43,864 bases of DNA, from the IMG/VR virus record IMGVR_UViG_2711768005_000008; one strand, written 5' to 3'. This document shows, one piece after another, positions 1-43,864 of the stretch. Source of the DNA: a virus. Its lineage: Duplodnaviria; Heunggongvirae; Uroviricota; Caudoviricetes. The notes beneath the pieces are model-generated. The model was not told where the DNA came from. It saw only the letters and a list, made by a program, of their open reading frames with translations, and made no database searches. Positions within the stretch are counted from its first letter, which is position 1; each line of letters begins with the position of its first letter. A program made the position numbers and the translations under genes.

Positions 1-75
1 CTCTCGTCTGGGGAATATCTCCCCGGCAGCCTTCAGGGAAAAATATCATCAGATGGCTGCTTAAAAAAAGAACAA

Positions 76-306
76 ATGGTAGTGTCCGCTATTGCCAGTA
101 CACCTCAGCTATTACCTTCTTCAGAGAGCCCCCAGCTACTTCCTGTGACTCTCGATGCAGCTGCCGAACAGCCAGAATCGCTCGCAGAGGACCCGAAAAC
201 CCTCAGTATCAGCTGTGAGGTAACGTTCCGGCACGGGACGCTCCGCTTCAATGGCAATGTCAGCGAAAAGCTCCTGACTCTGCTGATACAGGAACTGAAG
301 CGATGA
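76..306 (+). CDS. IS66-family accessory protein (orf1/TnpA-like); frame is open back to position 1, so may be 5'-partial
   Basis: Stop overlaps the start of the IS66 TnpB-like ORF (ATGA at 303-306), the usual IS66 orf1-orf2 coupling; the ORF itself carries no motif I recognise. Confidence 0.45.
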   Translation: MVVSAIASTPQLLPSSESPQLLPVTLDAAAEQPESLAEDPKTLSISCEVTFRHGTLRFNGNVSEKLLTLLIQELKR

Positions 307-626
307 TCCCGTTACCTTCCGGGATCAAAATTTGGCTGGTTGCCGGTATCACCGATATGAGAAATGGCTTCAACGGCCTGGCTGCGAAAGTACAGACGGC
401 GCTGAAAGACGATCCCATGTCCGGCCATGTTTTCATTTTCCGGGGCCGCAGCGGCAGTCAGGTTAAACTGCTGTGGTCCACCAGTGACGGACTGTGCCTC
501 CTGACCAAACGGCTGGAGCGTGGGCGCTTCGCCTGGCCGTCAGCCCGTGATGGCAAAGTGTTCCTTACACAGGCGCAGCTGGCGATGCTGCTGGAAGGTA
601 TCGACTGGCGACATATAACCAGGTGA
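303..626 (+). CDS. tnpB: IS66-family TnpB (Orf2), probably lacking about 10 C-terminal residues
   Basis: Protein has IWLVAGITDMRNGFNGLAAKVQ / GHVFIFRGRSGSQVKLLW / DGLCLLTKRLE / FAWP, the conserved IS66 Orf2 signature; ORF ends exactly where the Mu-like left-end repeats begin. Confidence 0.8.
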   Translation: MIPLPSGIKIWLVAGITDMRNGFNGLAAKVQTALKDDPMSGHVFIFRGRSGSQVKLLWSTSDGLCLLTKRLERGRFAWPSARDGKVFLTQAQLAMLLEGIDWRHITR

Positions 627-630
627 ATCA

Positions 631-787
631 TTTGATACCGACAAGGGGTTTAGTGAAAGGAGGTGAAATCACCTGTAAGATACTGAAATAAAACAGGTGA
701 TGGCTAGATGTGCGGATAAGGTCTATTTGATACCGATTGTGCAATAATTAGTCATTTATTATAAAATCGGCAACTCATTTGATACTG
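631..787 (+). repeat. Left-end (attL-like) putative transposase-binding repeats: TTTGATACCG at 631-640 and 726-735, TTTGATACTG at 778-787
   Basis: Three direct copies in the first ~170 bp of the element, spaced like Mu L1/L2/L3; inverted copies at the other end. Confidence 0.5.
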
Positions 788-859
788 TGGTTTTAGTCTT
801 TTAAGGCGTTCCAAACAATGCGAAATACTCGATATAGTGCAAAATGCGGGCTAATGCTA

Positions 860-1405
860 TTAACCCGCTTTTGGTTCTACCGCGTTAGATTTGCGACTTC
901 TCTCAGTTTCTTCCAAAATCTCTCTGACGCGTTCGTCAGACATACCTTCAAGCTGTAATGCAGCTATTCTTTTCCTTCCTTCTAAGCGGATTAGATCTTG
1001 ATTTTCAGGCTCTAACAACCGAGCTAAGTACTTGGCTCCATTCAGAACCAAATTTTTCGATAGCTGCTCTAAGTCTTTTTCATCAAGTGCGCTGATAATC
1101 GTCATAATTATCTTCTTGCTTTCATCTTGATTTTCCTTGATCTCACACCGATTCACTTGTGATGCATCACTGAATCCACATAGCCACTCAACACTTACTC
1201 CTTCGATAGACGCAATCTGAAGGGCGACACTTAAGGATGGCTCAGTGCCACGAGACAGATAATTGTTTAGTGTTGAAAATGAAAGCCCCCAATCTCTTGC
1301 TGCAGCTCTGACGCTGCGGGAGCCAATCAGCCTTTTCAGACGCTCAGCAATGCTTTCTTTTCTACCACCAGGAAAAGAAAGAGATGTTGTTGTTTGCTTG
1401 TTCAT
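860..1405 (-). CDS. c: Mu-like repressor (c-like), 181 aa
   Basis: Divergently placed upstream of ner-A-B, size and position as in Mu; operator-like inverted repeats lie in the 1405-1590 intergenic region; no motif-level confirmation. Confidence 0.55.
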   Translation of the reverse strand: MNKQTTTSLSFPGGRKESIAERLKRLIGSRSVRAAARDWGLSFSTLNNYLSRGTEPSLSVALQIASIEGVSVEWLCGFSDASQVNRCEIKENQDESKKIIMTIISALDEKDLEQLSKNLVLNGAKYLARLLEPENQDLIRLEGRKRIAALQLEGMSDERVREILEETERSRKSNAVEPKAG

Positions 1406-1460
1406 TTTCTTTTCTTCCTATCAATTTGAAATTATTAACTTTTAGTGTTGTCAGCAACCA

Positions 1461-1523
1461 TTGATCCACAATAGACAAAAGAAAGATGTTTTTTTTGCTT
1501 TACATGAAGCAGAAGTGGATCAA
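1461..1523. promoter_or_regulatory. Operator-like inverted repeat TTGATCCAC (1461-1469) / GTGGATCAA (1515-1523) between c and ner
   Basis: 9-bp perfect inverted repeat pair about 45 bp apart in the divergent promoter region. Confidence 0.35.
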
Positions 1524-1537
1524 TACTTATATCAAAC

Positions 1538-1561
1538 TTGATAACTAAGTTTAGTTATCAA
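1538..1561. promoter_or_regulatory. Ner-operator-like palindrome TTGATAACTAAGTTTAGTTATCAA
   Basis: Near-perfect 11-bp inverted repeat 30 bp upstream of ner; contains TAACTAAGT, which resembles my recollection of the Mu Ner site consensus. Confidence 0.4.
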
Positions 1562-1590
1562 ATTTCGTAACTTTTTAGGATAGATGAATC

Positions 1591-1821
1591 ATGGCGAGAA
1601 ATGAAGTTAAGCCTGATTGGCATCCTCAAAGAATTTTGGGGGAAGTCAGAGCCAGAGAAGGAAGCATGAGGGCGCTGGCCCGTAAAGCTGGCGTGGGTCA
1701 GAACAATCTGTACAACGCGGTATACCGCCATGTTCCCAAGTATGAGGGGATTATCGCGGAATGCCTGGGGGTGCCGCCCGAGGAGATTTGGCCCAGCCGC
1801 TACATTCGTAAGGTCGCGTAA
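1591..1821 (+). CDS. ner: Ner-like DNA-binding protein
   Basis: 76 aa; ...DWH...LSALAR.AGV....L.NA..RH.PK.E.IIA..L...PEEIWPSRY aligns with Mu Ner; first gene of the early operon. Confidence 0.8.
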   Translation: MARNEVKPDWHPQRILGEVRAREGSMRALARKAGVGQNNLYNAVYRHVPKYEGIIAECLGVPPEEIWPSRYIRKVA

Positions 1822-1823
1822 TT

Positions 1824-3911
1824 ATGTTTGCTTCAGTTAAAGAACTGGTTGGATTACCGGGGATGCCGGGAACGGAGCAAGGCGTTCGCTATTCAATCAG
1901 GAAGTATGCAACCAGCGAAACCAGCAGACGCCGCAAGAAAGGCGCTAAAGGTTTTGAATACAGCATTGACTGTTTACCTGAAGTGACACAGCAGGCATTA
2001 CGCGAACGTTATGCCCTGCAACTGATGACGCAAAAAGCCGATGAATCACCGGCTCCGGTGGTGACAAAGGCCAGACGCTCGTCTGCCGTGGTTGATGCGG
2101 TGGAGGCATATCGCGGATCACCACAACTGATGGTCGAACGCCTCAATGCCCTGACTGAAAACCAGCGCCAGGTGGCAGACGCACGCATTGCGATCGTCAG
2201 TGAGGTGCTGAAATTCACGCAACAACCCGGTTTCAGCTGCGCTAAAGCTATCCGGTTCCTCGTTAACAGCCTGGCACGATCACAACTGGACGAGCGCATT
2301 GTGGCAATGGTTGAGACGGCGAACGCCAAAAAGGGAAACAGCCGCGCGTTGAGTGAAATCACGCTGAAACGCTGGATTGCGGCCTTTAACAAGGCACAGA
2401 ACGCCGCTGAACGCCTGCTTTTACTGGCACCGGGTAAACGCCAGGAAATAAAAGCCGAAGATATTAACTGGCTGCCCGAATTTCTGGCGCAGTATCGCCA
2501 GTCAAACGGCCGACCAATGACCGAGGCTTACGAGGATTTTGTTGCTGAATGGCAGCACCGGCACGCTGATGAGCCTTATATGCTCGATATCATGCCCTCT
2601 TATGACACCATTCGCCGCGCAATGAAGAAACTGCCGGAAGTGGTGAAACAAAAAGGCCGGGTAACTGGCAGTGAATACCGTCAGCTTGAGGGATTCACGC
2701 GCCGCGACTGGTCCAGAATGCCGGTGAATTATGTCTGGATTGGTGACGGTCACGGCATGAAGCTGAAATGCGCGCACCCGGTTCACGGGCGGCCATTCGC
2801 ACCGGAAGTGACCTTTGTTATCGACGGTGGCACGCGCTTTGTGGTGGGCTGGAGCCTTGACCTGGCTGAAAATGTTTTCGCCGTAGCCGGTGCCATACAG
2901 CACGGTATTCGCCATCATGGCAAACCGTTTCTGTATTACTCGGATAATGGCTCCGGGGAAACCGCCGACGTCCTGGATAAGGAGATTGTGGGGATACTGC
3001 CACGACTGGGGATTAATCACCCGACAGGGATTGCCGGTAATCCGCAGGGACGGGGCATTATCGAACGGCTTAACCGCACATTACCGATGCGCATAGCCCG
3101 TAAATACCGCACCTATTTCGGGAAAGGAGCAGATCGCGAGACGTTACGTAAAACCAACCGCGATTTACGCTCGGCATTCAGTGCCCTGCAACAGGGCAAA
3201 CGGCTGAACGCCCGGCAGCAGTCAGCGATGCGTGATTTACCGTCCTGGTCTGAACTGATTGATGCCATTCGTGACGGTGTTGAGTGGTACAACAACCGGC
3301 CGCACGATGAATTACCCATGAAGCCGAACGGTAAACATTACAGCCCGGCGGAGTTCAGAAAAAAACGCCTGGCGGAAGAGGACACGGAAATTGAATGGCT
3401 GTCCGATGTTGAACTGCGGGATATGTTCCGGCCGATGGTGGAGCGCCCTGTAAGACGCTGTGAAATACGCTGGCTGAATAATATTTACTACGCGCCCGAG
3501 CTGCGTGACGAGCATGGCCGTAAGGTACTTATCAGCTATGACATTCATGATGCCGAACGAATTACCGTGCGCCGCCCGGATGGCAGCGTGATTTGCGAGG
3601 CGGTATGGGACGGCAATAAACGCGAAGCCTTCCCTGTCAGCGCGGAATACTACAAACAGCAGCAGCGCCTTAAAGGCATGCGTAAACGCGCAGAGGAAAA
3701 AATCCGTGATGCCGAGGATGAGGTTGTCAACGTGCTGGAGCACAAGCCGCAGGAGCCCTGGCTGGAAAACATATACCGCCCTGTGGGTAATACGGTGACC
3801 GTTCAGCAACCGGTCGCTGACGATGAACCTGATGAAGAATACGAGCGTAATTTCCAGCGGGGATTGCAACTGCTCGAAGCGAAATTAAAAGAAAGTGATC
3901 CGCTGGCCTGA
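1824..3911 (+). CDS. A: Mu-type DDE transposase A
   Basis: 695 aa, follows ner; catalytic-core-like region VWIGDGHGMKLKC...FVIDGGTRFVVGW...YYSDNGSGE. Confidence 0.85.
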   Translation: MFASVKELVGLPGMPGTEQGVRYSIRKYATSETSRRRKKGAKGFEYSIDCLPEVTQQALRERYALQLMTQKADESPAPVVTKARRSSAVVDAVEAYRGSPQLMVERLNALTENQRQVADARIAIVSEVLKFTQQPGFSCAKAIRFLVNSLARSQLDERIVAMVETANAKKGNSRALSEITLKRWIAAFNKAQNAAERLLLLAPGKRQEIKAEDINWLPEFLAQYRQSNGRPMTEAYEDFVAEWQHRHADEPYMLDIMPSYDTIRRAMKKLPEVVKQKGRVTGSEYRQLEGFTRRDWSRMPVNYVWIGDGHGMKLKCAHPVHGRPFAPEVTFVIDGGTRFVVGWSLDLAENVFAVAGAIQHGIRHHGKPFLYYSDNGSGETADVLDKEIVGILPRLGINHPTGIAGNPQGRGIIERLNRTLPMRIARKYRTYFGKGADRETLRKTNRDLRSAFSALQQGKRLNARQQSAMRDLPSWSELIDAIRDGVEWYNNRPHDELPMKPNGKHYSPAEFRKKRLAEEDTEIEWLSDVELRDMFRPMVERPVRRCEIRWLNNIYYAPELRDEHGRKVLISYDIHDAERITVRRPDGSVICEAVWDGNKREAFPVSAEYYKQQQRLKGMRKRAEEKIRDAEDEVVNVLEHKPQEPWLENIYRPVGNTVTVQQPVADDEPDEEYERNFQRGLQLLEAKLKESDPLA

Positions 3912-3984
3912 AATAAAAAAATAACCCGAGGGGTGACTCAGGTTATTTGAGGTTTCAGTCTCGGAGAATGCTGTCTCAAGCGAG

Positions 3985-4926
3985 GTGAATAATATGACCG
4001 ATATTAACGATGTAATCAAGACCATTGATGAACTTATTGATGGCGGCGTACTGACGCAGTATGCCATCGCCAGAGAGGCGGGAATTTCCGACGGCACATT
4101 ATCGGCTTTCCGTAAGGGAAAATATAAAGGCGATAACGCTGCTGTGGCTGCTTCCCTGCGCTCCTGGTATGAGAACTGGAATAAACAAAGCGCACTGCCG
4201 GAACCGCCGCAGTTTGTGGAAACTCAGACAGTCCAGGAGCTGCGCGCACTGTTTCAGGCGGTTCGCCTGATGGGCTGTATTAACGTTATTGTGGGCGTAC
4301 CGGGTGTGGGTAAAACGGCCACTGCCCGTAATTACTGCCAGGAGCAACCAAACACCTGGATGATCACCCTGTCACCCGCGCACTCCAGCGTCACGGAGTG
4401 TCTGCTGGAGCTGGCCGATGCGCTGGGGATTGATTACACCCGCGCGAACAAAGGGGCATTATCCCGCGCCATCCGCCGTCGCCTGATGGGAACGCGTGGA
4501 CTGGTGATTGTGGATGAGGCGGATCATCTTGGTATTGACGGTCTGGAGCAACTCCGGGCAATTCAGGACGCCACGGGGATCGGGATGGTGCTTATTGGTA
4601 ACCCGCGCGGATTGTTTAAAGGTGGACGCCGCGCCTTTGATGATTTATCGCGCCTGTTCAGCCGTCTTGCCCGTACAAAACAACTTCGCAAGGCCAAAAA
4701 GGCGGATGTGCTGGCCATTGCCATGGCGTGGGGGATCAGTGGTGAGGCCGAGCTGGCCGTCATGCAGGCTATCGCTGAAAAGCCGGGAGCGTTACGCGTT
4801 CTGACACATACGCTTAACCAGGCGTGGCTCACCGCCAGCGGTGAAGGCGCGGCGCTGACAGAAAAACATATTAATGCGGCCTTTAAAGAGGTTTATACCA
4901 ACCCTGAATTACTCTCACAGGTGTGA
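3985..4926 (+). CDS. B: Transposition ATPase B (AAA+ target-DNA activator)
   Basis: 313 aa; Walker A VGVPGVGKT, Walker B VIVDEADHL; directly follows A. Confidence 0.85.
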   Translation: MNNMTDINDVIKTIDELIDGGVLTQYAIAREAGISDGTLSAFRKGKYKGDNAAVAASLRSWYENWNKQSALPEPPQFVETQTVQELRALFQAVRLMGCINVIVGVPGVGKTATARNYCQEQPNTWMITLSPAHSSVTECLLELADALGIDYTRANKGALSRAIRRRLMGTRGLVIVDEADHLGIDGLEQLRAIQDATGIGMVLIGNPRGLFKGGRRAFDDLSRLFSRLARTKQLRKAKKADVLAIAMAWGISGEAELAVMQAIAEKPGALRVLTHTLNQAWLTASGEGAALTEKHINAAFKEVYTNPELLSQV

Positions 4927-4928
4927 TT

Positions 4929-5150
4929 ATGGCGGTATTTAATATTCCTGATATTTACGGACGCTTTTACCTGGTTAATTTCGATAACGTGAAGGTGATT
5001 TCACTGGCCGAAAATAAAGAATGTGGCGATTTACTTTTTGAATTTAATGACCGCACACGAATGGTGATATCTGCCGGACTTGATCGCGAAGGTGCGACAG
5101 AAGTTTACAGCGGAATATGCCGTTCTGTTGGTGCGAAACAAGTCAGCTAA
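4929..5150 (+). CDS. hypothetical early protein
   Basis: ORF in the co-directional early operon, overlaps the B stop; function unknown. Confidence 0.4.
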   Translation: MAVFNIPDIYGRFYLVNFDNVKVISLAENKECGDLLFEFNDRTRMVISAGLDREGATEVYSGICRSVGAKQVS

Positions 5151-5162
5151 ATGAGGTGTTAT

Positions 5163-5417
5163 ATGAATATGCAATCCTGCGGTAACAAAATGAATTTATT
5201 CGACTCCCTGAACAGCGCGCGCCGTCTGACCGAACTTGCCGGTGCGGTACTGGAACGCAGTAAGCGCTATCCGCAACGTTTTGCACTGAAAACCACGCCG
5301 CCGGTAGGCAACGTGCAGGGAACCGGTGAAATTGAAATCACCATACAGACCAACGGCCTGCGCCGCCGTGTGAAGGCCACCCGCATCAGCGGCTGCACGG
5401 TTTACTGGGAGGTGTGA
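5163..5417 (+). CDS. hypothetical early protein (start ambiguous, 5151-5163)
   Basis: ORF in early operon. Confidence 0.4.
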   Translation: MNMQSCGNKMNLFDSLNSARRLTELAGAVLERSKRYPQRFALKTTPPVGNVQGTGEIEITIQTNGLRRRVKATRISGCTVYWEV

Positions 5418-5418
5418 G

Positions 5419-5700
5419 GTGAAAAAAAATCTCATTGCATGGGCGTGGTCGAGTGGTCTTATTGAGTTTGGTTACGTCCTGCCGGAAGGTGCATTGCCGA
5501 TAGTTGCCGGAAAGCCTGCCACGGTACGGCATGTGATTGAGGTTATGGCGCGTCATGGACGTGATGAACAGGAGCAGTTACTGGTTCCGGGGATACCGGA
5601 AGCGGTGACGGAGGAAGAAGCCTTTAATGCCATGATTCGGTTCTGCCGTGAGGTTAGACGCCGGGTCAGTTATCCAAACAGAACGAGGACCAGAGGATGA
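5419..5700 (+). CDS. hypothetical early protein (GTG start)
   Basis: ORF preceded by GGAGG, tightly packed with its neighbours. Confidence 0.4.
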   Translation: MKKNLIAWAWSSGLIEFGYVLPEGALPIVAGKPATVRHVIEVMARHGRDEQEQLLVPGIPEAVTEEEAFNAMIRFCREVRRRVSYPNRTRTRG

Positions 5701-5969
5701 GTAAAGTCGTACGCATTATTTTCGAATACAAGGAAGATGTTATCTGCAAAAACTCTGATGGCAGCACGCACAGAGGGGTAAGTCTGGATATACGTTCAAC
5801 CGGAATAAAGAAGAAAGATAATGGACCCGCCATGATTTTTGGGGTGGTTATGCTGGCAGAAAGCAGAAACTTCGCAGAGTTTGTGGCAATGAAAGCCAGT
5901 GCATTCATGAAAGACAGAGGCATGGCTTCCGGGGTTATTAACGGTAATGAATTTAATCAACAGGGGTAA
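5697..5969 (+). CDS. hypothetical early protein, paralog A (MSKVVRIIFEY...)
   Basis: ORF; N-terminus resembles the next ORF. Confidence 0.45.
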   Translation: MSKVVRIIFEYKEDVICKNSDGSTHRGVSLDIRSTGIKKKDNGPAMIFGVVMLAESRNFAEFVAMKASAFMKDRGMASGVINGNEFNQQG

Positions 5970-5973
5970 TTCC

Positions 5974-6267
5974 ATGAGCAAAGTACGCGTTATTTTTGAA
6001 TTTAATCATGTTTCGCATGACGAAAAGTTGGCAGGCAATGACTGTGTTGAAGTGCATGAAAAGATTGGAGTGGATGTGAAAACAGAACGTGATACGGATA
6101 ACAGGCCGACGTCACTCTGTGACGTTTATGCAAGTATTCTCCAGTATCACAGTCCTGCAATTATTCAGTTTCTCTCAGCGGAATTTCAGGCATCTGCACA
6201 GTCTTTTGGAGCGGATGCCATCATTAAACGCCACCGCGTGCATAAAGCATCAGGCACACTGCAATAA
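5974..6267 (+). CDS. hypothetical early protein, paralog B (MSKVRVIFEF...)
   Basis: ATG at 5974 preceded by a purine-rich stretch; N-terminus parallels the 5697 ORF. Confidence 0.45.
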   Translation: MSKVRVIFEFNHVSHDEKLAGNDCVEVHEKIGVDVKTERDTDNRPTSLCDVYASILQYHSPAIIQFLSAEFQASAQSFGADAIIKRHRVHKASGTLQ

Positions 6268-6278
6268 GGAAAAACAAA

Positions 6279-6809
6279 ATGGCTAAACGCGTTACAAAAT
6301 TAAAGGCCGCAGCCGAGGCGGCACCGCAGACCCGGGAAGAAGTCAGCCGTGATATCCGCACCCTGGGAGATATTCAGCGAGAGGCGCTGCGCCTGGAAAC
6401 GGCGATGAATGACGAAGTGGCAGAAATCACCGCCCGTTATACGCCGCAGATTGAAAATCTTAAAAAGCAAATCAAAGTGCTTTTTAAAGGGATTCAGGAC
6501 TGGTGCAAAACCAACCGTGATGAGCTGACGAACGGCGGCAAAACCAAAACAGCCAATCTGACCACCGGAACGGTGTCATGGCGGCTGGGAACGCCATCAT
6601 GCAGCGTCAGCCGTGATGTGGAAGGTGTGATTGAAATGCTGCGCCGTATGGGGCTTGAGCGTTTCATCCGCACGAAAGAGGAAGTGAACAAGGAAGCCGT
6701 CCTGGCGGAGCCGGATGCTGTGAAAGGCATTGCCGGTATCAAGGTGAATAAAGGCGCTGAAAGTTTTTATGTCGAGCCTTTTGAACAGGACGCCGGACTG
6801 AATAAATAA
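6279..6809 (+). CDS. gam: Gam-like host-nuclease inhibitor (Ku-like DNA end-binding protein)
   Basis: 176 aa; DIQREALRLETAMNDEVAEIT...NRDELTNGGKTKTANLTTGTVSWR...RFIRTKEEVNKEA closely parallels Mu Gam. Confidence 0.8.
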   Translation: MAKRVTKLKAAAEAAPQTREEVSRDIRTLGDIQREALRLETAMNDEVAEITARYTPQIENLKKQIKVLFKGIQDWCKTNRDELTNGGKTKTANLTTGTVSWRLGTPSCSVSRDVEGVIEMLRRMGLERFIRTKEEVNKEAVLAEPDAVKGIAGIKVNKGAESFYVEPFEQDAGLNK

Positions 6810-6954
6810 CACCGCATTAATCAATTAAATATCACTTCATTTTAATTATGGCGCTCGCGTCAGGGGACTGCTTGCGCCTGAAAACAGAAAATAAGGGTTA
6901 AGAAATATGAAATACGTTTATATCGTCATTAATAATGTGGTGGGGAAATAAATC

Positions 6955-7488
6955 ATGATTGATGCAAAAGTGCTTGAAGGGGTTAAAAACTGGCTGTGTA
7001 TTTATGGCCGCCTGACCTGCGGTGTACTGGCTGAAAAAATGAATATGCCGCCATCCTCCATGGTTTATTTTCTGCGTGATGCGGTTGATGCAGGCGTGCT
7101 GACGGAATGTAACGGTTTTTATGATATTCCGCGTCCCCGCCCGGTGCAGCCGGTTCGTCGCAAATGCAGCCAGGAATCTGCGGCTGATGATGTTCAGTGG
7201 TGCGGCTTCAGAAAATCCCTGCCATGGATTGAGGGGCATGATATTCCGTCGATGGCGTGGGAATTTGCTCAGGGCGTTCTGACCTGTGAAACCGTTTATG
7301 TGGTGGCTGAAGTTGATGAGCAGGCCATGAAAGAAGGCGTGCCCCAGTTTGTGATGGCGTATATCGACATACGCCTGGGCGTCATTATCTGCGGTTTAAG
7401 CGGCTGGAATATCACTGAACATGTTCTGCGCTACCTGATTGTTGACCGGACAGCAGCGCCTGCCGGGATATCTGCGGAGGTGGCGTAA
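6955..7488 (+). CDS. hypothetical protein, possible N-terminal helix-turn-helix
   Basis: 177-aa ORF in the early operon. Confidence 0.4.
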   Translation: MIDAKVLEGVKNWLCIYGRLTCGVLAEKMNMPPSSMVYFLRDAVDAGVLTECNGFYDIPRPRPVQPVRRKCSQESAADDVQWCGFRKSLPWIEGHDIPSMAWEFAQGVLTCETVYVVAEVDEQAMKEGVPQFVMAYIDIRLGVIICGLSGWNITEHVLRYLIVDRTAAPAGISAEVA

Positions 7489-8003
7489 TGTTCTTTAAAA
7501 CATCAAACCCTTCCGCGCTGGCTGCGTGGCAAAAATACCAGCAGGACTGCCAGAAAGTTAAGGATGAGGCAAAACGCCTTGAGGCCGTGCTGAATGTTGC
7601 GTGCCGGTCGGTATTTGTATCCGGTATCAGTGGATTTTACTTTAAGGGACTGCGTTTTACGGAGGACAAATATCCTTTTCATCGCGACTTATGGCGAAAA
7701 CCGACTGCGTCGAATGGCTGGAGCTGCACACCGCGCACATCACGTATCCCTAAAACCCTGCGTGTTGCCTCTGATGAACTGAACAGTCTGTGGCGTGAAT
7801 ATTCGCCCGTCACGTATGCCAGAACCGATGCGCTGTTGTTCTGGTTGGGTATTGATTTCTCGGCAATCCTGTTTGGCCCTGTGAAGTGGTTCTGCGTTGA
7901 CGATGTGATTTACCTTCAGTGCGGCGTAAAACCCGCAAAACAGAAAATGACCGAAATACTGTCTGATGAGTTTTATGCTGCTGAAAAGCGAGTCAGGGGG
8001 TGA
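7488..8003 (+). CDS. hypothetical protein
   Basis: 171-aa ORF, start overlaps the previous stop. Confidence 0.4.
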   Translation: MFFKTSNPSALAAWQKYQQDCQKVKDEAKRLEAVLNVACRSVFVSGISGFYFKGLRFTEDKYPFHRDLWRKPTASNGWSCTPRTSRIPKTLRVASDELNSLWREYSPVTYARTDALLFWLGIDFSAILFGPVKWFCVDDVIYLQCGVKPAKQKMTEILSDEFYAAEKRVRG

Positions 8004-8006
8004 TGC

Positions 8007-8558
8007 ATGATGAAATTACAACCCATGGGACTAAAAGGTCGCGCCCCCGCTCATGTCCGTCCGTGGACACCTGAAGAAGATGCGCTGCTGATTGCGCTTT
8101 ATTCATCCACCCCGGTTAAGGATATTGCTGCCAGAATAAAAAGAACTGTCTGGGCTGTATATAACCGGACTGGTGTATTGCGCAGTTCATACCCGGAGTT
8201 ACTGAAATATAAACACCCAAGATTTACACCTGATGAAGATAAGTTTATTCGAAAAAATGCCAGAACAATGACCTGCCAGCAAATGGGAGAATATCTCGGA
8301 CGTAATAAAGATTCTGTCAGATGTCGGGCAGGAATGATTGGTGCTGGATTAACAAAGTGCGGAGAGTTACGCCCCGGCACGCGCATATCTGATGATGATG
8401 TACGTCTTATACGTGAGCTGCGTGATTCCGATTACCCACGCCGTCTGTCATTCCGGGAAATTGGCGAAAAGTTTGGAATATCTGAACATTCTGCTCACGC
8501 AGTTTATTACCGTCGCCGGACTGCCGAGGACGCTGTATTACGGGAGTTAACGCCATGA
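8007..8558 (+). CDS. hypothetical DNA-binding protein with two W-x-P-[ED]-ED (SANT/Myb-like) repeats and a C-terminal HTH-like segment
   Basis: WTPEEDALLIALY... and FTPDEDKFIRKN... repeats; LSFREIGEKFGISEHSAHAVYY. Confidence 0.4.
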   Translation: MMKLQPMGLKGRAPAHVRPWTPEEDALLIALYSSTPVKDIAARIKRTVWAVYNRTGVLRSSYPELLKYKHPRFTPDEDKFIRKNARTMTCQQMGEYLGRNKDSVRCRAGMIGAGLTKCGELRPGTRISDDDVRLIRELRDSDYPRRLSFREIGEKFGISEHSAHAVYYRRRTAEDAVLRELTP

Positions 8559-8887
8559 TAACGACCTTATTTGTTGAATCAGATGAACCTCTTGTGTGTG
8601 CCGCCGGAATGCCGCTCTGTGGCGGAACGCTGACCGGCGTTTATTTCGGGGATTTGCGCGGTTATCCCTGGCATTCACTGGATGACGCATTTCCGCCTGA
8701 TATGGAGGCTGTCGTGCTGATTGTTCAGTATGGTGACCAACAGGAACTGCGCATCGGCCATATGGGGTATGAAGGCTTTTTTATTGATGAAGAAACCGGA
8801 GCCTGCCTTGAAGATGAGGACGGACAGGTGACGCACTGGTGCCATCTTTCGGCCTTGCCGGAATTACAGGGGATACATAATGGATGA
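8555..8887 (+). CDS. hypothetical protein
   Basis: 110-aa ORF overlapping its neighbours. Confidence 0.4.
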   Translation: MITTLFVESDEPLVCAAGMPLCGGTLTGVYFGDLRGYPWHSLDDAFPPDMEAVVLIVQYGDQQELRIGHMGYEGFFIDEETGACLEDEDGQVTHWCHLSALPELQGIHNG

Positions 8888-9023
8888 GCAAATTGTTGAA
8901 TGTCCCACCTGTGGAAATGAGGACCCGGAGTATCTGAAAGAGTGCCCACATTGTGGTGAGATAAAATGTAACCACTGCGATATGGGCGACGACACTGCAT
9001 GTATAAATTGTGAGGATGAATAA
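8880..9023 (+). CDS. 47-aa Cys8 zinc-ribbon microprotein (four CxxC pairs); absent from the ORF track because shorter than 60 aa
   Basis: ATG at 8880 overlaps the upstream stop; MDEQIVECPTCGNEDPEYLKECPHCGEIKCNHCDMGDDTACINCEDE. Confidence 0.45.
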   Translation: MDEQIVECPTCGNEDPEYLKECPHCGEIKCNHCDMGDDTACINCEDE

Positions 9024-9024
9024 T

Positions 9025-9312
9025 ATGGAAAAAGAAATCAAATTTGCGCCTAAATCTATCGACGAAGAACTGGCTAAAATCGGCATGCTTGAACGTATGC
9101 GGGACATTATCGAATATGCGATAAAAGAAAATCTTGCAGCCAGAGAAGCCCTTTTGATAATGGAGCGGGAGATTAACCTGATTAAGGATGCTGTATCTCT
9201 GGATAATAAAATAGCCCGCGAGGAATACGTTCGCCGTAGGCTCGGTGTTGATGGTTCAGCAATTCTTACATCTGAACATTATGCAAAAATTTTTAATCTT
9301 TTTCAGCGGTAA
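9025..9312 (+). CDS. hypothetical protein (start could be GTG 9010)
   Basis: ORF; GAGGA upstream of ATG 9025. Confidence 0.4.
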   Translation: MEKEIKFAPKSIDEELAKIGMLERMRDIIEYAIKENLAAREALLIMEREINLIKDAVSLDNKIAREEYVRRRLGVDGSAILTSEHYAKIFNLFQR

Positions 9313-9532
9313 TCCCCATACAGGCCCGGAGATTGTCGAAATGCCAGTCGGTATTAATATATGAGCCATCCTGGATATCTTCTGCATTTTCCGGGGTAGA
9401 GTTTTTTTGAGCGAGATTGATAATATGTATTGCCTCCTCACGGGAAATCAGCCCCTTATCGAACAGGGTTACCATAAGATTTCCAGCCATTGTGAATGCG
9501 GCAACATCAAGTGCATTTTTTATATCTGACAT
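9293..9532 (-). CDS. hypothetical small protein on the opposite strand to the early operon
   Basis: 79-aa ORF with AAGGA 8 nt upstream of its ATG; fills the 9312-9603 gap, convergent with the 9025 ORF. Confidence 0.45.
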   Translation of the reverse strand: MSDIKNALDVAAFTMAGNLMVTLFDKGLISREEAIHIINLAQKNSTPENAEDIQDGSYINTDWHFDNLRACMGITAEKD

Positions 9533-9602
9533 AGATTTTTCCTTTTATGTTAATTGACATGGCGGTGCGGTAACACCGCCCATTTTTTATGGAGCCACGA
9601 TA

Positions 9603-10115
9603 ATGAATCGCGCTTCCCTGATTACCTTAATACATGTCGCAAAACGCGATCTACAGCTTGACCATGATACCTATACATCCGCGCTGCTGGCAGCCACCGG
9701 CAAATCCAGTTGCCGTGATATGTCACCCGGTGAGTTATCCCGCGTGCTGGATGTTTTCAAAAAACGCGGTTTTAAAGTGCGTCAGAAGCCGGTTAACCGG
9801 GCCTTAAAACCGGGTACGGTGACCGCCAAAATTCGCGCCATCTGGAAAGTGATGCACCGGCAGGGATTTATCTCTGATGGCGGGGAAACGGCCCTTAACC
9901 GCTGGGTGAAATCGCAGACGGCCGCGCAGAACGACGGCGAAGGTGTGGCTAACTGGCAGTGGCTGGAGCAACAACCCGCGCTGGCCTCTGATGTGCTGGA
10001 GCGTCTCAAACGCTGGCACCGCCGCAAAATGCTGGCAGCCCTGGATATGTCGGAACGTGCAGTGATGAGTTATGAGCGTGTTTGCAGGCTGTATGAAAAA
10101 TCATTCCCCCGTTAA
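9603..10115 (+). CDS. gemA: GemA-like (Mu gp16 / DUF1018-type) regulatory protein
   Basis: N-terminus MNRASLITLIHVAKRDLQLDHDTY...AATGKSSCRDMS as in the Mu gp16 family; position just before mor/C. Confidence 0.55.
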   Translation: MNRASLITLIHVAKRDLQLDHDTYTSALLAATGKSSCRDMSPGELSRVLDVFKKRGFKVRQKPVNRALKPGTVTAKIRAIWKVMHRQGFISDGGETALNRWVKSQTAAQNDGEGVANWQWLEQQPALASDVLERLKRWHRRKMLAALDMSERAVMSYERVCRLYEKSFPR

Positions 10116-10185
10116 CCCCAAATCCCGCCACAGCGCGGGATTTTTATTTTAAACTTGCCCTGTGTAATGATGACCGGAGGCGGGT

Positions 10186-10608
10186 ATGGCTGAAACACAG
10201 ATGAGCATGTTTGGTGACAGCGAACAGCTGCACGCGCTGATTGACCGTCTGGATGATATTCCTGATGATGAGCTGAAAAAGAACTGGCCCGGCACGCTGC
10301 GGGACCTGGTTGATGTGATCAGTGCTGAACTGCACCGTCAGGGGATTGAACCTGCTCAGGCGGGAATGCTTGCCCGTAAGGTTGCAGCCGCACAGGCCGG
10401 GTACATGGGCGGGCGTGGTTATTATCTCCCGGTCGGTGAATCCCTTTTCACCGAACTGCGCAATAATGAAATTTTTTCCCGCTGGAGCCAGGGCGAAAAA
10501 ATTGAAACCCTGCGCCGCCACTACCAGATGTCAGAGACGCAGATTTACTCCGTTATCCGCAACCAGCGTCGCCTGCATCAGGAACGCACGCAGCCACGGC
10601 TTTTCTGA
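10186..10608 (+). CDS. Mor/C-family transcriptional activator (only one family member present)
   Basis: 140 aa, directly upstream of the lysis and late genes; the size and position of Mu Mor/C. Confidence 0.55.
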   Translation: MAETQMSMFGDSEQLHALIDRLDDIPDDELKKNWPGTLRDLVDVISAELHRQGIEPAQAGMLARKVAAAQAGYMGGRGYYLPVGESLFTELRNNEIFSRWSQGEKIETLRRHYQMSETQIYSVIRNQRRLHQERTQPRLF

Positions 10609-10679
10609 TATTCCGCAAATCCTGCCCCCTTTTCCTCACGGTTACGCTGACTCAGAGAACACCATGAGACAGCGTAACA

Positions 10680-11180
10680 ATGCCAAAACTCCCCGCACCC
10701 CTGCGTAAAAAGCTGATTGCCCTTGTTCTGGCCGGAGCCGGGACGTTCACCATTGCCACGCACTACACCGGCTACTGGGAAGGGAAAGAAAACACCACGT
10801 ACATTGATCCCACCGGCACCCCCACCATCTGTTACGGCCATACCGGCCCGGATGTGAAACCGGGGATGACAAAAACTGATGAAGAGTGTCTGGAGCTGCT
10901 GGAAAAGGACATGAAATGGGCCTTTGCGGCTATCGATCGTCATGTTCAGGTGCCGCTTACCCGTGGTCAGACGGTGGCGCTGGCCTCCTGGATTTTCTGG
11001 GCCGGTGAAACGAACTTTCGCAACTCCACGCTCCTGCGCCTTATCAATGCCGGGCAGATGCCCGCGTCCTGTAAGCAGTATATCCGCTGGATTTATTCAA
11101 AGGGGGTAAAACTCCCCGGTCTTGAGGCCCGCCGTTCGGCGGATGAATGGTTATGTCGTTACGATTTGCCGAAAGTCTGA
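10680..11180 (+). CDS. lys: Endolysin, T4-lysozyme-like (GH24), with probable N-terminal SAR (signal-arrest-release) domain
   Basis: Gly/Ala-rich weakly hydrophobic N-terminus LIALVLAGAGTFTIA followed by the E-x8-D-x5-T catalytic triad (YWEGKENTTYIDPTGTPT). Confidence 0.75.
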   Translation: MPKLPAPLRKKLIALVLAGAGTFTIATHYTGYWEGKENTTYIDPTGTPTICYGHTGPDVKPGMTKTDEECLELLEKDMKWAFAAIDRHVQVPLTRGQTVALASWIFWAGETNFRNSTLLRLINAGQMPASCKQYIRWIYSKGVKLPGLEARRSADEWLCRYDLPKV

Positions 11181-11292
11181 ACCGCTTCTGGCGACCGCTC
11201 ATGATTGCGCTGCTGTGTGCCGTTGTGCTGCTGCGGGGTGTGCTGTGTCTGCGGTGAACAATCCCTTACCGGCCCTGATTGCCGGAGGCTGT

Positions 11293-11643
11293 ATGGCGGC
11301 GCTGGGGGTGATGAGCGTGCTGGCTGCCGTGGTATGGGGAATGCACCAGAAGACGCAGCGCCTTGAGGACAATAATCATGTGCTTGTGCGTGAACGGGAC
11401 GAAGCCCGTCTGGTGCTGGCAAACCAGCAACGCACCCTGCAACTCATTTCACAAATCAGCAAGGCGGCCACGAATGAAAAACAGCAGAACATGCAGCACA
11501 GCGAGGAACAGCAGAGCATTGTCCGCCGGTCACTGGCAACGGTGCCTGCTGCCGCTGTGCCTGTGCCTGATGATGTGGCTGACCGGGTGCGGCGGGCCGT
11601 CTGTGAAATACGTGCCGGTGAAGCCGGTGCCGATCCCCGCTGA
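11293..11643 (+). CDS. i-spanin (Rz-like); start uncertain (GTG 11254 or ATG 11122 possible)
   Basis: N-terminal TM segment MAALGVMSVLAAVVWG then a charged coiled-coil-like region; an o-spanin-like ORF overlaps its 3' end. Confidence 0.5.
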   Translation: MAALGVMSVLAAVVWGMHQKTQRLEDNNHVLVRERDEARLVLANQQRTLQLISQISKAATNEKQQNMQHSEEQQSIVRRSLATVPAAAVPVPDDVADRVRRAVCEIRAGEAGADPR

Positions 11644-11845
11644 ATGGCTGGCTGACTGCCTGGTCCCTCCCGCGCCGCAGCCGTTCACGTTTGGTGCATC
11701 GGTCACTTACAACCTGCAACTGCTGGCGGTGATTAAAAACTGCAACGTGGACAAGGCCAGCATCCGCCGTCTGGAGACACAGCGACAGCATGAATTTACT
11801 GATATGGCCGGAACGACTGCTGTTCCGGCAGGAAAGACGAAGTAA
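11474..11845 (+). CDS. o-spanin (Rz1-like outer-membrane lipoprotein), overlapping the i-spanin in another frame
   Basis: Signal peptide with lipobox LTGC, proline-rich mature part (VKYVPVKPVPIP). Confidence 0.5.
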   Translation: MKNSRTCSTARNSRALSAGHWQRCLLPLCLCLMMWLTGCGGPSVKYVPVKPVPIPAEWLADCLVPPAPQPFTFGASVTYNLQLLAVIKNCNVDKASIRRLETQRQHEFTDMAGTTAVPAGKTK

Positions 11846-11855
11846 GGAAAAAGGT

Positions 11856-12083
11856 ATGGATGATTCAGATTGTGCTCAGGCAGTCATGGAGCGTGCAACA
11901 GAACGCGCCCTTTGTGACCGGCTGACACGTAAGCGCCGGGTGGCGGAGACACCGGGCAGGCGTGTATGCGCGGACTGCGGGGGTGACATTCCGGCTGCCC
12001 GTCTGGTTGCCGTGCCGGATGCCATCCGTTGTGTGAACTGCCAGAACATCATGGAGGCCGGTCATGTGGGTCAGCATCGTTAA
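11856..12083 (+). CDS. TraR/DksA-type C4 zinc-finger protein
   Basis: CADCGGDIPAARL...IRCVNCQ double CxxC; AAGGAAAAAGGT upstream of the ATG. Confidence 0.5.
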   Translation: MDDSDCAQAVMERATERALCDRLTRKRRVAETPGRRVCADCGGDIPAARLVAVPDAIRCVNCQNIMEAGHVGQHR

Positions 12084-12375
12084 AGATTATGTCGTGCCGA
12101 TCCTGTCGGCAACGGCCACAGCCGGGGGGATCTTCATGGCGCTGATGCGCAAAACCTTTGTCCCCCGCGAGGCCTTTGAAAAACTCTCCGACCGGGTTGA
12201 GCGGGTGGAGAGCCGGATTTCCGGCCTGCCCACGCAGCAGGAGGTGAACAGACTCAATATCGAAATCACCACCCTGCGCGGTGAGCTTAAGGCCACCAAT
12301 GCCACCCTGAAATCCGTCTCCCATCAGAACGAACTGCTGCTGGAGCAGGCTGTAAGGAAAAAACACAATGAGTGA
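12064..12375 (+). CDS. hypothetical protein (Mu gp25 position), N-terminal hydrophobic segment
   Basis: ORF, synteny. Confidence 0.4.
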   Translation: MWVSIVKDYVVPILSATATAGGIFMALMRKTFVPREAFEKLSDRVERVESRISGLPTQQEVNRLNIEITTLRGELKATNATLKSVSHQNELLLEQAVRKKHNE

Positions 12376-12658
12376 TTTCATTACTGAAGATCAGCGTCTT
12401 GTCATTCTGCGGTCGCTGGCGGATTACAACGGCGAACTGGGCGAATCCGTGCTTCAGGACTGCCTGGATGATTACGGTCACCGCGTGTCCCGCGACACCG
12501 TTCATACCCACATTGCCTGGCTTGCCGAGCAGGGACTGGTGCGTAAGCGCACGCTTGTTAACGGTTATTTCATCGCTGAACTGACCGGCCGGGGTCAGGA
12601 TGTGGCGGAAGGCCGCGCCACCGTTCCGGGTGTGAAGAAACCACGCGCAAGGGGGTAA
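12368..12658 (+). CDS. hypothetical protein (Mu gp26 position)
   Basis: ORF, synteny. Confidence 0.4.
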   Translation: MSDFITEDQRLVILRSLADYNGELGESVLQDCLDDYGHRVSRDTVHTHIAWLAEQGLVRKRTLVNGYFIAELTGRGQDVAEGRATVPGVKKPRARG

Positions 12659-12660
12659 CG

Positions 12661-13242
12661 ATGGATAAGCCAGCGCGTGGCCGTGTACGCAAGGTGGATT
12701 TGCTCCCCGACAGCATCCGTAAGCCGCTGCTGGAAATGCTGCGTGAAAAACGTCTGACGCAGGTCCAGATCCGCGAGGAAATCAACCGTCTGATCCGTGA
12801 AGCAGGTCTGCCGGAAGAGCAGCAGCTCTCACCGGCGGCCATCAGCCGGGAAGCCTCCCGTAATGAGCTGATTGCCCGTAATCTGCGTGATTTACGCGAG
12901 CAGACAAAAGCCATGATGGCCGAACTGGGGGATAAGCCGACCGGTGAAACCACGGCACTGATTCTGGAGATGTCCCGTGCCCTGATGTACCGCCGTCTGC
13001 GTGCCGCCACCGAATCCCTGAACAGCGACAGCGATGTGGATATGCGCCTTATTAAGGACATCCTCCTGTCGGCACAGCGTGCAGAAAGTGCCGCCGAGCG
13101 CAGCATTAAGCGTGAAAAAGAAATCCGGGCCGCATTTGCTGAAGAGATGGCGAATGCGGTCACCGATGAGTTGCGCGGCGTGGATGGCATGAGCGAGCAG
13201 ATCGAATTCCGTATCAGGCAGATGCTGCTGGGTAAGGCGTAG
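12661..13242 (+). CDS. Mu gp27-like protein (putative small terminase subunit / DNA-binding)
   Basis: 193-aa ORF immediately upstream of the large terminase. Confidence 0.5.
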   Translation: MDKPARGRVRKVDLLPDSIRKPLLEMLREKRLTQVQIREEINRLIREAGLPEEQQLSPAAISREASRNELIARNLRDLREQTKAMMAELGDKPTGETTALILEMSRALMYRRLRAATESLNSDSDVDMRLIKDILLSAQRAESAAERSIKREKEIRAAFAEEMANAVTDELRGVDGMSEQIEFRIRQMLLGKA

Positions 13243-13252
13243 GAGGTGAATC

Positions 13253-13501
13253 ATGGCAACAGATAACCGCTCACTGATGAGCAGTGCCCATCAGAAAGCA
13301 TTCAGTCTTGCAACACAGTTACCTCCTGAAACCATAAAGGTATGTCGTGAGTTGACTGAACTCAGCATTGCCGGGGAAATATCCCTGGAACAACTGCATT
13401 CGCTGCTGGCAGAGGCTGCCACTGATGAGTTGAGCGGCGTGGACGTGATGACTGAAGAGCTTGAGTCCCGAATCAAAAGCATTCTGACAGGTAAAGCATG
13501 A
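13253..13501 (+). CDS. small protein whose C-terminus parallels the gp27-like C-terminus
   Basis: ...DELSGVDVMTEELESRIKSILTGKA versus gp27-like ...DELRGVDGMSEQIEFRIRQMLLGKA. Confidence 0.45.
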   Translation: MATDNRSLMSSAHQKAFSLATQLPPETIKVCRELTELSIAGEISLEQLHSLLAEAATDELSGVDVMTEELESRIKSILTGKA

Positions 13502-15165
13502 TGAACAAAGCCAGAGAAACGTCGCCTTCACTGATGCAAATGACGCCTCCCCGCAAAATTGATCTGTCAGGTGAAAAAGCCCTGCTGGGCGTGGATGTGC
13601 CGGACAGCCTTGATTTGCCCGGTGATATGCCGGTGTTTCTGGATTATCAGGCCCGCTGGTTTGCAGATGAAAGTCAGGTCTGCATCGCGGAGAAATCCCG
13701 CCGCACCGGTCTTACCTGGGCGGAAGCCGGGCGTAACGTCATTACTGCTGCAAAACCGAAGCGTCGTGGTGGCCGCAATGTGTTTTATGTGGGATCAAAG
13801 CAGGAGATGGCGCTGGAATATATTTCTGCCTGCGCGCTGTTCTCCCGTGCCTTTAACCAGCTGGCAGATGCTGATGTGTATGAGCAGACATTCTGGGATC
13901 GGGATAAAAAAGAAGAAATTTTGACCTACATGATCCGCTTTCCGAACAGTGGATTCAAAATTCAGGCATTGTCTTCCCGTCCGTCAAACCTGCGCGGCCT
14001 TCAGGGGGATGTGGTGATTGATGAAGCCGCGTTCCACGAGTCACTGGATGAGCTTCTCAAGGCGGCAATGGCGCTCACTATGTGGGGCGCGCGCGTGCGT
14101 ATTATCTCCACGCATAACGGCGTCGATAATCTGTTTAATCAGTACATTCAGGAAGCCCGCGAGGGGCGCAAGGATTACAGCGTCCACCGCATAACCCTGG
14201 ATGATGCCATTGCGGACGGGCTGTACCGTCGTATCTGTTACGTCACCGATCAGGAATGGTCACCGGAAAGCGAGCAGAAATGGCGTGATGATCTCTACAA
14301 AAACGCCCCGACCCGTGAGGATGCCGACGAGGAATACGGCTGTATCCCGAAAAAATCCGGCGGTGCCTATATCCCCCACGCGCTTATTGAAATGGCGATG
14401 ATCCGCGACATCCCGATTCTGACGTTTGAAGCCCCGGACAACTTCATCAGCCGTGCCGCATGGCTGCGTGAATCGGAAGTTTTAACCTGGTGTGAAGAAC
14501 ATTTAAAACCGCTTTTAGAGAAATTAAATCCCCGTTCCCGCTTCAGCTTCGGGGAAGACTTTGCCCGCACCGGTGACCTGTCCTGCTTTGTGCTGCTGGA
14601 AATCACCGAATCCCTGGCAAAGCGCGAGGTGTTTCGCGTGGAGCTGCGCAACCTGCCGTATGCCCAGCAGGAACAGGTGATGATGTACATCCTGACCCGC
14701 GTTCCGGCGCTGGTCGGTGCGGCGTTCGACGCCACCGGTAACGGCGGCTATCTGGCAGAGGCCGCACTGCTGGCCTTTGGCCCGGACATCATCGACTGCG
14801 TGATGTTGTCGCCGAAGTGGTACGGCGAGTGGATGCCAAAACTGAAAGCCGAGTTTGAAGATCAGAATATCCTCGTCGCCCGCCATCAGACCACGCTTGA
14901 TGATTTGCGCCATGTGAAGGTAGTGAATGGTATCCCGCAAATCGACAAGGGGCGCACGAAGGACCAGAACGCAACGGCTGCGAACGCCCGCCGCCATGGT
15001 GATTTTGCCGTGGCGCTCTGTATGGCAAACCGGGCGTCATACATGGAGGGCTTCATCCTGGATGAATCAGCCTGTCAGGCGCTACAGGAGCGGTCGCGGG
15101 CAATGGAGGGCGGTTATCGTGATGACGATGAGGCATATCATGAATTTGATCGGGGGGGCTGGTAG
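13498..15165 (+). CDS. Terminase large subunit (Mu gp28-like)
   Basis: 555 aa, position between gp27 and portal, acidic nuclease-like motifs; call rests mainly on synteny. Confidence 0.75.
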   Translation: MMNKARETSPSLMQMTPPRKIDLSGEKALLGVDVPDSLDLPGDMPVFLDYQARWFADESQVCIAEKSRRTGLTWAEAGRNVITAAKPKRRGGRNVFYVGSKQEMALEYISACALFSRAFNQLADADVYEQTFWDRDKKEEILTYMIRFPNSGFKIQALSSRPSNLRGLQGDVVIDEAAFHESLDELLKAAMALTMWGARVRIISTHNGVDNLFNQYIQEAREGRKDYSVHRITLDDAIADGLYRRICYVTDQEWSPESEQKWRDDLYKNAPTREDADEEYGCIPKKSGGAYIPHALIEMAMIRDIPILTFEAPDNFISRAAWLRESEVLTWCEEHLKPLLEKLNPRSRFSFGEDFARTGDLSCFVLLEITESLAKREVFRVELRNLPYAQQEQVMMYILTRVPALVGAAFDATGNGGYLAEAALLAFGPDIIDCVMLSPKWYGEWMPKLKAEFEDQNILVARHQTTLDDLRHVKVVNGIPQIDKGRTKDQNATAANARRHGDFAVALCMANRASYMEGFILDESACQALQERSRAMEGGYRDDDEAYHEFDRGGW

Positions 15166-16754
15166 TGGGACGCATCATTGATACTGACGGAAAACCTTTC
15201 TCCTTTGACCCGGAGATGCAGAGTGCCGCGCTGGATATTCCGCAGATTGCCAGCCGTTATATTGAACATCCGGCTTCGGGTATCACCCCGAACCGGGCGG
15301 CGCAGTGCCTTCGCGGGGCTGAACGTGGCGATCTGATTGCCCAGTCCGATCTGGCCGCTGATATTGAAGAAAAGGACACCCACCTTTTTGCGGAGCTGGG
15401 CAAGCGACGTCTTGCCATTCAGGGGGTGCCATGGAGTATTGAGCCGCCACCGAACGCCAGCGCGAATGAGAAAAAGGACGCGGAAATGCTCGACGAATAT
15501 CTGCATTCCGCAGACTGGTTTGATGCCATGCTGTTTGACGCCACGGATGCCATCCTGAAGGGCTATTCCTGCATGGAAATTGAGCACGGGATGCTCGGTA
15601 AAATGCACATCATCCGCGCCATCCGCTGGCGTGACAGCGGGCATTTCTGCCTTAACCCGGATGATTTGAGCGAACTGCGGCTGCGTGACGGCAGCCATGC
15701 CGGGGTGGCGTTTCAGCCCTTTGGCTGGATAGTGCATCAGTCGCGTTCACGCACCGGCTACGGTGGTGCGACGGGGCTTGTCAGAACGCTTATCTGGCCG
15801 TTCATTTTCAAAAACTATTCCGTGCGCGATCTGGCGGAATTTCTGGAGGTGTACGGCCTGCCAATGAAGGTCGGGAAATACCCGTCCGGGGCAACACCGG
15901 AGCAGAAAAGTGCCCTGATGCGGGCGGTGATGGATATCGGGCGACGTACAGGCGGGATCATCCCGGCCGGGATGTCGCTGGAGTTTCAGGCGGCAGCGAA
16001 CGGTCAGGCCGATCCGTTTGAAACCATGATTTCGTGGGGTGAGCGTTCCATCTCCAAAGCAATACTCGGCGGCACGCTGACCACAGAAGCCGGAGACAAA
16101 GGCGCGCGCTCGCTGGGTGAGGTGCATAACGAGGTGCGCCGGGAAATCAGGGATTCTGATTTACGCCAGCTGGCTGCAACCCTGAACCGCGATCTGGTGT
16201 ATCCGCTGTATGCCCTGAACACCGCCCACGCCATTGATATCCGTCGCCTGCCGCGTATCTGTTTCCAGACCAAAGAACCGGGGGATATCACCAAAATAGC
16301 CAGTGCGGTGATGCAACTCAGTGCGGGGATGGATATTCCTGATCCCTGGGTACGGGATCAGACCGGTATTCCACAGCCCACGCCCGGTGAAGCCATATTC
16401 CGTGTCCGTCAGAGCAGTAATGAACCGGCCATGCCTGACAGGGAAACGCTACCGGAAAAACAGGAAAAGACAGAACAGACGGCGCTTTCAGCCCGACTGC
16501 CGGAAGCGAAAAACACGCCGCGTGATGAACTGGACGACATGGGGGACGCGGTGCCTGCCCGCCGCTTACAGGAGGCCATCGATCCGGTGCTGGAGCCGGT
16601 CATTGATGTCATCAGAACGCGGGGGCTGGCGGAGGCACTGGCAGACCTGCCTGCCCTTTACCGTGAAATGGATGATTCCCGCCTGATGACGCTGCTCAGT
16701 GATGCCATGTTTGCTGCGGAAATGAAGGGGATGCTGGATGGCTCAGGGGATTGA
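15165..16754 (+). CDS. Portal protein (Mu gp29/H-like)
   Basis: 529 aa, follows the terminase; synteny. Confidence 0.75.
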   Translation: MGRIIDTDGKPFSFDPEMQSAALDIPQIASRYIEHPASGITPNRAAQCLRGAERGDLIAQSDLAADIEEKDTHLFAELGKRRLAIQGVPWSIEPPPNASANEKKDAEMLDEYLHSADWFDAMLFDATDAILKGYSCMEIEHGMLGKMHIIRAIRWRDSGHFCLNPDDLSELRLRDGSHAGVAFQPFGWIVHQSRSRTGYGGATGLVRTLIWPFIFKNYSVRDLAEFLEVYGLPMKVGKYPSGATPEQKSALMRAVMDIGRRTGGIIPAGMSLEFQAAANGQADPFETMISWGERSISKAILGGTLTTEAGDKGARSLGEVHNEVRREIRDSDLRQLAATLNRDLVYPLYALNTAHAIDIRRLPRICFQTKEPGDITKIASAVMQLSAGMDIPDPWVRDQTGIPQPTPGEAIFRVRQSSNEPAMPDRETLPEKQEKTEQTALSARLPEAKNTPRDELDDMGDAVPARRLQEAIDPVLEPVIDVIRTRGLAEALADLPALYREMDDSRLMTLLSDAMFAAEMKGMLDGSGD

Positions 16755-18069
16755 TTTAGGTTATGCCGCCACGCTTCCCTCAAAAGAGACGGTGGCATAC
16801 TTCCGCGCCAAAGGGGCGCATATCAGCTGGAACTGGTTCGAAACAGACGCGGATGTTCATGCCCGCTCATTCACGGCAGCAAAAACGGCACGGCTGGATG
16901 TGGTAACCACATTACAGGCCGAAGTGCAGCGGGCCATTGATGAGGGGATTTCACAGAAAGAATTTATCCGCACACTGACGCCACGCCTGCAAAAGCTGGG
17001 ATGGTGGGGAAAGCAGATTGTGGTGGACAGCGACGGTAACGCGGAAGAAGTGCAGCAGGGCAGTCCCCGTCGTCTGGCGCTGATTTACAACGTGAACACC
17101 CGTGTGGCTTACAATGCCGGGCGTTACACGCAGATGATGAACAACACGGACACGCATCCGTTCTGGCAGTATGTGGCGGTCATGGACAGCCGTACCCGCC
17201 CGTCGCATTCCGCCCTTAACGGTCTGGTATTCCGCTATGACGATCCGTTCTGGAAAACACACTACCCGCCCAATGGCTGGAACTGCCGCTGCCGTGTGCG
17301 GCCATTGTCTCAGGCCCGTCTGGATGCAATGGGGTTATCCGTTTCATCCGGTGAGGATCATCTCTCCACCCGCAATGTTGAGGCTGGCGTGGATAAACAG
17401 ACCGGAGAAGTCAGAGAAATGCCGGTGACCACATATTCAGATGGCGCCAGAACCATGACACCGGATGTGGGCTGGTCATATAACCCCGGCTCGGCAGCGT
17501 TCGGCACAGACCAGGCGCTGATCCGCAAACTGATCGAGGTGAAAAGCCCGGCGTTACGGGAAATGGTGGTTCAGGAGATGAACAACAGCCCGGAGCGGCA
17601 GCTGGCGTTCCGCATCTGGGCAAAAAACATCATGCAGACCCGGCGAGGTGGTAACGATATCCGCACGCTGGGCTTTATGACTGAAAGCATTGCGCAGGCA
17701 GTGGAAAGCCGGACGGGAACGCCACCGGCCCGCCTGCTGGCGATGAGCGGTAAAAATGTGCTCCATGCGGACAGTGTGAAACATCAGAATGACGGCATCG
17801 CTCTGACGCCGGAGGACTTCGGGCGCTTACCGGCAATGCTGGCAAGGCCAAAAGCGGTACTGTGGGACAAACGGCACAACAATCTGATGTATATCGTGGA
17901 AAATCAGGATGGCAGTGTGCAGATTGCCGTTAATGCACCGTACAGTCTGAAACGTCAGCCCGACAAACTGGATGTGATTGTGAATGCTTACCGGGTTATC
18001 AATATGGATAAGCTGAAATCGGATATCCGGGGCGGAATGCTTGAGGTGCTGGAAGGACAAATTGATTAA
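16738..18069 (+). CDS. Head morphogenesis protein (Mu F / gp30-like)
   Basis: 443 aa; FWQYVAVMDSRTRPSHSALNGLVF...NGWNCRCRVRP, the characteristic F-family motif. Confidence 0.8.
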   Translation: MAQGIDLGYAATLPSKETVAYFRAKGAHISWNWFETDADVHARSFTAAKTARLDVVTTLQAEVQRAIDEGISQKEFIRTLTPRLQKLGWWGKQIVVDSDGNAEEVQQGSPRRLALIYNVNTRVAYNAGRYTQMMNNTDTHPFWQYVAVMDSRTRPSHSALNGLVFRYDDPFWKTHYPPNGWNCRCRVRPLSQARLDAMGLSVSSGEDHLSTRNVEAGVDKQTGEVREMPVTTYSDGARTMTPDVGWSYNPGSAAFGTDQALIRKLIEVKSPALREMVVQEMNNSPERQLAFRIWAKNIMQTRRGGNDIRTLGFMTESIAQAVESRTGTPPARLLAMSGKNVLHADSVKHQNDGIALTPEDFGRLPAMLARPKAVLWDKRHNNLMYIVENQDGSVQIAVNAPYSLKRQPDKLDVIVNAYRVINMDKLKSDIRGGMLEVLEGQID

Positions 18070-18190
18070 CGGTCAGTGGCGGGGGTCGAACCCGCATACA
18101 TGATCCACCCGGAGGCAGGCACCGACTTTACCAGTTAAGCGTACACTGACCGCCTGTTTATTTTATATTCATCCTTTATGCGGAGGCAAT

Positions 18191-18664
18191 ATGTCATCCA
18201 TTGATGCAGCTGTCGTTGTTGACGTTACGCGTCTCCAGCGAGTGTTTGCCCGGCTTCAGTTTGTGGGCGGCGGAAAAGACCTGGCCCGCAGTGTGGCGGC
18301 GAGTCTTCTGTCATCGTCAGAAATGGCGTTTGAGCAGGAAAAAGAGCCGGATGGTGAACGCTGGCATGACTGGTCAGATCCTTACCGTGAGTGGCGTACC
18401 CGTAAGGGATACACGCCCGGCAAAATCCTGACGCTGAACGGCGATCTGGCCCGCCGCCTGACCACGGATTATGGCGATACCTGGGCGCTGATTGGATCAA
18501 ATGAACCTTATGCAGCCATTCATCAGTGGGGTGGCCTGCCTGGTATGCCACCGGGACCGGCGGCCATTGGCGCACGTCCGTATATGGGCTTTGATCAGGT
18601 GGCAGAACAGGAGATCATGGACGAAATCAGAAAACGCTTTAAAAAGGCCACAGAAACGCCGTAA
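18191..18664 (+). CDS. Virion morphogenesis protein (Mu G / gp31-like)
   Basis: 157 aa, synteny after F. Confidence 0.55.
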   Translation: MSSIDAAVVVDVTRLQRVFARLQFVGGGKDLARSVAASLLSSSEMAFEQEKEPDGERWHDWSDPYREWRTRKGYTPGKILTLNGDLARRLTTDYGDTWALIGSNEPYAAIHQWGGLPGMPPGPAAIGARPYMGFDQVAEQEIMDEIRKRFKKATETP

Positions 18665-18841
18665 TGGTTTAAGGTATGCAAACGTATTACCTTACCCCCT
18701 TCAGGCGCGTGTCGTGATTTTCTAACCTGTATTTAACGGGCTTTAAAATCTGCGTGAAGCGCCTTTCTCATTCCCCCCCTGTCAGCACTTTCTGAAGTCC
18801 CGCAAAACCAGCCCCAAAAATACCCGGCTTATGCTGCCGGT

Positions 18842-19975
18842 ATGAAGACAGAAAATCACCCAAAAGACGCAAATCGCCCCTCCGGTTTAGCCGTGCTTTC
18901 AGCTTCGCTGACTGCATCCGGCGACGGATGGTGTCAGTTACTGCCAGCCGGTCGGGTAAAGGCCCGTGACGGTCGCCCGGAAAAACCGACTGAAGGCTGG
19001 CTGATTAACGAATCCGCCTGTAACCGGATGAAAGCCGGGCTTTCCGCCCTGCATCAGCCGTTACTGATTGATTATGACCATCACTCCGTGAATGCGCAGA
19101 AAAACGGATTCAAGGCTATTGCTGCAGGATGGGTTAAGCCGGAAAACATCGAATGGCGTGAGGGTCAGGGGATTTTCATTAAACCTGAATGGACACCACA
19201 GGCACAAAAACATATTGATGACCGTGAATATGCCTATCTGTCTGCATATATGCATTATTTCGCTGACACCGGGGAACCCTACCTGTTGCGCATGGCTTCC
19301 CTGACGAATGATCCGGGTATTACGGGTATGAACCCTGTCGCGGCACTCAGTGCTGATGATCTCTATGTCGTTTCCCCTTCTCAGGAGCAATCCCCCATGA
19401 ATGAGCAATTACGCCAGTTGCTGACGGCGCTCGGTCTGACCGTGGCTGACGGTGACGAATTTACACCGGAACTGGGCACGGCGGCGCTGTCTGCCCTTAC
19501 CGGGATCAAAACCCGTGCGGATGCGCACGACACCCTGAAAACGCAGGTTGCCAGCCTGTCGGCAGAACTGGAAACCGCAAAAGGCACACCAACTGGCGGC
19601 ACTATTGATCTGACGAAATATGTGCCCGTTGAGACGTATAACGCCCTGCGTACCGAATATGCCGCGCTGTCGGCACAACACGGCAGCACCACGCTGGAGC
19701 AGTTGCTGGATAAGGCCGAGTCCGAAGGACGCATTTTCAAAAGCGAACGCGGATACATGGAAGGACTCGGACAACAGATTGGCGTCGCGGCACTTTCTGC
19801 ACAGCTTGACGCCCGCCAGCCGGTTGCGGCTCTGACCACTCTTCAGACCGACACCGTAACCGTGCCGGATAAAAAGACCGCCACCGCTGTGCTGTCGGCT
19901 GAAGATATCGCCGCCGCACGTCTGTTGGGTAAAACCGAAGCCGAGTTCCTGAAAATGAAAGAGGAAATGCAATAA
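18842..19975 (+). CDS. Head maturation protease / scaffold (Mu I / gp32-like; possible internal start for scaffold at about 19397)
   Basis: 377 aa immediately before the major capsid gene; Ala/Leu-rich C-terminal half. Confidence 0.65.
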   Translation: MKTENHPKDANRPSGLAVLSASLTASGDGWCQLLPAGRVKARDGRPEKPTEGWLINESACNRMKAGLSALHQPLLIDYDHHSVNAQKNGFKAIAAGWVKPENIEWREGQGIFIKPEWTPQAQKHIDDREYAYLSAYMHYFADTGEPYLLRMASLTNDPGITGMNPVAALSADDLYVVSPSQEQSPMNEQLRQLLTALGLTVADGDEFTPELGTAALSALTGIKTRADAHDTLKTQVASLSAELETAKGTPTGGTIDLTKYVPVETYNALRTEYAALSAQHGSTTLEQLLDKAESEGRIFKSERGYMEGLGQQIGVAALSAQLDARQPVAALTTLQTDTVTVPDKKTATAVLSAEDIAAARLLGKTEAEFLKMKEEMQ

Positions 19976-20922
19976 TGCCTACCCCGATTACACCGGCGAT
20001 GATCACCGCCCTGATGACGGGCTACCGTTCTGATTTTCAGGCCGGGATGTCCATGGCTCCGTCGCAGTACCAGAAAATTGCGATGACCGTGCCGTCCACC
20101 TCGAAATCCAACACCTACGGCTGGCTGGGGCAGTTCCCGCAGTTCCGTGAGTGGATCGGCTCCCGCGTCATCGAGAAGATGAAAGCCTATGGCTACGCCA
20201 TCGTGAACAAAACCTTTGAAGGCACCGTTGCCATTAGCCGCGATGACTTTGAAGACGACAATCTCGGCATCTACTCCCCGTTATTCCAGGAAATGGGTCG
20301 TGCCGCTGCGGCACAACCGGATGAACTGGTCTTTGCTGCACTGCGTGATGGTCTGAATGCGGCCTGCTATGACGGCCAGAACTTCTTTGATACCGAACAC
20401 CCTGTTTACCCCAAAGTGGATGGCTCCGGTGATGCACAGATGGTCAGCAATATGTTTGTGGCAAAAACCGGCTCTGTCGGTGCACAGGCGGATTACAGCG
20501 GCCCGGCCTGGTATCTGCTTGACTGCTCCCGCGCGGTAAAACCGCTGATTTATCAGGATCGCCGCAAAGCCGAACTGGTTGCCCAGACAAAAGTCGATGA
20601 AGGCCGTGCGTTTACTGATAACGAGTTTGTGTTCGGTGCTTCCGCCCGTCGCAATGTGGGCTACGGCTTCTGGCAGATGGCCTACATGATGCAGTCACCG
20701 CTGACGCTGGATGCGCTGTGGCACGGCTGGTCAGCCATGCGTGACTTTAAGGCTGACGGTGGCCGCAAACTCGGCATCAAACCCACCCATATTGTTGTCC
20801 CCACCTCGCTGGAAAAACAGGCGGTGCAGCTGCTGGAGCGCGAGCTGTTCGCAGACGGTAACGCCACAGTCTCTAACGAGATGAAGGGCAAGCTGGAGCT
20901 GGTTGTCGCGGATTATCTGTAA
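19975..20922 (+). CDS. Major head (capsid) protein (Mu T / gp34-like)
   Basis: 315 aa, synteny; start overlaps the I stop. Confidence 0.75.
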   Translation: MPTPITPAMITALMTGYRSDFQAGMSMAPSQYQKIAMTVPSTSKSNTYGWLGQFPQFREWIGSRVIEKMKAYGYAIVNKTFEGTVAISRDDFEDDNLGIYSPLFQEMGRAAAAQPDELVFAALRDGLNAACYDGQNFFDTEHPVYPKVDGSGDAQMVSNMFVAKTGSVGAQADYSGPAWYLLDCSRAVKPLIYQDRRKAELVAQTKVDEGRAFTDNEFVFGASARRNVGYGFWQMAYMMQSPLTLDALWHGWSAMRDFKADGGRKLGIKPTHIVVPTSLEKQAVQLLERELFADGNATVSNEMKGKLELVVADYL

Positions 20923-20965
20923 ACGGTGAGCCGGGCTTACGGCCCGGCCCCTGCGGAGGGCAAAT

Positions 20966-21325
20966 ATGAATGAACATCACACTGTGGCAGCAACAGATGA
21001 TTCAGGCCTTCAGGTCAGTGGTGACAGTCCTGTCACGGTACTGGCAGAAGTGCGTTGCAGTCGTACGCATTTTCGTCGTGCGGGGTTCCTGTTCATGCGG
21101 GGACGCCAGCAGGTTGACGTCACCCCGGAGCAGCTTGCCCGACTGGAAGCGGAGCCATGCCTCACTGTACGAATACTACAGACGCCTGGTGATGATGCGG
21201 GAGCCGTGGCGGGTGTGGTTCATGCAGAGACCGGTGCAGATTTAGCCGAAGCCGAAACCGTACAGGATGCTCCCCGGAAAAAGACCGGCAATAACGCCAG
21301 ACAGGCGAAAAAGGCGCGCGCATGA
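20966..21325 (+). CDS. hypothetical head-associated protein
   Basis: ORF with GGAGGG RBS. Confidence 0.4.
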   Translation: MNEHHTVAATDDSGLQVSGDSPVTVLAEVRCSRTHFRRAGFLFMRGRQQVDVTPEQLARLEAEPCLTVRILQTPGDDAGAVAGVVHAETGADLAEAETVQDAPRKKTGNNARQAKKARA

Positions 21326-21741
21326 ATTACGCCACCGAAACCGATATGCGGGCACGTTACCGCGAGGATTTGCTCAGGCCATTACTGGCCGTGCCCCGTT
21401 CGGATGAACCGGACACGCGCAAGCTGAACCGGGCACTGACGGACGCGTCTGCCCTTATCGACAGCTATCTGTCTTCCCGTTACACGCTGCCGCTGGCGGT
21501 GGTTCCGGCGGTCCTTGTTCAGCATTGCTGCACGATTGCCTTTTATTACCTGTGCGATCAGCGGGCATCCGATCAGGCGCGTGACCGTTACCGTGAGGCG
21601 CTGGCCTGGCTGAAAGATGTCATGAACGGTAACGTGCCGGTCGGCGTGGATACAGACGGTGCGGCCCCTGAATCCGGGGATTTACCGCAGGTGCAGTCTG
21701 ATGCGGCGGTGTTCGGGCGCAACCAGAAGGGCTTTATATGA
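21322..21741 (+). CDS. Mu gp36-like protein (head-tail joining region)
   Basis: ORF, synteny. Confidence 0.45.
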   Translation: MNYATETDMRARYREDLLRPLLAVPRSDEPDTRKLNRALTDASALIDSYLSSRYTLPLAVVPAVLVQHCCTIAFYYLCDQRASDQARDRYREALAWLKDVMNGNVPVGVDTDGAAPESGDLPQVQSDAAVFGRNQKGFI

Positions 21742-22301
21742 TTACGGAAACCGAGCAGGCGTACATCGCCCGTATCCGTGAGTATTTCGGGAATGAACTG
21801 GTGTCTGTTGACACACATCCCGGCGACTGGAGCGACAGCGTACTGCGCACCATGCTGATTAACGCCCCGGCTATCTATGTTGCCTGGCTGGGTGCCGGTG
21901 AAGGGCGTACCCGTGGGCGTCTGGTCAGTCACTGGGTGTTCTACGTCATCGGCGACATGCTCAATGGCCGTGAGGTCAGCCGTCCCGGGCTTTATCAGAT
22001 TGTGGCCCGCCTGATTACCGTGCTGGACGGCTTCAGAGCAGAAAAAACCTCACCGCTTTACTTTGAAAAGGCGGTCAACGGTTACACCGAAACGCAGGCA
22101 GGCAGCGGTGCCGTGATGTACGCCCTGTATTTCTCATGCGAGGAAATGATCGACCCGCTGACGGATATCAGCTCGCTGGATGATTTCCTGCGCCATTACG
22201 AAACCTTTACCGAACCGGAAGGCACGCCGGAATTTAAGGCACACATCCGTCTGCCTGGTGCAACTGCCGCCGGTGAAAACGCCGGACTGTCAGAGGAATA
22301 A
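21738..22301 (+). CDS. Mu gp37-like protein (tail completion region)
   Basis: ORF, synteny. Confidence 0.45.
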   Translation: MITETEQAYIARIREYFGNELVSVDTHPGDWSDSVLRTMLINAPAIYVAWLGAGEGRTRGRLVSHWVFYVIGDMLNGREVSRPGLYQIVARLITVLDGFRAEKTSPLYFEKAVNGYTETQAGSGAVMYALYFSCEEMIDPLTDISSLDDFLRHYETFTEPEGTPEFKAHIRLPGATAAGENAGLSEE

Positions 22302-22304
22302 CAG

Positions 22305-22583
22305 ATGACAACCATTTTTATTAAACCTGCGCCGGGATGCCTGATCCGCGATCCCGACACGATGACTCCGCTCTCTCAGGACGGGGAAGAGAAACCCTTC
22401 ACTCCGTTCTGGTGCCGCCGTCTTAATGATGGCGACGTCATTGTGGTGGATAAAACGGCGGAGCCTGCCCCGGCTGCCACAACTGCTAATACCGGCGCGG
22501 CGGCAAAACCAGCGGGAGCGGTAGCAGAAAAAACTGCGGCGGTGGCTGAAAAAACCGCAGCATCAGATAAGGGGACGTCCTGA
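22305..22583 (+). CDS. Mu gp38-like small protein with Ala-rich C-terminus
   Basis: ORF, synteny. Confidence 0.4.
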   Translation: MTTIFIKPAPGCLIRDPDTMTPLSQDGEEKPFTPFWCRRLNDGDVIVVDKTAEPAPAATTANTGAAAKPAGAVAEKTAAVAEKTAASDKGTS

Positions 22584-24085
22584 TGATTAACTTTGATTAT
22601 ATCGGCGATAACAATCGCATTCCGCTGGTACAGATTGAAATCAATAATTCAATGGCCGTGACCGGCACTCCACCACAGCGTCAGGCGGTACTGTTGTTTG
22701 GTCAGGCTGCAATGAAAGACACTACCATTCAGGGGCGCGGTCAGCTTGATGTACCAGTACGTATTACCCGAGCTTCACAAGCAAGAGAACTCTGGGGGCG
22801 AGGTTCCATGATTGCACTGATGGTAGAGGAATTTATCGCCATTAACCCTGACACAGAGTTATATGCCATTGCACAGGGGGCTGGAACAGGTCAGTCCAGG
22901 GCATGCGTGATGAATATCATTGGAACAGCATTGGCAGACGGGGTGTTAAGTGTTTACATCGGCGGTCGCCGTTACCTCCTGCCCGTCAGTAAGGGGAAAA
23001 AAGGTAAAGAGCTTGTGGAAGAGCTGGCTAAGGTCATTAACGCTGACACTGATGCGCCATTCACTGCTATCGCAGCTGAAGTCAGTGGTGATAATGCTGA
23101 AGGACTTAAAGGCAGCATGGGGGTTAACGCCCGCTTTATCGGTGAATGCTCAGCTCATGATTTACGGGTGAACTATTATGACGGTGAAACTACACCGGCC
23201 GGTCTTACGCTGGAGCTCGTCGCGCCAACACAGAAGGCAACAAACCCCGATATCACCCGTAGCGTCTCAGGGATGGGGAATCGTCAGTACAACTACATCG
23301 TCATGCCCTATAAGGATGCGGCAAATCTCAAAATTCTGGCGGATGAACTGCTGAAACGCTGGGGACCGGTAAAAATGTCGGACGGTATGGTCTGGATGGC
23401 GCATACCGGCACCTTCGGTACGGCAACCAGTTTTGGTGAATCCCGTAATGACTTCCTGTTTACCTGCACTTCTATTCCTAAAGCACCAGAGCCGGATTAT
23501 GTCTGGGCTGCCTCCATTTGTGCGGTCTGTGCGCCCTCCCTGTCAACGGATCCGGCCCGACCATTACAGACACTGGCGCTGCCTGCCCGTATGGCACCTG
23601 AAGCACCGGATCGTCTGACGCGGGAAGAGCGAAACAGCCTGCTTTATACCGGCATGTCCACGGTGACCGTCGCGGCCGCGGATGTGGTGCAGATTGAACG
23701 TCAGGTGACGATGTACCGTCAGAATGCATACGGCGAAATCGATCCCAGCTATCTGGATGTGGAAACCATCTACACCCTGTCATATCTGCGTTATTCCCTG
23801 CGCACCTTTATCACGCAGCGTTTTCCGCGCCATAAACTGGCTGATGACGGGACGCCCGTTCGTGCCGGTCAGAATATCGTGACACCGGAGATCATGAAAC
23901 TTCAGTTAATTTCGCTGGGGGAAGAATGGGTGGATCTGGGACTGGTCGAAAATCTGGACACCTTTAAAAAGAATCTGCTCGTGGAGCGCAACACAAAAGA
24001 CCGTAACCGTCTGGATGTGATGTGTACACCGGATCTGGTTAACCAGTTCCGCTTCATGGCCGCGCAGATCCGTTTCATTTTGTGA
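22583..24085 (+). CDS. Contractile tail sheath protein (Mu L-like)
   Basis: 500 aa, precedes the tube gene. Confidence 0.75.
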   Translation: MINFDYIGDNNRIPLVQIEINNSMAVTGTPPQRQAVLLFGQAAMKDTTIQGRGQLDVPVRITRASQARELWGRGSMIALMVEEFIAINPDTELYAIAQGAGTGQSRACVMNIIGTALADGVLSVYIGGRRYLLPVSKGKKGKELVEELAKVINADTDAPFTAIAAEVSGDNAEGLKGSMGVNARFIGECSAHDLRVNYYDGETTPAGLTLELVAPTQKATNPDITRSVSGMGNRQYNYIVMPYKDAANLKILADELLKRWGPVKMSDGMVWMAHTGTFGTATSFGESRNDFLFTCTSIPKAPEPDYVWAASICAVCAPSLSTDPARPLQTLALPARMAPEAPDRLTREERNSLLYTGMSTVTVAAADVVQIERQVTMYRQNAYGEIDPSYLDVETIYTLSYLRYSLRTFITQRFPRHKLADDGTPVRAGQNIVTPEIMKLQLISLGEEWVDLGLVENLDTFKKNLLVERNTKDRNRLDVMCTPDLVNQFRFMAAQIRFIL

Positions 24086-24093
24086 GGTAAGGC

Positions 24094-24459
24094 ATGAGCG
24101 GAAAACAGTATCAGGGCACGGCCACCATCCGTGTGAACGGGCAGGAGTACGACACCCTTGAGGGGGCCACGTTCTCCCCGTCCGGCTTTGAGCGTGAAGT
24201 GGTGAAAGGCGCGAAAGTTTACGGCTATCGCGAGAAACCCCGTGAGGCGACGCTGGACTGTAAATTCCCGGCGGGCGGAGAAGGTTCACCGGCTGCCGAT
24301 GAAATCAACACCTGGACTGCGGTCACGATTGAGTTCGTGGCCGATACCGGTGAAGTCCACATGATGACGAAGGCCTGGAGCAGTGAACCGGCCTCGCTTG
24401 ACGGTGGTGGTGATATCTCCGCGAAGTTCGCCAGCGCCACCAGTACCCGTGTCCAGTAA
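24094..24459 (+). CDS. Tail tube protein (Mu M-like)
   Basis: 121 aa directly after the sheath. Confidence 0.65.
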   Translation: MSGKQYQGTATIRVNGQEYDTLEGATFSPSGFEREVVKGAKVYGYREKPREATLDCKFPAGGEGSPAADEINTWTAVTIEFVADTGEVHMMTKAWSSEPASLDGGGDISAKFASATSTRVQ

Positions 24460-24473
24460 TCAGGAAAAATGTA

Positions 24474-24950
24474 ATGAGCACACGTAAGAAAAAAACGGCG
24501 GTTTCTGACGAGGCCGTGATGGAGGCTATCCGGGATGCACTTGAAGACGGCGATCCCCGCACCGCCGGGCTGGCTGAACAACTGGCGAACGGCTATGTGG
24601 ATCTGCTCGACGGTCTGCCGTTCGGGGAATCCCGTGAATACCGCGTCACCTTCCGCGAACTGACGGCAAAAGACAGCATTGATGCGGAGAGCGAGGCCGA
24701 GCGTCTTATGGAAACCCGAAACGGTCCGGTTCTTGTGGCCTCACCGGCACTGCGCGGCATTGCGCTGCTGCGCCGTCAGATTGCCGCTGTCGGCCAGATT
24801 GAGGGGCCATTGTCTCCGCGTCAGATAGGACAGCTCAGCGAGCGCGATCTCTCCCGACTGATGGCGGCAGTAAGCCTGCTTGATTCCGCGATGGCCGGAA
24901 AGCTGGTCGCTGAACGGGGGCGACCAGATGCAGTGCCGGGATCAGATTGA
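24474..24950 (+). CDS. Mu gp41-like protein, likely tape-measure chaperone
   Basis: 158 aa between tube and tape measure. Confidence 0.45.
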   Translation: MSTRKKKTAVSDEAVMEAIRDALEDGDPRTAGLAEQLANGYVDLLDGLPFGESREYRVTFRELTAKDSIDAESEAERLMETRNGPVLVASPALRGIALLRRQIAAVGQIEGPLSPRQIGQLSERDLSRLMAAVSLLDSAMAGKLVAERGRPDAVPGSD

Positions 24951-25077
24951 AGAAGCCGCAATTGTGCTGGGGATGGTGACAAAAAGCGGCCCGGAGTGGG
25001 CGCTTAACCTCCCCTTATCGCAGCTTTACCGGCACTGCCGACAGACCGAAAAAATTCTCAGAACGAAGCAGTAACCC

Positions 25078-27135
25078 ATGGCAAAAAACCTGAAAGCCTC
25101 CCTGATTGTCGATTTACTCGGCAATATTTCTGCCAAATCCCGCCAGTGGTCACAGGAGCTGGGGGCATTCTCCCGTTCCGGCAGGACGGGGCTGGGTGGT
25201 CTTGGAAATGCAGCACGTCGTGCCGGTCAGGAGACAGAACTTGTCGGCTCCCGTATGCAGCGAACGCTTGCCGGTGTTCGTGGCAGTATCCGCACGGTGA
25301 CGTCAGATTTTGACCGCCTTCAGGGCAGCATTACCGGCACCATCGGGCGGATAAGCAACCTTTACGGGATGCTGGCGGGAGGGGCTGCGGTCTACGGGTT
25401 TAATAAAGCCTTTATCCGCCCGGCCGCAGAGATGGAGAACTATATTCTGCGTCTCAACGCCATTAATCATGGCGATACGGCAAAAACGGAAGCAGTGAAA
25501 GCCTGGGCGGTACAGAACGCCAAAGACACCACCTGGGGGCTGGCGGGGGTTATGCAGGAATACGCCTCCAGTCGCGGGTTCGGTATGAGTGACAGGGAAG
25601 CCCGTCGCTTTATTACCATGCTTCAGGATCAGGGCGGCTATCACGGCTGGTCACTGTCAGATGCACAGGGTGCGTCCCTGCAACTCAAACAGATGTTTGC
25701 CCGCCAGAGTATCCAGGCAGCGGACGCCAATATTCTGACCGGATACGGGATTAACGTTTACCAGTTGCTGGCCGATAAGCTGGGTGTAAACCAGAAGATC
25801 ATCCGTGAGAAAGGCGAGAAAGGAAAACTGGGACCGGACAGCATTCGCCTGTTATTTCAGGTGATGGCCGAACAGGCAAAAGGTGCCCAGAAAAACGCCA
25901 TGAATTCCTGGACGGGAATGACGTCCATGATGGGCGATGTCTGGGACGGATTTGCCCGCGAGGTGATGGCAAAGGGACCGTTTGACAGCCTGAAAAAGAG
26001 CCTGAAAGGCTTTCTGGATTATGCTGATGCGGCACAGAAAAGCGGCTTACAGGATAAGCTGGCCACACAGACGGCCTCAGCCCTGAATCAGGGATTTGAG
26101 TATGCCAGAGACGCTGCGACCGGCTTTTACCGGGTCATTCAGAAAGTCAGGGAAACGCTTCAGGCACTGCGCGACGCCGGTTATGGCGATGCGCTGGATC
26201 GCATTGGTCAGGGTGCGCAGACCGCCGCAAAGTACCTGATGTATATGTATCTCGCCTCCCGTGCGCTGAAGGTGCTCAGGTTTGCGGGGACGGGGGCATT
26301 ACGTCTCGGCGCAACCCCCTTACGCTATGGCATGGCGATGACCTCCGTGCTGACGTCGCCCTTCCGCAAACCGCAGACCACTGTACCGGGAACGCAGCCC
26401 GGACGCGCTGGCCGGTTCCTGAATTTCCTTACCGGGGTAAATCCGGCTGCCGTTCAGCCCGTGCTGGTCACCAATTGGCCTGCGGGTGGCCTGGCCTCAG
26501 GTGGCGGGGATGTGGTGGTCAGCGGTGACGGCAAAACCGTGCGCGGCCGTAAAAAACGCGGCCCCGGACGTGGACGGGGTGTCACGACCGTCGTGACTGC
26601 CGGTGAGCAACTGGCGGAGAGTGCCGGTAAACAGGGCTTCTTCGGTCGTATGATGAGCCGTGCCGGTGGTCTGCTAACGGCGGCCGGAAACCGCATGGGG
26701 CTGGGGCGTTTTGCCGGGCTGTTCCGTGGTGCCGGTCGGCTGGGTGGTGGTGCCCTGTGGGCCGGTGCCATGGCGGCTCCTGTACTGCTGGACAGCAGCG
26801 CCAGTGCAGCCGATAAAGCCGGTGCCGTGGGTTCCCTTGCCGGAAGTATCGCCGGTGGCGCGCTGGGGGCGGCTGCCGGTCCGGTCGGGGTTGCCATTGG
26901 TTCCACGGTGGGCAGCTATCTCGGTGATTATCTGGGGGGCTGGCTGACGCAGGCCTGGCAGAAACTGCGTGGCGGCAGTGACGAAAACGGCGGACAGGCC
27001 ACCGCGAAAACCGCCGCACGGGTGGAGCTTGTTGCCCCTGAAGGCTGGCGGGCGCGCAGTATTGATGTGGATGATACCGCACAGCATGGCCTGGATGTGA
27101 ACGTCTGGAACGGAGGGAACTATGGCCTCTACTGA
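25078..27135 (+). CDS. Tail tape measure protein
   Basis: 685 aa with a Gly/Ala-rich C-terminal third, position after sheath/tube/chaperone. Confidence 0.8.
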   Translation: MAKNLKASLIVDLLGNISAKSRQWSQELGAFSRSGRTGLGGLGNAARRAGQETELVGSRMQRTLAGVRGSIRTVTSDFDRLQGSITGTIGRISNLYGMLAGGAAVYGFNKAFIRPAAEMENYILRLNAINHGDTAKTEAVKAWAVQNAKDTTWGLAGVMQEYASSRGFGMSDREARRFITMLQDQGGYHGWSLSDAQGASLQLKQMFARQSIQAADANILTGYGINVYQLLADKLGVNQKIIREKGEKGKLGPDSIRLLFQVMAEQAKGAQKNAMNSWTGMTSMMGDVWDGFAREVMAKGPFDSLKKSLKGFLDYADAAQKSGLQDKLATQTASALNQGFEYARDAATGFYRVIQKVRETLQALRDAGYGDALDRIGQGAQTAAKYLMYMYLASRALKVLRFAGTGALRLGATPLRYGMAMTSVLTSPFRKPQTTVPGTQPGRAGRFLNFLTGVNPAAVQPVLVTNWPAGGLASGGGDVVVSGDGKTVRGRKKRGPGRGRGVTTVVTAGEQLAESAGKQGFFGRMMSRAGGLLTAAGNRMGLGRFAGLFRGAGRLGGGALWAGAMAAPVLLDSSASAADKAGAVGSLAGSIAGGALGAAAGPVGVAIGSTVGSYLGDYLGGWLTQAWQKLRGGSDENGGQATAKTAARVELVAPEGWRARSIDVDDTAQHGLDVNVWNGGNYGLY

Positions 27136-28480
27136 CACGCCGGGGCGTGGCTCCTTTCGTGGCGTACCGTTCCTGGTTTATCAGGAGCAGCGGGAACGGG
27201 GCGGACGTAACATTGTGCGCCGTGAATACCCACTGCGTGAAAGCGGCGGTGCGGATGATCTGGGGCCAAAACTCCCGGAGTTCACATTCACGGTTCTGGT
27301 GACCGGAGACGATCTTCAGACACAGCGAAGCCGCCTGCGTGATGCGCTGCGTGCACCCGGTGCCGGTGAACTGATGCACCCGGATTACGGCACGTTAAAC
27401 GTGCTGATAAACAGCTTTGAAAGCCGTTATAACGCCAGCGAGCAGGGAACGGTTGAGTTCACGATCAACGTGATCCCCGCCAGTGACGATACCGCCCCTG
27501 CGGTGGCAGAAGATACGGCAGCTGCGCTGGAGCAGAAAAGCGGCTCAGCAATGAATCAGCTGTTTAACACGCTTTCAGACGGCTGGACGGTGATTTCAGA
27601 CGGTCTGCATGATGTACAGGCCATGACCGACACCATCAGCGATAAGATTGATGCACTGGAGAATGCCGTTTCGGGGATGGGGATTGTGCAGGATATCAGT
27701 GCCTTTACGGCCAGTTTTACTGCCCTGAAAGGCAATGCCGCCGCCCTGATTAATGCGCCCCGTCGCATGGCTGAATCGCTGGCCGGAATGTTTGCCGTGC
27801 TGACCGGGCTGCCCGGCGATCCTTCCCTGTCTCTGACCGGAAAAGCCGGAACGCCGTCCGGCAGCCTGACCACAAACCGTGACAGCATGGCAGAGCAGGC
27901 CATGCCGCAGCTGTACCGCACACTTTCCTCCCTGCGTTACACCCTCAGCGAACAGGATGATCCACAGCGCCTGATTGGCCTGACGCCTGCGGCACAGAAA
28001 AATATCCGTCTGCTGCGGAGCGTGATGCAGAGTGCAACCCTGGTGTCGCAGGCACAGACGCTCGGAAAACTGCTGGATCAGGTCATCCGGCAGAATACGA
28101 CGCACGTTCAGGATACTGACCGTTCGGGCGGACTGGCCTGGCTGGAAAGTTCTGCTGATGTGCAGCGTATCAACCGGGATTTGAGCGATGCCATGGAACA
28201 ACAGGTGCTGGATCTGTCCGCACAGGGCTATACCGGGACTGCCCTTGCATTACGTGATGCAGGGCTTGCGCTGACAGAAGATTTAACCACACGGAGCGTG
28301 CATCTTCCCGGTGCTTTTCAGGTCATGGTTCGCACCACCGAACCGGCACTGGTCACGCTGTACCGTGCCACCGGCAACAGCAGTCGCTGGCAGTATTTTG
28401 TCCGCAGAAACAATATCCCCGATCCGGTTTTTGTTCCGGGTGGCCGCAGCGTGGAGGTGATCAGTGAGCAGCAGGATTGA
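27122..28480 (+). CDS. DNA circularisation protein N-like (Mu gp43)
   Basis: 452 aa, synteny after the tape measure. Confidence 0.6.
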   Translation: MASTDTPGRGSFRGVPFLVYQEQRERGGRNIVRREYPLRESGGADDLGPKLPEFTFTVLVTGDDLQTQRSRLRDALRAPGAGELMHPDYGTLNVLINSFESRYNASEQGTVEFTINVIPASDDTAPAVAEDTAAALEQKSGSAMNQLFNTLSDGWTVISDGLHDVQAMTDTISDKIDALENAVSGMGIVQDISAFTASFTALKGNAAALINAPRRMAESLAGMFAVLTGLPGDPSLSLTGKAGTPSGSLTTNRDSMAEQAMPQLYRTLSSLRYTLSEQDDPQRLIGLTPAAQKNIRLLRSVMQSATLVSQAQTLGKLLDQVIRQNTTHVQDTDRSGGLAWLESSADVQRINRDLSDAMEQQVLDLSAQGYTGTALALRDAGLALTEDLTTRSVHLPGAFQVMVRTTEPALVTLYRATGNSSRWQYFVRRNNIPDPVFVPGGRSVEVISEQQD

Positions 28481-29588
28481 ACTGTATATCGGTGGCAGTA
28501 TTTTTTCCGGCTGGCTGACGGTCAGCGTCCGTCGCTCGCTGGAGCATCTGGCCGGGTCGTTTGAACTGGGGCTGATGCTGCCCGGTGAGCGCATCCCCTC
28601 AGCCCTGCGAACCGGTCAGTCCCTGACGCTCAGAATTAACGGGCAGACGGTCATCAGTGGCTGGCTGGATCAGGTCAGTCAGCGGATCAGTGCAACCCGT
28701 CATCAGATCAGCATCAGCGGTCGGGATAAAACCGGCGACCTGGTGGACTGTGCCGCCATCCATCCCGGCAGCCAGTGGCGCAACCGGACGCTGGCACAGA
28801 TTGCCGCAGATTTATGTGCGCCCTTCGGGATAGCCGTGCGCTGGCAGGTTAACGACGACACGGCTGCACGCCCCTTCAGCTCTTTTACGCTGGAAAACTC
28901 AGAAACCGTGGCGGATGCGCTGACCCGTGCTGCCCGGCATCGCGGGGTGCTGGTGACCAGTAATGCTGACGGCGATCTGGTGTTCACCCAGGCAGGAAGC
29001 CAGCAGACGGACAGACTGGTGCTGGGAGATAACCTGCTTGATGCCGATTACAACACGGACTGGCGAGGACGATACAGCGAATACCGTGTCCGGGGACACG
29101 GGCGCGGTGGTGGCAAACGGGGAGACAGCGAATCCGCCGCCCGTCTGGCAGCACCTGTGGGCGTCATCAGTGATGAGCAGATCGGCCGCTACCGGTCGAA
29201 AATCATCCTCGCCGATCAACAGACAGACACCACCGGTGCACGGCAGCGTGCCCTGCGTGAAATGCGCCGTGCGATTGCCCGTTCAGAACGGTTTTCTGCC
29301 ACCGTGCGTGGCTGGTTCCGGGATGATGGCCGGTTATGGGATGTCAATCTGCTGACCGGTGTTTCAGCCCTGCGTTTCGGTATAGAACAGACTGAACTGC
29401 TGGTCTGTCAGGTGGAGTTTTTACTTGATGAACATAACGGGGAAGTCACCCGGCTGGTACTGGCACCGCGTGACGGCTTTATCGTTCCGGCAGAGCCGGA
29501 CAGTAAGGGCCGGGGTGGTTCCGGTGACGATGTTGATGCCTTTATTCGCCAGCAGATGAAAAAACAGGGGATCAGCTTTGATGAATGA
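28464..29588 (+). CDS. Baseplate hub / tail protein (Mu P gp44, P2 gpD-like)
   Basis: 374 aa, synteny. Confidence 0.6.
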   Translation: MSSRIELYIGGSIFSGWLTVSVRRSLEHLAGSFELGLMLPGERIPSALRTGQSLTLRINGQTVISGWLDQVSQRISATRHQISISGRDKTGDLVDCAAIHPGSQWRNRTLAQIAADLCAPFGIAVRWQVNDDTAARPFSSFTLENSETVADALTRAARHRGVLVTSNADGDLVFTQAGSQQTDRLVLGDNLLDADYNTDWRGRYSEYRVRGHGRGGGKRGDSESAARLAAPVGVISDEQIGRYRSKIILADQQTDTTGARQRALREMRRAIARSERFSATVRGWFRDDGRLWDVNLLTGVSALRFGIEQTELLVCQVEFLLDEHNGEVTRLVLAPRDGFIVPAEPDSKGRGGSGDDVDAFIRQQMKKQGISFDE

Positions 29589-30192
29589 TGAAGTGTTCAG
29601 CCGCCTGATTGCCCCGGTAACGCGCGGTATTCGCCTGTTGTTTGGCCGGGGCGTTCTGACCGGCACACATGACGAACTGAAAATGCAGAATGTGCAGCTC
29701 ACCGGCATGGACGGCGAAACCTTTGATGATGTGGAGCGTCCCCAGCAGTACGGGCAGATCAGCGTTCCCCTGCCGGGTGCGGAAACCTTTTTTGCCTGTC
29801 TGGGCGGACAGCGGGATCAGACTGTGGTGCTTGTGGTGGAAGACCGGCGCAGCCGCCCGACCGGACTCACAGCCGGAGATACGGGGGTGTATCACCATGA
29901 GGGGCACCGGATACGGTTAACAAAGGATGGTCGCATTATTGTGACATGCAAAATGCTGGAGATTTACGCCGATGAGGGGATGCGGGTGGATACGCCGGAG
30001 GCCACCTTTACGGGCAATGTGACGGTGGATAAAAACCTGCATGTTAAGGGTAATTTCGTGCTTGATGGTACAGGTAAATCAGACGGGCTGTTCACGATGT
30101 CTGATGCCGTTATTGCCGGGATCACCTATTCCGGCCATGTGCATCAGGATAACGGCAAAGGCAGTAAGACAGGAGCGCCGGAGAATGGCTGA
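29578..30192 (+). CDS. Baseplate spike protein (Mu gp45, gpV-like)
   Basis: 204 aa, synteny. Confidence 0.6.
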   Translation: MMNDEVFSRLIAPVTRGIRLLFGRGVLTGTHDELKMQNVQLTGMDGETFDDVERPQQYGQISVPLPGAETFFACLGGQRDQTVVLVVEDRRSRPTGLTAGDTGVYHHEGHRIRLTKDGRIIVTCKMLEIYADEGMRVDTPEATFTGNVTVDKNLHVKGNFVLDGTGKSDGLFTMSDAVIAGITYSGHVHQDNGKGSKTGAPENG

Positions 30193-30622
30193 TATTGCAA
30201 TTGTATGGGATCAGGGGTGCGGTTCGCTGCAACTGAACGGTGCCGACTTGCTGACGGATGACAGTCTGCTGACGGCCGTTCTGATTTCGCTGTTTACTGA
30301 CCGCCGGGCGCTGGCATCGGATGAAATCCCTGACGGTACGCGCGACCGCCGGGGATGGTGGGGAGACAGTTTTCGCCCGCGCCCCATTGGCTCCCGTCTG
30401 TGGCTTCTCAGCCGGGAAAAAACGCTGGCCTCGGTGATAAGCCGTGCCCGTGCTTACGCGGATGAGGCGCTGGGCTGGCTCAGTCAGGATGGCGTGGCGT
30501 CATCCGTGGTCTGTCATGCAGAACGTGTGGGACACGCGCGGCTGGCGCTTTCGGTGCGCATAACCCTGCCTGATGGTTCAGTGAGGCCCATGATTTTTTA
30601 TGCTGATCTTAAGGGGGAGTAA
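30185..30622 (+). CDS. Baseplate protein (Mu gp46, gpW/gp25-like)
   Basis: ATG 30185 overlaps the gp45 stop; 145 aa. Confidence 0.55.
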   Translation: MADIAIVWDQGCGSLQLNGADLLTDDSLLTAVLISLFTDRRALASDEIPDGTRDRRGWWGDSFRPRPIGSRLWLLSREKTLASVISRARAYADEALGWLSQDGVASSVVCHAERVGHARLALSVRITLPDGSVRPMIFYADLKGE

Positions 30623-31704
30623 TGCCTTATCAGCCTTTACCGCTGGCACAGTTAATCACGCAGACACAGCAGGATATCAGCCAGCGCCTGCCCGGCTCGC
30701 AGCCGGGTGTGAATGAAACCACCCTGAATGCCATTGCTTACGCTCAGGCAGGGTTATCTGCTCAGGAGCATGAGCATCTGGCCTGGATTGCGCGTCAGAT
30801 CATCCCGACCGAAGCCGATGAAGCCGAACTGCTGAAACACTGTGCATTCTGGGGCGTCATGCGTAAGCCTGCCTCTCGGGGGGACGGGCCGGTTCAGCTG
30901 ATGCTGACCACGGATGCGGGGATCAAGGAAGGTGTGCTTCTCCAGCGAAGTGATGGCGTGGTTTACCGTATCACCACCTCCCTGACCGGTAAGGCCGGTA
31001 CGCTGAATGTCAGTGTGGAAGCCGAAAGTGCCGGTCGTGCGGGGAATGCCCCGGCAGGGACAAAACTGACATTTATCACACCGCAGGCGGGGATCAACCA
31101 GACGGCCACGGTGACCGGAACGGGGATCACCGGTGGTGCGGATGTGGAAACCGTGCCGGAGCTGCTTTCCCGTCTGGTTTTCCGGGTGCAGAATCCACCG
31201 TCCGGCGGCACGCAGTATGATTTTGAACGCTGGGCGCGTGAAGTGCCGGGCGTGACGCGGGCATGGTGCCGCCCGGAATGGCCGCAGGCGGGCAGCGTGG
31301 GGGTAACGTTTGTTCAGGATAATAACCCGGATATTTTCCCCGGTGACGGTGATGTTCAGCGGGTGGCGGATTATATCCGCAGTCATGATGATCCGGCGAC
31401 CGGCCAGCCTGTCGGACAGCCTCTGGGGCCGACGGTGACCGTGTTTAAACTGACCAATAAGCCGGTGCCCTTCAGCATCAGGATCATCCCGAAAACACCG
31501 GAGAATCAGGCGGCCGTAAAACAGGCGCTGACCGACCTGTTGTATAACGAATCCCGGCCCGGCGGTCTGGTTCTGCCGTCGTCTTTCTGGCGGGCGGTGG
31601 CAGGGGTGAAAAATCTGGAGGATTTTGAAGTGCGCAGTCCGCTGACGTCAGTTCAGGCGGGAGACAGTGAGCTGCTGACGGTAGGAGAAATCACATGGCT
31701 GTAA
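30622..31704 (+). CDS. Baseplate J-like protein (Mu gp47)
   Basis: 360 aa, synteny. Confidence 0.65.
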   Translation: MPYQPLPLAQLITQTQQDISQRLPGSQPGVNETTLNAIAYAQAGLSAQEHEHLAWIARQIIPTEADEAELLKHCAFWGVMRKPASRGDGPVQLMLTTDAGIKEGVLLQRSDGVVYRITTSLTGKAGTLNVSVEAESAGRAGNAPAGTKLTFITPQAGINQTATVTGTGITGGADVETVPELLSRLVFRVQNPPSGGTQYDFERWAREVPGVTRAWCRPEWPQAGSVGVTFVQDNNPDIFPGDGDVQRVADYIRSHDDPATGQPVGQPLGPTVTVFKLTNKPVPFSIRIIPKTPENQAAVKQALTDLLYNESRPGGLVLPSSFWRAVAGVKNLEDFEVRSPLTSVQAGDSELLTVGEITWL

Positions 31705-32255
31705 CCCTGACCCCGCATCAGCGCGCCCTGTTGCAGTTACTGCCTGACGGGCTGGCATGGGACAAGCGTCCGTCATCCGTACTGGCATCATTATGTCTGG
31801 GCCTCAGTCATTCGACAGCGCGTGTATCCTGGACGGGTAAACAGCTGCTTGCCGAGCGTTTCCCTGACACGTCGCGCCTGCTGCTGGAAGACTGGGAGCG
31901 TTATCTCGGGCTTCCCGAGTGTGATATGGCCGGAGCCACCCTCACGGAGCGACAGCGTTATGCCGGAAATAAATACCGGATGAAGCCCTCGCTGAACCGT
32001 GAATTTTATATCCGGTTTGCGGCGGAGTTTGGTTATCAGATTGACATTCAGCCCTCACCGGATTCGCAGTGGGTCAGTATTGTCACGATTAACAGTGAAA
32101 CCGGCTACCGGAATATGAATGTGCTGGATGATATTCTCACGCCGCTGCGTATTTATGAAGGCGGTGCGCTGGAATGTATTCTGAACCGTTATAAGCCTGC
32201 ATGGCAGACGTTTATTTACGTTTATGCAAACAGCCATGAAGAGGAGACTATTTAA
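31695..32255 (+). CDS. Tail protein (Mu gp48, P2 gpI-like)
   Basis: 186 aa, synteny before the tail fibre. Confidence 0.55.
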
Positions 32256-33136
32256 TGTTTCATGTTGATAATAATTCCGGCGTGGCGAATATGCCTGCGC
32301 TGGCACCGGCGCAGAGTAATACCACCACCTGGTTTACCGAAGGTGACGGACAAAAAGGTATCAGCTGGATTGGTCAGGACTGGCTGAATATTCTCCAGGC
32401 CGAACTGCTGAATATTCTGGCTGAAGCCAGTATTCAGCCGGATAAGGCGCAGTTAAACCAGCTTACGCTGTCCATTAAAGCCATTATCGCTGCGAATGCC
32501 TTTTCCCGGAAAAATAACCTGAAAGAAATTGCTGATGCCGGTGCGGAGGCCCAGCGTCTGGCCCGTGGTTATCTTGGTCTGGGGACGCTTGCCACAAAAA
32601 ACAGTCTTGGTCCCGCTGACGTTAATGCCCTGGCGAAGGATCAGAATCTCGCCGACCTGGAGAATAAGGGAACCGCCCGTAATAATCTGGATGTTTACAG
32701 CAAAAGCGAAGGTGATAACCGTTACCTGCGCAGGGAGCAGAACGGCGCAGACATTCCGGATAAAGGGGCTTTTATCGATAACGTCGGTTTACGGGAAACG
32801 GTAAACAGGGCGGCGAATGCCCTGCCATCGGACGGCACCGCCGTTGCCGCGAACAGGCTGGCAAATGCCCACACAATTAATGGTGTTCCCTTTGACGGGA
32901 CGCAGGATATCACTATCTCATCAGGAACAGTAACCGCCATAAGACTGGGGTCGGTGACCGCACATATGCCCGGAACATGGGAAAGCTGGGATCTGAATCT
33001 GGGGGGCGGCAATGTTCTTACCGGAATTAAAGTACAGGATGTCGGTAAGAATACGGCAGATAACGTCGGCGGCGTGTATTACCGGCCGTTGCAGTATCTG
33101 TTAAATGGAGCATGGGTGACGGCTGCAAGTATATAA
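32255..33136 (+). CDS. S: Tail fibre protein S (constant part plus variable C-terminus Sv from 32798)
   Basis: [13 protein letters not shown] motif; the gene is crossed by the left gix-like site at 32772-32797. Confidence 0.8.
32772..32797 (+). promoter_or_regulatory. Left inversion crossover site (gix/hix-like 26 bp): TTATCGATAACGTCGGTTTACGGGAA
   Basis: Matches the gix/hix half-site pattern from memory; inner half TCGGTTTACGGGAA is identical in the right-hand site. Confidence 0.6.
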
Positions 33137-33167
33137 TGATATTCAGAAGGCCTTCCGGCCTTCTTTA

Positions 33168-33689
33168 TTACTGTGGCTGCTCAGGCCATTTAATGGCGTT
33201 AAATTCAGCTTCTGTTTTAATGGCGGGTAGTTCCATTTTCTTCACCTGACTGATGTATGCCATCCATTGGGTAAGTGCTGCTCTGTCTTCATCGCTGATG
33301 GTGCCCAGTTGTAGCTCCGTTCTCCAGTCATTAATTTTTTCATATGCCTGATTAAGATATGACTGGCGCATTGCTTCCAGTTTTCTTGCGTAGTTAACCG
33401 GAATACGGGAGATTATGCCATTATCAAACTTCCAGTTTCCTGAAATATCCGTGCCTTCAGGGAGTTCATCGACCTCAACCACAGAAAACCCCGCAGGATA
33501 CAGCGCCGAGGCGTCCTGTGATATTGAGCAGATAACGCCGCTGTCAGGTGTTATGCAAAGTTTATATTTTTTGGTGAATAATGGCAGGGATTCGTAGAAA
33601 TCCTTACCATCTTCACTCTGGAAATACTGAACATTATTACCATATGGCATATTTTCAGGATAATAACGGGTTATATTTTTTAGTTCCAT
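33168..33689 (-). CDS. Tail fibre assembly protein U' (for the alternative fibre orientation)
   Basis: 173 aa on the minus strand inside the invertible segment, AGGAGG RBS, downstream of the Sv' cassette. Confidence 0.7.
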   Translation of the reverse strand: MELKNITRYYPENMPYGNNVQYFQSEDGKDFYESLPLFTKKYKLCITPDSGVICSISQDASALYPAGFSVVEVDELPEGTDISGNWKFDNGIISRIPVNYARKLEAMRQSYLNQAYEKINDWRTELQLGTISDEDRAALTQWMAYISQVKKMELPAIKTEAEFNAIKWPEQPQ

Positions 33690-33776
33690 AAAATCCTCCT
33701 GGAAATAAATCTGTTTTAAAATATATTATTTACTGACTATTTATAACTGAGATACCGTAATCCATGTACCTCCGAC

Positions 33777-34088
33777 TAATTTTTGCAGGGGTCTGAATGC
33801 TATAAAATCGTTTGAAGCATCAACTTTACTGTCAATCTGCAGGCCTGCCATAACATTACCGTACGCAGAGTAATATGCCCCACCGTACATTACCTGCCTG
33901 TTCTCTGCTCCCAGCCTGATATCCTGGATATATCGGGAATCCGCATCCTGCTGTGTTATACCAGAAGTGATGTTTATGTCCTGCGTCCCGTCAAAGGGAA
34001 CCCCATTAATATTTCTTGGGGTGGCGAGTCTATTCGCGGCAACGGCGGTGCCGTCCGATGGCAGAGCATTCGCCGCCCTGTTTACCGT
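33777..34088 (-). other. Sv' - alternative tail-fibre C-terminal coding cassette without its own start, joined to S upon inversion
   Basis: Minus-strand frame continuous from the right gix site: [47 protein letters not shown]...FIAFRPLQN, stop at 33777-33779. Confidence 0.65.
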
Positions 34089-34114
34089 TTCCCGTAAACC
34101 GAGGTTTTCAGGAA
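34089..34114 (-). promoter_or_regulatory. Right inversion crossover site (reverse complement TTCCTGAAAACCTCGGTTTACGGGAA)
   Basis: Outer half TTCCTGAAAACC nearly matches the gix/hix consensus half-site as I recall it. Confidence 0.65.
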
Positions 34115-34179
34115 AGCCAGGATTAACTCTGTTTTATTCCTCATGCGACAATTCCGGCTTTTTATAATAAGGAAATCGT

Positions 34180-34752
34180 ATGCTGATTGGGTATATCAGG
34201 GTGTCAACAAATGACCAGAATACGGCGCTACAAAGAAATGCGCTGGAATGTGCAGGATGTGAGCTGTTTTTCGAAGACAGAATAAGCGGTAAGACAAGGG
34301 AGCGTCCCGGACTTAAACGCGCATTAAAGCGACTCCGGCCAGGGGATACCCTGCTGGTCTGGAAACTGGATCGCCTTGGACGCAGTATGCAGCACCTTGT
34401 CCTTTTAACAGAAGAACTCCGGCAACGCGGCGTTAACTTCCGCAGCATTACGGACAATATTGATACATCCACTCCCATGGGACGTTTCTTTTTCCATATA
34501 ATGGGCGCGCTGGCGGAAATGGAGCGGGAACTCATTATTGAACGTACACGCGCGGGTCTTGCTGCTGCCCGTGCTCAGGGGCGTCATGGCGGCAGACCTC
34601 AGAAACTGACAGAGAAAGAGCGGGAGCAAATCGCCCGTTTGCTGGCTAATGGCGAGTCCCGTAAACAAATCGCACTGATATTTGATATTGGCCTTTCCAC
34701 CCTTTATCGTTATTTTCCTGCCTCACCAGCTCCGTCACCAAAAGTACCGTGA
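34180..34752 (+). CDS. gin: Serine DNA invertase (Gin/Hin/Cin/Pin family)
   Basis: MLIGYIRVSTNDQNT...LLVWKLDRLGRS...C-terminal HTH GESRKQIALIFDIGLSTLYRY; classic resolvase/invertase N-terminal catalytic motif. Confidence 0.9.
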   Translation: MLIGYIRVSTNDQNTALQRNALECAGCELFFEDRISGKTRERPGLKRALKRLRPGDTLLVWKLDRLGRSMQHLVLLTEELRQRGVNFRSITDNIDTSTPMGRFFFHIMGALAEMERELIIERTRAGLAAARAQGRHGGRPQKLTEKEREQIARLLANGESRKQIALIFDIGLSTLYRYFPASPAPSPKVP

Positions 34753-34837
34753 CGCTTTTTTGAATTTCCGCAAAACACATATTTTTCAGCGGTCGCTATT
34801 CTGACTCTGTTTAATTCAGAAACAGGCAGAAAAGACG

Positions 34838-36892
34838 ATGTCAGACTCCAAGTGGAAAATGCTCTCCGCCATGCCCGGAGAGTTTTCAGTCAAGGTTGCC
34901 GGTGGCACGGTGGCATTTATTGAAAGCCCTTTCCGCCCTTCGGGTAATAAAGGGGGGATCACCTTCGCAGACTGCGTGATCCGCTTCAGCACGAAAGAGC
35001 CATTATGGGTAATGCCGGTATCCGGTAATCCCAGTGCAGAAATCACCAGTTCAGGCGTGACTGGCATCATTCCAATCACATCTGACGTGGCCGGAACGCT
35101 CACGCCCTCCGACTGGAATGCACCGGATAACGCCGGGCCTTCCGGTAGCACGAATGGCAGCAGTTCAGAGCCGGAATATTACTTTGTTGTCATTCTCGCG
35201 GGTCAGTCAAATGGCATGGCCTACGGCGAGGGGCTGCCGTTACCGGATTCGTTTGACCGCCCGGACCCACGCATTAAGCAACTGGCACGCCGCAGTACGG
35301 TAACGCCCAACGGTACGTCGTGTACATACAACGACATCATTCCGGCAGACCACTGCCTGCATGATGTTCAGGATATGAGCGGGATAAACCACCCGAAAGC
35401 TGATCTGGCAAAAGGCCAGTACGGGACTGTCGGTCAGGGGTTGCATATTGCCAAAAAACTGCTTCCCTATATCCCACAGAATGCCGGGATACTTCTGGTG
35501 CCCTGTTGTCGTGGCGGGTCAGCATTCACCACTGGAGCCGACGGCTCATTCAGTGAGGCCAGCGGTGCTTCCGCTGATTCTTCACGCTGGGGGGCCGGTA
35601 AACCTCTGTATCAGGACCTGGTAAGCCGCACCAAAGTCGCGCTGGCGAAAAACCCGAAAAACAAACTTCTGGCTGTGGTCTGGATGCAGGGAGAGGCAGA
35701 CCTTGCCTCAGGAAGCCAGCAGCATAATAGTTTATTCACGGCCATGGTTCAGCAGTTCAGAACTGACCTGGCTCCGCTTGCTGCGCAGTGCGTGAGTGGA
35801 AATGCCACCACGGTGCCGTGGATTTGCGGTGATACCACGTATTACTGGAAAAACGCTGGCACCGATAAATATGAGGCAGTATACGGTGGCTACAAAGGCA
35901 AGGAAGCACAGAAAATTTTCTTTGTACCGTTCCTGACGGATGAGAATGGACAGAGCACGCCAACGAATGCTCCGGCGGAAGACCCGGATATTGTGGCTGT
36001 CGGGTATTACGGTGCAGCATCCCGAACCCAGGGCAGTTTTGTTTCGACACAGCGTGACAGCCATTTCAGCTCATGGGCACGCAGGGGCGTCATTTCAGAC
36101 CGTCTGGCCTCAGCTATTATGCTCCATGCAGGGCGCACGGCTGAACTGATGCGTGGGCAGACCGTGACACCACCGGATGAGAAGCCGTCACCTGATACAC
36201 CATCAAAACCGTCCACGCCACCCGCAGACACCACGACGATGAGTACGCTATTTGCTTACCGGGCATCTGAGTCTGAAGGACGGTTGACACCACAGGGTTG
36301 GGCTGCCGGAGGTGGCAAGGCTCAAATCGTGGATGATGCCGGAGCCAGCGGGGGTAAGGCAATGAAACTGACCAAGGAAACAGGAAGAGCCCCCTGGTAC
36401 CTTGAGCATGATGCTGGTAATGGTGCGGACCTGCTGGGTAAAGGTGGTCTTGTCAGTTGTCGTTTTAAACTCGATGGCGCGCTTACGGCTAATCAGTACG
36501 CACTGGCGCTGTACTGGCCGGTTTCTGCCCTGCCGCAAGGGGTTACTCTGGAAGGAAATGCCGGTCATAACCTGCTGGCATCGTTCTACGTACAGAGCGA
36601 TGCCACAGACCTTAACGTGATGTATCACAAAGGAAACACGGCGCAGAACACGAAGCTGGGGTCATTCGGCGCATTTAATAACGAATGGCATACGCTGGGC
36701 TTCCGTTTTGCCGGTAACAACAGTATTGAGGTGACGCCGGTCATTGATGGTAAGGACGGGACACCATTCATGCTGTCGCAGTCTCCGGTCGGCACGTTTA
36801 CGGCAGACAAGTTGCGCGTGACCGATATCACTAAAAATGCGACTTACCCGGTACTGATTGACAGTATCGTGGTGGAAGTGAATAACGCGTAA
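34838..36892 (+). CDS. SASA/SGNH-hydrolase-family carbohydrate esterase (sialate O-acetylesterase-like, NanS-p-like) with N- and C-terminal extra domains
   Basis: GQSNGMAYG nucleophile motif (residue ~125), VVWMQGEADL block, later DSH; 684 aa; sits between gin and com/mom, where Mu has no gene. Confidence 0.6.
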   Translation: MSDSKWKMLSAMPGEFSVKVAGGTVAFIESPFRPSGNKGGITFADCVIRFSTKEPLWVMPVSGNPSAEITSSGVTGIIPITSDVAGTLTPSDWNAPDNAGPSGSTNGSSSEPEYYFVVILAGQSNGMAYGEGLPLPDSFDRPDPRIKQLARRSTVTPNGTSCTYNDIIPADHCLHDVQDMSGINHPKADLAKGQYGTVGQGLHIAKKLLPYIPQNAGILLVPCCRGGSAFTTGADGSFSEASGASADSSRWGAGKPLYQDLVSRTKVALAKNPKNKLLAVVWMQGEADLASGSQQHNSLFTAMVQQFRTDLAPLAAQCVSGNATTVPWICGDTTYYWKNAGTDKYEAVYGGYKGKEAQKIFFVPFLTDENGQSTPTNAPAEDPDIVAVGYYGAASRTQGSFVSTQRDSHFSSWARRGVISDRLASAIMLHAGRTAELMRGQTVTPPDEKPSPDTPSKPSTPPADTTTMSTLFAYRASESEGRLTPQGWAAGGGKAQIVDDAGASGGKAMKLTKETGRAPWYLEHDAGNGADLLGKGGLVSCRFKLDGALTANQYALALYWPVSALPQGVTLEGNAGHNLLASFYVQSDATDLNVMYHKGNTAQNTKLGSFGAFNNEWHTLGFRFAGNNSIEVTPVIDGKDGTPFMLSQSPVGTFTADKLRVTDITKNATYPVLIDSIVVEVNNA

Positions 36893-36907
36893 GCAGGATA
36901 AAAAAAT

Positions 36908-36940
36908 GCCGCCGGTAAGGGAAAACAAGAAACCGGCGGC
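36908..36940 (-). terminator. Stem-loop GCCGCCGGT-N15-ACCGGCGGC, with T-run on the minus strand (A-run upstream on plus)
   Basis: Perfect 9-bp stem; likely terminates minus-strand transcription and possibly the esterase transcript. Confidence 0.4.
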
Positions 36941-37024
36941 AAAAAGATCGTTATATCCAAAGCAAAAAATGCAGTGCACCTTTTTACCTAACAGATATTA
37001 CCGGTGTCAACACCATGTCAATAA

Positions 37025-37219
37025 TTGGGAGGGATAATGACATTTTTACAGCTTATTTTATTGTATTTCTGCACGGCAGTATGTGCGTTATATCTGGTGA
37101 GTGGTGGTTATAAGGCCATCAGAAATTATGTTCGCCGCAAAATTGAGGACGCAGCAGCTGAAAAACTCAGTAAAACAGCGCAGGTAACTCCGCTCCCAAA
37201 AGACCCGACCCAGCCCTGA
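37025..37219 (+). CDS. hypothetical small membrane protein
   Basis: Hydrophobic N-terminus FLQLILLYFCTAVCALYLV. Confidence 0.3.
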   Translation: MGGIMTFLQLILLYFCTAVCALYLVSGGYKAIRNYVRRKIEDAAAEKLSKTAQVTPLPKDPTQP

Positions 37220-37254
37220 TTGCAGGGCTTTATTCCCGCATAAGGAGGATATAC

Positions 37255-37509
37255 ATGCCAGAAATTAAAGGCACCGTCACTGAAGACCTGGTAAAACAGG
37301 CACTGTATTCCGGTGAAGTAAATAAGTTGCTGAAAGCGCAGGTCCGCAAGGATTTTGAGGCACAAATCGACACTTACGTTGATGAAGTGCTGGCAAAACT
37401 TATTGGGCCAGCAGTTGCGGCCAGTGATGCTGATAATGAGCCGAAAACCGACGCGCAGCCAGAGCAACCAGACCCGGCTCAGCCCGGAACTGACAGTACC
37501 ATGATGTAA
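37255..37509 (+). CDS. hypothetical protein, acidic/proline-rich C-terminus
   Basis: ORF with AGGAGG RBS. Confidence 0.4.
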   Translation: MPEIKGTVTEDLVKQALYSGEVNKLLKAQVRKDFEAQIDTYVDEVLAKLIGPAVAASDADNEPKTDAQPEQPDPAQPGTDSTMM

Positions 37510-37676
37510 CAATACAAACCGGTGGTGTCCTCTGCCGGTTTGACACTAATGAAAACATCTTTGCCGCTATCCAGCCATATGTAATCGCTGGATAGTATTT
37601 CGTATTCAGAAATATAGCTGCTTATGGAGCAGTCAATCCTGCTTCCCCATCCGGGCAGGCAAATGAACCGGTATCA

Positions 37677-37970
37677 TTAGTCCGATTCACGCTTTTGTAG
37701 AATCGTTCCCAGAATGCTATACAGCTCATTAGCCTGTTGCTCCATCATTGAGACGGAGGCTATACGGTGCAAAGTGATTTCAGGAGGTGGCACACCTCCA
37801 TCTTCTTGCTGTGGAGGAAAAACATAAGATTTAATAAAAAAGTTGAAGCATATGAACTCTCCCGCACTCGAACTGTATTTGCAGGCATCTGAATAATCGG
37901 AAAAATAATCATTATAGATTTCCGCATTTTCAATCATTTTTCGATTTCTCGTCGTTACATGATTGTCCAT
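37677..37970 (-). CDS. hypothetical protein (minus strand, AT-rich - likely horizontally acquired)
   Basis: 97-aa ORF, lower GC than the surrounding phage genes. Confidence 0.35.
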   Translation of the reverse strand: MDNHVTTRNRKMIENAEIYNDYFSDYSDACKYSSSAGEFICFNFFIKSYVFPPQQEDGGVPPPEITLHRIASVSMMEQQANELYSILGTILQKRESD

Positions 37971-38093
37971 AGCAGCCTCTTACGCTGGCAATTAACCAAT
38001 TGACTTCTATAAATTAGTTGATTTGTTTGCTTTGCGGTATTCAAATGTACAATCATTCAGCACTTATGCGTTACAGCACCGTTTAAAATTAGT

Positions 38094-38179
38094 GATCAAA
38101 CTCATAAATTTTCGCTAATGACATTTCGTGTTATTTGTTGTATCAATTAAATAAATCAAATCGATCGTTTTTGTCGATC
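38094..38179. promoter_or_regulatory. Cluster of three GATC (Dam) sites upstream of com/mom (38094-38097, 38163-38166, 38176-38179)
   Basis: Resembles the Dam/OxyR-controlled mom promoter region of Mu. Confidence 0.4.
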
Positions 38180-38226
38180 GATTGAGTGATAAAGATATCA
38201 ACAACAAAGCAGGAGGTTATGCGGCC

Positions 38227-38427
38227 ATGTATCGAAACATACGGTGCCGACATTGTAACAAGCTACTGGCACGAGCCAGCTTCAGTTATCTGGAAGTTAA
38301 ATGTCCGCGCTGTAAAACCCTCAATCAAATCACATCTCAGAGCGCCACAGAGCACCCCACATACACAAGGAAATCCTGTCGTGGGGAACAGAAAGCAAGT
38401 TACATCCCGTATCATCAGCACGCCTGA
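38227..38427 (+). CDS. com: Com-like zinc-finger translational activator of mom
   Basis: [10 protein letters not shown]...EVKCPRCK with the same C4 arrangement as Mu Com; overlaps the mom 5' end. Confidence 0.7.
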
Positions 38428-39118
38428 ACTTATTCACTATAACGACAATATCGTCGGTTATGGCTCCCGTGAGTTACGGGTTGAGACAATAAGTTGCTGG
38501 CTGGCCCGGCTGGTCGTCGTCAATAAACATTACAGCCATCGTTTCGTAAATAATTCCTACCTTCATCTGGGCATATTTTCAGAACGGGAGCTGGTTGGCG
38601 TAATGCAATGGGGTTATGCCCTTAATCCAAACAATGGTGCACGCGTCGTAACTGGCACGCAGAACCGCGAATATATGGAGCTTAACCGGTTATGGCTGCA
38701 TGACTGTATGCCGAGAAACTCCGAATCAAGGGCAATCAGTTACGCGCTCAAACTAATCAGACAACTTTATCCGCAGGTGCAGTGGGTTCAGTCGTTTGCA
38801 GATGAGCGTTGTGGCTGTCTTGGTGTCGTGTACCAGGCAAGCAATTTTGATTATGTAGGCAGTCATGAAACAACATTCTATGAACTTGATGGCGAGTGGT
38901 ATCACGAGATTTGCAAGAATGCAATCAAACGAGGAGGACAGCGAGGTGAACATCTGCGGGCTAATATCGACAGAGCCAGTGTTCATAAATTCCGTCAGTT
39001 TCGTTACATCCGGTTTCTGGACAAGAGAGCCAGAAAACGCCTTAACACAAAGCTATTCAAAGTCCAGCCTTACCCAAAACCACAAACAGTTAAAACTGGT
39101 TTGAAAGAGAGTGAATGA
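38381..39118 (+). CDS. mom: Mom-like DNA modification protein (start codon uncertain; frame open from 38186, GTG 38381 proposed)
   Basis: Last gene before the right end, overlapped by com, preceded by the GATC cluster. Confidence 0.6.
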
Positions 39119-39163
39119 ACGCTTAAAAACTCATTCTAAAACTCAAAAGAAAAGCGCCGATTT

Positions 39164-39229
39164 AGTATCAAATAAGTTGCGTATCGGCGTTTTTCAGCGG
39201 TATCAAATGAAATGCAAATCGGTATCAAA
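39164..39229 (-). repeat. Right-end (attR-like) repeats: inverted copies of the left-end motif (AGTATCAAA 39164-39172; CGGTATCAAA 39198-39207 and 39220-39229)
   Basis: Reverse complements of TTTGATACCG clustered within 65 bp after mom. Confidence 0.5.
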
Positions 39230-39336
39230 AAAATCGCCGCGCTATAGACAGCCTAAGCGGCTGCTGACCTCCCTGACCATGCTGTAAATCTCTTTATCCT
39301 GGTTGTCACAGAATAAGCCCGGTAAAATACGGGCTT

Positions 39337-39795
39337 ATGAACGACATCTCTTCTGACGACATCTTCCTGCTGAAACAGCGCCTTGCCGAACGTCAGTTGA
39401 AAACGAAACCGCTGCTGAAATCCCTGGAAAGCTGGCTGCGTGAAAAGATGAAAACCCTGTCGCGACACTCAGAACTGGCGAAAGCGTTCGCATATGCCCT
39501 GAACCAGTGGCCGGCGCTGACGTACTATGCAGATGATGGCTGGGCTGAGGCGGACAATAACATCGCTGAAAATGCGTTGCGGATGGTCAGTCTGGGCCGC
39601 AAAAACTACCTGTTCTTCGGTTCGGATCATGGAGGAGAGCGGGGAGCGCTGCTGTACAGCCTGATCGGGACGTGCAAACTGAACGGAGTGGAGCCAGAAA
39701 GCTACCTCCGCTATGTCCTTGACGTCATAGCCGACTGGCCGATAAACCGGGTCGGCGAACTGCTCCCCTGGCGCGTAGCACTGCCGACTGAATAA
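39337..39795 (+). pseudogene. tnpC: IS66-family transposase TnpC, C-terminal fragment only (N-terminal ~two-thirds absent)
   Basis: ...MKTLSRHS.LAKAFAY.L.QW.....Y...GW.E.DNNIAENALR....GRKN.LF.GSD.GGE..A.LYSLIGTC.LN.VEPE..LRYV...I.DWP.NRV..LLPW matches the IS66 TnpC C-terminus. Confidence 0.75.
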
Positions 39796-39797
39796 CA

Positions 39798-39832
39798 CAT
39801 TCCCGTCAATACGGTTCTTGCTGCACGCTTAC
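39798..39832 (+). repeat. Probable IS66 right terminal inverted repeat (ends ...CGCTTAC)
   Basis: IS66-family IRs begin 5'-GTAA (recalled, not checked); the downstream tail-fibre frame is open right up to this point. Confidence 0.4.
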
Positions 39833-41021
39833 GGTAAACACCCCGGAAGTGGTGATGCACACTGTTGCTGATGTGATGACAGGAAACGATGGTGAATACT
39901 GTTTCCATGCGCGGACTGGAAAATATGGTGTGTATCTGAAACCGGGCTGGCACAACGAGTACAACGTTGGCGACATTGCTGTATACGACGACTCAAAGCC
40001 CGGCACGCTGAATGACTTTCTGATTGCTCCTGATGAGGGCGACCTGAAACCGGATGTCGTCAAACGCTTTGAGGAAATGGTGGCGCAGGCGCAGCAGAGC
40101 GCCGGGGCCGCAGCCGGAAACGCACAGCAGACGGCGCAGGATGTGGCGGCAGCCGCAGGTTATGCCCGCGCAGCAGAGCAGGCCAAAAATGACATTGATG
40201 CTGCGCTGACCGGCACTCTGAAAACGGCTAACCATCTGTCTGAAATCGCAGCAGCAGGCGAAAAGGCACAACAGAAGTCCCGGGATAATCTGGGGCTGAA
40301 AAGTGCGGCCACGATGGAAGCACAGAGCGACATTTACGACCGGACAAAAGGCCGTCTGGCGATACCCGGCGCATTCGGCTTTGGGTGTGCTTTTCTGCCT
40401 GAAGATGTTATCCGTTTTGACACTAAGAGTGATTTCCTGGCCTGGGTAAGGAATGCGCTGCCAGGTGAATATTCCGTTGCTGGCCCCTACGACATCATCA
40501 TACCCGACACACGGTTTGAAGGGGTGCTCAGCATCCGGTGGACTGATGCACGCCCTGAGACAACAGAACCGAGGTACAGAGCCAAATCCCTTACTTTTTA
40601 CGGCATTAACGGCCCCATTTATCACACCCGCTACTGCTACTGGCCCATATCCAGACTGACTGGCTGGGTGAAAATAAATATAACCACAGAAGATATTATT
40701 TACAGAATCGTGGCGAGCTCTGTCTGCAACAGATGGGGAGACCCTGACATTGGCGGGCTGATTATTGCTGCGTACCAGGGAGAAGCTGACGGTGATAAAG
40801 TCATCAGACTTGTCAGGGGGCAGTCATACAGAGGCTCACGACTGGGACCGGTGGGGATTTCAGTGCCCAGTACTCCCACCGGAACGTATATAGCATCCCC
40901 ACAATTTTTCATTACGGGATGTTCAGAGCATTCATTACCGGGGTCATATAGCGCCCTGTCCGGGGTGCCGGATGCTCATGTCTCTGGCGCAATGCCCGGG
41001 CTTTTTATTCGCACATCGTGA
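39833..41021 (+). pseudogene. Tail fibre gene, 3' portion (5' part displaced upstream by the IS66/Mu-like insertion)
   Basis: Frame is open from the IS boundary with no plausible native start; Ala/Gln-rich shaft region then a C-terminal globular part; followed by a putative tail-fibre assembly gene. Confidence 0.55.
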
Positions 41022-41031
41022 GGAATGCACC

Positions 41032-41595
41032 GTGGAAATTAAAAAAATCATTAATCCCCGTTATACCGAAAGTGGCGCAGTAGACTGTGACGTTTTTTTT
41101 GACGACAGGGACCAGGCAGTCCCCTACACAGCCACCGCTGATGATGTCGCACCGACGGGTCAGCGAATCTGGCAGGAACTGCAAAGTGGCAAATGGGGTG
41201 AGATAGCCCCATTCACTGTGACACCAGAAATGCTGGAAGCGGCCAGAGAGGCCAGACGTCAGGAAATTGAAGCATGGCGCACAGAACAGGAGGCGAAGCC
41301 GTTCACGTTTGAATGGAATGGTCGTATCTGGAATGCTGGCCCCGACTCACTGGGCCGCCTGTCCCCGGTAGTCATGCTGGCAAAATCTGTCACAGCACAA
41401 ACGCATATGGCGTGGGGTGATGCCGATAATCAGCAGGTGAAACTGTCGATGCCGGAACTGGAAGAACTGGCGGCAGCAATGGTGCAGGCGCAGGTCGATC
41501 GCAACGATGAGATTTATCGCCGTCAGCGTGAAATGAAAGAGGAGCTGAGTGGTCTGGAGGATTTGGGAACAATTAGAGCGTTTGATGTTACGTAA
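41032..41595 (+). CDS. Putative tail fibre assembly / tail-fibre-associated protein (start ambiguous: 40972, 40978 or GTG 41032)
   Basis: Position immediately downstream of the tail fibre; AGGAA before GTG 41032. Confidence 0.45.
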   Translation: MEIKKIINPRYTESGAVDCDVFFDDRDQAVPYTATADDVAPTGQRIWQELQSGKWGEIAPFTVTPEMLEAAREARRQEIEAWRTEQEAKPFTFEWNGRIWNAGPDSLGRLSPVVMLAKSVTAQTHMAWGDADNQQVKLSMPELEELAAAMVQAQVDRNDEIYRRQREMKEELSGLEDLGTIRAFDVT

Positions 41596-41644
41596 TTGGT
41601 AAGCTGCATCGTGTTAAATTGTTACCCTTATTTACAACTAGAAA

Positions 41645-41676
41645 AGCCTCTGACTTCATAATCAGAGGCTTTTTTG
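41645..41676 (+). terminator. Rho-independent terminator (GCCTCTGA-loop-TCAGAGGC followed by TTTTTT)
   Basis: Perfect 8-9 bp stem plus T-tract about 50 bp after the tfa-like stop. Confidence 0.55.
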
Positions 41677-41793
41677 AAATGCACGTGCATTTTGCGTGTA
41701 TATTTTTGTCTTTTTCTGGTCCGCTTACTGTCTGGTCAGTGTCCGTAAGTGACTGTTTTTATAGTCTCTGTCCGGTTGCAGTCCTGTCAAAAG

Positions 41794-42156
41794 TGGTGGA
41801 GCTGGCGGGAGTTGAACCCGCGTCCGAAATTCCTACATCCTCGGTACTACATGCTTAGTCAGTCTTTACATTCGCTTGCCAGCTGCGGACGGACACGCCA
41901 CTAACAAACTAGCCTGATTAAGTTTTAACGCTTCAACCCCAGGCAGGGCTTCCACGCGATCTCTTTTGGGTTTGACCTCTCTTGATCCCCGTCCTAAGAG
42001 CGGAGGCTAGGGAGAGAGGGCTCTAAGCAGGTTATTAAGCTGCTAAAGCGTAGTTTTCGTCGTTTGCGACTATTTTTTGCGGCTTTTTACGAGGCCAACC
42101 GCCCCTCGGCATGCACCTTGGGTTTCGCAAATCCCGTCGAATCCAGAATCAGCCCC
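41794..42156 (-). ncRNA. ssrA: tmRNA (SsrA), 363 nt
   Basis: 5' GGGGCTGATTCTGGATTCGACGGG, tag ORF GCAAACGACGAAAACTACGCTTTAGCAGCTTAA (ANDENYALAA-stop), 3' end ...GGGTTCAACTCCCGCCAGCTCCACCA. Confidence 0.95.
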
Positions 42157-42370
42157 AATGTGTAAAGGTAAGTATACCAGATTTATGAGCGCCATGACCA
42201 GCCTCAATGGCGTTATCGTTAAAGATTTAGCACCCATGTAGCCTGATTTTTATTCGATTAAGCAATGGGATGGCAACATTTGTGTCGGATGTGATAGCCA
42301 ATAAGATGTTCATTCGCGCCGCCGGAGAGGGAGGCGCGGTGAGGAACTGGTCAATAATTGGAGTGCAGGT

Positions 42371-42853
42371 TTAACGGTGGGCGTTTTTCATGATACGTGC
42401 TTTATCCACCTGCCATTCGCGTTCTTTGATATCTGAACGTTTATCGTGCTGTTTTTTACCTTTGGCGACGCCGATTTTCACTTTGCACCAGGCATTTTTC
42501 CAGTACAGGGAGAGCGCCACTACGGTATAGCCTTCTCGATTGACGCGACCGTACAATGAGTCCAGTTCGCGCTGGTTGAGAAGTAACTTGCGGGTACGGG
42601 TAGGATCGCACACCACATGCGTGGAGGCCACGGCCATTGGCGTGATGTTAGCGCCAAACAGAAATGCCTCTCCGTCACGCAGAAGGACGTAGCTGTCGCT
42701 GATATTGGCTTTTCCTGCGCGCAGGGATTTAACTTCCCAGCCTTGCAGGGCAAGTCCCGCTTCGAACTCTTCTTCGATAAAGTATTCGTGACGGGCGCGC
42801 TTGTTAAGCGCGATGGTCGCTGAACCAGGTTTATGTGCTTTTTTCTTCGTCAT
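42371..42853 (-). CDS. smpB: SsrA-binding protein SmpB
   Basis: 160-aa protein [29 protein letters not shown]... in the conserved position upstream of ssrA. Confidence 0.9.
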
Positions 42854-42984
42854 AAGCGTCGTGAATCATCGGTAATCTGAAATCGAAAACACCCCATATC
42901 AATCCTGCGGGGGACAAGGCTCTATCTTAGCATGAACCCGATGTTACCCAGCGCCGGGATAGCGTTTTTTTTACAGCAGGATAA

Positions 42985-43461
42985 ATGATATTATTTGTTG
43001 GATTTTTGTTGATGGAAATAGTTATGCCTCAGATTAGCCGGACCGCACTGGTACCCTACAGCGCGGAGCAAATGTATCAGTTAGTGAATGACGTTCAGTC
43101 TTATCCTCAGTTTTTGCCGGGTTGTACCGGAAGTCGGATTCTGGAGTCCACTCCTGGGCAGATGACTGCGGCGGTAGATGTCTCTAAGGCTGGGATCAGC
43201 AAAACGTTTACTACCCGCAACCAGTTGACCAGTAACCAAAGTATTCTTATGAATCTGGTGGATGGGCCGTTCAAGAAATTGATTGGTGGATGGAAGTTTA
43301 CGCCGCTGAGCCAGGAGGCGTGTCGTATCGAGTTTCATCTCGACTTTGAGTTTACCAATAAGTTGATTGAACTCGCCTTTGGTCGCGTGTTTAAAGAGCT
43401 GGCGTCTAATATGGTCCAGGCTTTTACGGTTCGTGCGAAAGAGGTTTACAGTGCTAGGTAA
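42985..43461 (+). CDS. ratA: Ribosome association toxin RatA (SRPBCC-fold; alternative start ATG 43024)
   Basis: Divergent from smpB as in E. coli; sequence as I recall E. coli RatA/YfjG. Confidence 0.8.
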
Positions 43462-43741
43462 AATTGCCGTTGAGGTGGCTTATGCGCTACCTGAGAAGCA
43501 GTACCTGCAGCGCGTGACGCTGCAGGAGGGCGCGACGGTTGAAGAAGCTATTCGCGCCAGTGGCTTGCTGGAATTGCGTACCGATATCGATTTAACTAAA
43601 AACAAAGTCGGCATTTACAGCCGTCCGGCAAAACTAAGCGATAGTGTGCATGATGGCGATCGGGTGGAGATTTATCGCCCTCTCATTGCCGATCCGAAAG
43701 AGCTTCGCAGGCAACGAGCAGAAAAATCAGCGAATAAATAA
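43451..43741 (+). CDS. ratB: RatB (YfjF, RnfH-family); GTG start overlapping the ratA stop
   Basis: 96 aa ...[37 protein letters not shown]...; conserved ratA-ratB pairing. Confidence 0.75.
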
Positions 43742-43864
43742 CAGACAGAAAAAAGGTGCTCATTGAGCTAATGCCGATCAGTTAAGGATCAGTTGACCGA
43801 TCCAGTGGCTGTGTAAGAATCCGGAAACGCTCACTTGTTTCCGGATTTTTTTATGCACATTGGA

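Follow-up and report, generated by a model that had tools for sequence, protein, structure and literature searches.

How did a Mu-like prophage, an IS66-family element and a phage tail-fibre gene come to lie one within another beside ssrA, and does their order along the DNA give the order in which they arrived? We asked this of one S. sonnei contig of 43,864 bp, analysed at its full length and called the window here. An initial annotation had read three nested layers, with a phage integrated at ssrA first, IS66 entering its tail-fibre gene next and the Mu-like phage arriving last. Our reading, which we hold at a probability of about 80%, is that the window records a series of ordinary mobile-element events with a secondary join to ssrA.

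A Mu-like prophage within ISEc8 tnpB

The IS66-family element is a copy of ISEc8, and the prophage lies within its second gene.

108–613 (+): ISEc8 positions 275–780, 99.2–99.4% identical to full-length 2,442-bp ISEc8-family copies
108–306 (+): 3' part of ISEc8 tnpA, starting at IS position 275
303–613 (+): first 104 codons of ISEc8 tnpB (Pfam TnpB_IS66, E=1e-37)
610–613: left GACA of the 4-bp target duplication
614–39246 (+): transposable (Mu-like) prophage of the Sp18-like group, 38,633 bp, termini TATAACC...GCGCTATA
860–1405 (−): prophage repressor
~1590–1820: ner-like gene
1824–3911: A transposase
3994–4926: B
~32767–34118: invertible tail-fibre segment
34180–34752: Gin-like recombinase
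34838–36892: DUF6645 gene
38227–38427: com
38381–39118: mom
39247–39250: right GACA of the target duplication
39251–39287 (+): last 11 codons and stop of ISEc8 tnpB

IS66-family sequence flanks the prophage on both sides in the same orientation, as first annotated, but the ~38.6-kb insertion sits inside tnpB itself and not, as had been supposed, between tnpB and tnpC. Two comparisons that the annotation had proposed bear out the insertion. When aligned to IS66-family references, the flanks are 99.2–99.6% identical to 2,442-bp E. coli ISEc8 copies, with the order tnpA-tnpB-tnpC kept. Mu-free S. sonnei genomes, in turn, hold the exact empty site with a single GACA. Removal of the prophage and one GACA restores a 115-aa TnpB (613 joined to 39251 reads ...GIDWRQPKRLLTSLTML and the stop), and the window so emptied shows no mismatch to two Mu-free loci (L011 and L020) over positions 1–41318.

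The prophage itself is intact. None of the 55 genes annotated in the E. coli 600029 reference is broken or changed in length, and the prophage in E. coli HH35 is 99.5% identical across the full length. By Pfam and gene order, a MuA-type transposase and a MuB-type ATPase adjoin the repressor/ner region at the left end, and B is followed by kil/gam/mor, lysis, and head and tail genes (Pfam matches: Mu-transpos_C, HTH_Tnp_Mu_1, Phage-MuB_C, Resolvase and Mom). Copies of ATTTGATAC, three at 630–785 (+) and two at 39165–39208 (−), plus one variant, are confined to within 175 bp of the prophage ends in inverted orientation, with five found versus 0.3 expected by chance; these clusters are putative transposase-binding repeats at both ends, as in Mu-like phages. 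Prophages of 99.5–99.9% identity occupy other sites in unrelated E. coli, and six genomes carry the phage group at six unrelated sites (tnpB, dgc, sgrR, a P2 capsid gene, bcsA and rhs). That the Mu-like insertion is the youngest, as the initial annotation held, is supported by the perfect duplication, the intact gene complement and the empty site in most S. sonnei genomes; the prophage is probably still active.

An inactive ISEc8 copy in a tail-fibre gene

The remainder of ISEc8 and its immediate neighbours are arranged as follows.

1–107 (+): right end of IS600 (IS3 family), with the transposase C-terminal end and a terminal repeat ending ...CACCTCA
39337–39795 (+): ISEc8 tnpC, internally deleted, 152-aa product
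39812–39832 (+): ISEc8 right terminal inverted repeat, CGGTTCTTGCTGCACGCTTAC
39833–39840: GGTAAACA, presumably the right-hand target duplication of ISEc8
39833–41021 (+): tail-fibre gene without codons 1–27 (its Pfam phage_tail_N match begins at profile position 35)

The left edge of the window is a 99% match to annotated IS600. The ATG at 76, at which the IS66 orf1 had been taken to start, lies in that element, and IS66 tnpA is present only from 108. IS600 is a simple insertion in ISEc8 tnpA with a 3-bp duplication, GCT, at 108–110. CP176614.1 and further S. sonnei genomes carry the full element at this position, and the empty site, GGGAAAGCTGCTATTACC, is present at one further locus (L018).

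The ORF at 39337–39795, annotated as the TnpC C terminus, is indeed from ISEc8 tnpC, but it fuses residues 1–18 to ~379–513 of 513 after an in-frame deletion of 1,080 bp at a 16-bp microhomology. Its match to Pfam DDE_Tnp_IS66 is limited to profile positions 195–283 of 284, and with 360 of the 513 residues deleted the product is not a functional DDE transposase. The same deleted gene is found in Mu-free S. sonnei genomes; across the collection, the deleted TnpC occurs in 457 blocks and the chimeric TnpB' protein in 110. All three genes of this ISEc8 copy are disrupted, tnpA by IS600, tnpB by the prophage and tnpC by its deletion, and the copy is dead.

ISEc8 ends at 39832 and abuts an open tail-fibre frame, just as annotated. 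Its right repeat, CGGTTCTTGCTGCACGCTTAC, is exactly that of full-length copies flanked by 8-bp duplications, as intact copies in E. coli are, and is followed by GGTAAACA. From 39834 onward the open tail-fibre frame runs in phase with codon 28 of an intact 422-aa paralogue, and the gene is interrupted after codon 27. Of the full terminal-repeat pattern, GTAAGCG.../...CGCTTAC, the right repeat alone is present; the window does not reach the left end, which in CP176614.1 and in further S. sonnei genomes lacks its first 9 bp. Upstream, the initial annotation had predicted an IS66 terminal repeat, a second GGTAAACA and the 5' part of the tail-fibre gene, and had named the lack of the repeat or the 5' part as one result that would refute the nesting. 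Taken literally, that result was obtained: in CP176614.1, an IS110-family element abuts the truncated ISEc8 end, with no terminal repeat, and neither a second GGTAAACA nor a tail-fibre 5' part was found within 8–10 kb. No left copy of the 8-bp duplication was found in any related genome seen, and the left ISEc8/tail-fibre junction is absent from every genome seen.

These comparisons demonstrate the first three steps of the history. ISEc8 entered the tail-fibre gene after codon 27, in a prophage remnant also carrying ipaH. It was then inactivated by loss of its left tip, by insertion of IS600 into tnpA and by the 1,080-bp tnpC deletion, via slippage or recombination at the 16-bp repeat. An intact Sp18-like phage later transposed into tnpB in one S. 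sonnei sublineage, duplicating GACA. ISEc8 thus did precede the Mu-like phage, as annotated. IS600 and Mu states are found in all four combinations across genomes, however, and these are not explained by a simple linear order of events. The annotated nesting of a Mu-like phage in IS66 in a tail-fibre gene likewise stands, but three layers are too few, given IS600 in tnpA, the tnpC deletion and an IS4 copy at the right edge.

Two prophage remnants and the ssrA flank

The part of the window to the right of ISEc8 contains these features.

39966–41318: 1,353-bp stretch identical in locus A, locus B and the window (three-way alignment and mismatch positions)
40972–41595 (+): DUF4376 (tail-fibre-assembly-like) gene (Pfam DUF4376)
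41794–42156 (−): ssrA (tmRNA), intact (ARAGORN and Rfam)
41794–41820: 27-bp attachment core; in the orthologous E. coli prophage an identical copy adjoins the integrase
42371–42853 (−): smpB, chromosomal
42985–43461 (+): ratA, chromosomal
ending at 43741 (+): yfjF, chromosomal
43769–43864 (+): first 96 bp of an IS4 copy

S. sonnei carries two paralogous prophage remnants, an ssrA-linked (P27-like) one, locus A, and an ipaH-linked one, locus B. Every complete S. sonnei genome displayed has an intact 422-aa tail-fibre gene at locus A and the ISEc8-disrupted gene, followed by ipaH, at locus B; in none of them does the disrupted gene reside at ssrA. Within one genome, the two loci are inverted and ~90 kb apart (L020 and L027 in GCA_965230875.1; L013 and L043 in 53G). 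In the three-way alignment, the window equals locus B up to 39965 and locus A from 41319. The DUF4376 gene, the tfa-like gene annotated as lying about 200 bp from the ssrA 3' end, does end 198 bp from it (41595 to 41794), and from 41319 onward its 3' part is of the ssrA-locus type. The encoded protein shows no difference from that of the ssrA locus in complete S. sonnei genomes, whereas comparison with the ipaH-locus copy reveals 15 mismatches, all within 41319–41591. The window is a hybrid of loci B and A, switching from one to the other inside the 1,353-bp repeat.

Could the window nonetheless be undisturbed, with a phage at ssrA that received IS66 in its tail-fibre gene in place and then the Mu-like phage? 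The elements are contiguous, and a tail-fibre and DUF4376 module directly beside the ssrA 3' end is the natural end of E. coli P27-like prophages. But the identity to locus B up to 41318 and to locus A beyond it, with the 15 differences from locus B tightly packed, and the consistent placement of the ISEc8 copy beside ipaH in the complete genomes displayed both argue against this account, as does the collinearity of the ssrA-linked remnant, whose tail fibre is intact, with the E. coli prophage (the ssrA-integrated P27-like Stx2e prophage of STEC308, 92–97% identity). We consider it largely refuted and very improbable; the annotated sequence of an ssrA phage followed by IS66 fails on the same placement. 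Judged by the complete genomes displayed, the disrupted tail-fibre gene is not part of the ssrA-linked prophage, and its adjacency to ssrA is secondary or an assembly artefact.

The ssrA gene matches Rfam RF00023 (295.8 bits, model positions 1–374) and encodes the tag ANDENYALAA by ARAGORN. The far end of the STEC308 prophage carries the integrase and a 27-bp ssrA duplicate, and the window has the ssrA-proximal end alone. Positions 41597–43864 are 100% identical to S. sonnei CP023645.1, where the IS4 transposase gene comes next; none of the E. coli matches extends past 43768.

Because the window changes locus inside the identical 1,353-bp stretch, the ssrA adjacency can be attributed to inversion by homologous recombination or to a chimeric short-read contig. 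The fourth step would then be a secondary joining of locus B to ssrA, by recombination between the remnants or by a chimeric assembly join, and any choice between the two is an inference.

Inverted repeats that match exactly over 1.35 kb suffice as RecA substrates, and recombination between them would flip the ~90-kb segment and bring ISEc8::Mu to ssrA. The contig does run through the repeat, and the ssrA-type DUF4376 protein seems to lie on Mu-sized contigs in several further assemblies (20–50-kb contigs in seven collection blocks). One Mu-positive draft contig is 47.9 kb long, a length hard to square with a path into multi-copy ipaH and greater than would be expected from assemblies that always end at the repeat or at ipaH. 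These contigs fit a real hybrid in at least part of the Mu-positive lineage. However, the inversion was seen in no complete genome displayed, and the hybrid ISEc8/ssrA context in none of the 24 longest contigs bearing either flanking protein. CP176614.1, the sole complete Mu-positive genome, with 99.99% identity to the window across 10.6 kb, keeps the standard position and orientation on the left side of the locus (1,014,829, forward), the same as in Mu-free genomes (1,015,709 in GCA_965230885.1). Since both repeat copies persist after such an inversion, a short-read contig across the repeat is not strong evidence for it, and we put a genuine rearrangement at somewhat less than even odds.

The other explanation is that a collapsed 1,353-bp repeat was left on the wrong side during short-read assembly, so that the left flank of the ipaH locus was connected to the right flank of the ssrA locus. 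The switch falls exactly within the stretch common to both loci, the first 107 bp of the window belong to IS600 and the last 96 bp to IS4, edges typical of a short-read contig, and the near-identical CP176614.1 is not rearranged on the left side. Most assemblies break here, with the ssrA-type DUF4376 protein on 2–5-kb contigs in 340 of 490 blocks. Conservative assemblers, though, normally break a contig at such repeats without guessing, and further assemblies seem to contain this join as well. We lean, if only slightly, toward a chimeric assembly join. Whichever process applies, the apparent ssrA link is an example of how a single contig can mislead about the order of events when paralogous remnants share kilobase-long identical segments.

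Relation to known elements

S. sonnei genomes are packed with IS elements and prophage remnants. Every element in the window is already known, the whole is an ordinary mosaic, and its significance extends little beyond bookkeeping. The ISEc8 copy shares its right terminal repeat with the full-length element (2,442 bp, tnpA-tnpB-tnpC, 8-bp duplication), and, unlike in P27-like ssrA prophages, the ISEc8-bearing tail-fibre copy belongs to an ipaH-linked remnant in complete genomes.

The prophage has the gene order of Sp18 from E. coli O157:H7 Sakai and of Sp18-like STEC phages (A and B, Mor, Gam, a Gin-type segment and Com/Mom), with 92–93% nucleotide identity to Sp18-type prophages and 99.5–99.9% to prophages in other E. 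coli. Sp18 has been reported to be intact and packaged (PMC2669165), and Sp18-like phages are often located inside other mobile elements (6 of 10; PMC10132054). The prophage in the window departs from the type found in O157 and S. sonnei 53G in its immunity region and in its left terminus, TATA versus TGTA.

Like Mu and SfMu, the prophage has MuA/MuB-type machinery, clustered putative transposase-binding repeats at both ends, effectively random insertion sites, Com/Mom and a Gin-invertible tail-fibre segment. Nucleotide identity to these phages is ~72%, in short stretches only. Mu makes a 5-bp target duplication and has TG/CA terminal dinucleotides (5'-TG...CA-3'), whereas the duplication made by this phage group is 4 bp in six of six insertions, and its termini are TATA...TATA in the window and TGTA...TATA in the O157 type. 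We see even odds that the Sp18-like group transposes with a 4-bp target stagger and that the variant in the window uses TA termini. If so, the transposase would be a MuA-family enzyme whose strand-transfer geometry and end recognition are altered; we found no characterisation of such an enzyme. The steady 4-bp duplication may interest those who work on transposition mechanisms.

About one quarter of the collection blocks with this ISEc8 copy carry the Mu-like prophage, which is a clean, lineage-restricted S. sonnei marker and could serve for typing.

Mu-like prophage and its ISEc8 target

The initial annotation described a Mu-like prophage inside IS66, itself inside the tail-fibre gene of an ssrA-linked phage. 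This observation is partly confirmed and its interpretation partly supported: the Mu-like element does lie in an IS66-family element within a tail-fibre gene, but the link to ssrA does not hold. The prophage was delimited as follows.

614–39246: Mu-like prophage, 38,633 bp, with ends TATAACCAGG... and ...CCGCGCTATA

At both prophage ends, ATTTGATAC is repeated in inverted orientation no more than 175 bp from the terminus (five found versus 0.3 expected), and no copy is present elsewhere in the window. GACA occurs on both flanks (610–613 and 39247–39250), and when the prophage and one GACA are removed in silico, the IS66 tnpB frame is restored (...GIDWRQPKRLLTSLTML*). The Mu-deleted sequence matches Mu-free S. 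sonnei loci (L011, L020) with zero mismatches from window position 1 to 41318, showing that the empty site exists in nature. The chimeric TnpB protein made by the insertion (TnpB') was found in 110 collection blocks, compared to 457 for the deleted TnpC described below. Together with the natural empty site, these counts indicate an insertion that is confined to a sublineage and younger than the IS, and hence recent, as had been proposed. For a 58-aa ORF spanning the right Mu junction, no record was found.

Along its full length, the element shares 99.5% identity with a prophage of E. coli HH35, and its left end shows 99.6–99.9% identity to prophages at unrelated sites in other E. coli. All 55 of the 55 annotated genes of the E. 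coli 600029 copy are full length and uninterrupted in the window's prophage. Pfam matches include a MuA-type transposase, MuB, a Gin-like recombinase and Mom, and the closest deposited phage records label the element as an inserted Mu-like phage. Every protein of the window can be assigned clearly to a family. A relative of the phage group is Sp18 of O157 Sakai, reported to be intact and packaged (PMC2669165); Sp18-like phages are often located in other mobile elements (PMC10132054). The prophage may plausibly still be active.

The sequence flanking the prophage is 99.2–99.6% identical to 2,442-bp ISEc8-family copies, which carry 8-bp duplications. Rather than lying between tnpB and tnpC, as first read, the prophage splits tnpB at codon 104 of 115. 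The start of IS66 orf1 was initially placed at the ATG at 76, but this falls within IS600, the right end of which (and not IS66) occupies window 1–107. A whole IS600 in tnpA, with a GCT duplication, is seen in CP176614.1 (a complete Mu-positive S. sonnei genome) and other S. sonnei; the empty site is represented by L018. The ORF at 39337–39795, annotated as the tnpC C-terminus, does hold the C-terminal part from about residue 379, but the true N-terminal 18 residues are present as well. Residue 18 is joined to about residue 379 by an in-frame deletion of 1,080 bp, which lies at a microhomology of 16 bp and takes out the greater part of the catalytic domain. ISEc8 lacks its first 9 bp in CP176614.1 and in Mu-free genomes, where an IS110-family element adjoins. 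This left end is cut exactly at position 10 in all related genomes, yet the neighbours differ, being the IS110-family element in complete genomes and IS1 in draft contigs of the L010 type (L009 6880–8273; L010 1–92).

Following the right end of the IS (39832), the open frame aligns from residue 28 of the intact 422-aa tail-fibre protein and matches Pfam phage_tail_N from profile position 35. Placement of IS66 in a tail-fibre gene was therefore correct. The initial annotation had suggested that the other half of this gene and of the 8-bp duplication be sought upstream; neither the 5' 81 bp nor a second GGTAAACA was found within 6–10 kb in any related genome, this region containing IS elements and plasmid-like remnants instead.

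Two paralogous loci and the ssrA link

By exact-protein look-ups, the deleted TnpC, the truncated tail-fibre protein and the DUF4376 protein are all present in S. sonnei chromosomes, those of 53G (HE616528.1), 75/02 (CP019689.1), FORC_011 (CP010829.1) and FDAARGOS_90 (CP014099.2) (strain names from PMC5447701). Given this, the locus belongs to Shigella sonnei. The IS600/ISEc8, ISEc8/tail-fibre and Mu/ISEc8 junctions had no exact match in species-representative genomes, metagenomes or viral contigs. The ISEc8/tail-fibre junction is absent from every complete E. coli genome in the collection, none of which covers either end of the window. One RNA gene reaches the gathering threshold in the window (ARAGORN, Rfam), an intact ssrA at 41794–42156 on the minus strand, and it is followed by smpB, ratA and yfjF.

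Two paralogous loci, A and B, are present in complete S. sonnei genomes.

Locus A (ssrA-linked prophage remnant): Mu-like baseplate genes, one interrupted by IS1; tail-fibre assembly gene; intact 422-aa tail-fibre gene; DUF4376; then ssrA, smpB, ratA, yfjF and IS4
Locus B (ipaH-linked remnant): IS110-family element; ISEc8 with IS600, intact tnpB and deleted tnpC; truncated tail-fibre gene; DUF4376; ipaH; resolvase fragment

Within one genome, the two are inverted and ∼90 kb apart (GCA_965230875.1, L020/L027; 53G, L013/L043). Locus A is collinear, at 92–97% identity, with the complete P27-like Stx2e prophage of E. coli STEC308, one end of which lies at ssrA; at the other, the ssrA 3' end is repeated over 27 bp and an integrase is encoded. 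This collinearity identifies locus A as the true ssrA-integrated phage. The STEC308 prophage also contains toxin genes of the stx2e type (L073 18044–20620), and an IS2 insertion separates stxA from stxB.

In a three-way alignment, the window corresponds to locus B up to 39965 and to locus A from 41319 onward, and the intervening 1,353 bp (39966–41318) are identical in the window, locus A and locus B. Across positions 41597–43864, which take in the initial 96 bp of IS4, the window shows 100% identity to locus A. This makes the window a hybrid, with B on the left and A on the right. ISEc8 did not insert into the ssrA-resident phage; its adjacency to ssrA is secondary or artefactual. We considered the hybrid arrangement as ancestral and rejected it, since it is the ssrA remnant with the intact tail-fibre gene that aligns collinearly with the ssrA prophage of E. 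coli.

We lean towards the hybrid being an artefact of assembly, i.e. a chimeric contig (probability about 0.55). The repeat in which the switch falls is exact, and library inserts are usually shorter. Moreover, both ends of the window fall within IS elements (107 bp into IS600 at the start, 96 bp into IS4 at the end), and it hence looks like an entire repeat-bounded short-read contig. Most assemblies break here, with the ssrA-type DUF4376 on 2–5-kb contigs in 340 of 490 blocks, and the 24 longest contigs with either flanking protein show no hybrid context. A real inversion between A and B, specific to a strain or sublineage, would have moved and flipped the locus. CP176614.1 is the sole complete genome with the Mu-like prophage and shares 99.99% identity with the window over 10.6 kb; there, the locus remains at 1,014,829 in forward orientation, its right-hand side being inferred from coordinates. 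Mu-free genomes have it in the same place and orientation (e.g. 1,015,709 in GCA_965230885.1, where locus A lies reversed at 917,851–930,030). These data argue against inversion. On the other side, the ssrA-type DUF4376 is found on 20–50-kb contigs in seven blocks, and one Mu-positive draft contig, at 47.9 kb, is longer than a path into multi-copy ipaH should allow. We consider an inversion credible, though it is not the reading we favor.

In 53G (L043), yfjF leads into IS4 and then bamE-recN, an order that is normal for E. coli. Many other S. sonnei genomes (L023) have raiA-pheA after IS4, just past the right end of the window, which indicates an IS4-mediated rearrangement directly adjoining the locus.

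Order of insertions

ISEc8 entered the tail-fibre gene of locus B first, with the tnpC deletion next and the Mu-like insertion later than both. Placement of the deletion before the phage follows from its being common to Mu-free and Mu-positive genomes. In the order initially proposed (ssrA-linked phage, IS66, Mu-like phage), the precedence of IS66 over the Mu-like phage stands, but the step from ssrA-linked phage to IS66 falls, as this ISEc8 copy is that of locus B. Among S. sonnei assemblies, all four combinations of IS600 in tnpA and Mu in tnpB are seen (window 1–613; L009, L010, L011, L018).

Combinations of IS600 in tnpA and Mu-like prophage in tnpB
IS600 present, Mu present: the window, CP176614.1
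IS600 present, Mu absent: most complete genomes
IS600 absent, Mu present: L010 and 22 similar contigs
IS600 absent, Mu absent: L018

A single linear history cannot explain these combinations; repeated IS600 insertion, a draft mis-join or transfer of the prophage to the same site by homologous recombination are possible explanations. All elements involved (ISEc8, IS600, IS4, an Sp18-like phage, a P27-like ssrA prophage remnant and ssrA) are of known kind. Nested insertions of such kind are routine in Shigella, and the whole is an ordinary mosaic of known elements.

Target duplication and other features of the phage group

Six independent insertions of the phage group in six genomes (window; L005–L008, L062) all have 4-bp direct repeats: GACA, TACG, AACA, CGCC, GACG and AGCT. 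The termini are TATA...TATA or, in the O157 and 53G type, TGTA...TATA. Mu, by contrast, generates 5-bp target duplications, and its termini are TG...CA. An alternative with 5 bp duplicated and the phage ends shifted was rejected, as it fits just one of the six insertions, by chance. The 4-bp target duplication is the sole feature here that departs from the textbook, and a limited literature search returned no description of it for the Sp18-like group.

In the prophage, the head-morphogenesis and virion-morphogenesis genes flank an 80-nt tRNA-like sequence (18071–18150, minus strand). It scores 31 bits against a gathering threshold of 29 in a small-region Rfam scan, and in E. coli copies it bears the NCBI annotation tRNA-OTHER; it was missed by ARAGORN and by Rfam when the whole window was scanned. 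Between gin and com/mom is a cargo block (34838–37970) encoding DUF6645 (684 aa), DUF1378, DUF826 and a small minus-strand ORF; PADLOC gave no credible defence-system match for DUF6645, DUF826 or the neighboring small proteins. A G-segment-like invertible tail-fibre region (32767–34118) has ∼140-bp inverted repeats of 87% identity. Its minus strand encodes an alternative version of the tail-fibre end and of the assembly gene, and the gene for the Gin-like serine recombinase (34180–34752) lies beside it.

53G has a different Mu-like prophage, with a different immunity region and a left end starting TGTAACC. Compared with the window's phage, its identity is 99.3% from the A gene on and ∼78% at the extreme left end, with no match across the repressor region in between. 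This prophage is inserted in the tail-fibre gene of locus B, ∼630 bp from the ISEc8 end (L013 7090–7200, equivalent to window 40460), and the 10 bp of adjoining target (CCAGGTGAAT) are the same as positions 6–15 of the phage end.

Follow-up and report, generated by a model that had tools for sequence, protein, structure and literature searches.

The gam-to-gemA early accessory block of an Escherichia coli Mu-like prophage and its convergent antisense gene

The interval between gam and gemA in the window (the whole stretch of DNA that was analysed, 43,864 nucleotides) corresponds to one half of the semi-essential early region of phage Mu, the half from gam to gemA, together with a two-gene insertion, O3 and O4. 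As an early accessory block of an E. coli Mu-like prophage it is ordinary, apart from one unusual feature, a small gene, O7, that faces backward. The best overall explanation, to which we give a probability of roughly 0.6, is that O1 to O6 provide Mu-type early accessory factors, while the gp14-like gene O6, O7 and a hairpin in front of gemA form a boundary at the end of the block. The functions of the semi-essential early region, which is transcribed from Pe, are still termed "largely unknown" (PMC3820752). The original prediction had placed these genes in such a region and regarded them as uncharacterised, and both the synteny with Mu and that report agree with it; what has been found here is a known but uncharacterised region of Mu. 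Our literature searches on Mup11-15, Mu anti-defence and Mu transcriptomes found no functional data for the genes of the interval.

Layout and identity of the interval

All seven ORFs lie exactly where the original prediction had put them (Table 1), and their reality was confirmed in several ways. Each one matches a PHROG family, with E values from 3e-26 to 4e-105, and the pairwise dN/dS values against diverged copies range from 0.03 to 0.37 across the set, so all seven ORFs are under purifying selection. O1 to O6 have Shine-Dalgarno sequences and are closely packed, with stop and start codons that abut or overlap.

Table 1. Features of the gam-to-gemA interval (window positions; O3 modules in residues)
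Feature	Position	Strand	Length	Identity or remark
gam	6279-6809			Upstream flank; Pfam Phage_Mu_Gam 5.5e-42
O1	6955-7488	+	177 aa	Mu gp11 orthologue
O2	7488-8003	+	171 aa	Mu gp12 orthologue
O3	8007-8558	+	183 aa	Myb/HTH protein, homologous to Mu gp9
O3 Myb-like repeat 1	residues 22-59
O3 Myb-like repeat 2	residues 75-110
O3 HTH	residues 129-169
O4	8555-8887	+	110 aa	DUF551-like C-terminal half
O5	8880-9023	+	47 aa	Cys8 microprotein, Mu gp13 core orthologue
O6	9025-9312	+	95 aa	Mu gp14 orthologue
O7	9293-9532	-	79 aa	Antisense small gene; acidic product
Hairpin + T6 run	9561-9589	+		Terminator-like; between O7 start and gemA Shine-Dalgarno
gemA	9603-10115			Downstream flank; Pfam GemA 1.8e-28

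The order is gp11-like, gp12-like, the O3-O4 insertion, gp13-like, gp14-like, antisense O7, hairpin with T-run and gemA. Order and flanks are like those of Mu, where gam also stands before the block and gemA-mor after it. Identity to Mu gp11-gp14 (formerly E10-E15), all annotated as hypothetical, is 68% for gp11 over its full length, 55% for gp12 (169 of 171 aa, E 4e-70), 88% for the gp13 core (41 aa, Mu residues 20-60) and 49% for gp14 (over 94 aa). Counterparts in Mu exist for six of the seven ORFs, O4 being the sole exception, and the Mu proteins matched are all still uncharacterised. The outcome named as refuting the original prediction, a match of every ORF to a characterised Mu early protein, did not occur. 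The description "no recognisable phage function" holds for function but not for identity. NCBIfam searches of the ORFs gave nothing useful, PDB sequence searches with O1, its N terminus, O2, O4, O6 and O7 returned nothing or chance matches such as MIF, and an Rfam scan of positions 6500-10300 found no family.

The window differs from Mu in having O3-O4 inserted between gp12 and gp13, and in having one Mor/C-family activator where Mu has two. O3-O4 occurs in 232 of 5426 complete E. coli genomes (about 4%), which we take as the count of the prophage lineage. Related prophages swap cassettes at three sites. Five genes make up the conserved core (gp11, gp12, gp13, gp14 and the antisense gene). Swapping affects O4, the alleles of O3, the slot that follows gam and the cassette of gp14 with the antisense gene. 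This division provides a map for experiments on the early genes.

Proteins encoded by O1 to O5

O1 is acidic (pI 4.9), belongs to phrog_1949 (4e-105) and carries a Gp11_C domain (PF25754) at residues 90-167 (E 5.7e-41, 139.2 bits against a gathering cut-off of 27). As in Mu, it sits directly after gam and before gp12, and the gam-gp11 gap holds one extra gene in some sister prophages. Its homologues in the phage collection come from Muvirus phages and the present lineage only. The N-terminal ~60 residues ahead of Gp11_C are also conserved, and within them residues 18-49 match HTH_10 and HTH_CodY, both below threshold. With no match in a PDB sequence search, the HTH-like label originally given to this protein is thus a weak one, and the N terminus is a possible winged HTH.

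O2 is a basic alpha/beta protein (pI 9.3). The precomputed family PF26885 (Phage_Mu_Gp12) is found on all 46 clusters of its homologues, and the assignment comes from these clusters. A structural search with the O2 model gave no informative neighbour. A test of gp12 against the DUF5420 protein found behind gam in relatives showed no relationship (hhalign probability 0.2%).

O3 is basic (pI 9.9) and is built of three 3-helix modules, in agreement with the prediction that one protein of the block combines tandem Myb-like repeats with an HTH; there are two repeats, and the HTH is C-terminal. The AF2 model (pLDDT 84.6) shows three helical bundles, and the helices of the repeats span residues 22-32/37-43/48-59 and 75-84/90-97/101-110. 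Like O3, c-Myb R2R3 and the archaeal multi-HTH protein Cbp1 are tandem arrays of three-helix modules. The O3 family profile matched c-Myb R2R3 (1h88_C) over both repeats (E 1.2e-6, residues 18-106) and Cbp1 (2lvs) with E 5e-4. Among the 22 family members, 17 match Pfam Myb_DNA-binding (PF00249) and 16 match Sigma70_r4/HTH_AsnC, whereas the window protein by itself reaches 19.7 bits for the Myb family, under the cut-off of 24.4. In the family alignment the only invariant tryptophan is W20, the first of repeat 1; three conserved Trp or other aromatic residues at regular spacing per repeat are not seen, so that by its sequence O3 fits the looser "Myb-like" pattern. Its third module differs from c-Myb R2R3 and is a bacterial HTH of the sigma-r4/AsnC type. 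Foldseek comparison of the model with the PDB gave weak multi-HTH matches only (all E>0.03), with Cbp1 as the best; such weak global scores are expected because the modules are joined by flexible linkers.

The homologues of O3 form 27 clusters, and the source names among the matches listed were all E. coli or Salmonella. PHROG labels O3 as "transcriptional regulator" and the other six ORFs as "unknown function". PGAP names close relatives of O3 "AsnC family", but membership in AsnC/Lrp was rejected: the HTH is C-terminal, not N-terminal, and the AsnC ligand-binding (RAM) domain is absent from all 22 family members. The name is misleading because it reflects the HTH alone. The O3 allele of the window is strongly diverged, with 71% identity against 93-97% for the flanking genes. 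O3 is missing from the matching position in Mu; its homologue there, the 95-aa hypothetical protein gp9 (E8), is encoded immediately before gam (hhalign probability 97.4%, E 9e-12, 89 columns). By itself, gp9 has only sub-threshold HTH matches in Pfam. The two modules of gp9 correspond to repeat 2 and the C-terminal HTH, while O3 has an additional N-terminal Myb-like repeat and sits after gp12, not before gam. Where Mu has gp9, the window has an ORF (5974-6267) that was tested as a relative of O3 and is unrelated.

O4 is very acidic (pI 4.05, net charge -17 in 110 aa) and belongs to phrog_6925 (2e-51). Its C-terminal half resembles the DUF551 proteins, such as YfdS and the Ea22 variant V2 of Stx phages, as a weak match: Pfam DUF551 (PF04448) aligns with residues 39-102 at E 0.062 and 14.6 bits (cut-off 22), and with E. 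coli YfdS (CPS-53) only a 16-aa C-terminal THW..PE motif aligns. DUF551 has been described as a portable phage domain without assigned function (PMC10834534). The N-terminal 38 residues of O4 had no match, and neither did O4 in a tblastn search of Mu.

O5 is the Cys8 microprotein of the original prediction. It is acidic (net charge -12), its eight cysteines form four CxxC pairs (C8/C11, C22/C25, C30/C33 and C41/C44), and it belongs to phrog_5584 (3e-26). The 19 aa by which Mu gp13 is extended at its N terminus are missing from O5, whose dN/dS is 0.03. The same module also forms the C terminus of phrog_6418 and of a 231-aa protein in a related locus (L013). The cysteine pattern suggests that O5 presumably binds two zinc ions, and it probably serves as a protein-binding adaptor, one that is found in fusion with other proteins as well. 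PGAP does not annotate this gene, and the RefSeq copies L001, L003 and L004 have no CDS there.

The antisense gene and the hairpin before gemA

O6 belongs to phrog_6075 (6e-44). Its longest option starts at GTG 9010, but we prefer the ATG at 9025, because the Shine-Dalgarno sequence, PGAP and the alignment with Mu gp14 all favour it. The 3' end of O6 overlaps by 20 nt with the convergent gene O7, which confirms the predicted antisense gene. In every phage or locus tested (Mu, D108 and the metagenomic or genomic lineages L007, L010, L012, L014 and L015), the O6 homologue (30-60% identity) adjoins an O7-family gene. The gp14 and O7 genes are always paired, and they are exchanged jointly for phrog_1988 plus a reverse DUF2513 gene; DUF2513 was tested as a relative of O7 and is unrelated.

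O7 belongs to phrog_32893 (1e-45) and has no match in Pfam, NCBIfam or the PDB. The family is rare: searches of 5.8 billion and 1.84 billion proteins gave 10 clusters and 9 representatives, respectively. Its members share 31-49% protein identity and the N-terminal motif D-x3-F-x4-N-x4-L-x3-G; D9, F13, N18, L23, G27 and H64 are invariant. The ORF is open and has a Shine-Dalgarno sequence in every lineage, and the dN/dS of O7 is 0.17-0.28. The distant homologues are the lone opposite-strand gene in all eight of their loci. Six of these loci are Mu-like prophages with gemA just downstream of the O7-family start and a convergent gp14-like gene, and the other two (L020 and L021) are short fragments. 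The lineages are otherwise diverse: they carry Gam or DUF3164, have different endolysin types and vary in how many Mor genes they possess. The O7 family is confined to Mu-like prophages and conserved in position, and it is not a lineage-specific add-on. The present O7 allele is found in 14 of 5426 genomes, compared with 232 for the lineage. Upstream of ten O7-family genes and the DUF2513 gene of L005 we found no sigma-70 consensus promoter; there was one weak match each in the window and L012, and none in the other loci.

Between O7 and gemA, the pattern scan located the hairpin GGCGGTG-N6-CACCGCC, with a 7-bp stem (6 GC pairs) and a 6-nt loop, followed by CATTTTTTAT. The element has the sequence pattern of an intrinsic (Rho-independent) terminator on the + strand and is a candidate for one. 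Hairpin, T-rich tract and Shine-Dalgarno sequence are kept in Mu, D108, SfMu, L005, L007, L010, L012, L014 and L015. In the alignment 95.8% of cells pair and two pairs show compensatory change; with n=9 sequences the shuffles are not decisive and the covariation support is modest. In Mu the T-run after the hairpin is weak (CCCTTTCC) and the early operon reportedly ends with mor (PMC9936078); hence, the hairpin cannot be a full stop there.

An O7 homologue lies on the reverse strand of Mu beneath the annotated gp15 (hhalign E 3e-7). D108 has one as well, likewise on the reverse strand, where its annotation leaves a gap (E 7e-8). The control comparison with gp15 gave a probability of 1%. Reverse-strand genes between gp14 and gemA are also recorded as SfMu_16, as a CDS of Yersinia phage Tongde and as "putative F-134" in an old Mu left-end record. 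They share homology with O7 over its N-terminal ~50 residues, with only ~24% identity; the C-terminal halves differ, and the WH(L/F)DNL motif of O7 relatives is missing in Mu. The current Mu reference annotates the forward gene gp15 (Mu_54) at this site. The forward ORF is present in Mu and Tongde and absent in D108, L012/L013 and the window. A dN/dS comparison of the forward and reverse frames between Mu and SfMu cannot tell them apart, because there are only 5 differences. Mu gp15 is probably annotated on the wrong strand, a correction that joins those for the Cys8 gene missing in RefSeq copies and the "AsnC family" name. Our broader proposal is more tentative: Mu-like phages may share a previously undescribed unit of gp14, a convergent overlapping antisense gene of the O7 family and a pre-gemA hairpin with its T-run. 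This unit would either act as a gate for the early-to-middle switch or provide a protein made in the lysogen, and the real gene of Mu would be the reverse 88-aa ORF (7896-8162), not gp15.

Proposed role of the block and alternative explanations

In the explanation that we prefer, O1 to O6 would be translated in a coupled manner from one part of the early operon, whose transcription would begin at Pe as it does in Mu, and they would be made only after induction or infection. Their products would be small accessory factors that bind nucleic acids or proteins: O3 a sequence-specific DNA binder, O1 possibly a winged HTH protein, O2 a basic protein and O5 an acidic two-zinc module. Our best guess is that, together with Gam and GemA, they tune phage or host DNA transactions at lytic onset, and that laboratory growth does not require them. 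O7, probably a small soluble protein, could not be made from the Pe transcript; it would therefore need its own leftward transcription, which would cross the 3' end of gp14 and meet the early operon head-on. Most plausibly, the gp14/O7/hairpin unit would be a boundary that limits or times early transcription into gemA-mor, and in Mu the conserved antisense gene and hairpin could matter for the timing of gemA-mor expression.

The original prediction had singled out this site for anti-defence or host-takeover activities. On such a reading, one or more of O4, O5, O1 or the DNA binders would inhibit restriction, RecBCD-linked or other defences, as Gam does. The early-operon position beside Gam, the charge densities of O4 and O5, which resemble those of DNA mimics, the cassette exchange at three sites and the diverged O3 allele would all suit such a role. 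However, PADLOC (E<=0.1) gave no match for any of O1-O7, nor for the alternative cassette genes, DUF2513 or the Mu and D108 homologues of O7, and none of the PHROG matches carries an anti-defence label. The remote-homology and structure comparisons proposed along with the idea did yield the Myb/HTH assignment of O3 and its kinship with gp9, but no informative structural neighbour and no known inhibitor among the neighbours obtained. Moreover, gp11, gp12, gp13 and gp14 (O1, O2, O5 and O6) are core genes of Mu, D108, SfMu and the Yersinia Mu-like phages, with low dN/dS across phages of E. coli, Shigella and Yersinia, and differ in this from typical fast-turnover counter-defence genes; core status and purifying selection suggest a phage-intrinsic role rather than arms-race cargo. 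The idea is neither supported nor excluded by these results, and we rate it as unlikely. The comparison originally proposed, with the Mu kil/arm/cim/lig region, would be the wrong one for the gam-gemA interval, since kil/cim and arm of Mu precede gam, and lig is equivalent to gem; of these, the Mu record confirms only kil (also called cim), at 4315-4539.

Two further alternatives concern O7. The reverse slot before gemA might hold cargo expressed in the lysogen, with O7 or DUF2513 protecting it by superinfection exclusion or defence. The orientation of O7, which opposes the repressed early operon, the use of one reverse-strand slot by two unrelated families and the small share of the lineage that carries the present allele are in line with this. 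There is also a precedent in the transposable Pseudomonas phage Fc02, a Mu-like phage whose olg1 and gene 10 lie, like O7, on the opposite strand in the regulatory/early part, have exclusion activity and in one case are expressed in the lysogen (PMC9936078). Yet these genes adjoin the repressor and ner instead of lying upstream of gemA, and we draw an analogy only and claim no homology. The promoter search and PADLOC were negative for this slot, and even Mu-like phages that have diverged strongly, Mu and D108 among them, keep the O7 family in its position, which looks like a core phage function and not like cargo; we regard the lysogen cargo as unlikely too, though a little less so than the anti-defence role. 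Far less probable still is that O7 does not code for protein and that an antisense RNA or just regulatory DNA is what has been conserved, the ORF being incidental. The shortness of the protein, the empty database searches, the opposite-strand annotation in the Mu reference and the uninformative Mu-SfMu comparison would fit that view; against it stand the open, Shine-Dalgarno-preceded ORF of every lineage, the conserved protein sequence with its six invariant residues and low dN/dS, the restriction of the forward gp15 ORF to Mu and Tongde, and the negative gp15 control.

Seven genes between gam and gemA

The interval between gam and gemA is an ordinary, already recognised region of Mu-like phages. 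The original prediction of seven ORFs in 6955-9532 (O1 to O7) is borne out well beyond chance, because all seven match a PHROG family (E 3e-26 to 4e-105) and have dN/dS values of 0.03 to 0.37 when compared with diverged copies from Mu or sister prophages, and O1-O6 show Shine-Dalgarno sequences with abutting or overlapping stop and start codons. The antisense gene O7 has a Shine-Dalgarno sequence of its own, AAGGA, and shares 20 nt with the 3' end of O6. The analysis adds a conserved antisense gene (and with it the probability that Mu gp15 is annotated on the wrong strand), the link between O3 and gp9, a Cys8 gene that annotation has missed, and a hairpin that is likewise conserved.

The annotated Mu genome (AF083977) served as the comparison standard; its gam-gemA interval holds gp11 (176 aa), gp12 (176 aa), gp13 (60 aa), gp14 (100 aa) and gp15 (55 aa). 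O1 shares 68% identity with gp11 along its full length and contains Pfam Gp11_C, O2 is 55% identical to gp12, with homologues bearing the newer Pfam model PF26885 (Phage_Mu_Gp12), and O6 is 49% identical to gp14. Conservation in the block is highest for the Cys8 microprotein O5, which has 88% identity to the Cys8 core of gp13 and a dN/dS of 0.03. Judged by these alignments, four of the seven (O1, O2, O5 and O6) are plain Mu orthologues, and Mu counterparts exist for six once gp9, the relative of O3, and the O7 homologue are counted. The claim that the ORFs have no recognisable phage function thus holds in that Mu gp11-gp14 are all still annotated as hypothetical proteins, but their identity is recognisable; the identity and anatomy of the block are direct observations. 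The region is still called largely uncharacterised (PMC3820752).

PGAP leaves the Cys8 gene unannotated in RefSeq copies of the prophage. In a Muvirus-like contig (L013), a 231-aa protein has the Cys8 module as its C-terminus and replaces gp12 and gp13, and this fusion hints that the module acts together with the protein encoded upstream.

Positions of the genes, junctions and elements discussed
Feature	Record	Position	Strand	Detail
IS66 Orf2/TnpB gene	window	303-626		Pfam 1.2e-37
Five small B-gam ORFs	window	4923-6267		
gam-O1 spacer element	window	6845-6884		TTAATTATGGCGC-N19-GCGCCTGAAA
Equivalent element	Mu	about 6355-6400		
O1	window	6955-7488	+	
O1/O2 junction	window	7486-7490		TAATG
O2	window	7488-8003	+	
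O3	window	8007-8558	+	
O3 allele	L003 (sister prophage)	2929-3480		
O3 allele	L004 (sister prophage)	2928-3479		
O3/O4 junction	window	8555-8558		ATGA
O4	window	8555-8887	+	
O4/O5 junction	window	8880-8887		8-nt overlap
O5 (Cys8)	window	8880-9023	+	
Cys8 gene	L001 (RefSeq copy)	10081-10224		
Cys8 fusion	L013	5510-6205	-	
O5/O6 junction	window	9023/9025		1-nt gap
O6	window	9025-9312	+	
O7	window	9293-9532	-	
Reverse ORF	Mu	7896-8162	-	88 aa
gp15/Mu_54	Mu	7960-8127	+	55 aa
O7 homologue	D108 (GQ357916)	2154-2513	-	119 aa
DUF2513 gene	L005 (sister prophage)	3918-4328	-	same reverse-strand slot, upstream of gemA hairpin
DUF2513 gene	L006 (sister prophage)	4416-4826	-	same reverse-strand slot, upstream of gemA hairpin
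Hairpin	window	9561-9589		GGCGGTG-N6-CACCGCC then T6; between O7 start and gemA Shine-Dalgarno sequence
Mor-family gene	window	10186-10608		

The antisense gene and the hairpin before gemA

O7 has only 10 clusters in a collection of 5.8 billion proteins, and among isolated phages it turned up only in a single Stx phage, within a Mu-like insert. The first impression of a lineage-specific add-on was overturned by distant homologues at the same position, of which an exhaustive HMMER search gave seven further representatives at 37-49% identity. At all eight loci of distant homologues the gene is the lone opposite-strand gene, its neighbours all running the other way. Six of these loci are recognisable Mu-like prophages, where the O7 homologue is convergent with the gp14 homologue. 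In five of the six it sits some 70 bp ahead of gemA, and in the sixth (L014) it is separated from gemA by two genes. In other respects the phages are diverse (Gam or DUF3164, GH108 or lysozyme, one or two Mor genes).

In Mu itself, a reverse ORF with a Shine-Dalgarno sequence matches the O7-family profile at a probability of 93% (E 3e-7), and the forward gp15, which lies wholly inside it, gives no match (probability 1%). The D108 homologue (hhalign E 7e-8) lies in the 376 bp that separate gene 14 from gemA and carry no annotation, and forward gp15 was not found in that phage. The reverse gene is annotated in SfMu and in one Yersinia Muvirus, and an old Mu left-end record lists it as 'putative F-134'. 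The annotated forward gp15 of Mu is probably an artefact on the wrong strand; because Mu and SfMu show too few differences for dN/dS to tell the two frames apart, it is homology and conservation across lineages that speak for the reverse frame in Mu.

The same hairpin arrangement occurs in Mu, D108, SfMu and all other lineages examined. Across nine sequences, too few for the shuffle controls to be decisive, pairing holds in 95.8% of cells, with compensatory change at two pairs; Rfam gave no family match. The L014 hairpin stands not before gemA but before the first forward gene that follows the antisense gene, and therefore the hairpin goes with the antisense boundary. From its sequence it reads as a plus-strand terminator or attenuator; attenuation is the most it would do, given Mu's weak T-run and the published placing of mor within the early operon (PMC9936078). 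A sigma-70 consensus promoter was sought for the O7-family genes, and none of them had one.

In related prophages, O5-O6-O7 are swapped as a block for phrog_6158, phrog_1988 and a reverse-strand DUF2513 gene, so the reverse-strand slot is retained despite the change of content. DUF2513 is unrelated to O7, and the gene had no defence-library match.

O3, O4 and the proposed role of the block

The O3 family comprises 27 clusters, the source names shown being all E. coli or Salmonella, and PGAP names its members 'SANT/Myb-like' or 'AsnC family'. The latter name is misleading, because no AsnC ligand-binding domain was found in O3. A profile built from 22 members matches c-Myb R2R3 over both repeats (E 1.2e-6) and also the archaeal multi-HTH protein Cbp1; Pfam Myb_DNA-binding is matched in 17 of the 22 members, and Sigma70_r4 or HTH_AsnC at the C-terminus in 16. 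The AlphaFold model shows three three-helix bundles (pLDDT 84.6), whose Foldseek neighbours, at weak scores, are all multi-HTH DNA binders. The profile also aligns with Mu gp9 (E8) across repeat 2 and the HTH (probability 97.4%, E 9e-12), and therefore O3 is a relative of a Mu early protein, longer and differently placed, since gp9 is the gene just before gam. Between the window and two sister prophages, O3 alleles are only 71% identical (dS ~0.6), whereas the flanking genes are 93-97% identical (dS ~0.2), which points to allele replacement by recombination.

O4 is very acidic (net charge -17), and no Mu counterpart was found. Its match to DUF551, a portable phage domain of unknown function (PMC10834534), is sub-threshold, and it shares with YfdS a C-terminal motif only. 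Among related prophages there are two extra small genes between O3 and O4, and some have an additional phrog_2260/DUF5420 gene between gam and gp11. In sister prophages this gene is inserted just 3' of an element in the gam-O1 spacer that is conserved with Mu, TTAATTATGGCGC-N19-GCGCCTGAAA, possibly a hairpin or a site bound by a protein.

As for transcription pattern and activities, we infer that O1-O6 have their effect at the start of lytic growth, on DNA transactions of the phage or the host. In this best-supported account they would be accessory proteins of the early operon, including a sequence-specific DNA binder (O3), a possible winged-HTH protein (O1), a basic alpha/beta protein (O2), an acidic protein resembling DUF551 (O4), an acidic module for two zinc ions (O5) and a helical protein, and the gp14/antisense/hairpin unit would form a regulated boundary ahead of gemA-mor. 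For the acidic proteins and the variable O3/O4 pair, the anti-defence role proposed earlier is a less likely reading: none of the seven ORFs has a PADLOC match and none of their PHROG matches carries an anti-defence label.

Distribution and flanks of the prophage

The window carries a Mu-like transposable prophage of E. coli, and strain 600029 (NZ_CM128582) is 100% identical to it across 6800-9650. The annotation of that strain places a repressor, a ner-like gene, a Mu-type transposase, a MuB-like ATPase, five small genes and Gam to the left of the block, and gp16/GemA, a Mor-family activator and lysozyme to the right. Among 5426 complete E. coli genomes, parts of the block were found in 232 and the full seven-gene arrangement (coverage at least 80%) in only 14; O3-O4 likewise occur in 232, against 14 for this O7 allele. 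An IS66 Orf2/TnpB gene adjoins the left prophage end in the window, and in strain 600029 the same prophage is inserted instead within an SgrR-family gene.

None of the five small ORFs that lie between B and gam had a Pfam match, and only the second resembles Mu Kil, faintly (33% over 39 aa). The sole Mor-family gene of the window is 40% identical to Mu C versus 28% to Mu Mor and is directly followed by the lysozyme gene, and therefore this phage seems to have a single activator where Mu has two.

Follow-up and report, generated by a model that had tools for sequence, protein, structure and literature searches.

Within the early region of a Mu-like prophage, one small open reading frame is oriented against genes that otherwise all run in the same direction. 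This locus raises the questions of whether the reversed frame, called ORF79 here, encodes a protein, to which known phage gene it is related, and what role a gene in this orientation could play. The window analysed, a stretch of 43,864 nucleotides, contains a Mu-like prophage of E. coli and host DNA on its flanks. Its section from 8800 to 10200 has 100% identity to five complete E. coli chromosomes.

Position of ORF79 in the prophage

The genes and signals of the window that are relevant to these questions are the following.

860-1405, minus strand: repressor gene
1824-3911: transposase A gene, in the left part of the prophage
3985-4926: B gene, in the left part of the prophage
6279-6809: Gam gene, followed by a run of small plus-strand early genes
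9025-9312, plus strand: homologue of Mu gp14 (E15), PHROG 6075, with 49% identity to Mu gp14
9293-9532, minus strand: ORF79, a gp15-like small protein gene of 79 aa with an ATG start
9402-9408, minus strand: A7 run in the coding strand of ORF79
9533-9602, no strand: divergent spacer of 70 nt from the ORF79 start to the gemA start
9540-9544, minus strand: Shine-Dalgarno sequence AAGGA of ORF79, 7 nt before the ATG
9561-9590, plus strand: terminator-like GC hairpin GGCGGTG-cggtaa-CACCGCC-CATTTTTTAT, with a T tract
9591-9594, plus strand: gemA ribosome site GGAG, directly after the hairpin
9603-10115, plus strand: gemA, a gene of the Mu gp16 family that adjoins ORF79 on the right and is divergent from it
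10186-10608: gene of the Mor/C-family activator, directly before the lysozyme gene
10680-11180: lysozyme gene

The start codon of ORF79 appears as CAT at 9530-9532 when read on the plus strand, and the 3' end of the gene is convergent with the plus-strand ORF 9025-9312, with an overlap of 20 nt. An earlier note on this DNA had described a minus-strand frame of 79 residues with a good ribosome site, converging on the ORF that begins at 9025. The ATG, the AAGGA located 7 nt upstream and the overlap agree with that description. The same note had placed the frame in the only gap of the early array. Positions 9313-9602 are indeed free of plus-strand genes; 220 nt of this interval belong to ORF79, and the 70-nt spacer to gemA remains beside it. 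ORF79 is the sole reverse-strand gene in the early array, and from the repressor gene to the tail-fibre region no further credible gene on the minus strand was found to break the array.

Some further features of the prophage were observed. The window prophage contains one gene of the Mor/C family (10186-10608), compared with two, mor and C, in Mu and in some relatives such as L021. A gene for a Gin-like serine invertase is located at 34180-34752. It is followed by a gene (34838-36892) for a protein of 684 aa with a SASA carbohydrate-esterase domain and DUF6645, which, near the right prophage end, looks like a cargo or tail-associated enzyme. Mom is found at 38186-39118, and an IS66 Orf2-like gene at 303-626. 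To the right of the prophage lie a tail-fibre remnant (39849-41021), the tmRNA gene ssrA (41794-42156, minus strand) and smpB (42371-42853, minus strand). The prophage therefore lies at the ssrA integration hot spot or directly beside it.

Evidence that ORF79 encodes a protein

ORF79 matches PHROG 32893 from end to end with E=1.3e-45, and PGAP (NCBI) calls it as hypothetical protein WP_001280088.1. It is present in 14 of 5,426 complete E. coli genomes and is intact in all 14. Two allele groups are separated by 13.5 synonymous and 13.5 non-synonymous differences in ORF79, and the pN/pS value between them is 0.27-0.32, compared with 0.28 for gemA. Homologues were collected by searching 1.8 billion representatives exhaustively with HMMER and a 5.8-billion protein set with a profile. 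They form a small family of proteins of 67-85 aa with identities as low as 31-37%. A scan of species-representative genomes found no relatives.

A codon alignment was made for five members, with nucleotide identities of 45-55% among the distant ones. The frame of the minus-strand gene is the only one of the six that is free of stops in every member. A "shadow" frame on the plus strand has an amino acid identity similar to that of the gene frame, but contains 2-8 stops per pair. In the window, the longest plus-strand ORF within the interval does not exceed 46 aa. Homology at the protein level is detected at 31-49% identity where the nucleotide identity is about 50%. The earlier note had also considered that relatives might conserve plus-strand coding across this interval; such conservation was not found, and all of the frames other than that of the gene contain stops. 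These comparisons of related sequences establish ORF79 as a real protein-coding gene.

Frameshifted copies of ORF79 are found in public assemblies. The A7 run has slippage variants of -1 (P0008) and +1 (P0007), and further frameshifted copies (P0005, P0009 and P0010) enter the same alternative frame, ORF 9256-9441. Sequencing errors, decay or phase variation could each account for the frameshifted copies.

Relationship to gp15 of phage Mu

The nearest known counterpart of ORF79 is gp15 of phage Mu (Mup15, NP_050619; PHROG 8747), which RefSeq NC_000929 annotates as a minus-strand gene (7896-8162) for a hypothetical protein of 88 aa. Like ORF79, Mu gp15 is located between gp14/E15 and gemA; it is convergent on gp14, whose end it overlaps, and 70 nt remain between it and gemA. 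The Mu spacer, like that of the window, contains a GGCGGTG..CACCGCC hairpin before gemA. The counterpart of Mu gp15 in SfMu is SfMu_16. In D108 the same place and strand are occupied by an unannotated minus-strand ORF of 119 aa (GQ357916 7853-8212; L028 554-913), lying within an annotation gap of 376 nt.

With the profile of the ORF79 family, hhalign gives a probability of 92.4% for Mu gp15 (E=5e-7, covering the first 53 residues) and of 95.1% for the D108 ORF (E=3.4e-8). Mu gp15 itself matches PHROG 32893 at 5.9e-4. In a fold search of BFVD, the Mu ORF F-134 had the joint best query-normalised TM-score of 0.58, with a non-significant E-value in a search where no match was significant. The residue identity of Mu gp15 and ORF79 is about 25% and extends over 53 residues only, and the two N-terminal helices are homologous. 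However, the two subfamilies differ in several respects. Their C-terminal thirds cannot be aligned, and the W-H-(L/F)-D-N-L sequence of the ORF79 subfamily is missing from Mu gp15. They belong to different PHROGs, 32893 for ORF79 and 8747 for Mu gp15, and the Mu-type gp15 evolves faster, with pN/pS of about 0.54. The profile matches, together with the common position, establish ORF79 as a divergent member of the Mu gp15 (Mup15) lineage, and we are highly confident that it is a real gene of the gp15 family.

The records of Mu are not in agreement for this locus. The minus-strand gp15 is missing from GenBank AF083977 at the gp15 place, 7896-8162 (L024 1097-1363), and RefSeq keeps Mup15. Instead, AF083977 annotates a plus-strand ORF of 55 aa, Mu_54, at 7960-8127. 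In the Mu type, the start, stop and length of the minus-strand ORF are kept at 33% nucleotide divergence, whereas Mu_54 loses both its ATG and its stop. From these comparisons we argue that the minus strand is favoured in both Mu and D108 and that Mu_54 is probably a wrong call. The literature searched contained no functional study of Mu gp15, and no description was found there of how widely the gene is conserved, of its strict pairing with gp14 or of the conserved hairpin.

Pairing with the gp14 gene

The gp14 homologue gave no match in Pfam or PDB. In all ten distinct contexts that were read, the convergent partner of the gp15-like gene is a gp14 homologue. These contexts come from Klebsiella prophages, from metagenomic, Logan and IMG/VR contigs and from a second E. 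coli type; the Klebsiella prophage member P0011 is found in 679 index blocks of the collection. The gp15-like gene keeps its place and strand in the Mu-like phages of three genera, Escherichia, Shigella and Klebsiella, as well as in metagenomic contigs, with identities of 31-49%. In the two most distant members, L042 and L044, gp14 is convergent even though the other neighbour is not gemA. A gp14 profile that included the most distant members was too divergent for scanning.

The pairing is also seen when the search starts from gp14. A gp14-like gene is present in 16 complete E. coli genomes, and all 16 also have the small gene; the E. coli relatives without the small gene are also without gp14. 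Among 231 E. coli genomes having the gemA-mor segment, the small gene occurs in 14 (and in 2 of the Mu type). An intact small ORF is found at 19 of the 23 IMG/VR loci located via gp14. The remaining four comprise two loci that share a large rearrangement, one locus at a contig edge and one clean deletion. The deletion is in L062, a Mu-type viral contig in which gp15 has been cleanly removed and gp14 and the hairpin are intact; gp14 is therefore tolerated without gp15.

The coding overlap of the gp14-like gene with ORF79 varies from 4 to 98 nt among relatives, so that the overlap itself is not conserved. With 40-42% GC (42% for ORF79 alone), the stretch comprising the gp14-like gene, ORF79 and the spacer is an AT-rich island in a prophage of 54% GC. 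As judged from this distribution and composition, gp14 and the gp15-like gene constitute a two-gene, AT-rich, dispensable module. Their co-occurrence could reflect the linkage of neighbours in one mosaic block and not a shared function.

The polymorphic slot around gemA

The composition of the region around gemA is variable in close relatives, which have a DUF2513 gene, other minus-strand genes, or none. The slot behaves as exchangeable. The DUF2513 protein (136 aa, PHROG 585) is encoded on the minus strand in the slot of ORF79 (L002 2718-3128 and L010 2045-2455), in E. coli Mu-like prophages with a gemA that is about 94% identical. Like ORF79, this gene is on the minus strand, it lies 64 nt from gemA, and a similar GC hairpin precedes the gemA ribosome site. 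Unlike ORF79, it encodes an unrelated protein and is not accompanied by a gp14 homologue.

A terminator hairpin, AAATCCCGCCACAGCGCGGGATTT, is located between gemA and the Mor-family gene at 10120-10143 of the window. It is duplicated in relatives (L003 2898-2925 and 3640-3670; L013 2990-3015 and 3650-3680). The copies of AAATCCCGCCACAGCGCGGGATTT flank other minus-strand genes of 113-140 aa, with no family match, at a second slot. The two strongest plus-strand terminator-like hairpins of the early region, at 9561-9590 and 10120-10143, bracket gemA.

The spacer and the hairpin before gemA

The spacer of nine distinct close alleles has one variable site, at 9536, and none from 9537 to 9602. The block that is fully invariant in the nine alleles extends over 9537-9663 and includes the first 60 nt of gemA, and about 13 variable sites would be expected in it. 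The 20-nt element GGCGGTGttgcagCACCGCC is present in Mu, D108 and Klebsiella-type phages, and in one lineage the hairpin has the variant form GGCCGCG..CGCGtGGCC. In an alignment of ten spacers, pairing is kept in each of the 70 pair cells of the hairpin, and two of the pairs have changed on both sides. The length of the spacer is 64-74 nt among relatives. The spacer to gemA, with the hairpin, is found in nearly all relatives; in L042 and L044 the right-hand neighbour is a different gene.

In relatives without a minus-strand gene, the upstream plus-strand gene overlaps the gemA start (ATGA) and the hairpin is missing. As the hairpin is also found beside the unrelated DUF2513 gene, it tracks the interruption of the plus-strand array and not a given protein. 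In the Mu record AF083977 the spacer is annotated as "semi-early promoter" for gemA-mor, with reference PMID 9454718. No Rfam family was matched in 9150-9700. The element occurs once in the window. The possibility of a repeated operator was rejected on account of this single copy, and the hairpin is also unlike the Mor-binding hairpin of the Mu middle promoter.

Expression signals of ORF79

Relatives have an AAGGA or GGAG-type site at the position matching the Shine-Dalgarno sequence of ORF79. The earlier note had proposed a promoter search on the minus strand at 9533-9600. No consensus match to a minus-strand sigma-70 promoter is present in 9533-9602, and a weighted-matrix scan of 13 relatives gave weak sites only, with no convincing conserved one. 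The weak candidate that recurs has its -35 element in the hairpin loop and its -10 element ending about 15 nt before the ATG. The mRNA would start inside or after the ribosome site, which would therefore be cut off. The best promoter candidate of the window (9693-9664) was rejected, as it has variable positions and is missing from the other allele group. The scan gave no minus-strand terminator adjoining the end of ORF79; the nearest terminator-like sites on this strand, 8376-8360 and 7553-7538, are weak and lie at least 0.9 kb further on.

Two other features were observed near the start of the small gene. Two E. coli genomes, L008 (NZ_CP027586) and L009 (NZ_CP075632), have IS1 insertions immediately beyond the right-hand, start-proximal end of ORF79, within or beside the spacer, and one of the two genomes also has a prophage deletion reaching the late region. 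L042 (about 2440-2500) and L044 (about 1600-1650), the most distant members of the family, have an inverted repeat of 8-10 bp near the small gene. The repeats are CCTGTTAG...CTAACAGG and CCTTGTTAGA...TCTAACAAGG, and they would sequester the ribosome site of that gene. No comparable sequestering repeat was seen in the window.

Predicted properties of the protein

The product of ORF79 has a mass of 8.8 kDa and a pI of 4.5. Three helices are predicted, with a mean pLDDT of 80 from an alignment of 11 sequences. The residues Asp9, Phe13, Asn18, Leu23, Gly27 and His64 are invariant in the family. The N-terminal section contains the family motif D.AAF..(A/S)GN...L..KG, and most family members also have the motif WHLDNL in their C-terminal part.

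Searches of Pfam and NCBIfam with ORF79 gave no matches, the PADLOC defence models gave none at E<=1, and sequence searches of the PDB, with the single protein and with family profiles, gave nothing usable. No helix-turn-helix or other DNA-binding domain was recognised in the product, and its fold matches are generic helical bundles. SHOCT-like matches obtained for 2-3 members at E of about 0.06-0.08 were dismissed as a shared helix-turn motif. No membrane helix was found, the highest hydropathy over 19 residues being 1.27, below the usual cut-off of 1.6; the idea of a transmembrane toxin was rejected on this value.

Possible role of ORF79 and alternative explanations

The product of ORF79 would be a small soluble acidic three-helix protein. 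It would most likely act by binding another protein, as it shows no signature of DNA binding, of an enzyme or of a membrane protein. Its most probable partner or target would be gp14, because both genes are gained, kept and lost together. ORF79 would be read leftward, head-on against the transcription from the early promoter Pe. With this orientation and no terminator of its own, expression of ORF79 would be reciprocal to early transcription. In the prophage, with Pe repressed, some expression might occur. Once Pe fires, transcriptional interference and antisense pairing with the 3' end of gp14 would silence ORF79. This gp14-linked, reciprocally expressed mechanism, to which gene order and co-occurrence point, is the explanation that we tentatively prefer, at somewhat less than an even chance.

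The earlier note had remarked that antisense genes in phage operons are often lysogeny-expressed cargo with immunity, exclusion or toxin-like functions. The general part of this remark agrees with the present results, in that ORF79 is a genuine protein gene, AT-rich and situated in an exchangeable slot; the idea of random lysogeny cargo does not. The corresponding explanation would be a free-standing "moron", that is, a host-benefit exclusion, defence or toxin-like gene expressed in the lysogen from its own promoter and unrelated to gp14. The orientation on the opposite strand within a repressed operon and the AT-richness relative to the phage are consistent with such a gene, as is the polymorphism of the gemA slot, where close E. 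coli relatives have other minus-strand genes (DUF2513 and unrelated ORFs of 113-140 aa). The gp15-like gene is also dispensable, as seen in L062. The adjacent gem operon of Mu is reported to be constitutive in lysogens in the passage of PMC3820752 that cites Paolozzi and Ghelardini 1992 (its reference 71), and a precedent is provided by the small exclusion genes of the Pseudomonas Mu-like phage Fc02 (PMC9936078). However, no defence or toxin model in PADLOC and no Pfam or NCBIfam family matches ORF79, there is no membrane segment, and a promoter-terminator pair of its own was not found. Moreover, Mu gp15 is its counterpart, and the position and strand are kept at 31-49% identity, always with gp14, which fits an old resident module better. 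Immunity, exclusion or toxin cargo in the form stated in the earlier note is not supported by these results, and we regard a free-standing moron as rather doubtful.

Another possibility is that ORF79 encodes a divergent regulator of the gem operon. A dimer would bind GGCGGTG-N6-CACCGCC and control gemA and the Mor-family activator, and hence the early-to-late switch. The layout is the classical one, with a small gene divergent from an operon and a perfect inverted repeat within about 70 nt, and the spacer with the first 60 nt of gemA is invariant in the 9 alleles. The Mu spacer is the annotated "semi-early promoter" of gemA-mor in AF083977, and in Mu the Mor-binding site of the middle promoter lies within the stretch of the predicted post-mor terminator, an example of a terminator-like repeat in a promoter region. 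However, a helix-turn-helix or other DNA-binding signature is not seen, and the generic helical bundles matched by the fold give no indication of one. The identical GGCGGTGttgcagCACCGCC stands beside proteins of about 25% identity (Mu gp15 and the Klebsiella family), and a similar hairpin accompanies DUF2513; the element thus does not vary in step with the protein. Its GC stem followed by a pyrimidine tract is more like a terminator or an RNA element, and a regulator of this kind appears improbable. Still less credible, and in our view very improbable indeed, is that ORF79 is no functional protein gene: it would be a by-product, or the interval would act only as antisense RNA or as an untranslated spacer, or the true gene would be on the plus strand, like Mu_54. 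The plus-strand ORF of 55 aa in AF083977, in a record without gp15, the frameshifted copies in some public assemblies and the shadow frame with its similar amino acid identity between relatives could be cited for it. Against these stand the minus frame as the only one stop-free in all relatives, the 2-8 stops per pair of the shadow frame and the limit of 46 aa on plus-strand ORFs in the interval. The Mu-type minus ORF keeps its start, stop and length at 33% nucleotide divergence and Mu_54 does not; protein identity of 31-49% persists at about 50% nucleotide identity, pN/pS is about 0.3, and the gene is intact in 14 of 14 E. coli genomes. Plus-strand coding was rejected on account of the stops in the plus frames and of the loss of the ATG and stop of Mu_54.

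The preferred gp14-linked mechanism could be extended further. The gp14/gp15-like pair with the hairpin might be an unrecognised control point of Mu-type development, for which we see only a slim chance. A small protein expressed in the prophage, together with an antisense transcript, would then restrain gp14 or gate the read-through into gemA and the Mor-family activator. If so, the pair would have a part in timing the early-to-late switch or in the commitment to it.

In Mu, a paradigm phage, the one reverse-strand early gene has even been dropped from the current GenBank record, which gives a plus-strand ORF instead. The present comparison gives grounds for reinstating gp15 in the Mu annotation and for annotating the corresponding gene in D108. 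It also defines a two-gene module for genetics and offers a testable idea on the organisation of transcription entering gemA-mor. If ORF79 encodes an ordinary dispensable accessory protein, the outcome would be a corrected annotation.

Comparison with known systems

The exclusion genes of Fc02 and morons in general resemble ORF79 in being small, opposite to the lytic operon, AT-rich, dispensable and located in a variable region. Unlike them, ORF79 has no recognisable promoter or terminator of its own; it shows no sequence similarity to them and is distinguished by its deep positional conservation and by the obligatory gp14.

Convergent antisense control of early genes is known in lambdoid phages, where OOP RNA of lambda acts against cII and sar of P22 against ant. 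The arrangement of ORF79 is similar in that a leftward transcript would extend over the 3' end of an early gene read rightward, pair with its message and collide with its transcription. However, the leftward transcript of the present locus is putative, the coding overlap is 4-98 nt, and the ORF79 unit differs from both OOP and sar in encoding a conserved protein.

What the first reader, a model, noticed from the sequence alone, without database searches (positions are those of the whole stretch)
18070..18150. tRNA-like structured element between head genes F and G
On the minus strand the 120-bp F-G intergenic region contains a 7-bp acceptor-like stem (GTCAGTG/CACTGAC), a D-loop-like TGGTA, and a canonical T-arm (GCGGG-TTCGACC-CCCGC). 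I could not fold a convincing anticodon arm, and no CCA is encoded. It could be a degenerate or unusual tRNA, a tRNA-derived fragment, or a structured RNA or recombination site.
Basis: seen in the sequence. Interest (0 to 1): 0.45.

Follow-up and report, generated by a model that had tools for sequence, protein, structure and literature searches.

The report
Anticodon-less tRNA-shaped RNA beside phage RNase
A Mu-like prophage carries a small, separately transcribed RNA shaped like a tRNA with its anticodon loop replaced by a capped stem, and it occurs only next to head-protein genes that keep a predicted RNase active site, so it may be an RNA antidote or partner for a virion-delivered toxin.

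Summary
Minus strand 18153-18069 encodes an ~85-nt tRNA-like RNA with an 8-9 bp acceptor stem, D arm and T arm. A capped stem replaces the anticodon loop, and no CCA is encoded. ARAGORN misses it, Rfam tRNA scores it borderline, and PGAP labels identical copies 'tRNA-OTHER'.

It is a real RNA. Across 46 distinct homologues, 16 of 18 base pairs show compensatory changes. G·U pairs occur only on the minus strand. A conserved -10 box places the transcription start at the base of the stem.

The new finding concerns its neighbour. The C-terminal domain of gene F (MuF_C) is a predicted colicin-D-like BECR RNase. Among 74 distinct F C-termini, the RNA is present exactly where the motif H.DS.[KR]H is kept (39). 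It is absent where the motif is lost (33), in at least three independent lineages including phage Mu. The RNA also occurs without F, as 2-3-copy arrays in satellite-like islands. No intact motif-bearing F lacks it.

Best reading, inferred and untested: an uncleavable tRNA pseudo-substrate that acts as RNA immunity to the virion-delivered F RNase. Distant Mu-like phages carry a 'skipping-rope' RNA in the same slot.

The parts
18069..18153 (-). tRNA-like RNA gene (model R1 match; the Rfam tRNA match is 18150-18071)
   Evidence: Model R1 scores 99.2 bits. Rfam RF00005 scores 31.0 bits, E=1.2e-4. Identical copies are annotated tRNA-OTHER by PGAP.
18144..18152 (-). 5' strand of the extended acceptor stem (positions -2 to 7: CGGTCAGTG)
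   Evidence: It pairs with 18078-18070. All 9 pairs show compensatory changes across 46 sequences.
18125..18140 (-). D arm GCTT-AACTGGTA-AAGT with an invariant GG; an extra C (18141) follows U8-A9
   Evidence: Alignments A2 and A6. All four D-stem pairs show at least one two-sided change; the three inner pairs are always paired, while the outermost (10:25) is unpaired in 22 of 46 sequences.
18100..18124 (-). Central arm replacing the anticodon arm. My manual pairing (sequence) is GUG/CAU, a small internal loop, then CUGCC/GGUGG capped by tetraloop UCCG (cap hairpin 18118-18105). RNAfold gives a slightly different register for the distal stem.
   Evidence: Every family member folds this segment into one hairpin, mostly tetraloop-capped (UCCG, UUCG, UCAG, UCAA, GUAA, AAAC, GUAC) or with a 10-14 nt loop. 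None has a 7-nt anticodon loop.
18096..18099 (-). 4-nt linker GUAU in the variable-loop position
   Evidence: Conserved as GUAU, UUAU or GUAC across the family.
18079..18095 (-). T arm GCGGG-TTCGACC-CCCGC
   Evidence: 99.6% of cells are paired and 3 of 5 pairs show compensatory changes. TTCG is invariant in the 14-sequence alignment A2; a few distant members have TTCA.
18070..18078 (-). 3' strand of the acceptor stem (CACTGACCG). It abuts the F stop codon (18067-18069). No CCA is encoded.
18160..18165 (-). Predicted -10 box TAAAAT for the RNA
   Evidence: Promoter scan. TAAAAT, TATACT or TATAAT lies 5-9 nt upstream of the RNA in nearly all copies although the spacer sequence diverges. The Edwardsiella copy L005 has only a weak match, and the downstream copies in satellite arrays have no promoter of their own.
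18184..18189 (-). Predicted -35 box TTGCCT, the complement of the G ribosome-binding region GGAGGCAA
   Evidence: The same GGAGGCAA is present in a phage without the RNA (L070), so its role as a -35 box is confounded with the RBS.
16738..18069 (+). Gene F (MuF head protein): Phage_Mu_F domain plus C-terminal MuF_C domain
   Evidence: Pfam PF04233 (E=4.8e-30) and PF18819 (aa 347-429, 29.8 bits against a cutoff of 27.6). Iyer et al. 2017 (PMC5512222) class MuF-C as a PBECR, a BECR-fold RNase domain.
17764..17784 (+). Codons for HADSVKH (F residues 343-349), the putative RNase active-site motif
   Evidence: The motif is kept in all 39 RNA-bearing F variants and lost in all 33 RNA-less ones.
18191..18664 (+). 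Gene G (virion morphogenesis, PF05069), the downstream neighbour
   Evidence: In phages lacking the RNA, F and G overlap or abut (gap -14 to +9 nt).

Best explanation
The F-G gap holds a stand-alone gene for an ~85-nt RNA that is transcribed antisense to the late operon from its own sigma-70-type promoter. The RNA folds like a tRNA, with an 8-9 bp acceptor stem and D and T arms that keep the elbow nucleotides. Its anticodon loop is replaced by an extended, capped stem, so it cannot decode.

It is the genetic partner of the C-terminal MuF-C domain of the upstream head protein F. That domain is a predicted colicin-D-like (BECR-fold) RNase. MuF proteins are predicted in the literature to be packaged in the virion and delivered with the DNA.

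The mechanism I think most likely is that the RNA is an uncleavable tRNA pseudo-substrate. It would bind the F RNase domain and neutralise it, acting as an RNA immunity factor. Because it is expressed from the prophage independently of late transcription, it would protect lysogens (kin) from F delivered by incoming phages of the same family. It might also protect the producing cell.

Shown here: the sequence, the structure with its covariation, the promoter-like element, and the strict co-occurrence and co-loss with the F motif.

Inferred only: expression, RNase activity of F, binding, and inhibition.
For: RNA reality
- In 46 distinct homologues, 94.8% of cells are paired and 16 of 18 pairs have two-sided changes. 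Controls with partners slid by one to three columns give at most 10 such pairs, and 0 of 500 shuffles reach the observed values.
- In the MAFFT alignment A2, G·U pairs appear only on the minus strand: 17 cells against no A·C cells. The larger A6 also shows many G·U cells on this strand.
- U8, A14, G18-G19 and TTCG are invariant in the 14-sequence alignment A2.
- The RNA is 95-98% identical between phages whose flanking F and G DNA is only 68-71% identical and whose promoter spacer is 58-64% identical.

Own promoter
- The scan finds TTGCCT-18-TAAAAT.
- A -10 box is kept 5-9 nt upstream in nearly all lineages.

No anticodon
- The central arm is always a hairpin with varying tetraloop caps or larger loops.

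Link to F
- F carries MuF_C, PF18819.
- The literature classes MuF-C as a PBECR RNase with a colicin-D-like active site, inactive in phage Mu and active in orthologues (PMC5512222).
- Characterised colicin-like BECR proteins mostly cut tRNAs (bioRxiv 10.64898/2026.08.28.747851).
- Among 74 distinct MuF-C sequences, motif and RNA are both present in 39 and both absent in 33. The only real discordant case is a locus whose F 3' end is disrupted.
- RNA-less, motif-less phages have close RNA-bearing, motif-bearing sisters: L228 and L219 (F 89.9% identical), L246 and L218 (84.4%), L247 and L199 (77.2%). The Mu group and L070 are further cases.
- The motif and the RNA lie about 285 nt apart, and the sequence between them is retained, so the losses are separate events.

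Position
[quoted passage not shown] Here the gap holds no ORF of 40 aa or more on either strand.

Asymmetry typical of toxin and antidote
- The RNA occurs without F in satellite-like island arrays (L037, L077, L100, L104, L108, L110) and near mor in L114. L095 keeps two copies beside what looks like only an F C-terminal remnant.
- No intact motif-bearing F lacks the RNA.

Cassette behaviour
- Window and L039/L040 have near-identical F up to about residue 365. They then diverge in the last ~78 residues together with the RNA type, while G is again 93-96% identical.

Generality
- A different four-way-junction RNA (skipping-rope, RF02924) sits in the same slot and orientation after a distant MuF-C subgroup.
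Against: - No expression data were available; the promoter is a consensus match only.
- RNase activity of MuF-C is a published prediction, not a demonstration.
- Co-loss shows a functional partnership but does not say whether the RNA is an inhibitor, a substrate or a cofactor.
- The same RNA type serves MuF-C variants only ~75% identical, so there is no tight one-to-one co-diversification.
- About half of the E. coli copies carry an A58C change in the T loop, which suggests relaxed constraint there.
- Antisense placement means late transcription could occlude the RNA promoter at the time F is made.
- The recurrent association with mor genes in satellite-like islands is unexplained.
- The A6 alignment was fitted to the model, which inflates pair counts somewhat. 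The MAFFT alignment A2 gives the same picture.
Confidence: 0.45

Rival explanations
1. The RNA is a functional partner of MuF-C but not an inhibitor. It might be a substrate that F processes, a cofactor or guide, or an RNA that F binds and carries into the capsid.
For: The co-occurrence and co-loss fit any obligatory partnership equally well. Iyer et al. suggested an RNA-binding role for the inactive Mu domain.
Against: A cofactor for a late protein would be expected in the late operon's sense orientation. Instead the gene is antisense with its own promoter. The RNA persists in satellite-like islands and prophage remnants that have no F, while active-looking F never occurs without the RNA. That asymmetry is typical of an antidote.
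Confidence: 0.2
2. It is a trans-acting tRNA mimic or decoy aimed at some other tRNA-binding factor, such as a host or rival-phage tRNase, a tRNA-modifying toxin or a defence system, with no mechanistic tie to F.
For: The tRNA elbow and acceptor features are kept while the anticodon is removed. The RNA occurs as arrays in satellite-like islands away from F.
Against: This does not explain why the RNA gene disappears each time the F motif is lost, in at least three independent lineages. It also does not explain why an unrelated RNA occupies the same slot after another MuF-C subgroup.
Confidence: 0.13
3. It is a cis-antisense regulator. Transcription from the promoter over the G ribosome-binding site, or pairing with the F-G late mRNA, tunes F and G expression, and the tRNA shape only stabilises the RNA.
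For: The gene is antisense to the late operon, and its -35 box overlaps the G RBS.
Against: The same RNA works in non-antisense contexts with its own promoter, namely the satellite arrays and L114. Invariance of tRNA tertiary-contact nucleotides is not needed for antisense pairing. A search for trans targets in the phage's own genome gave nothing that was conserved.
Confidence: 0.08
4. It is a decaying cargo tRNA gene (a pseudogene) with no present function.
For: ARAGORN is negative. Most copies fall below the Rfam gathering score. The A58C variant is common.
Against: Compensatory changes keep about 95% of pairs intact across Escherichia, Citrobacter and Edwardsiella genomes and diverse metagenomic phages. 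The RNA is far better conserved than its flanks. A promoter is retained.
Confidence: 0.04
5. It is a genuine aminoacylatable tRNA-like molecule, for example a His-like one with G-1:C73, used in translation or in a non-ribosomal transfer reaction.
For: The window copy has G-1:C73, and the acceptor and T arms are canonical. Any role for the E. coli CCA-adding enzyme in adding CCA after transcription is general knowledge and was not tested.
Against: There is no anticodon loop. The -1:73 pair varies freely (GC 19, AU 12, UA 9, GU 2), and -2:74 is usually paired, so there is no conserved identity set and no free NCCA end.
Confidence: 0.03

Closest known systems
Canonical bacterial and phage tRNAs (Rfam RF00005)
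   Same: Cloverleaf topology. The acceptor, D and T arms carry U8, A14, G18-G19 and TTCG. The Rfam tRNA model aligns these three arms.
   Different: No anticodon loop. The acceptor helix is 8-9 bp and starts at the predicted transcription start. There is an extra nucleotide after position 9 and no CCA. ARAGORN does not call it. No host tRNA is similar even at blastn E<=10.
Immunity genes of MuF polymorphic toxins (Jamet et al. 2017, PMC5576092) and colicin D with ImmD
   Same: It sits immediately downstream of a MuF gene whose C-terminus is a predicted BECR RNase. It disappears when the toxin motif is lost. The C-terminal cassette and the downstream element are exchanged together. Orphan copies exist elsewhere.
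   Different: Known immunity factors are small proteins. Here the slot holds a structured RNA on the opposite strand.
Type III toxin-antitoxin RNAs (ToxI and relatives; from my own knowledge, not tested here)
   Same: The proposed logic is the same: an RNA that directly neutralises an endoribonuclease as a pseudo-substrate.
   Different: ToxI-type antitoxins are tandem repeats upstream of the toxin in the same operon, and the toxin processes them. This RNA is a single tRNA-shaped unit, downstream, antisense and with its own promoter. The toxin fold also differs.
Skipping-rope RNA motif (Rfam RF02924; Weinberg et al. 2017, PMC5737381)
   Same: It has four-way-junction topology with an 8-bp closing stem. 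In L264, L260 and L261 it lies right after the MuF gene on the opposite strand, preceded by a -10 box. It was reported to associate with a nearby protein gene.
   Different: There is no sequence or model similarity to the window RNA: no RF02924 hit in the window. It lacks the tRNA D-loop and T-loop signatures. Its function is unknown.
tRNA-like non-decoding RNAs such as the tmRNA tRNA-like domain, YrlA/Y RNA tRNA-like modules, mascRNA and the P1 C4 / P4 CI RNAs (from my own knowledge)
   Same: They have a tRNA-like shape without decoding, and some are encoded by phages or satellites.
   Different: No Rfam hit to any of these families in the region. Their partners and roles differ.

Membership tests
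tRNA (RF00005) | Acceptor stem, D arm and T arm with conserved tertiary nucleotides | tested here: met
   The Rfam alignment covers these arms. Covariation supports them. The invariant positions are listed. The acceptor helix is 8-9 bp rather than 7.
tRNA (RF00005) | Anticodon arm with a 5-bp stem and a 7-nt loop carrying an anticodon | tested here: not met
   Rfam skips this region as a 24-nt local gap. All family members have a capped extended stem or a 10-14 nt loop instead.
tRNA (RF00005) | Recognised by standard tRNA finders and by the family threshold | tested here: inconclusive
   ARAGORN finds nothing. Rfam gives 31.0 bits against a gathering score of 29 in a 451-nt scan, but the element is not listed in the whole-window scan. 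Only 2 of about 20 variant copies pass. PGAP calls it tRNA-OTHER.
tRNA (RF00005) | 3' CCA end and aminoacylation | not testable with these tools
   CCA is not encoded, and position 74 is usually paired with -2. Charging cannot be assessed in silico.
MuF polymorphic toxin with immunity module | MuF N-terminal domain fused to a C-terminal toxin (RNase) domain | tested here: inconclusive
MuF polymorphic toxin with immunity module | Immunity determinant immediately downstream, present only when the toxin is active | tested here: met
   Among 74 distinct F C-termini, 39 have both motif and RNA, 33 have neither, and there is one explained exception. The F-G gap is 97-160 nt when the RNA is present and -14 to +9 nt when it is absent. 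The determinant is an RNA, not the usual small ORF.
MuF polymorphic toxin with immunity module | The immunity factor neutralises the cognate toxin | not testable with these tools
   This needs co-expression or in vitro assays.
Type III toxin-antitoxin (ToxIN-like) | The antitoxin RNA is a tandem repeat array upstream of the toxin in one operon and is processed by the toxin | tested here: not met
   In phages the RNA is single-copy, downstream of F, on the opposite strand and with its own promoter. Satellite arrays consist of non-identical units without a toxin gene.
Skipping-rope RNA (RF02924) | Match to the family covariance model | tested here: not met
   No RF02924 hit in window 17900-18350 at E<=10. 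The family does match in the same genomic slot in L264, at 45.6 bits.
C4/CI antisense RNAs, tmRNA tRNA-like domain, YrlA | Match to the respective Rfam models | tested here: not met
   None of them appears in the E<=10 scan of the region.

The most novel reading that the evidence does not exclude
A class of phage-encoded, anticodon-less tRNA mimics serves as RNA immunity factors (pseudo-substrate inhibitors) for BECR-fold RNase domains that Mu-like phages are predicted to deliver inside their virions on the MuF head protein. Lysogens and satellite-like islands would carry these RNAs, sometimes as multi-type orphan arrays, to survive toxin delivery by related phages. The orphan 'skipping-rope' RNA motif would be a second, structurally distinct solution to the same task.
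Probability: 0.4. Interest if true: 0.85.

Novelty: new variant of a known kind. Interest (0 to 1): 0.72.

Why it matters
If the inference holds, four things follow.

- It would be the first case I know of (from my own knowledge) in which immunity to a polymorphic or virion-delivered RNase toxin is provided by an RNA that mimics the toxin's substrate rather than by a protein.
- It would give a function to hundreds of 'tRNA-OTHER' annotations in E. coli and, probably, in Salmonella relatives whose F homologues I found but did not check for the RNA. These include EHEC Mu-like prophages.
- It would give the poorly understood MuF-C domain of Mu-type head proteins a testable activity and a partner.
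- It would offer a concrete hypothesis for the orphan skipping-rope motif.

It also shows that an anticodon-less tRNA scaffold can be maintained by selection.

Even if the mechanism is wrong, the strict co-inheritance of the RNA with the F motif is a solid comparative result. It makes the question directly testable with simple genetics.

Tried and rejected
- ARAGORN on the window and on related loci found nothing.
- A search for a trans target of the variable arm in the phage's own genome, using RNA duplex energies, gave a best site at window 31251-31310 (+), -45.5 kcal/mol. Shuffled queries reached -44.7 (0 of 25 matched the real value). The site was not recovered at the homologous position in two related prophages, so I rejected it as unconvincing.
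- The small ORF ATG..TAA (11 codons) inside the RNA is not conserved in type B copies, and family lengths differ by non-multiples of 3, so I rejected it.
- A recombination or att-site role is unlikely. The island's att repeat lies elsewhere, and Mu-type phages transpose (general knowledge).
- Five literature searches for a described phage tRNA-like RNA of this kind found nothing relevant.
- PADLOC and Pfam searches on genes next to stray copies (L114, L095) were uninformative apart from Mor.
- No host tRNA resembling the RNA was found, so the mimicked tRNA species could not be named.
- The supplement of Weinberg et al. 2017 on the gene association of skipping-rope RNAs was not available.

Full report
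**1. What is in the window**

The window carries a Mu-like prophage.
- Its head genes are the portal (15165-16754), F (16738-18069), G (18191-18664), the I protease/scaffold (18842-19975) and the T major head protein (19975-20922), all on the + strand. The annotation of an identical prophage agrees.
The acceptor strands are GTCAGTG and CACTGAC. The D arm is GCTT-AACTGGTA-AAGT. The T arm is GCGGG-TTCGACC-CCCGC. There is no 7-nt anticodon loop and no CCA.

Detection by standard tools is mixed.
- ARAGORN reports only the tmRNA at 41794-42156.
- Rfam's tRNA model matches 18150-18071 at 31.0 bits (gathering score 29, E=1.2e-4). It aligns the acceptor, D and T arms and skips the middle as a 24-nt gap.
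- In a whole-window scan at the gathering threshold the hit is not listed.
- Folding energy alone is unremarkable: z = -1.57 on the minus strand and -1.20 on the plus strand.

**2. Distribution**

- 226 of 5426 complete E. coli genomes carry the element. PGAP labels exact copies 'tRNA-OTHER'.
- About half of the E. coli copies differ by one base (A58C in the T loop) and are not annotated.
- The same gap in other Mu-like prophages holds versions that are 71-77% identical.
- Pattern and protein-anchored scans found more copies. They occur in one Citrobacter and one Edwardsiella genome, in IMG/VR contigs and in metagenomes.
- Phage Mu itself, and some relatives, have F and G overlapping or abutting with no element.

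**3. It is a structured RNA read from the minus strand**

Covariation is strong.
- On a MAFFT alignment of 14 distinct copies, 95.6% of cells pair and 9 of 18 pairs show two-sided changes. Slid controls give at most 4.
- On 46 distinct copies aligned to my covariance model, 94.8% of cells pair and 16 of 18 pairs show two-sided changes (155 cells). Slid controls give at most 10 pairs and 32 cells, and no shuffle reaches the observed values.
- That second alignment is fitted to the model, so it leans towards the structure. The MAFFT result agrees.

The helix is longer than a normal acceptor stem.
- The pair -1:73 covaries (GC 19, AU 12, UA 9, GU 2).
- The pair -2:74 is formed in 36 of 46 sequences.

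Other evidence points the same way.
- In alignment A2, G·U pairs occur in 17 cells on the minus strand, where the plus strand would have A·C mismatches.
- The nucleotides that build the tRNA elbow (U8, A14, G18-G19, TTCG) are invariant in the 14-sequence alignment.
- Between phages whose flanking F and G DNA is only 68-71% identical, the RNA is 95-98% identical while the adjacent promoter spacer is 58-64% identical.

**4. The middle arm**

- In every member, the segment between the D and T arms folds into a single hairpin. It has a proximal stem of 3-6 bp, usually a small internal loop, and a distal stem.
- The distal stem is capped by a tetraloop (UCCG, UUCG, UCAG, UCAA, GUAA, AAAC or GUAC) or, in some members, by a 10-14 nt loop. 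A 4-5 nt linker (GUAU or UUAU) follows.
- The cap sequence varies freely, so the loop is neither an anticodon nor a conserved pairing seed.
- The design looks like a tRNA whose anticodon loop has been deliberately closed.

**5. It has its own promoter**

- A sigma-70-type match, TTGCCT-18-TAAAAT, lies at 18189-18160 on the minus strand.
- The -10 box (TAAAAT, TATACT or TATAAT) is kept 5-9 nt upstream of the RNA in nearly all lineages although the spacer diverges.
- The predicted start therefore falls at the base of the extended stem.
- The -35 box coincides with the complement of the G ribosome-binding site. The same sequence exists in a phage without the RNA, so only the -10 box counts as independent evidence.
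- No terminator is seen.
- Expression itself is untested.

**6. The link to gene F**

F carries Phage_Mu_F plus MuF_C (PF18819, residues 347-429).
- Iyer et al. 2017 (PMC5512222) describe MuF-C as a PBECR domain. [quoted passage not shown]
- They state that it is inactive in phage Mu gp30 and probably active in orthologues.
- Characterised colicin-like BECR proteins mostly cut tRNAs.
- Polyvalent and MuF-fused effector proteins are predicted in the literature to be packaged in the virion and injected.

I compared F C-termini from 74 distinct phage loci.
- All 39 with the RNA keep the motif H.DS.[KR]H. In the window this is HADSVKH, residues 343-349, nt 17764-17784.
- All 33 without the RNA lack it.
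- The single real exception (L135) has a disrupted F 3' end. One further case (L255) is a partial protein that cannot be scored.

The RNA-less phages fall into several groups with close RNA-bearing sisters.
- L228 against L219: F is 89.9% identical.
- L246/248/250/251/253 against L218/L222: about 84% identical.
- L247/249/256 against L199: 77% identical.
- The Mu group and L070 are further cases.
- That makes at least three, and probably five, independent joint losses.

Two details argue against a trivial explanation.
- The motif lies about 285 nt from the RNA, and the sequence between them is retained, so each lineage needed two separate events.
- Where the RNA is present the F-G gap is 97-160 nt. 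Where it is absent the gap is -14 to +9 nt.

My own structural check of the domain was weak.
- The AlphaFold model has pLDDT 76.8.
- Foldseek is negative.

**7. Copies without F**

- 8-kb satellite-like islands end with arrays of two or three different RNA types driven by one promoter. These islands carry an integrase, ash/icd-like genes, a RepA helicase or a toprim/DUF927 protein, SSB, PerC and Mor. They are bounded by their own att repeats.
- Another copy lies near a mor gene in L114.
- A small contig (L095) keeps two copies beside what looks like only an F C-terminal fragment.
- So the RNA can exist without F, but an intact motif-bearing F was never seen without the RNA. This asymmetry is characteristic of antidote and toxin pairs.
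- Between the window and two close relatives, the last ~78 residues of F and the RNA type change together, while the rest of F and G stay nearly identical. That resembles cassette exchange in polymorphic toxin systems.
- In MuF toxin systems the slot just downstream of the toxin gene is where immunity genes sit (PMC5576092).

**8. A second RNA in the same slot**

- In three distant Mu-like contigs whose MuF-C has a variant motif (GHFRSARH in L260 and L264, AHFRSDRH in L261), the position right after F, on the opposite strand and behind a GATAAT box, holds a skipping-rope RNA.
- Rfam RF02924 scores 45.6 bits there against a gathering score of 36.7. The three copies show compensatory changes.
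- Skipping-rope is an orphan motif. It was reported to associate with a nearby protein gene (PMC5737381), but I could not read the supplement.
- Its topology, an 8-bp closing stem with three hairpins, resembles a cloverleaf.

**9. Interpretation**

- Shown: a conserved, separately promoted, tRNA-shaped RNA without an anticodon, co-inherited with the putative active site of the adjacent MuF-C domain.
- Inferred: the RNA binds that RNase as an uncleavable tRNA look-alike and neutralises it, protecting lysogens and cells carrying the satellite-like islands from F delivered by related phages.
- The antisense orientation with an independent promoter fits expression in the lysogen.
- I give the partnership about 0.65-0.75 and the specific immunity mechanism about 0.45.
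- Alternatives are listed with their tests: substrate or cofactor, an unrelated decoy, a cis-antisense regulator, a pseudogene, and a chargeable tRNA.

**10. Comparison with known systems and verdict**

- It is not a member of the tRNA family in the functional sense, because the anticodon arm test fails.
- It is not a ToxI-type antitoxin, because the organisation tests fail.
- It does not match any other Rfam family.
- It works, if I am right, like an immunity gene of a MuF polymorphic toxin, but it is made of RNA.
- I found no description of it in the searchable literature.
- I rate it a new variant of a known kind, with interest 0.72.

Noticed in passing
L264 1705-1797 (-); L260 ~1800-1900 (-); L261 ~1700-1800 (-): A skipping-rope RNA (Rfam RF02924, 45.6 bits) lies directly after the MuF gene on the opposite strand in three distant Mu-like contigs. 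It is preceded by a GATAAT box, and the copies show compensatory changes. This may give the orphan motif a genomic partner.
   Followed up: partly
L037 1505-1706 (-); L077 6136-6327; L110 1129-1435; also L100, L104, L108: About 8-kb satellite-like islands (integrase, ash, icd-like, DUF4222, RepA helicase or toprim/DUF927, SSB, PerC, Mor) end with arrays of 2-3 different tRNA-like RNAs behind a single promoter. The first copy has a split acceptor helix: 5 bp, an internal loop, then 4-5 bp.
   Followed up: partly
L114 319-398 (+) and 2815-3192 (-); L037 1985-2392 (-): Stray copies of the RNA recur near Mor-family activator genes in contexts with no MuF gene in the stretch seen. The reason for the mor association is unexplained.
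   Followed up: partly
window 18084 (position 58 of the T loop); E. coli hits H119-H139: 82 E. coli records carry a one-base variant (TTCGCCC instead of TTCGACC, that is A58C). PGAP does not annotate it as tRNA-OTHER. F keeps its motif in one such contig (L116, 99% identical over the MuF-C region).
   Followed up: partly
window 31251-31310 (+): A GC-rich stretch inside the baseplate J-like gene is unusually complementary to the RNA's central arm (-45.5 kcal/mol, beyond 25 of 25 shuffles). It is not conserved in related prophages.
   Followed up: yes
window 38186-43864: The Mu-like prophage ends with a Mom-family gene (38186-39118). Next come a truncated lambdoid tail-fibre gene (39849-41021) and a DUF4376 gene, then ssrA tmRNA (41794-42156, -) and smpB (42371-42853, -). 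This suggests the Mu-like phage transposed into a prophage remnant integrated at ssrA. The best phage-database matches are Stx phages carrying an inserted Mu-like phage.
   Followed up: partly
L267 1521-1682: A distant MuF locus has a 160-nt F-G gap with a GGTTCGAATCC T-arm-like hairpin on the minus strand. Neither my model nor ARAGORN nor Rfam calls it. It may be a more divergent member of the family.
   Followed up: partly
L040 1-2000 and 2081 onwards: In E. coli JNEC-KY203 the Mu-like prophage is inserted inside a satellite-like island (DUF4222 and icd-like genes at its left flank). That genome has four places matching the element.
   Followed up: no
L001 ~4300-4370 (-): A run of GTGAAA-type direct repeats lies between mor and the promoter of the satellite RNA array. 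It could be a protein-binding site.
   Followed up: no
window 34838-36892 (+): A 684-aa accessory protein with a SASA (sialate O-acetylesterase-like) domain and a DUF6645 domain sits after the invertase at the right end of the prophage.
   Followed up: no
L254, L257-L259, L262, L263, L265, L266: A further distant MuF-C group has a different motif (LH[ML].R[SD].K). Some of these loci have F abutting or overlapping the next predicted ORF, and others have 370-380-nt gaps of unknown content. I did not determine whether these domains are active or have another partner.
   Followed up: no

Follow-up and report, generated by a model that had tools for sequence, protein, structure and literature searches.

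Organization of the fibre locus

The analysed stretch of DNA, hereafter the window, comprises 43,864 nucleotides (IMGVR_UViG_2711768005_000008) and holds a Mu-like transposable prophage, with a repressor, ner, a Mu transposase, a Mor-family activator, gp44-48-type baseplate genes and mom. The left end of the prophage lies at about position 614, and the prophage interrupts an IS66 element, the second half of which restarts at 39337. Behind a Mu gp48-like gene (PF10076), the tail-fibre gene S occupies 32255-33136 on the plus strand (293 codons), and its constant part, Sc (32255-32771, about 172 codons), reaches up to a left, gixL-like crossover site of 26 bp at 32772-32797 (TTATCGATAACGTCGGTTTACGGGAA, central TC at 32784-32785). 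The right, gixR-like site, also of 26 bp, lies at 34089-34114 (reverse complement TTCCTGAAAACCTCGGTTTACGGGAA, central GA/TC at 34101-34102). The 1.34 kb between the sites contain the variable part of S (Sv) on the plus strand, a terminator, a single tail-fibre assembly (Tfa) gene, U', on the minus strand and an alternative variable part, Sv', also on the minus strand. Just outside the invertible segment, beyond the right site, is gin (34180-34752, plus strand, 190 codons), which encodes a serine DNA invertase, and between gin and mom there is a DUF6645/SASA esterase gene.

Sequence comparison of the two 26-bp sites shows that the inner half, GGTTTACGGGAA, together with the central TC is identical in both, in inverted orientation. 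The 18-nt core common to them has 2 exact copies in the 43.9-kb window, on opposite strands, with 0.00 expected from 100 shuffles. Compared with canonical Mu-type gix sites, read from prophage L008, both match at 21-22 of the 26 positions, and both fall outside the limit of a direct gix search that allowed 3 mismatches. Longer inverted repeats, measuring 86 nt (93%) and 50 nt (84%), have these sites at their outer ends. The Gin protein shows the expected resolvase and HTH_7 domains (PF00239, E=1.6e-51, and PF02796, E=4.9e-15) and belongs to phrog_125, annotated as 'DNA invertase' (E=2e-94); it shares 135 of 190 residues (71%) with the Gin of a canonical Mu-type prophage and displays the YIRVSTNDQ active-site motif. 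In Mu, the 5' part of gin harbors, in cis, the Fis-dependent recombinational enhancer.

The fibre gene and its two tips

The constant N-terminal part that inversion joins to either tip amounts to 177 residues. Over residues 1-190, S can be aligned with Mu S (5yvq_A, E=9e-46) and with Mu S/S' (8ju3_A, E=9e-47), and the crossover position falls in the same GADIP.K..FI.N.GL.ETVN motif as in Mu. Sv, here called tip type A (32798-33136, plus strand), adds 116 residues after the crossover and is the tip joined to S in the present orientation. Sv', tip type B (33741-34088, minus strand), comprises 119 residues after the crossover and is silent here: its frame is open from 34100 through the right site to the stop at 33741-33743, and it has no start of its own, since a stop codon stands just upstream of the right site.

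Tip A has its homologues in the C-terminal tip domains of Mu S' (8ju3 residues 423-488) and Mu S, tip B in the Mu S tip (residues 435-502). Both variable parts align with the last approximately 70 residues of Mu S and S', i.e. the distal tip domain, which is the chaperone-binding part in PDB 5YVQ, and they share a common fold family and a conserved C-terminal YYRPxQ..G.W motif. Because the N-terminal part of S and the tips align with Mu and the shaft is missing, the fibre corresponds to a Mu fibre minus a shaft of about 210 residues, with a length of 293-296 aa vs 504 aa in Mu.

C-terminal intramolecular chaperones of the Peptidase_S74 type are known, as in T5 pb1 and the K1F endosialidase. 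S-Sv yields no Pfam domain at E<=0.1, and no Peptidase_S74, and the C terminus of Sv aligns to the final residues of Mu S' (488/488) and Mu S (503/504) without any extension. An intramolecular chaperone in Sv is rejected on these two grounds. The AlphaFold2 model of the S-Sv monomer is of low confidence (pLDDT 42 overall, 50-79 in the tip); a Foldseek search with it gave 5yvq_A and 8ju3 as the two best matches, which, the model being poor, confirms the likeness to the Mu tips weakly. A protein homology search with a 94-aa tip returned fragments only.

A single assembly gene

U' (33168-33689, minus strand, 173 aa) is antisense to S in the present orientation. Its assignment as a Tfa gene is clear, with PF02413 at E=4.8e-19 (69 bits vs a cutoff of 22) and phrog_136 at E=5e-56, and over residues 18-153 it is homologous to Mu U (5yvq_B, E=4e-16). 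Sv and U' converge on a G+C-rich hairpin terminator, predicted on the plus strand only (33145-33164; a stem of 8 pairs, 5 of them G-C, followed by a T-run, TTATTACTGT) and also detected as a palindrome. On the other side of U', a spacer of 51 nt (33690-33740, minus strand) separates the Sv' stop from the U' start; it is A+T-rich and contains an AGGAGG ribosome-binding site, as read from the sequence.

A preliminary description of this DNA had proposed that Sv lacks a co-oriented assembly gene while Sv' has U', a statement that a U-like ORF on the plus strand would have overturned. The asymmetry holds: searched with tblastn, neither the plus strand of the segment nor the remainder of the prophage, in either strand, shows a second Tfa-like ORF, and a Tfa HMM applied to every stop-to-stop ORF of at least 40 aa in the prophage returned only U'. 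The window does contain another Tfa-like gene, of the DUF4376 type (40972-41595), which lies beside a lambdoid Stf fragment, outside the Mu-like prophage, and whose product has no detectable similarity to U' (E=0.18).

Possible transcription start sites for U' were also analyzed. No sigma-70-like promoter is predicted on the minus strand at the prediction threshold, and relaxed scans upstream of U' gave only matches of 8-9 out of 12, a score also reached by 20-76% of shuffles. A search for a shared Mu late-promoter motif in the intergenic regions of the window gave nothing usable upstream of U'.

Concerning the comparison with the Mu G segment, the two systems agree in their setting (Mu-like transposase, Mor, gp44-48 and mom, with the switch placed after gp48), in the S motif at which the crossover occurs, in the similarity of sites and Gin quantified above, with gin just outside the right site, and in the homology of the tips and U' to Mu S/S' and U. 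They differ in size, 1.34 kb here vs about 3 kb in the canonical segment (gix sites of L008 at locus positions 1880-1905 and 4970-4995), in the variable parts, which with 116-119 residues are devoid of the long shaft of Mu Sv, and in the esterase gene found here between gin and mom. Moreover, the canonical segment has a four-gene content, with Sv and U on one strand and U' and Sv' on the other, whereas here one Tfa gene is found instead of two, preceded by a 51-nt spacer instead of 1-2 nt.

Inversion in natural populations

Inversion of the segment occurs in nature. When the segment is flipped in silico at the central TC, it aligns end to end with a prophage of E. coli FORC_043, with 99.72% identity over 2498 nt; there S is fused in frame to the other tip, Sv' (296 aa), and the assembly gene comes next on the same strand. 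FORC_029 shows the orientation of the window (Sv-on), FORC_043 and NCCP 13983 the opposite one (Sv'-on), and in all three the host-prophage junction, inside a fimbrial usher gene, is 100% identical. As Mu-like elements insert randomly, the identical junction indicates a single lysogenisation, after which the segment was inverted without any new insertion. One base by which the two repeat arms differ travelled with the inverted segment, hence the exchange was bounded to the site region. In addition, strains DLI.5a, TOE17 and AST46 each carry two prophage copies in opposite orientations, and two Citrobacter rodentium assemblies carry a switch 94.5% identical to that of the window, again in opposite orientations.

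The preliminary description had presented the locus as a Gin-type invertible tail-fibre switch, with two recognisable gix-like 26-bp sites of identical inner halves enclosing a minimal 1.34-kb segment with Sv(+), U'(-) and Sv'(-), and had suggested looking for both orientations. Each of these points agrees with the present data: the sites by the two copies of their core against 0.00 expected and by their match to canonical gix, the segment, which is unusually small, by its gene content, and the switch by its sites, its Gin homologue and the two orientations now found at an identical insertion in public genomes.

Relatives and the spread of the one-Tfa layout

The layout S-Sv(+), tfa(-), Sv'(-), gin(+) is found in all relatives examined, which include the Sp18 type, STEC2017-197, SCU-171, C. 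rodentium and several IMG/VR contigs. A group of relatives at 84% identity presumably belongs to the Sp18 type, and its protein WP_010917875 appears to be Sakai-derived. Sp18 of E. coli O157:H7 Sakai shares with the window the same gene order and the DUF6645 gene, with 83-85% DNA identity in constant S and gin; it differs in its tips, C+D vs A+B here, and its Tfa is about 62-65% identical. Sp18 has been listed among Mu-like prophages (PMC4406740).

At least five tip types occur in Sp18-like prophages, in the pairs A+B, A+E, C+D and C+E. Their distribution in the E. coli family is strictly positional, tips A and C being always Tfa-distal and convergent with tfa, and tips B, D and E being always upstream of tfa, that is, Tfa-proximal. 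Of the three Tfa types found, which one is present follows the proximal tip; with A and C, all three occur. The N-terminal half of Tfa, the fibre-binding domain, is well conserved even though the proximal tips B, D and E differ strongly. The spacers before tfa measure 51, 79 and 121 nt and are mutually non-homologous, vs 1-2 nt in canonical Mu-type loci, and promoter-like matches before tfa are not above chance in any of five spacer types, that of the window included. According to the summary in PMC9608196, Mu Tfa has a conserved C-domain and a variable N-domain, the latter binding the fibre tip, and it remains on the virion, bound to the tip. The present family departs from Mu U/TfaMu (PDB 5YVQ) both in this conservation of the N-domain across very different proximal tips and in that one of two alternative tips is without a co-oriented Tfa copy. 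Mu Tfa reportedly also binds host LPS, a result said to come from North and Davidson in 2021.

Several relatives depart from the basic arrangement. A long-fibred relative in Citrobacter braakii combines three sites and three tips with one Tfa, and its C-like tip adjoins the Tfa gene, i.e. it is proximal. The mouse strains M1, M3 and M18 carry a locked Sv-on variant, from which the right site and the greater part of both Sv' and gin are missing and in which tfa and the spacer are kept intact. It should also be mentioned that a C. rodentium RNA-seq table (Table S3 of PMC3072379) lists for CRP28 a value of 10.5 RPKM for tfa vs 24.2 for S, without strand or layout, which is a lead at most.

A survey of IMG/VR covered 80 loci with invertases 74-100% identical to this Gin, the inverted repeat being sought just upstream of the invertase gene; many of the 80 gave no repeat with this crude detector. 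One-Tfa segments were found in Sp18-like and P2-like prophages, and two-Tfa segments are also present. Loci L078 and L101 have fewer Tfa-like genes than tips, L078 displaying three tips of the same class with one Tfa-like gene, and among loci with invertases 75-80% identical there are segments with one, two and apparently zero Tfa genes. The P2-like one-Tfa segments have no spacer before the Tfa gene. The one-Tfa asymmetry is, hence, a common layout, shared with Sp18-like and P2-like prophages, and not peculiar to the window. Among non-invertible phages whose fibre ends in a tip-A-like domain, all four analyzed (POP15, CR3, phAPEC8 and 18-1-2) have a PF02413 gene immediately downstream, and in P2, H is likewise followed by G.

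The P1 C segment, the e14 P segment, p15B Min and the P2-like shufflons resemble this locus in having a serine invertase next to a segment through which fibre C-termini are exchanged. P1 and e14, in their textbook form, have one Tfa per tip, in contrast to this locus and several uncharacterised P2-like loci, with fewer Tfa genes than tips. Measurements of phase variation in E. coli exist for prophage segments of the Mu and P2 types (PMC4272514, PMC9881135), among them the inversion of a 'Mu prophage' in EPEC E2348/69 (PMC4272514); our literature search found no paper describing the one-Tfa layout or inversion of the Sp18-like prophage family.

Functional state of the present orientation

Since the present orientation joins S to the tip without a co-oriented assembly gene, the preliminary description had offered two alternatives, a fibre variant that folds without a chaperone or, as the second, a chaperone-less and possibly non-adsorbing state. 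Selection on the tips was analyzed through dN/dS ratios, which are 0.13-0.18 for tip A over a dS of 0.34-0.71 and 0.11 for tip C over a dS of about 1, to be compared with 0.09-0.16 for tips B, D and E and 0.15-0.22 for tfa. Values for the Sv tips (0.11-0.18) are as low as those of the other tips, and Sv as a decaying remnant is rejected.

Orientation was counted in complete E. coli genomes. Prophages of the window's type are Sv-on in 20 genomes vs Sv'-on in 6, and those of the Sp18 type are Sv-on in 182 genomes vs 25, both counts being uncorrected for clonality. In other carriers the host genes flanking the prophage differ, so that many of the insertions are independent. As inversion leaves the sites unchanged, a symmetric Gin reaction is expected to yield approximately 50:50 and does not account for this bias. 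One reading is a founder effect from infectious Sv-on phage, and another is an orientation-dependent read-through into gin; given that the counts are uncorrected for clonality, the bias could also mirror unequal switching rates rather than infectivity.

Sv-on is probably a functional state and not a dead or off state, and Sv-on virions would then be infectious; the purifying selection, the existence of two tip types, A and C, and the Sv-on majority make the suggested non-adsorbing state unlikely. In such an off state S-Sv would misfold without Tfa, particles would be fibre-less, and the switch would act as an on/off phase variation of infectivity. The missing co-oriented Tfa, the lack of an evident U' promoter and the report, summarised in PMC9608196, that Mu-type fibres need their Tfa all go in that direction. 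We nevertheless consider it highly improbable, as tips A and C are under purifying selection equal to that of the Tfa-linked tips over dS values of up to 0.7-1.0, two diversified Sv tip types have been kept intact across lineages, and Sv-on is the commoner state among prophages, several independent insertions included. A conserved receptor-binding tip of 116 residues, moreover, would not be needed for it.

Proposed working of the switch and assembly of tip A

The best explanation that we can offer for the whole is a working two-state switch of an Sp18-like Mu-like prophage, in which tip A assembles without Tfa; it is put forward tentatively. Gin would recombine the two 26-bp sites at the central TC, flipping about 1.3 kb and joining the constant 177-residue part to tip A (Sv) or tip B (Sv'), and the result would be a two-state host-range switch between two miniature forms of the Mu S/S' receptor-binding tip domain. 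U' and tip B move together as one module, and U' would be co-transcribed only in the Sv'-on state; in the Sv-on state U' is antisense and the S transcript would be ended by the hairpin. The Tfa-distal tips of the A/C class would assemble without a co-expressed phage Tfa, and the switch would thereby alternate a bare tip with one made with, and possibly capped by, U'.

Tfa independence of tip A is a possible reading, which we slightly favor over a U' shared by both tips. In the latter, U' would be a tip-generic Tfa on which tips A and B both depend, and a promoter that has escaped recognition, located within the segment in either the spacer or the Sv' coding region, would drive it whichever way the segment lies; this appears rather unlikely. 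That tip types keep strictly to one position in the E. coli family and that A and C assort freely with three Tfa types argue for independence, and a shared U' leaves unexplained why A/C tips are never Tfa-proximal in that family; the proximal C-like tip of Citrobacter braakii, however, speaks against independence and for sharing. The strong ribosome-binding site of U' and the spacers of 51-121 nt, in place of the canonical 1-2 nt, count for sharing, but the spacers are not conserved between types and the P2-like one-Tfa segments have none, and the missing sigma-70-like site on the minus strand and the weaker matches, no better than shuffled sequence in five spacer types, also speak against it. 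The same absence of an above-chance promoter, together with the absence of a second Tfa by tblastn and HMM and with the recurrence of spacer-less segments with fewer Tfa genes than tips in P2-like prophages, counts for an independent tip A. On the other hand, the conservation of the Tfa N-domain across strongly differing proximal tips suggests a generalist Tfa, to which the three same-class tips with one Tfa-like gene in L078 may be added, and the locked, gin-deleted Sv-on variant of M1, M3 and M18 retains an intact tfa, plus its spacer, which counts for sharing and against independence. So does the tip family itself, otherwise always paired with a Tfa gene: a PF02413 gene follows in four out of four of the non-invertible phages with a tip-A-like domain. 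Against independence it should also be considered that tips A and B have a common fold family and the YYRPxQ..G.W motif, and that Mu S is reported to need U (PMC9608196).

A further alternative is that tip A receives its folding help in trans, from a host chaperone or from a Tfa that a second prophage in the same cell encodes. Several tfa genes are usually present in an E. coli genome, and the DUF4376-type gene at 40972-41595 provides an example within the same window, but its product is not detectably similar to U'. DNA of the U'-type N-domain is found in 345 of 5426 genomes (about 6%), with a median of one place per genome, and corresponds essentially to these prophages themselves, a confinement that weighs against help in trans and is in line with Tfa independence of tip A. 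In addition, a transposable phage that enters many strains could not depend on a particular resident prophage. Help in trans is therefore regarded as very unlikely, and a tip A assembling without Tfa stays as the reading that we prefer.

Implications

Gin-type inversion of fibre C-termini is a textbook kind of system. The Sp18-like family stands out by its very small segment, its mini-tips and the presence of one Tfa only, in a layout that is already present in well-known genomes. Tfa proteins are regarded as obligatory partners of Mu-, P2- and lambda-type tips and are copied together with the tips in fibre engineering. At this locus two homologous mini-tips occur naturally on the same scaffold, a co-transcribed Tfa accompanying only one of them, and natural phase-locked and both-orientation variants exist in public strains, which makes possible a direct test of what makes a tip Tfa-dependent, or of whether one Tfa, encoded within an invertible segment, can serve several tips.

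It is rather doubtful that the switch changes two things together, the tip and whether the fibre is made with Tfa. Should this be the case, one state would be a bare Mu-type tip folding unaided and the other a U'-capped tip, Tfa dependence would not be obligatory for the Mu-type tip fold, and the Mu-like and P2-like segments with fewer Tfa genes than tips would represent a distinct, overlooked design class. The Sp18-like family is widespread in pathogenic E. coli (the Sp18 type of O157) and in C. rodentium, and its pronounced preference for one orientation is relevant to how these transposable prophages come by their host range.

Orientation bias and a natural phase-locked variant

The two orientations of the invertible segment are unequally represented, the state in which the tail-fibre assembly gene (tfa) lies antisense being strongly the commoner. 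Among complete E. coli genomes, and with clonal kinship ignored, it prevails by 20:6 for this prophage type and by 182:25 for the related Sp18 type, and by 13:5, again ignoring kinship, among the IMG/VR loci with a single tfa. Such a bias should not be expected from a symmetric inversion reaction. Three E. coli genomes (DLI.5a, TOE17 and AST46) each carry two prophages of this type with their segments oppositely oriented.

A natural phase-locked variant is found in E. coli M3 (locus L004, 4414-5240), as well as in M1 and M18. A deletion has cost Sv' the greater part of its length and gin about 165 codons, and with them the right crossover site is gone; S-Sv(+) and an intact antisense tfa are retained. 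In FORC_043 (L002), which is in the Sv'-on state, the frame of tip A in the silent Sv (locus positions ~4500-4860, minus strand) is broken by a 1-nt indel. The C. rodentium assembly CP038008 (L030) contains numerous indels that look like assembly errors.

Tip and Tfa sequences

Tip A is the only tip type that lacks the 9-residue motif M[TP]xSTA[DN]xRY (alignment A1, columns ~270-285, corresponding to residues 222-226 of the window S). Mu S and every other tip type have this motif ahead of the V..[VI]RLG strand. A three-tip relative is found in Citrobacter braakii ATCC 51113 (L016, locus 4819-7223), with three crossover-like sites, three alternative tips, a fibre of 472 aa and a single Tfa of 229 aa, whose C-terminal half is DUF4376 and not the usual Tfa C-domain.

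This half is resembled by a 207-aa DUF4376 protein, the second Tfa-like gene product of the window and unrelated in sequence to U', encoded together with a lambdoid side-tail-fibre N-terminal domain (PF08400) in a remnant of another prophage (39849-41595, plus strand) that adjoins smpB. The Mu-like prophage itself interrupts an IS66-family element (1-613 and 39337-39795), with tnpB at 303-626 and the transposase C-terminus resuming at 39337; this insertion site found no match among the complete E. coli genomes of the collection.

A putative second tail protein

Between gin and mom, in the same direction as the late genes, lies a gene kept in all relatives (34838-36892, plus strand), whose 684-aa product combines a sialate-O-acetylesterase-type domain (SASA, PF03629) with DUF6645 and is annotated as "tail fibre" in some records. 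It could be a second, receptor-modifying tail protein that is independent of segment orientation.

Follow-up and report, generated by a model that had tools for sequence, protein, structure and literature searches.

The region between the esterase gene and com in a Mu-like Escherichia coli prophage: a probable composite of a shared esterase module, a variable gene slot and the mom operator

The stretch of DNA analysed here (43,864 nucleotides; 'the window') represents an E. coli prophage that is Mu-like and of the Sp18 type. A first-pass annotation had described positions 36893-38180 as an AT-rich accessory island of three orphan small genes, delimited by a hairpin and lying between the esterase gene and com. 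Our results suggest that this region is probably a composite of three parts: the distal part of an esterase module, one small gene (ORF3) in a variable slot, and the mom operator (Table 1). The module is mobile and has four parts, an esterase gene followed by a predicted antisense small RNA (sRNA) gene and by the genes for a DUF1378 and a DUF826 protein, and positions 36893-37509 make up its distal portion. The finding is largely ordinary, because most of the region is the last part of a sialate-esterase cassette that is already known and mobile, and only ORF3, in its variable slot, is a true orphan.

Table 1. Features of the esterase-com region and its flanks (positions in the window)
Feature	Positions	Strand	Remarks
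NanS-p-type sialate O-acetylesterase	34838-36892	+	First gene of the module; Pfam SASA and DUF6645, phrog_143
Predicted sRNA gene, about 75 nt	36900-36974	-	PasA/PasC kind; between esterase and DUF1378
GC-rich hairpin	36907-36941	-	U7 after the stem on the minus strand (36906-36900); intrinsic-terminator geometry
Candidate sigma-70 promoter of the sRNA	36981-37010	-	-35 TTGACA 37010-37005, 18-nt spacer, -10 TAAAAA 36986-36981
DUF1378 protein (ORF1), 60 aa	37037-37219	+	PF07125, phrog_494
DUF826 protein (ORF2), 84 aa	37255-37509	+	PF05696, phrog_311 (full length)
Second hairpin	37515-37542		After the DUF826 stop; dG = -16.7, z = -3.25 (plus strand)
ORF3, 97 aa, acidic, aromatic-rich	37677-37970	-	Lineage-restricted ORFan; slot between DUF826 and the mom operator
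AT-rich spacer (GC about 0.33)	37971-38132		Specific to the ORF3 allele of the slot
mom regulatory region, Mu-type	38133-38226	+	Backbone, outside the island; GATC-containing palindrome 38159-38183

Borders and composition of the insert

Compared with phage Mu, the prophage carries an insert of about 3.4 kb (34753-38132) between gin and the mom operator. Its left border is the gin stop (34753) and its right border lies near 38132, where homology among Mu-like prophages with other slot alleles restarts. The distance from gin to com is 94 bp in phage Mu, and the 3.4 kb of cargo in the window prophage compares with about 94 bp in Mu and SfMu (for SfMu, a 1.5-kb gin-mom PCR product). Thus, the reported island was too small and the esterase belongs in it: the true insert starts 2.1 kb further left than had been proposed, and the final stretch of the proposed island, 38133-38181, falls outside it. 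The description of an accessory island between the esterase and com holds in that the gin-com DNA is absent from Mu and SfMu and the ORF3 slot is variable. It fails in that DUF1378 and DUF826 are conserved and the esterase lies inside the insert.

The region is AT-rich, as had been noted, and all three annotated reading frames are present, with the starts of ORF1 and ORF3 reassessed below. In 1288-bp windows of the prophage, GC content averages 0.539 (sd 0.048); 36893-38180 has 0.426, and only 0.9% of the windows are as low. Composition is uneven within the region, with a GC content of 0.50 in DUF826, 0.40 in ORF3 and 0.33 in the spacer between ORF3 and com. A megablast search of a sequenced-phage collection gave 0 matches to 36893-38180; in distant mode, the same collection yielded matches to the esterase part only and, in addition, two records of Stx phages that carry a Mu-like phage insertion.

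The mom regulatory region aligns with the gin-com spacer of phage Mu, and AATCGATCG...GATCGATT is invariant in Mu, Sp18, O91, FORC_069 and the window. Clustered GATC sites lie directly upstream of com, collinear with Mu, and the two elements agree at their right ends, where gin, the mom operator with its GATC sites, com and mom are all conserved in the same order. Judged by this alignment, the last ~50 bp of 36893-38180 are a Mu-type mom operator. From what is established on mom regulation in Mu, this region (38133-38226) is the Dam/OxyR-controlled operator. A match to Rfam IS102 at this site reflects the GATC palindrome.

The esterase module and its proteins

By sequence and gene order, the module is common to the Sp18-type Mu-like lineage and to lambdoid/Stx prophages. 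The order esterase-DUF1378-DUF826-holin is found in an O157 lambdoid prophage and in Stx phage POCJ13, and the order gin-esterase-DUF1378-DUF826-slot-com-mom in the Mu-like prophages Sp18, O91, M3 and FORC_069. We collected, from the matches listed, 112 phage contigs anchored on DUF1378/DUF826 (60 in a lambdoid and 28 in a Mu-like context). Among these matches, which are redundant E. coli prophages (best 80 matches per search) and whose 100% synteny figures therefore overstate the number of independent observations, the C-terminal domain of the esterase lies immediately upstream of DUF1378 at 106 of 106 loci, and DUF826 starts 200-230 bp after the DUF1378 start at 108 of 108. In a second set with the same limits, 67 contigs anchored on the esterase, both small genes are present in every case and the sRNA unit in 66. 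The pair is also present at 28/28 of the Mu-like loci among the matches listed, which contradicts the expectation that these genes are variable cargo. Prophages PP2 and PP5 of EPEC carry the esterase and the sRNA without DUF1378/DUF826; thus, the pair is not obligatory for the esterase.

The NanS-p region of Stx/lambdoid phages (933W L0105 and the small ORFs up to holin S) shows the same order and spacing, including the antisense hairpin unit, with 69-87% DNA identity to the window from about 35166 to 37170. DUF826 and DUF1378 ORFs have been reported between nanS-p and S (PMC10462455). The settings differ: the module occupies the gap between gin and the mom operator of a Mu-like transposable prophage in the window, whereas it lies in the Q-dependent late operon before the holin in Stx/lambdoid phages, where it is preceded by STnc100/PasD, which is absent in the window. 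Sp18 of E. coli O157:H7 Sakai, itself Mu-like, has the same architecture as the window. However, its small proteins are about 72% identical to those of the window, its sRNA body is different, and its slot holds an unrelated 154-aa zinc-ribbon-like protein in place of ORF3.

The esterase is of the NanS-p type by its domains, and 9-O-acetyl sialate esterase activity is predicted. A Mu-lineage-specific N-terminal domain (residues 1 to ~105) is followed by a SASA/SGNH catalytic domain homologous to NanS (PF03629; PDB 3pt5, NanS, E = 1.8e-117, residues 110-428) and by a C-terminal jelly-roll/DUF6645 domain (PF20350, E = 7e-68; PDB 6yp6, NanS-p, E = 7e-98, residues 469-683). These last two domains are homologous to those of Stx/lambdoid NanS-p, but the N-terminal domain is not: NanS-p of Stx/lambdoid phages has a capsid-binding DUF1737 domain there, whereas the ~105-aa domain of the window esterase is unrelated to it, with 0 Pfam matches in residues 1-110 and only chance-level matches in tblastn with the lambdoid domain. 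The Mu-type domain is 55-96% conserved among Mu-like prophages, and the type of N-terminal domain follows the phage backbone. Folded as a single sequence, it gave a pLDDT of 33. No paper found in our literature search linked NanS-p and Mu-like phages.

ORF1 and ORF2 are not the orphans they were thought to be, as a profile search places them in PF07125 and PF05696. The DUF1378 match (E = 9e-32, 109.4 bits against a cut-off of 25) covers residues 1-58 of 60. The gene most likely starts at ATG 37037 rather than TTG 37025: a GGGAGGG Shine-Dalgarno sequence lies upstream, the Pfam match begins at residue 1, and RefSeq also begins the gene at this ATG. The impression that ORF1 is membrane-like is borne out by hydropathy, which predicts a transmembrane helix at the N-terminus (residues ~3-24); the rest of this protein (pI 9.3) is a basic amphipathic tail. 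The DUF826 match (E = 6e-16, 58.7 bits against a cut-off of 25) covers residues 1-57. This protein is acidic (pI 4.2). Its N-terminal half and its QPG..MM end are conserved and its Pro/acid-rich tail is variable; the gene has a strong AAGGAGG Shine-Dalgarno sequence. Both genes are under purifying selection, with dN/dS well below 1 (0.14-0.32 for DUF1378 and 0.09-0.40 for DUF826).

DUF1378 would span the inner membrane once and have a basic helix in the cytoplasm, and DUF826, which is acidic, would be soluble. Homologue searches with both returned stand-alone proteins only (Escherichia, Shigella, Citrobacter) and so gave no fusion clue. NCBIfam and PDB sequence searches with the three small proteins found nothing useful, the matches to MnmH and haemagglutinin being due to chance, and no tool we used gave a functional hint for DUF1378, DUF826 or ORF3. 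The phi24B preprint does not mention DUF1378 or DUF826 proteins. In the gap between the two genes, a Mu C-box pattern (TTAT-N6-ATAA, 37230-37243) is a single match at chance level (29% of shuffles), and we reject it further as the pattern is absent from the prophage's own mom promoter.

A predicted antisense sRNA

The strong hairpin annotated near 36908-36940 was confirmed at 36907-36941. It does not delimit an island, but is internal to the conserved cassette. It has a 10-bp stem and a dG of about -23 kcal/mol (z = -3.6), and 0/200 shuffled sequences were as stable. On the plus strand, A7 precedes the stem and no T-run follows it, which is the shape of an intrinsic terminator on the minus strand. 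The A5-8 run and an xCCGCC...GGCGGy stem are kept in 43 of 46 distinct intergenic variants, and a plus-strand T-run after the hairpin is found in 0/46. The stem shows compensatory changes (G:C, A:T and G:T at one position; G:C, C:G, A:T and G:T at another). Additionally, a candidate promoter, divergent to DUF1378, lies upstream on the minus strand: TTGAC[AT]-N17/18-TAAAA(A) precedes a variable body and the terminator in 42 of the 46 variants, although the -10 element of the window is imperfect.

The terminator geometry, the conserved promoter and a position shared with PasA and PasC suggest that this unit probably encodes an sRNA of ~75 nt (36974 to 36900). PasA and PasC are northern-verified, Hfq-dependent, minus-strand sRNAs encoded directly after SASA esterase genes (PMC8550237, Table S6), and an 'esterase-PasA-holin-lysozyme' arrangement has been described (bioRxiv 10.64898/2026.05.13.724894). 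The predicted sRNA has the position and strand of PasC (L128, 2610 to 2533) and PasA (L127, 2600 to 2516). We placed its 5' end by alignment with the mapped 5' end of PasC and its 3' end at the U7 tract; the resulting RNA has a predicted fold with dG = -23 (z = -4.2). Like PasA and PasC of EPEC E2348/69 (EcOnc51/52 in EHEC), the unit lies on the opposite strand immediately after the esterase stop, has a TTGACA promoter, is in the range of ~75-85 nt, and ends in a GC hairpin and U7 terminator. It differs from them in its unrelated body and seed, in the sequence of its terminator stem and in its Mu-like host element. EcOnc51/EcOnc52 were not mentioned in any paper found in our literature search.

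No Rfam family reached its own gathering score in the region. Esr41 (RF02676), which is encoded in SpLE1 (PMC5286369), gave a weak full-length match on the right strand and at the right site (36898-36980), covering a U-rich stretch and the CCGCC...GGCGG terminator. However, its score of 22.2 bits (E = 0.2) is far below the family threshold of 102; the equivalent site of a lambdoid contig also matched, at 31.8 bits. With a covariance model of the type II variants of lambdoid phages, nothing but the terminator was found in the window (15.6 bits, E = 0.33); the model did not significantly detect the window unit, PasA or PasC, and we therefore do not claim sequence-level membership of an sRNA family. 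As the sRNA body could not be aligned to PasA or PasC beyond the promoter and terminator, and the Esr41 score is low, homology to validated sRNAs rests on position, strand and promoter/terminator architecture.

We propose that the hairpin is probably the Rho-independent terminator of an RNA of ~75 nt transcribed from the TTGACA-18-TAAAAA promoter. By analogy with PasA, PasC and Esr41, this sRNA would be expressed in the lysogen, and it would bind Hfq through its U-rich stretches and terminator and regulate host mRNAs in trans. In addition, it is complementary over its full length to the intercistronic RNA between the esterase and DUF1378. Because the hairpin has no U-tract on the plus strand, co-transcription of the esterase, DUF1378 and DUF826 may be possible.

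ORF3, alternative readings and implications

ORF3 had no Pfam, PHROG, NCBIfam or PADLOC match. Its relatives form 14 clusters only, all at least 79% identical and all from E. coli/Shigella, and a search of 1.84e9 representatives found no further ones. Thus, the description as an orphan is right for ORF3. Translation most likely begins at the long start, 37970, which is preceded by an AAGAGG Shine-Dalgarno sequence; the internal Met used by RefSeq is Thr in the 79%-identical allele. Evidence for coding is modest: dN/dS is 0.40 (Fisher p = 0.016) with one in-frame indel, substitutions fall 13/9/16 by codon position, and the gene and the spacer upstream of it show similar DNA identity. Among the 28 Mu-like loci in the matches listed, the slot holds ORF3 in nine, an unrelated and often fragmented 154-aa gene in 18, and neither in one. 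The spacer upstream of ORF3, which presumably holds its promoter, shows weak promoter consensus matches only. The second hairpin may terminate ORF3 transcription; it lacks a U-run on the plus strand and is followed by a weak UAUUGUU on the minus strand.

The function of the small proteins can be read in several ways. The original proposal, a self-contained, hairpin-bounded island of three orphan genes for superinfection exclusion, defence or anti-defence, draws on the AT-rich DNA absent from Mu and SfMu, on the variable ORF3 slot, and on ORF3 itself, which is small and acidic and adjoins the anti-restriction gene mom. Nevertheless, ORF1 and ORF2 belong to known families that are invariantly esterase-linked in two unrelated phage backbones, the hairpin is conserved inside the module, and the insert begins 2.1 kb further left. 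PADLOC placed no protein in a known defence family: the esterase, DUF1378 and ORF3 gave no match, and DUF826 gave one marginal partial match to PbeC (E = 0.0076). We consider the proposal as a whole very unlikely and largely refuted for ORF1 and ORF2, which are part of the esterase module; the variable slot leaves ORF3 as the only part behaving as a moron, which is plausible. For DUF1378 and DUF826 we tentatively favour, as one possibility, a membrane-associated pair that acts late and helps to release or deploy the signal-less esterase, over a role in defence. The two could instead modulate lysis timing on the SAR-endolysin/pinholin pathway, with the esterase linkage incidental. In lambdoid prophages the pair is directly upstream of a class II holin and lysozyme, and DUF1378 is small with a single membrane span. 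A common target is conceivable, as the window lysozyme (10680-11180) shares 34% identity with its lambdoid counterpart; the endolysin of Mu is of the SAR type. However, in Mu-like prophages the pair is 26 kb from the lysis genes and purifying selection persists, no class II holin homologue was found in the window, and the EPEC prophages retain holin and lysozyme without the pair. We regard a lysis-timing role as unlikely.

The hairpin and ORF3 each have a rival explanation. The hairpin lies 15 nt past the esterase stop codon and could act on the plus strand, either stabilising the esterase mRNA at its 3' end or marking a site for its processing, with no minus-strand sRNA in the window variant; that covariance models do not tie the window body to validated sRNAs fits this. 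But the invariant A-run makes a U-run on the minus strand only, a perfect TTGACA at conserved spacing lies upstream of differing bodies on that strand, and PasC maps to exactly the same element. Such a plus-strand role seems to us quite improbable, and we retain the sRNA. ORF3, in turn, might be a chance reading frame in AT-rich regulatory DNA upstream of mom and not a gene. Its homologues are near-identical copies only, its third-position bias is weak, its DNA is about as conserved as the flanking spacer, and its AF2 model is only moderate (pLDDT 62.5). Conversely, the frame stays open in the 79%-identical allele with its sole indel in frame, the dN/dS value and the good Shine-Dalgarno sequence point to translation, and in other prophages the slot is filled by a different gene that has the same orientation. 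We find a chance frame doubtful but worth serious consideration, and treat ORF3 as a gene.

A more speculative joint reading can be drawn. The esterase-sRNA-DUF1378-DUF826 unit would be self-contained and move between unrelated phage types, its esterase N-terminal domain being swapped for virion docking (DUF1737 for lambdoid capsids, the new ~105-aa domain for Mu-like particles), with DUF1378 and DUF826 as dedicated membrane-associated deployers. The sRNA would be a rapidly diversifying regulator, its body swapped by recombination. The small acidic product of ORF3 would be new, and would work together with the neighbouring mom gene in anti-restriction or anti-defence. Taken as a whole, we judge this scenario quite unlikely.

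None of these results overturns current understanding. They correct the way in which a common prophage region of E. coli is annotated: what seem to be three anonymous morons are mainly a known mucus-sugar esterase module. They also point to a probable regulatory RNA gene in that module that protein-based annotation misses. For the question of how NanS-p is deployed there are two testable leads, the invariant pairing of DUF1378 with DUF826 and the esterase N-terminal domain, whose type is specific to the backbone. In addition, the cassette that Mu-like and lambdoid prophages have in common is a stretch of homology at which the two could recombine. Expression of the sRNA, if confirmed, would mean that Hfq-type regulators of host genes are carried not by lambdoid phages only but also by Mu-like prophages, Sp18 of O157:H7 among them.

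Extent and surroundings of the accessory DNA

The window carries a Mu-like prophage of E. coli, with the Mu-like gene set of a Mor/C-type activator, GemA, phage lysozyme, and baseplate and tail-fibre genes. The finding region (36893-38180) has identical copies in 14 complete E. coli genomes and partial matches in 350 of 5426 genomes. The first-pass annotation had described it as an AT-rich island, bordered by a hairpin and holding three orphan ORFs, possibly morons. All three ORFs were present (see table), and the GC content is low: 0.426, against 0.539 ± 0.048 in equally long stretches, of which only 0.9% are as low. The early regulatory region (approximately 350-1900) is the other place of equal AT-richness in the window. 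The low GC is concentrated in ORF3 (0.40) and in the spacer between ORF3 and com (0.33); the DUF826 gene is at 0.50.

Both borders of the island had to be moved. In phage Mu, 94 bp separate the gin stop from the com start, whereas the distance between gin and com is 3.4 kb here; thus, the accessory DNA begins at 34753 and takes in the 684-aa esterase. The gin-mom PCR product of SfMu is 1.5 kb (PMC4406740). From approximately 38133 rightward, the window can be aligned both to Mu and to other Mu-like prophages, and the AATCGATCG...GATCGATT block 5' of com is invariant. This stretch is the Dam/OxyR-controlled mom operator, and the final ~50 bp of the finding region therefore belong to the backbone.

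The com gene is intact (66 aa) and as long as in other Mu-like prophages; it is annotated as frameshifted in the strain JE86-ST05 copy (NZ_AP022815), which is otherwise identical to the window. The right end of the prophage lies at ~39246, judged by homology to the insert annotated in LC727881. Between this end and the tmRNA gene ssrA, the intervals 39337-39795 and 39849-41595 hold an IS66-like transposase C-terminal fragment and lambdoid tail-fibre remnants (phage_tail_N, DUF4376). Because of these remnants, the Mu-like prophage seems to be nested in a decayed, ssrA-integrated prophage.

Features of the accessory DNA and its flanks (window coordinates)
Feature	Position	Strand	Description
gin	34180-34752		invertase
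Esterase	34838-36892	+	NanS-p type, 684 aa; SASA and DUF6645 domains; matches NanS structure 3pt5 and NanS-p C-terminal domain 6yp6
Hairpin	36907-36941		10-bp stem
Predicted RNA	36974-36900	-	~75 nt
Candidate promoter	-35 37010-37005; -10 36986-36981	-	conserved TTGAC[AT]-TAAAA(A) pattern
ORF1	37037-37219		start ATG 37037; DUF1378, PF07125, 109 bits
ORF2	37255-37509		DUF826, PF05696, 59 bits
ORF3	37677-37970	-	97 aa
com	38227-38427		ATG at 38227
mom	ends 39118
ssrA	41794-42156	-	tmRNA, Rfam, 296 bits

The esterase module in two backbones

Profile searches placed ORF1 and ORF2 in Pfam families; ORF3, which matched no family, is the only orphan of the three. The DUF1378 and DUF826 proteins also each match a PHROG family of unknown function. 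A single transmembrane pass and a basic tail are predicted for DUF1378; the DUF826 protein is soluble and acidic, and its tail is variable. Both genes evolve under purifying selection: within-backbone and between-backbone comparisons give dN/dS of 0.09-0.40. Homologue searches returned only stand-alone proteins from Escherichia, Shigella and Citrobacter, with no fused forms.

RefSeq annotation also places the esterase-DUF1378-DUF826 trio ahead of a class II holin and lysozyme in a lambdoid prophage of O157:H7, and the trio follows stxAB in Stx phage POCJ13. In Stx2a phages, ORFs for DUF826 and DUF1378 lie between nanS-p and S (PMC10462455). We surveyed 112 DUF1378-bearing phage contigs, mapping their neighbours by tblastn. 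Among the matches listed, the esterase C-terminal domain was directly 5' of DUF1378 in 106/106 loci with adequate upstream flank, DUF826 started 200-230 bp past the DUF1378 start in 108/108 loci with adequate downstream flank, and an esterase-anchored set had both small genes in 67/67 contigs; these percentages overstate independence, because the contig samples are redundant and were drawn from the best 80 matches per search. Among the same listed matches, 60 loci had a lambdoid backbone (holin next) and 28 a Mu-like one (com/mom next). In prophages PP2 and PP5 of EPEC E2348/69, the esterase is present but the DUF1378/DUF826 pair is absent.

What do the small proteins do? Nothing was found that links DUF1378 or DUF826 to defence, as the first-pass annotation had raised, and their tie to the esterase in both backbones speaks against reading them as morons. 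A role in lysis is suggested by lambdoid phages, which place both genes beside the holin, but in the Mu-like context the lysozyme lies 26 kb away from them, and a homologue of the class II holin is lacking. We prefer, with low confidence, to see them as accessory factors of the esterase module. A TTAT-N6-ATAA pattern, that of the Mu C-protein site, occurs in the DUF1378-DUF826 gap (37230-37243). We rejected it as a C site: this match, the only one in the window, is no better than chance, and the mom promoter of the same phage lacks the pattern.

The esterase itself differs between backbones. Homology to lambdoid NanS-p starts near 35166 (~residue 110), and residues 1 to ~105 (34838-35152) are conserved only among Mu-like prophages, at 55-96% identity. 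Where lambdoid NanS-p has a DUF1737 capsid-binding domain, the window esterase lacks DUF1737 and has this ~105-residue Mu-type domain in its stead. In the surveyed contigs the domain type tracks the backbone (lambdoid in 47 lambdoid loci, Mu type in 25 Mu-like loci), with three clear exceptions, two from one genome. DUF1737 serves as the capsid anchor of the phi24B esterase (bioRxiv 10.64898/2026.04.10.717836). By analogy, the Mu-type domain may reasonably be seen as a backbone-specific anchor to the Mu virion; single-sequence AF2 gave no usable model of it.

The three exceptions (L016 and L093, both from IMG/VR genome 2617270962, and L080) have chimeric esterase genes and look like recombinants within that gene. 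One joins a lambdoid N-terminal domain to a Mu-like right end (ORF3-com-mom), and a reciprocal one joins a Mu-type domain to lambdoid DUF826-holin-lysozyme. This suggests recombination between Mu-like and lambdoid prophages via the common esterase gene, and possibly chromosomal rearrangement as well.

A predicted minus-strand small RNA gene

The strong hairpin (~-23 kcal/mol, z = -3.6) is part of a larger pattern. An A5-8 run lies ahead of an xCCGCC...GGCGGy stem in 43/46 distinct esterase-DUF1378 spacers, from both backbones, and the stem pairs vary (G:C, A:T or G:T at one position; G:C, C:G, A:T or G:T at another). Hairpin and A-run together have the geometry of a minus-strand intrinsic terminator. 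A plus-strand T-run was never found in the 8 nt past the stem of these variants, and because this strand has no U-tract, transcription of esterase-DUF1378-DUF826 should not be halted there. Upstream on the minus strand, 42/46 spacers have TTGAC[AT], 17-18 nt, TAAAA(A) and then a 70-100-nt body that differs by variant. The fold of the predicted window RNA, its 5' end placed by alignment with that of PasC, has a pair of small hairpins and U-rich stretches besides the terminator (dG = -23, z = -4.2).

The EPEC prophage sRNAs PasA and PasC are northern-verified, Hfq-dependent and encoded on the opposite strand, directly 3' of SASA esterase genes (PMC8550237 Table S6). In E2348/69, PasC (2533-2610 of its locus, L128) is exactly the A7-plus-hairpin element adjoining the esterase stop. 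In PP2 (L127 2367-2600) the promoter-body-terminator unit occurs twice in tandem 3' of the esterase; PasA is the second copy, and its minor 236-nt form, as reported, ends at the terminator of the first. The promoter and terminator of the window unit align with those of PasA/PasC, but the body does not. With a covariance model of the lambdoid type II spacer variants, the window gave a match at the terminator alone (E = 0.33), and PasA and PasC were not detected. The unit is not a member of Esr41 in Rfam (its full-length minus-strand match at 36898-36980 is weak: 22 bits, with the gathering score at 102). We predict an sRNA gene of the same kind as PasA/PasC, in the same place; as the body is unalignable and the covariance model matches only the terminator, we do not claim sequence-level membership.

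The Mu-like prophages of JE86-ST02, M1 and M3 are 96-99% identical to the window from finding position 172 onward, but differ from window 36893-37063 in the spacer and sRNA body 3' of the esterase. Because these prophages are otherwise nearly identical, the sRNA unit appears to be swapped as a cassette.

ORF3 and the variable slot

ORF3 matched no family in any library searched. In a set of 5.8 billion proteins, its relatives fall into just 14 clusters, each with at least 79% identity and of E. coli or Shigella origin, and scanning 1.84 billion representatives exhaustively with HMMER added no homologues. ORF3 always lies in the DUF826-com interval on the minus strand. In other Mu-like prophages this slot, between DUF826 and the mom operator, holds an unrelated 154-aa protein (for instance L004 5068-5532, Sp18) with a C-terminal, zinc-ribbon-like CPAC...CPAC motif and no Pfam match; its gene is frameshifted or fragmented in many of them. 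The cargo variability expected of morons is confined to the slot; DUF1378/DUF826 are conserved within the Mu-like lineage.

Sequence evidence gives ORF3 moderate support as a coding gene. The 79% allele keeps the reading frame open, with one indel that preserves the frame, and dN/dS is 0.40 (p = 0.016). A good Shine-Dalgarno precedes the long start. Bias at third codon positions is weak. Neither the AF2 model (pLDDT 62.5) nor the fold searches yielded anything usable.

In sum, the first-pass observation was partly confirmed and its interpretation partly supported. As read from its sequence, the region holds a variant form of a known module: a NanS-p cassette with a predicted Pas-type sRNA gene, here set in a Mu-like backbone. 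The variable slot adds a single ORFan.
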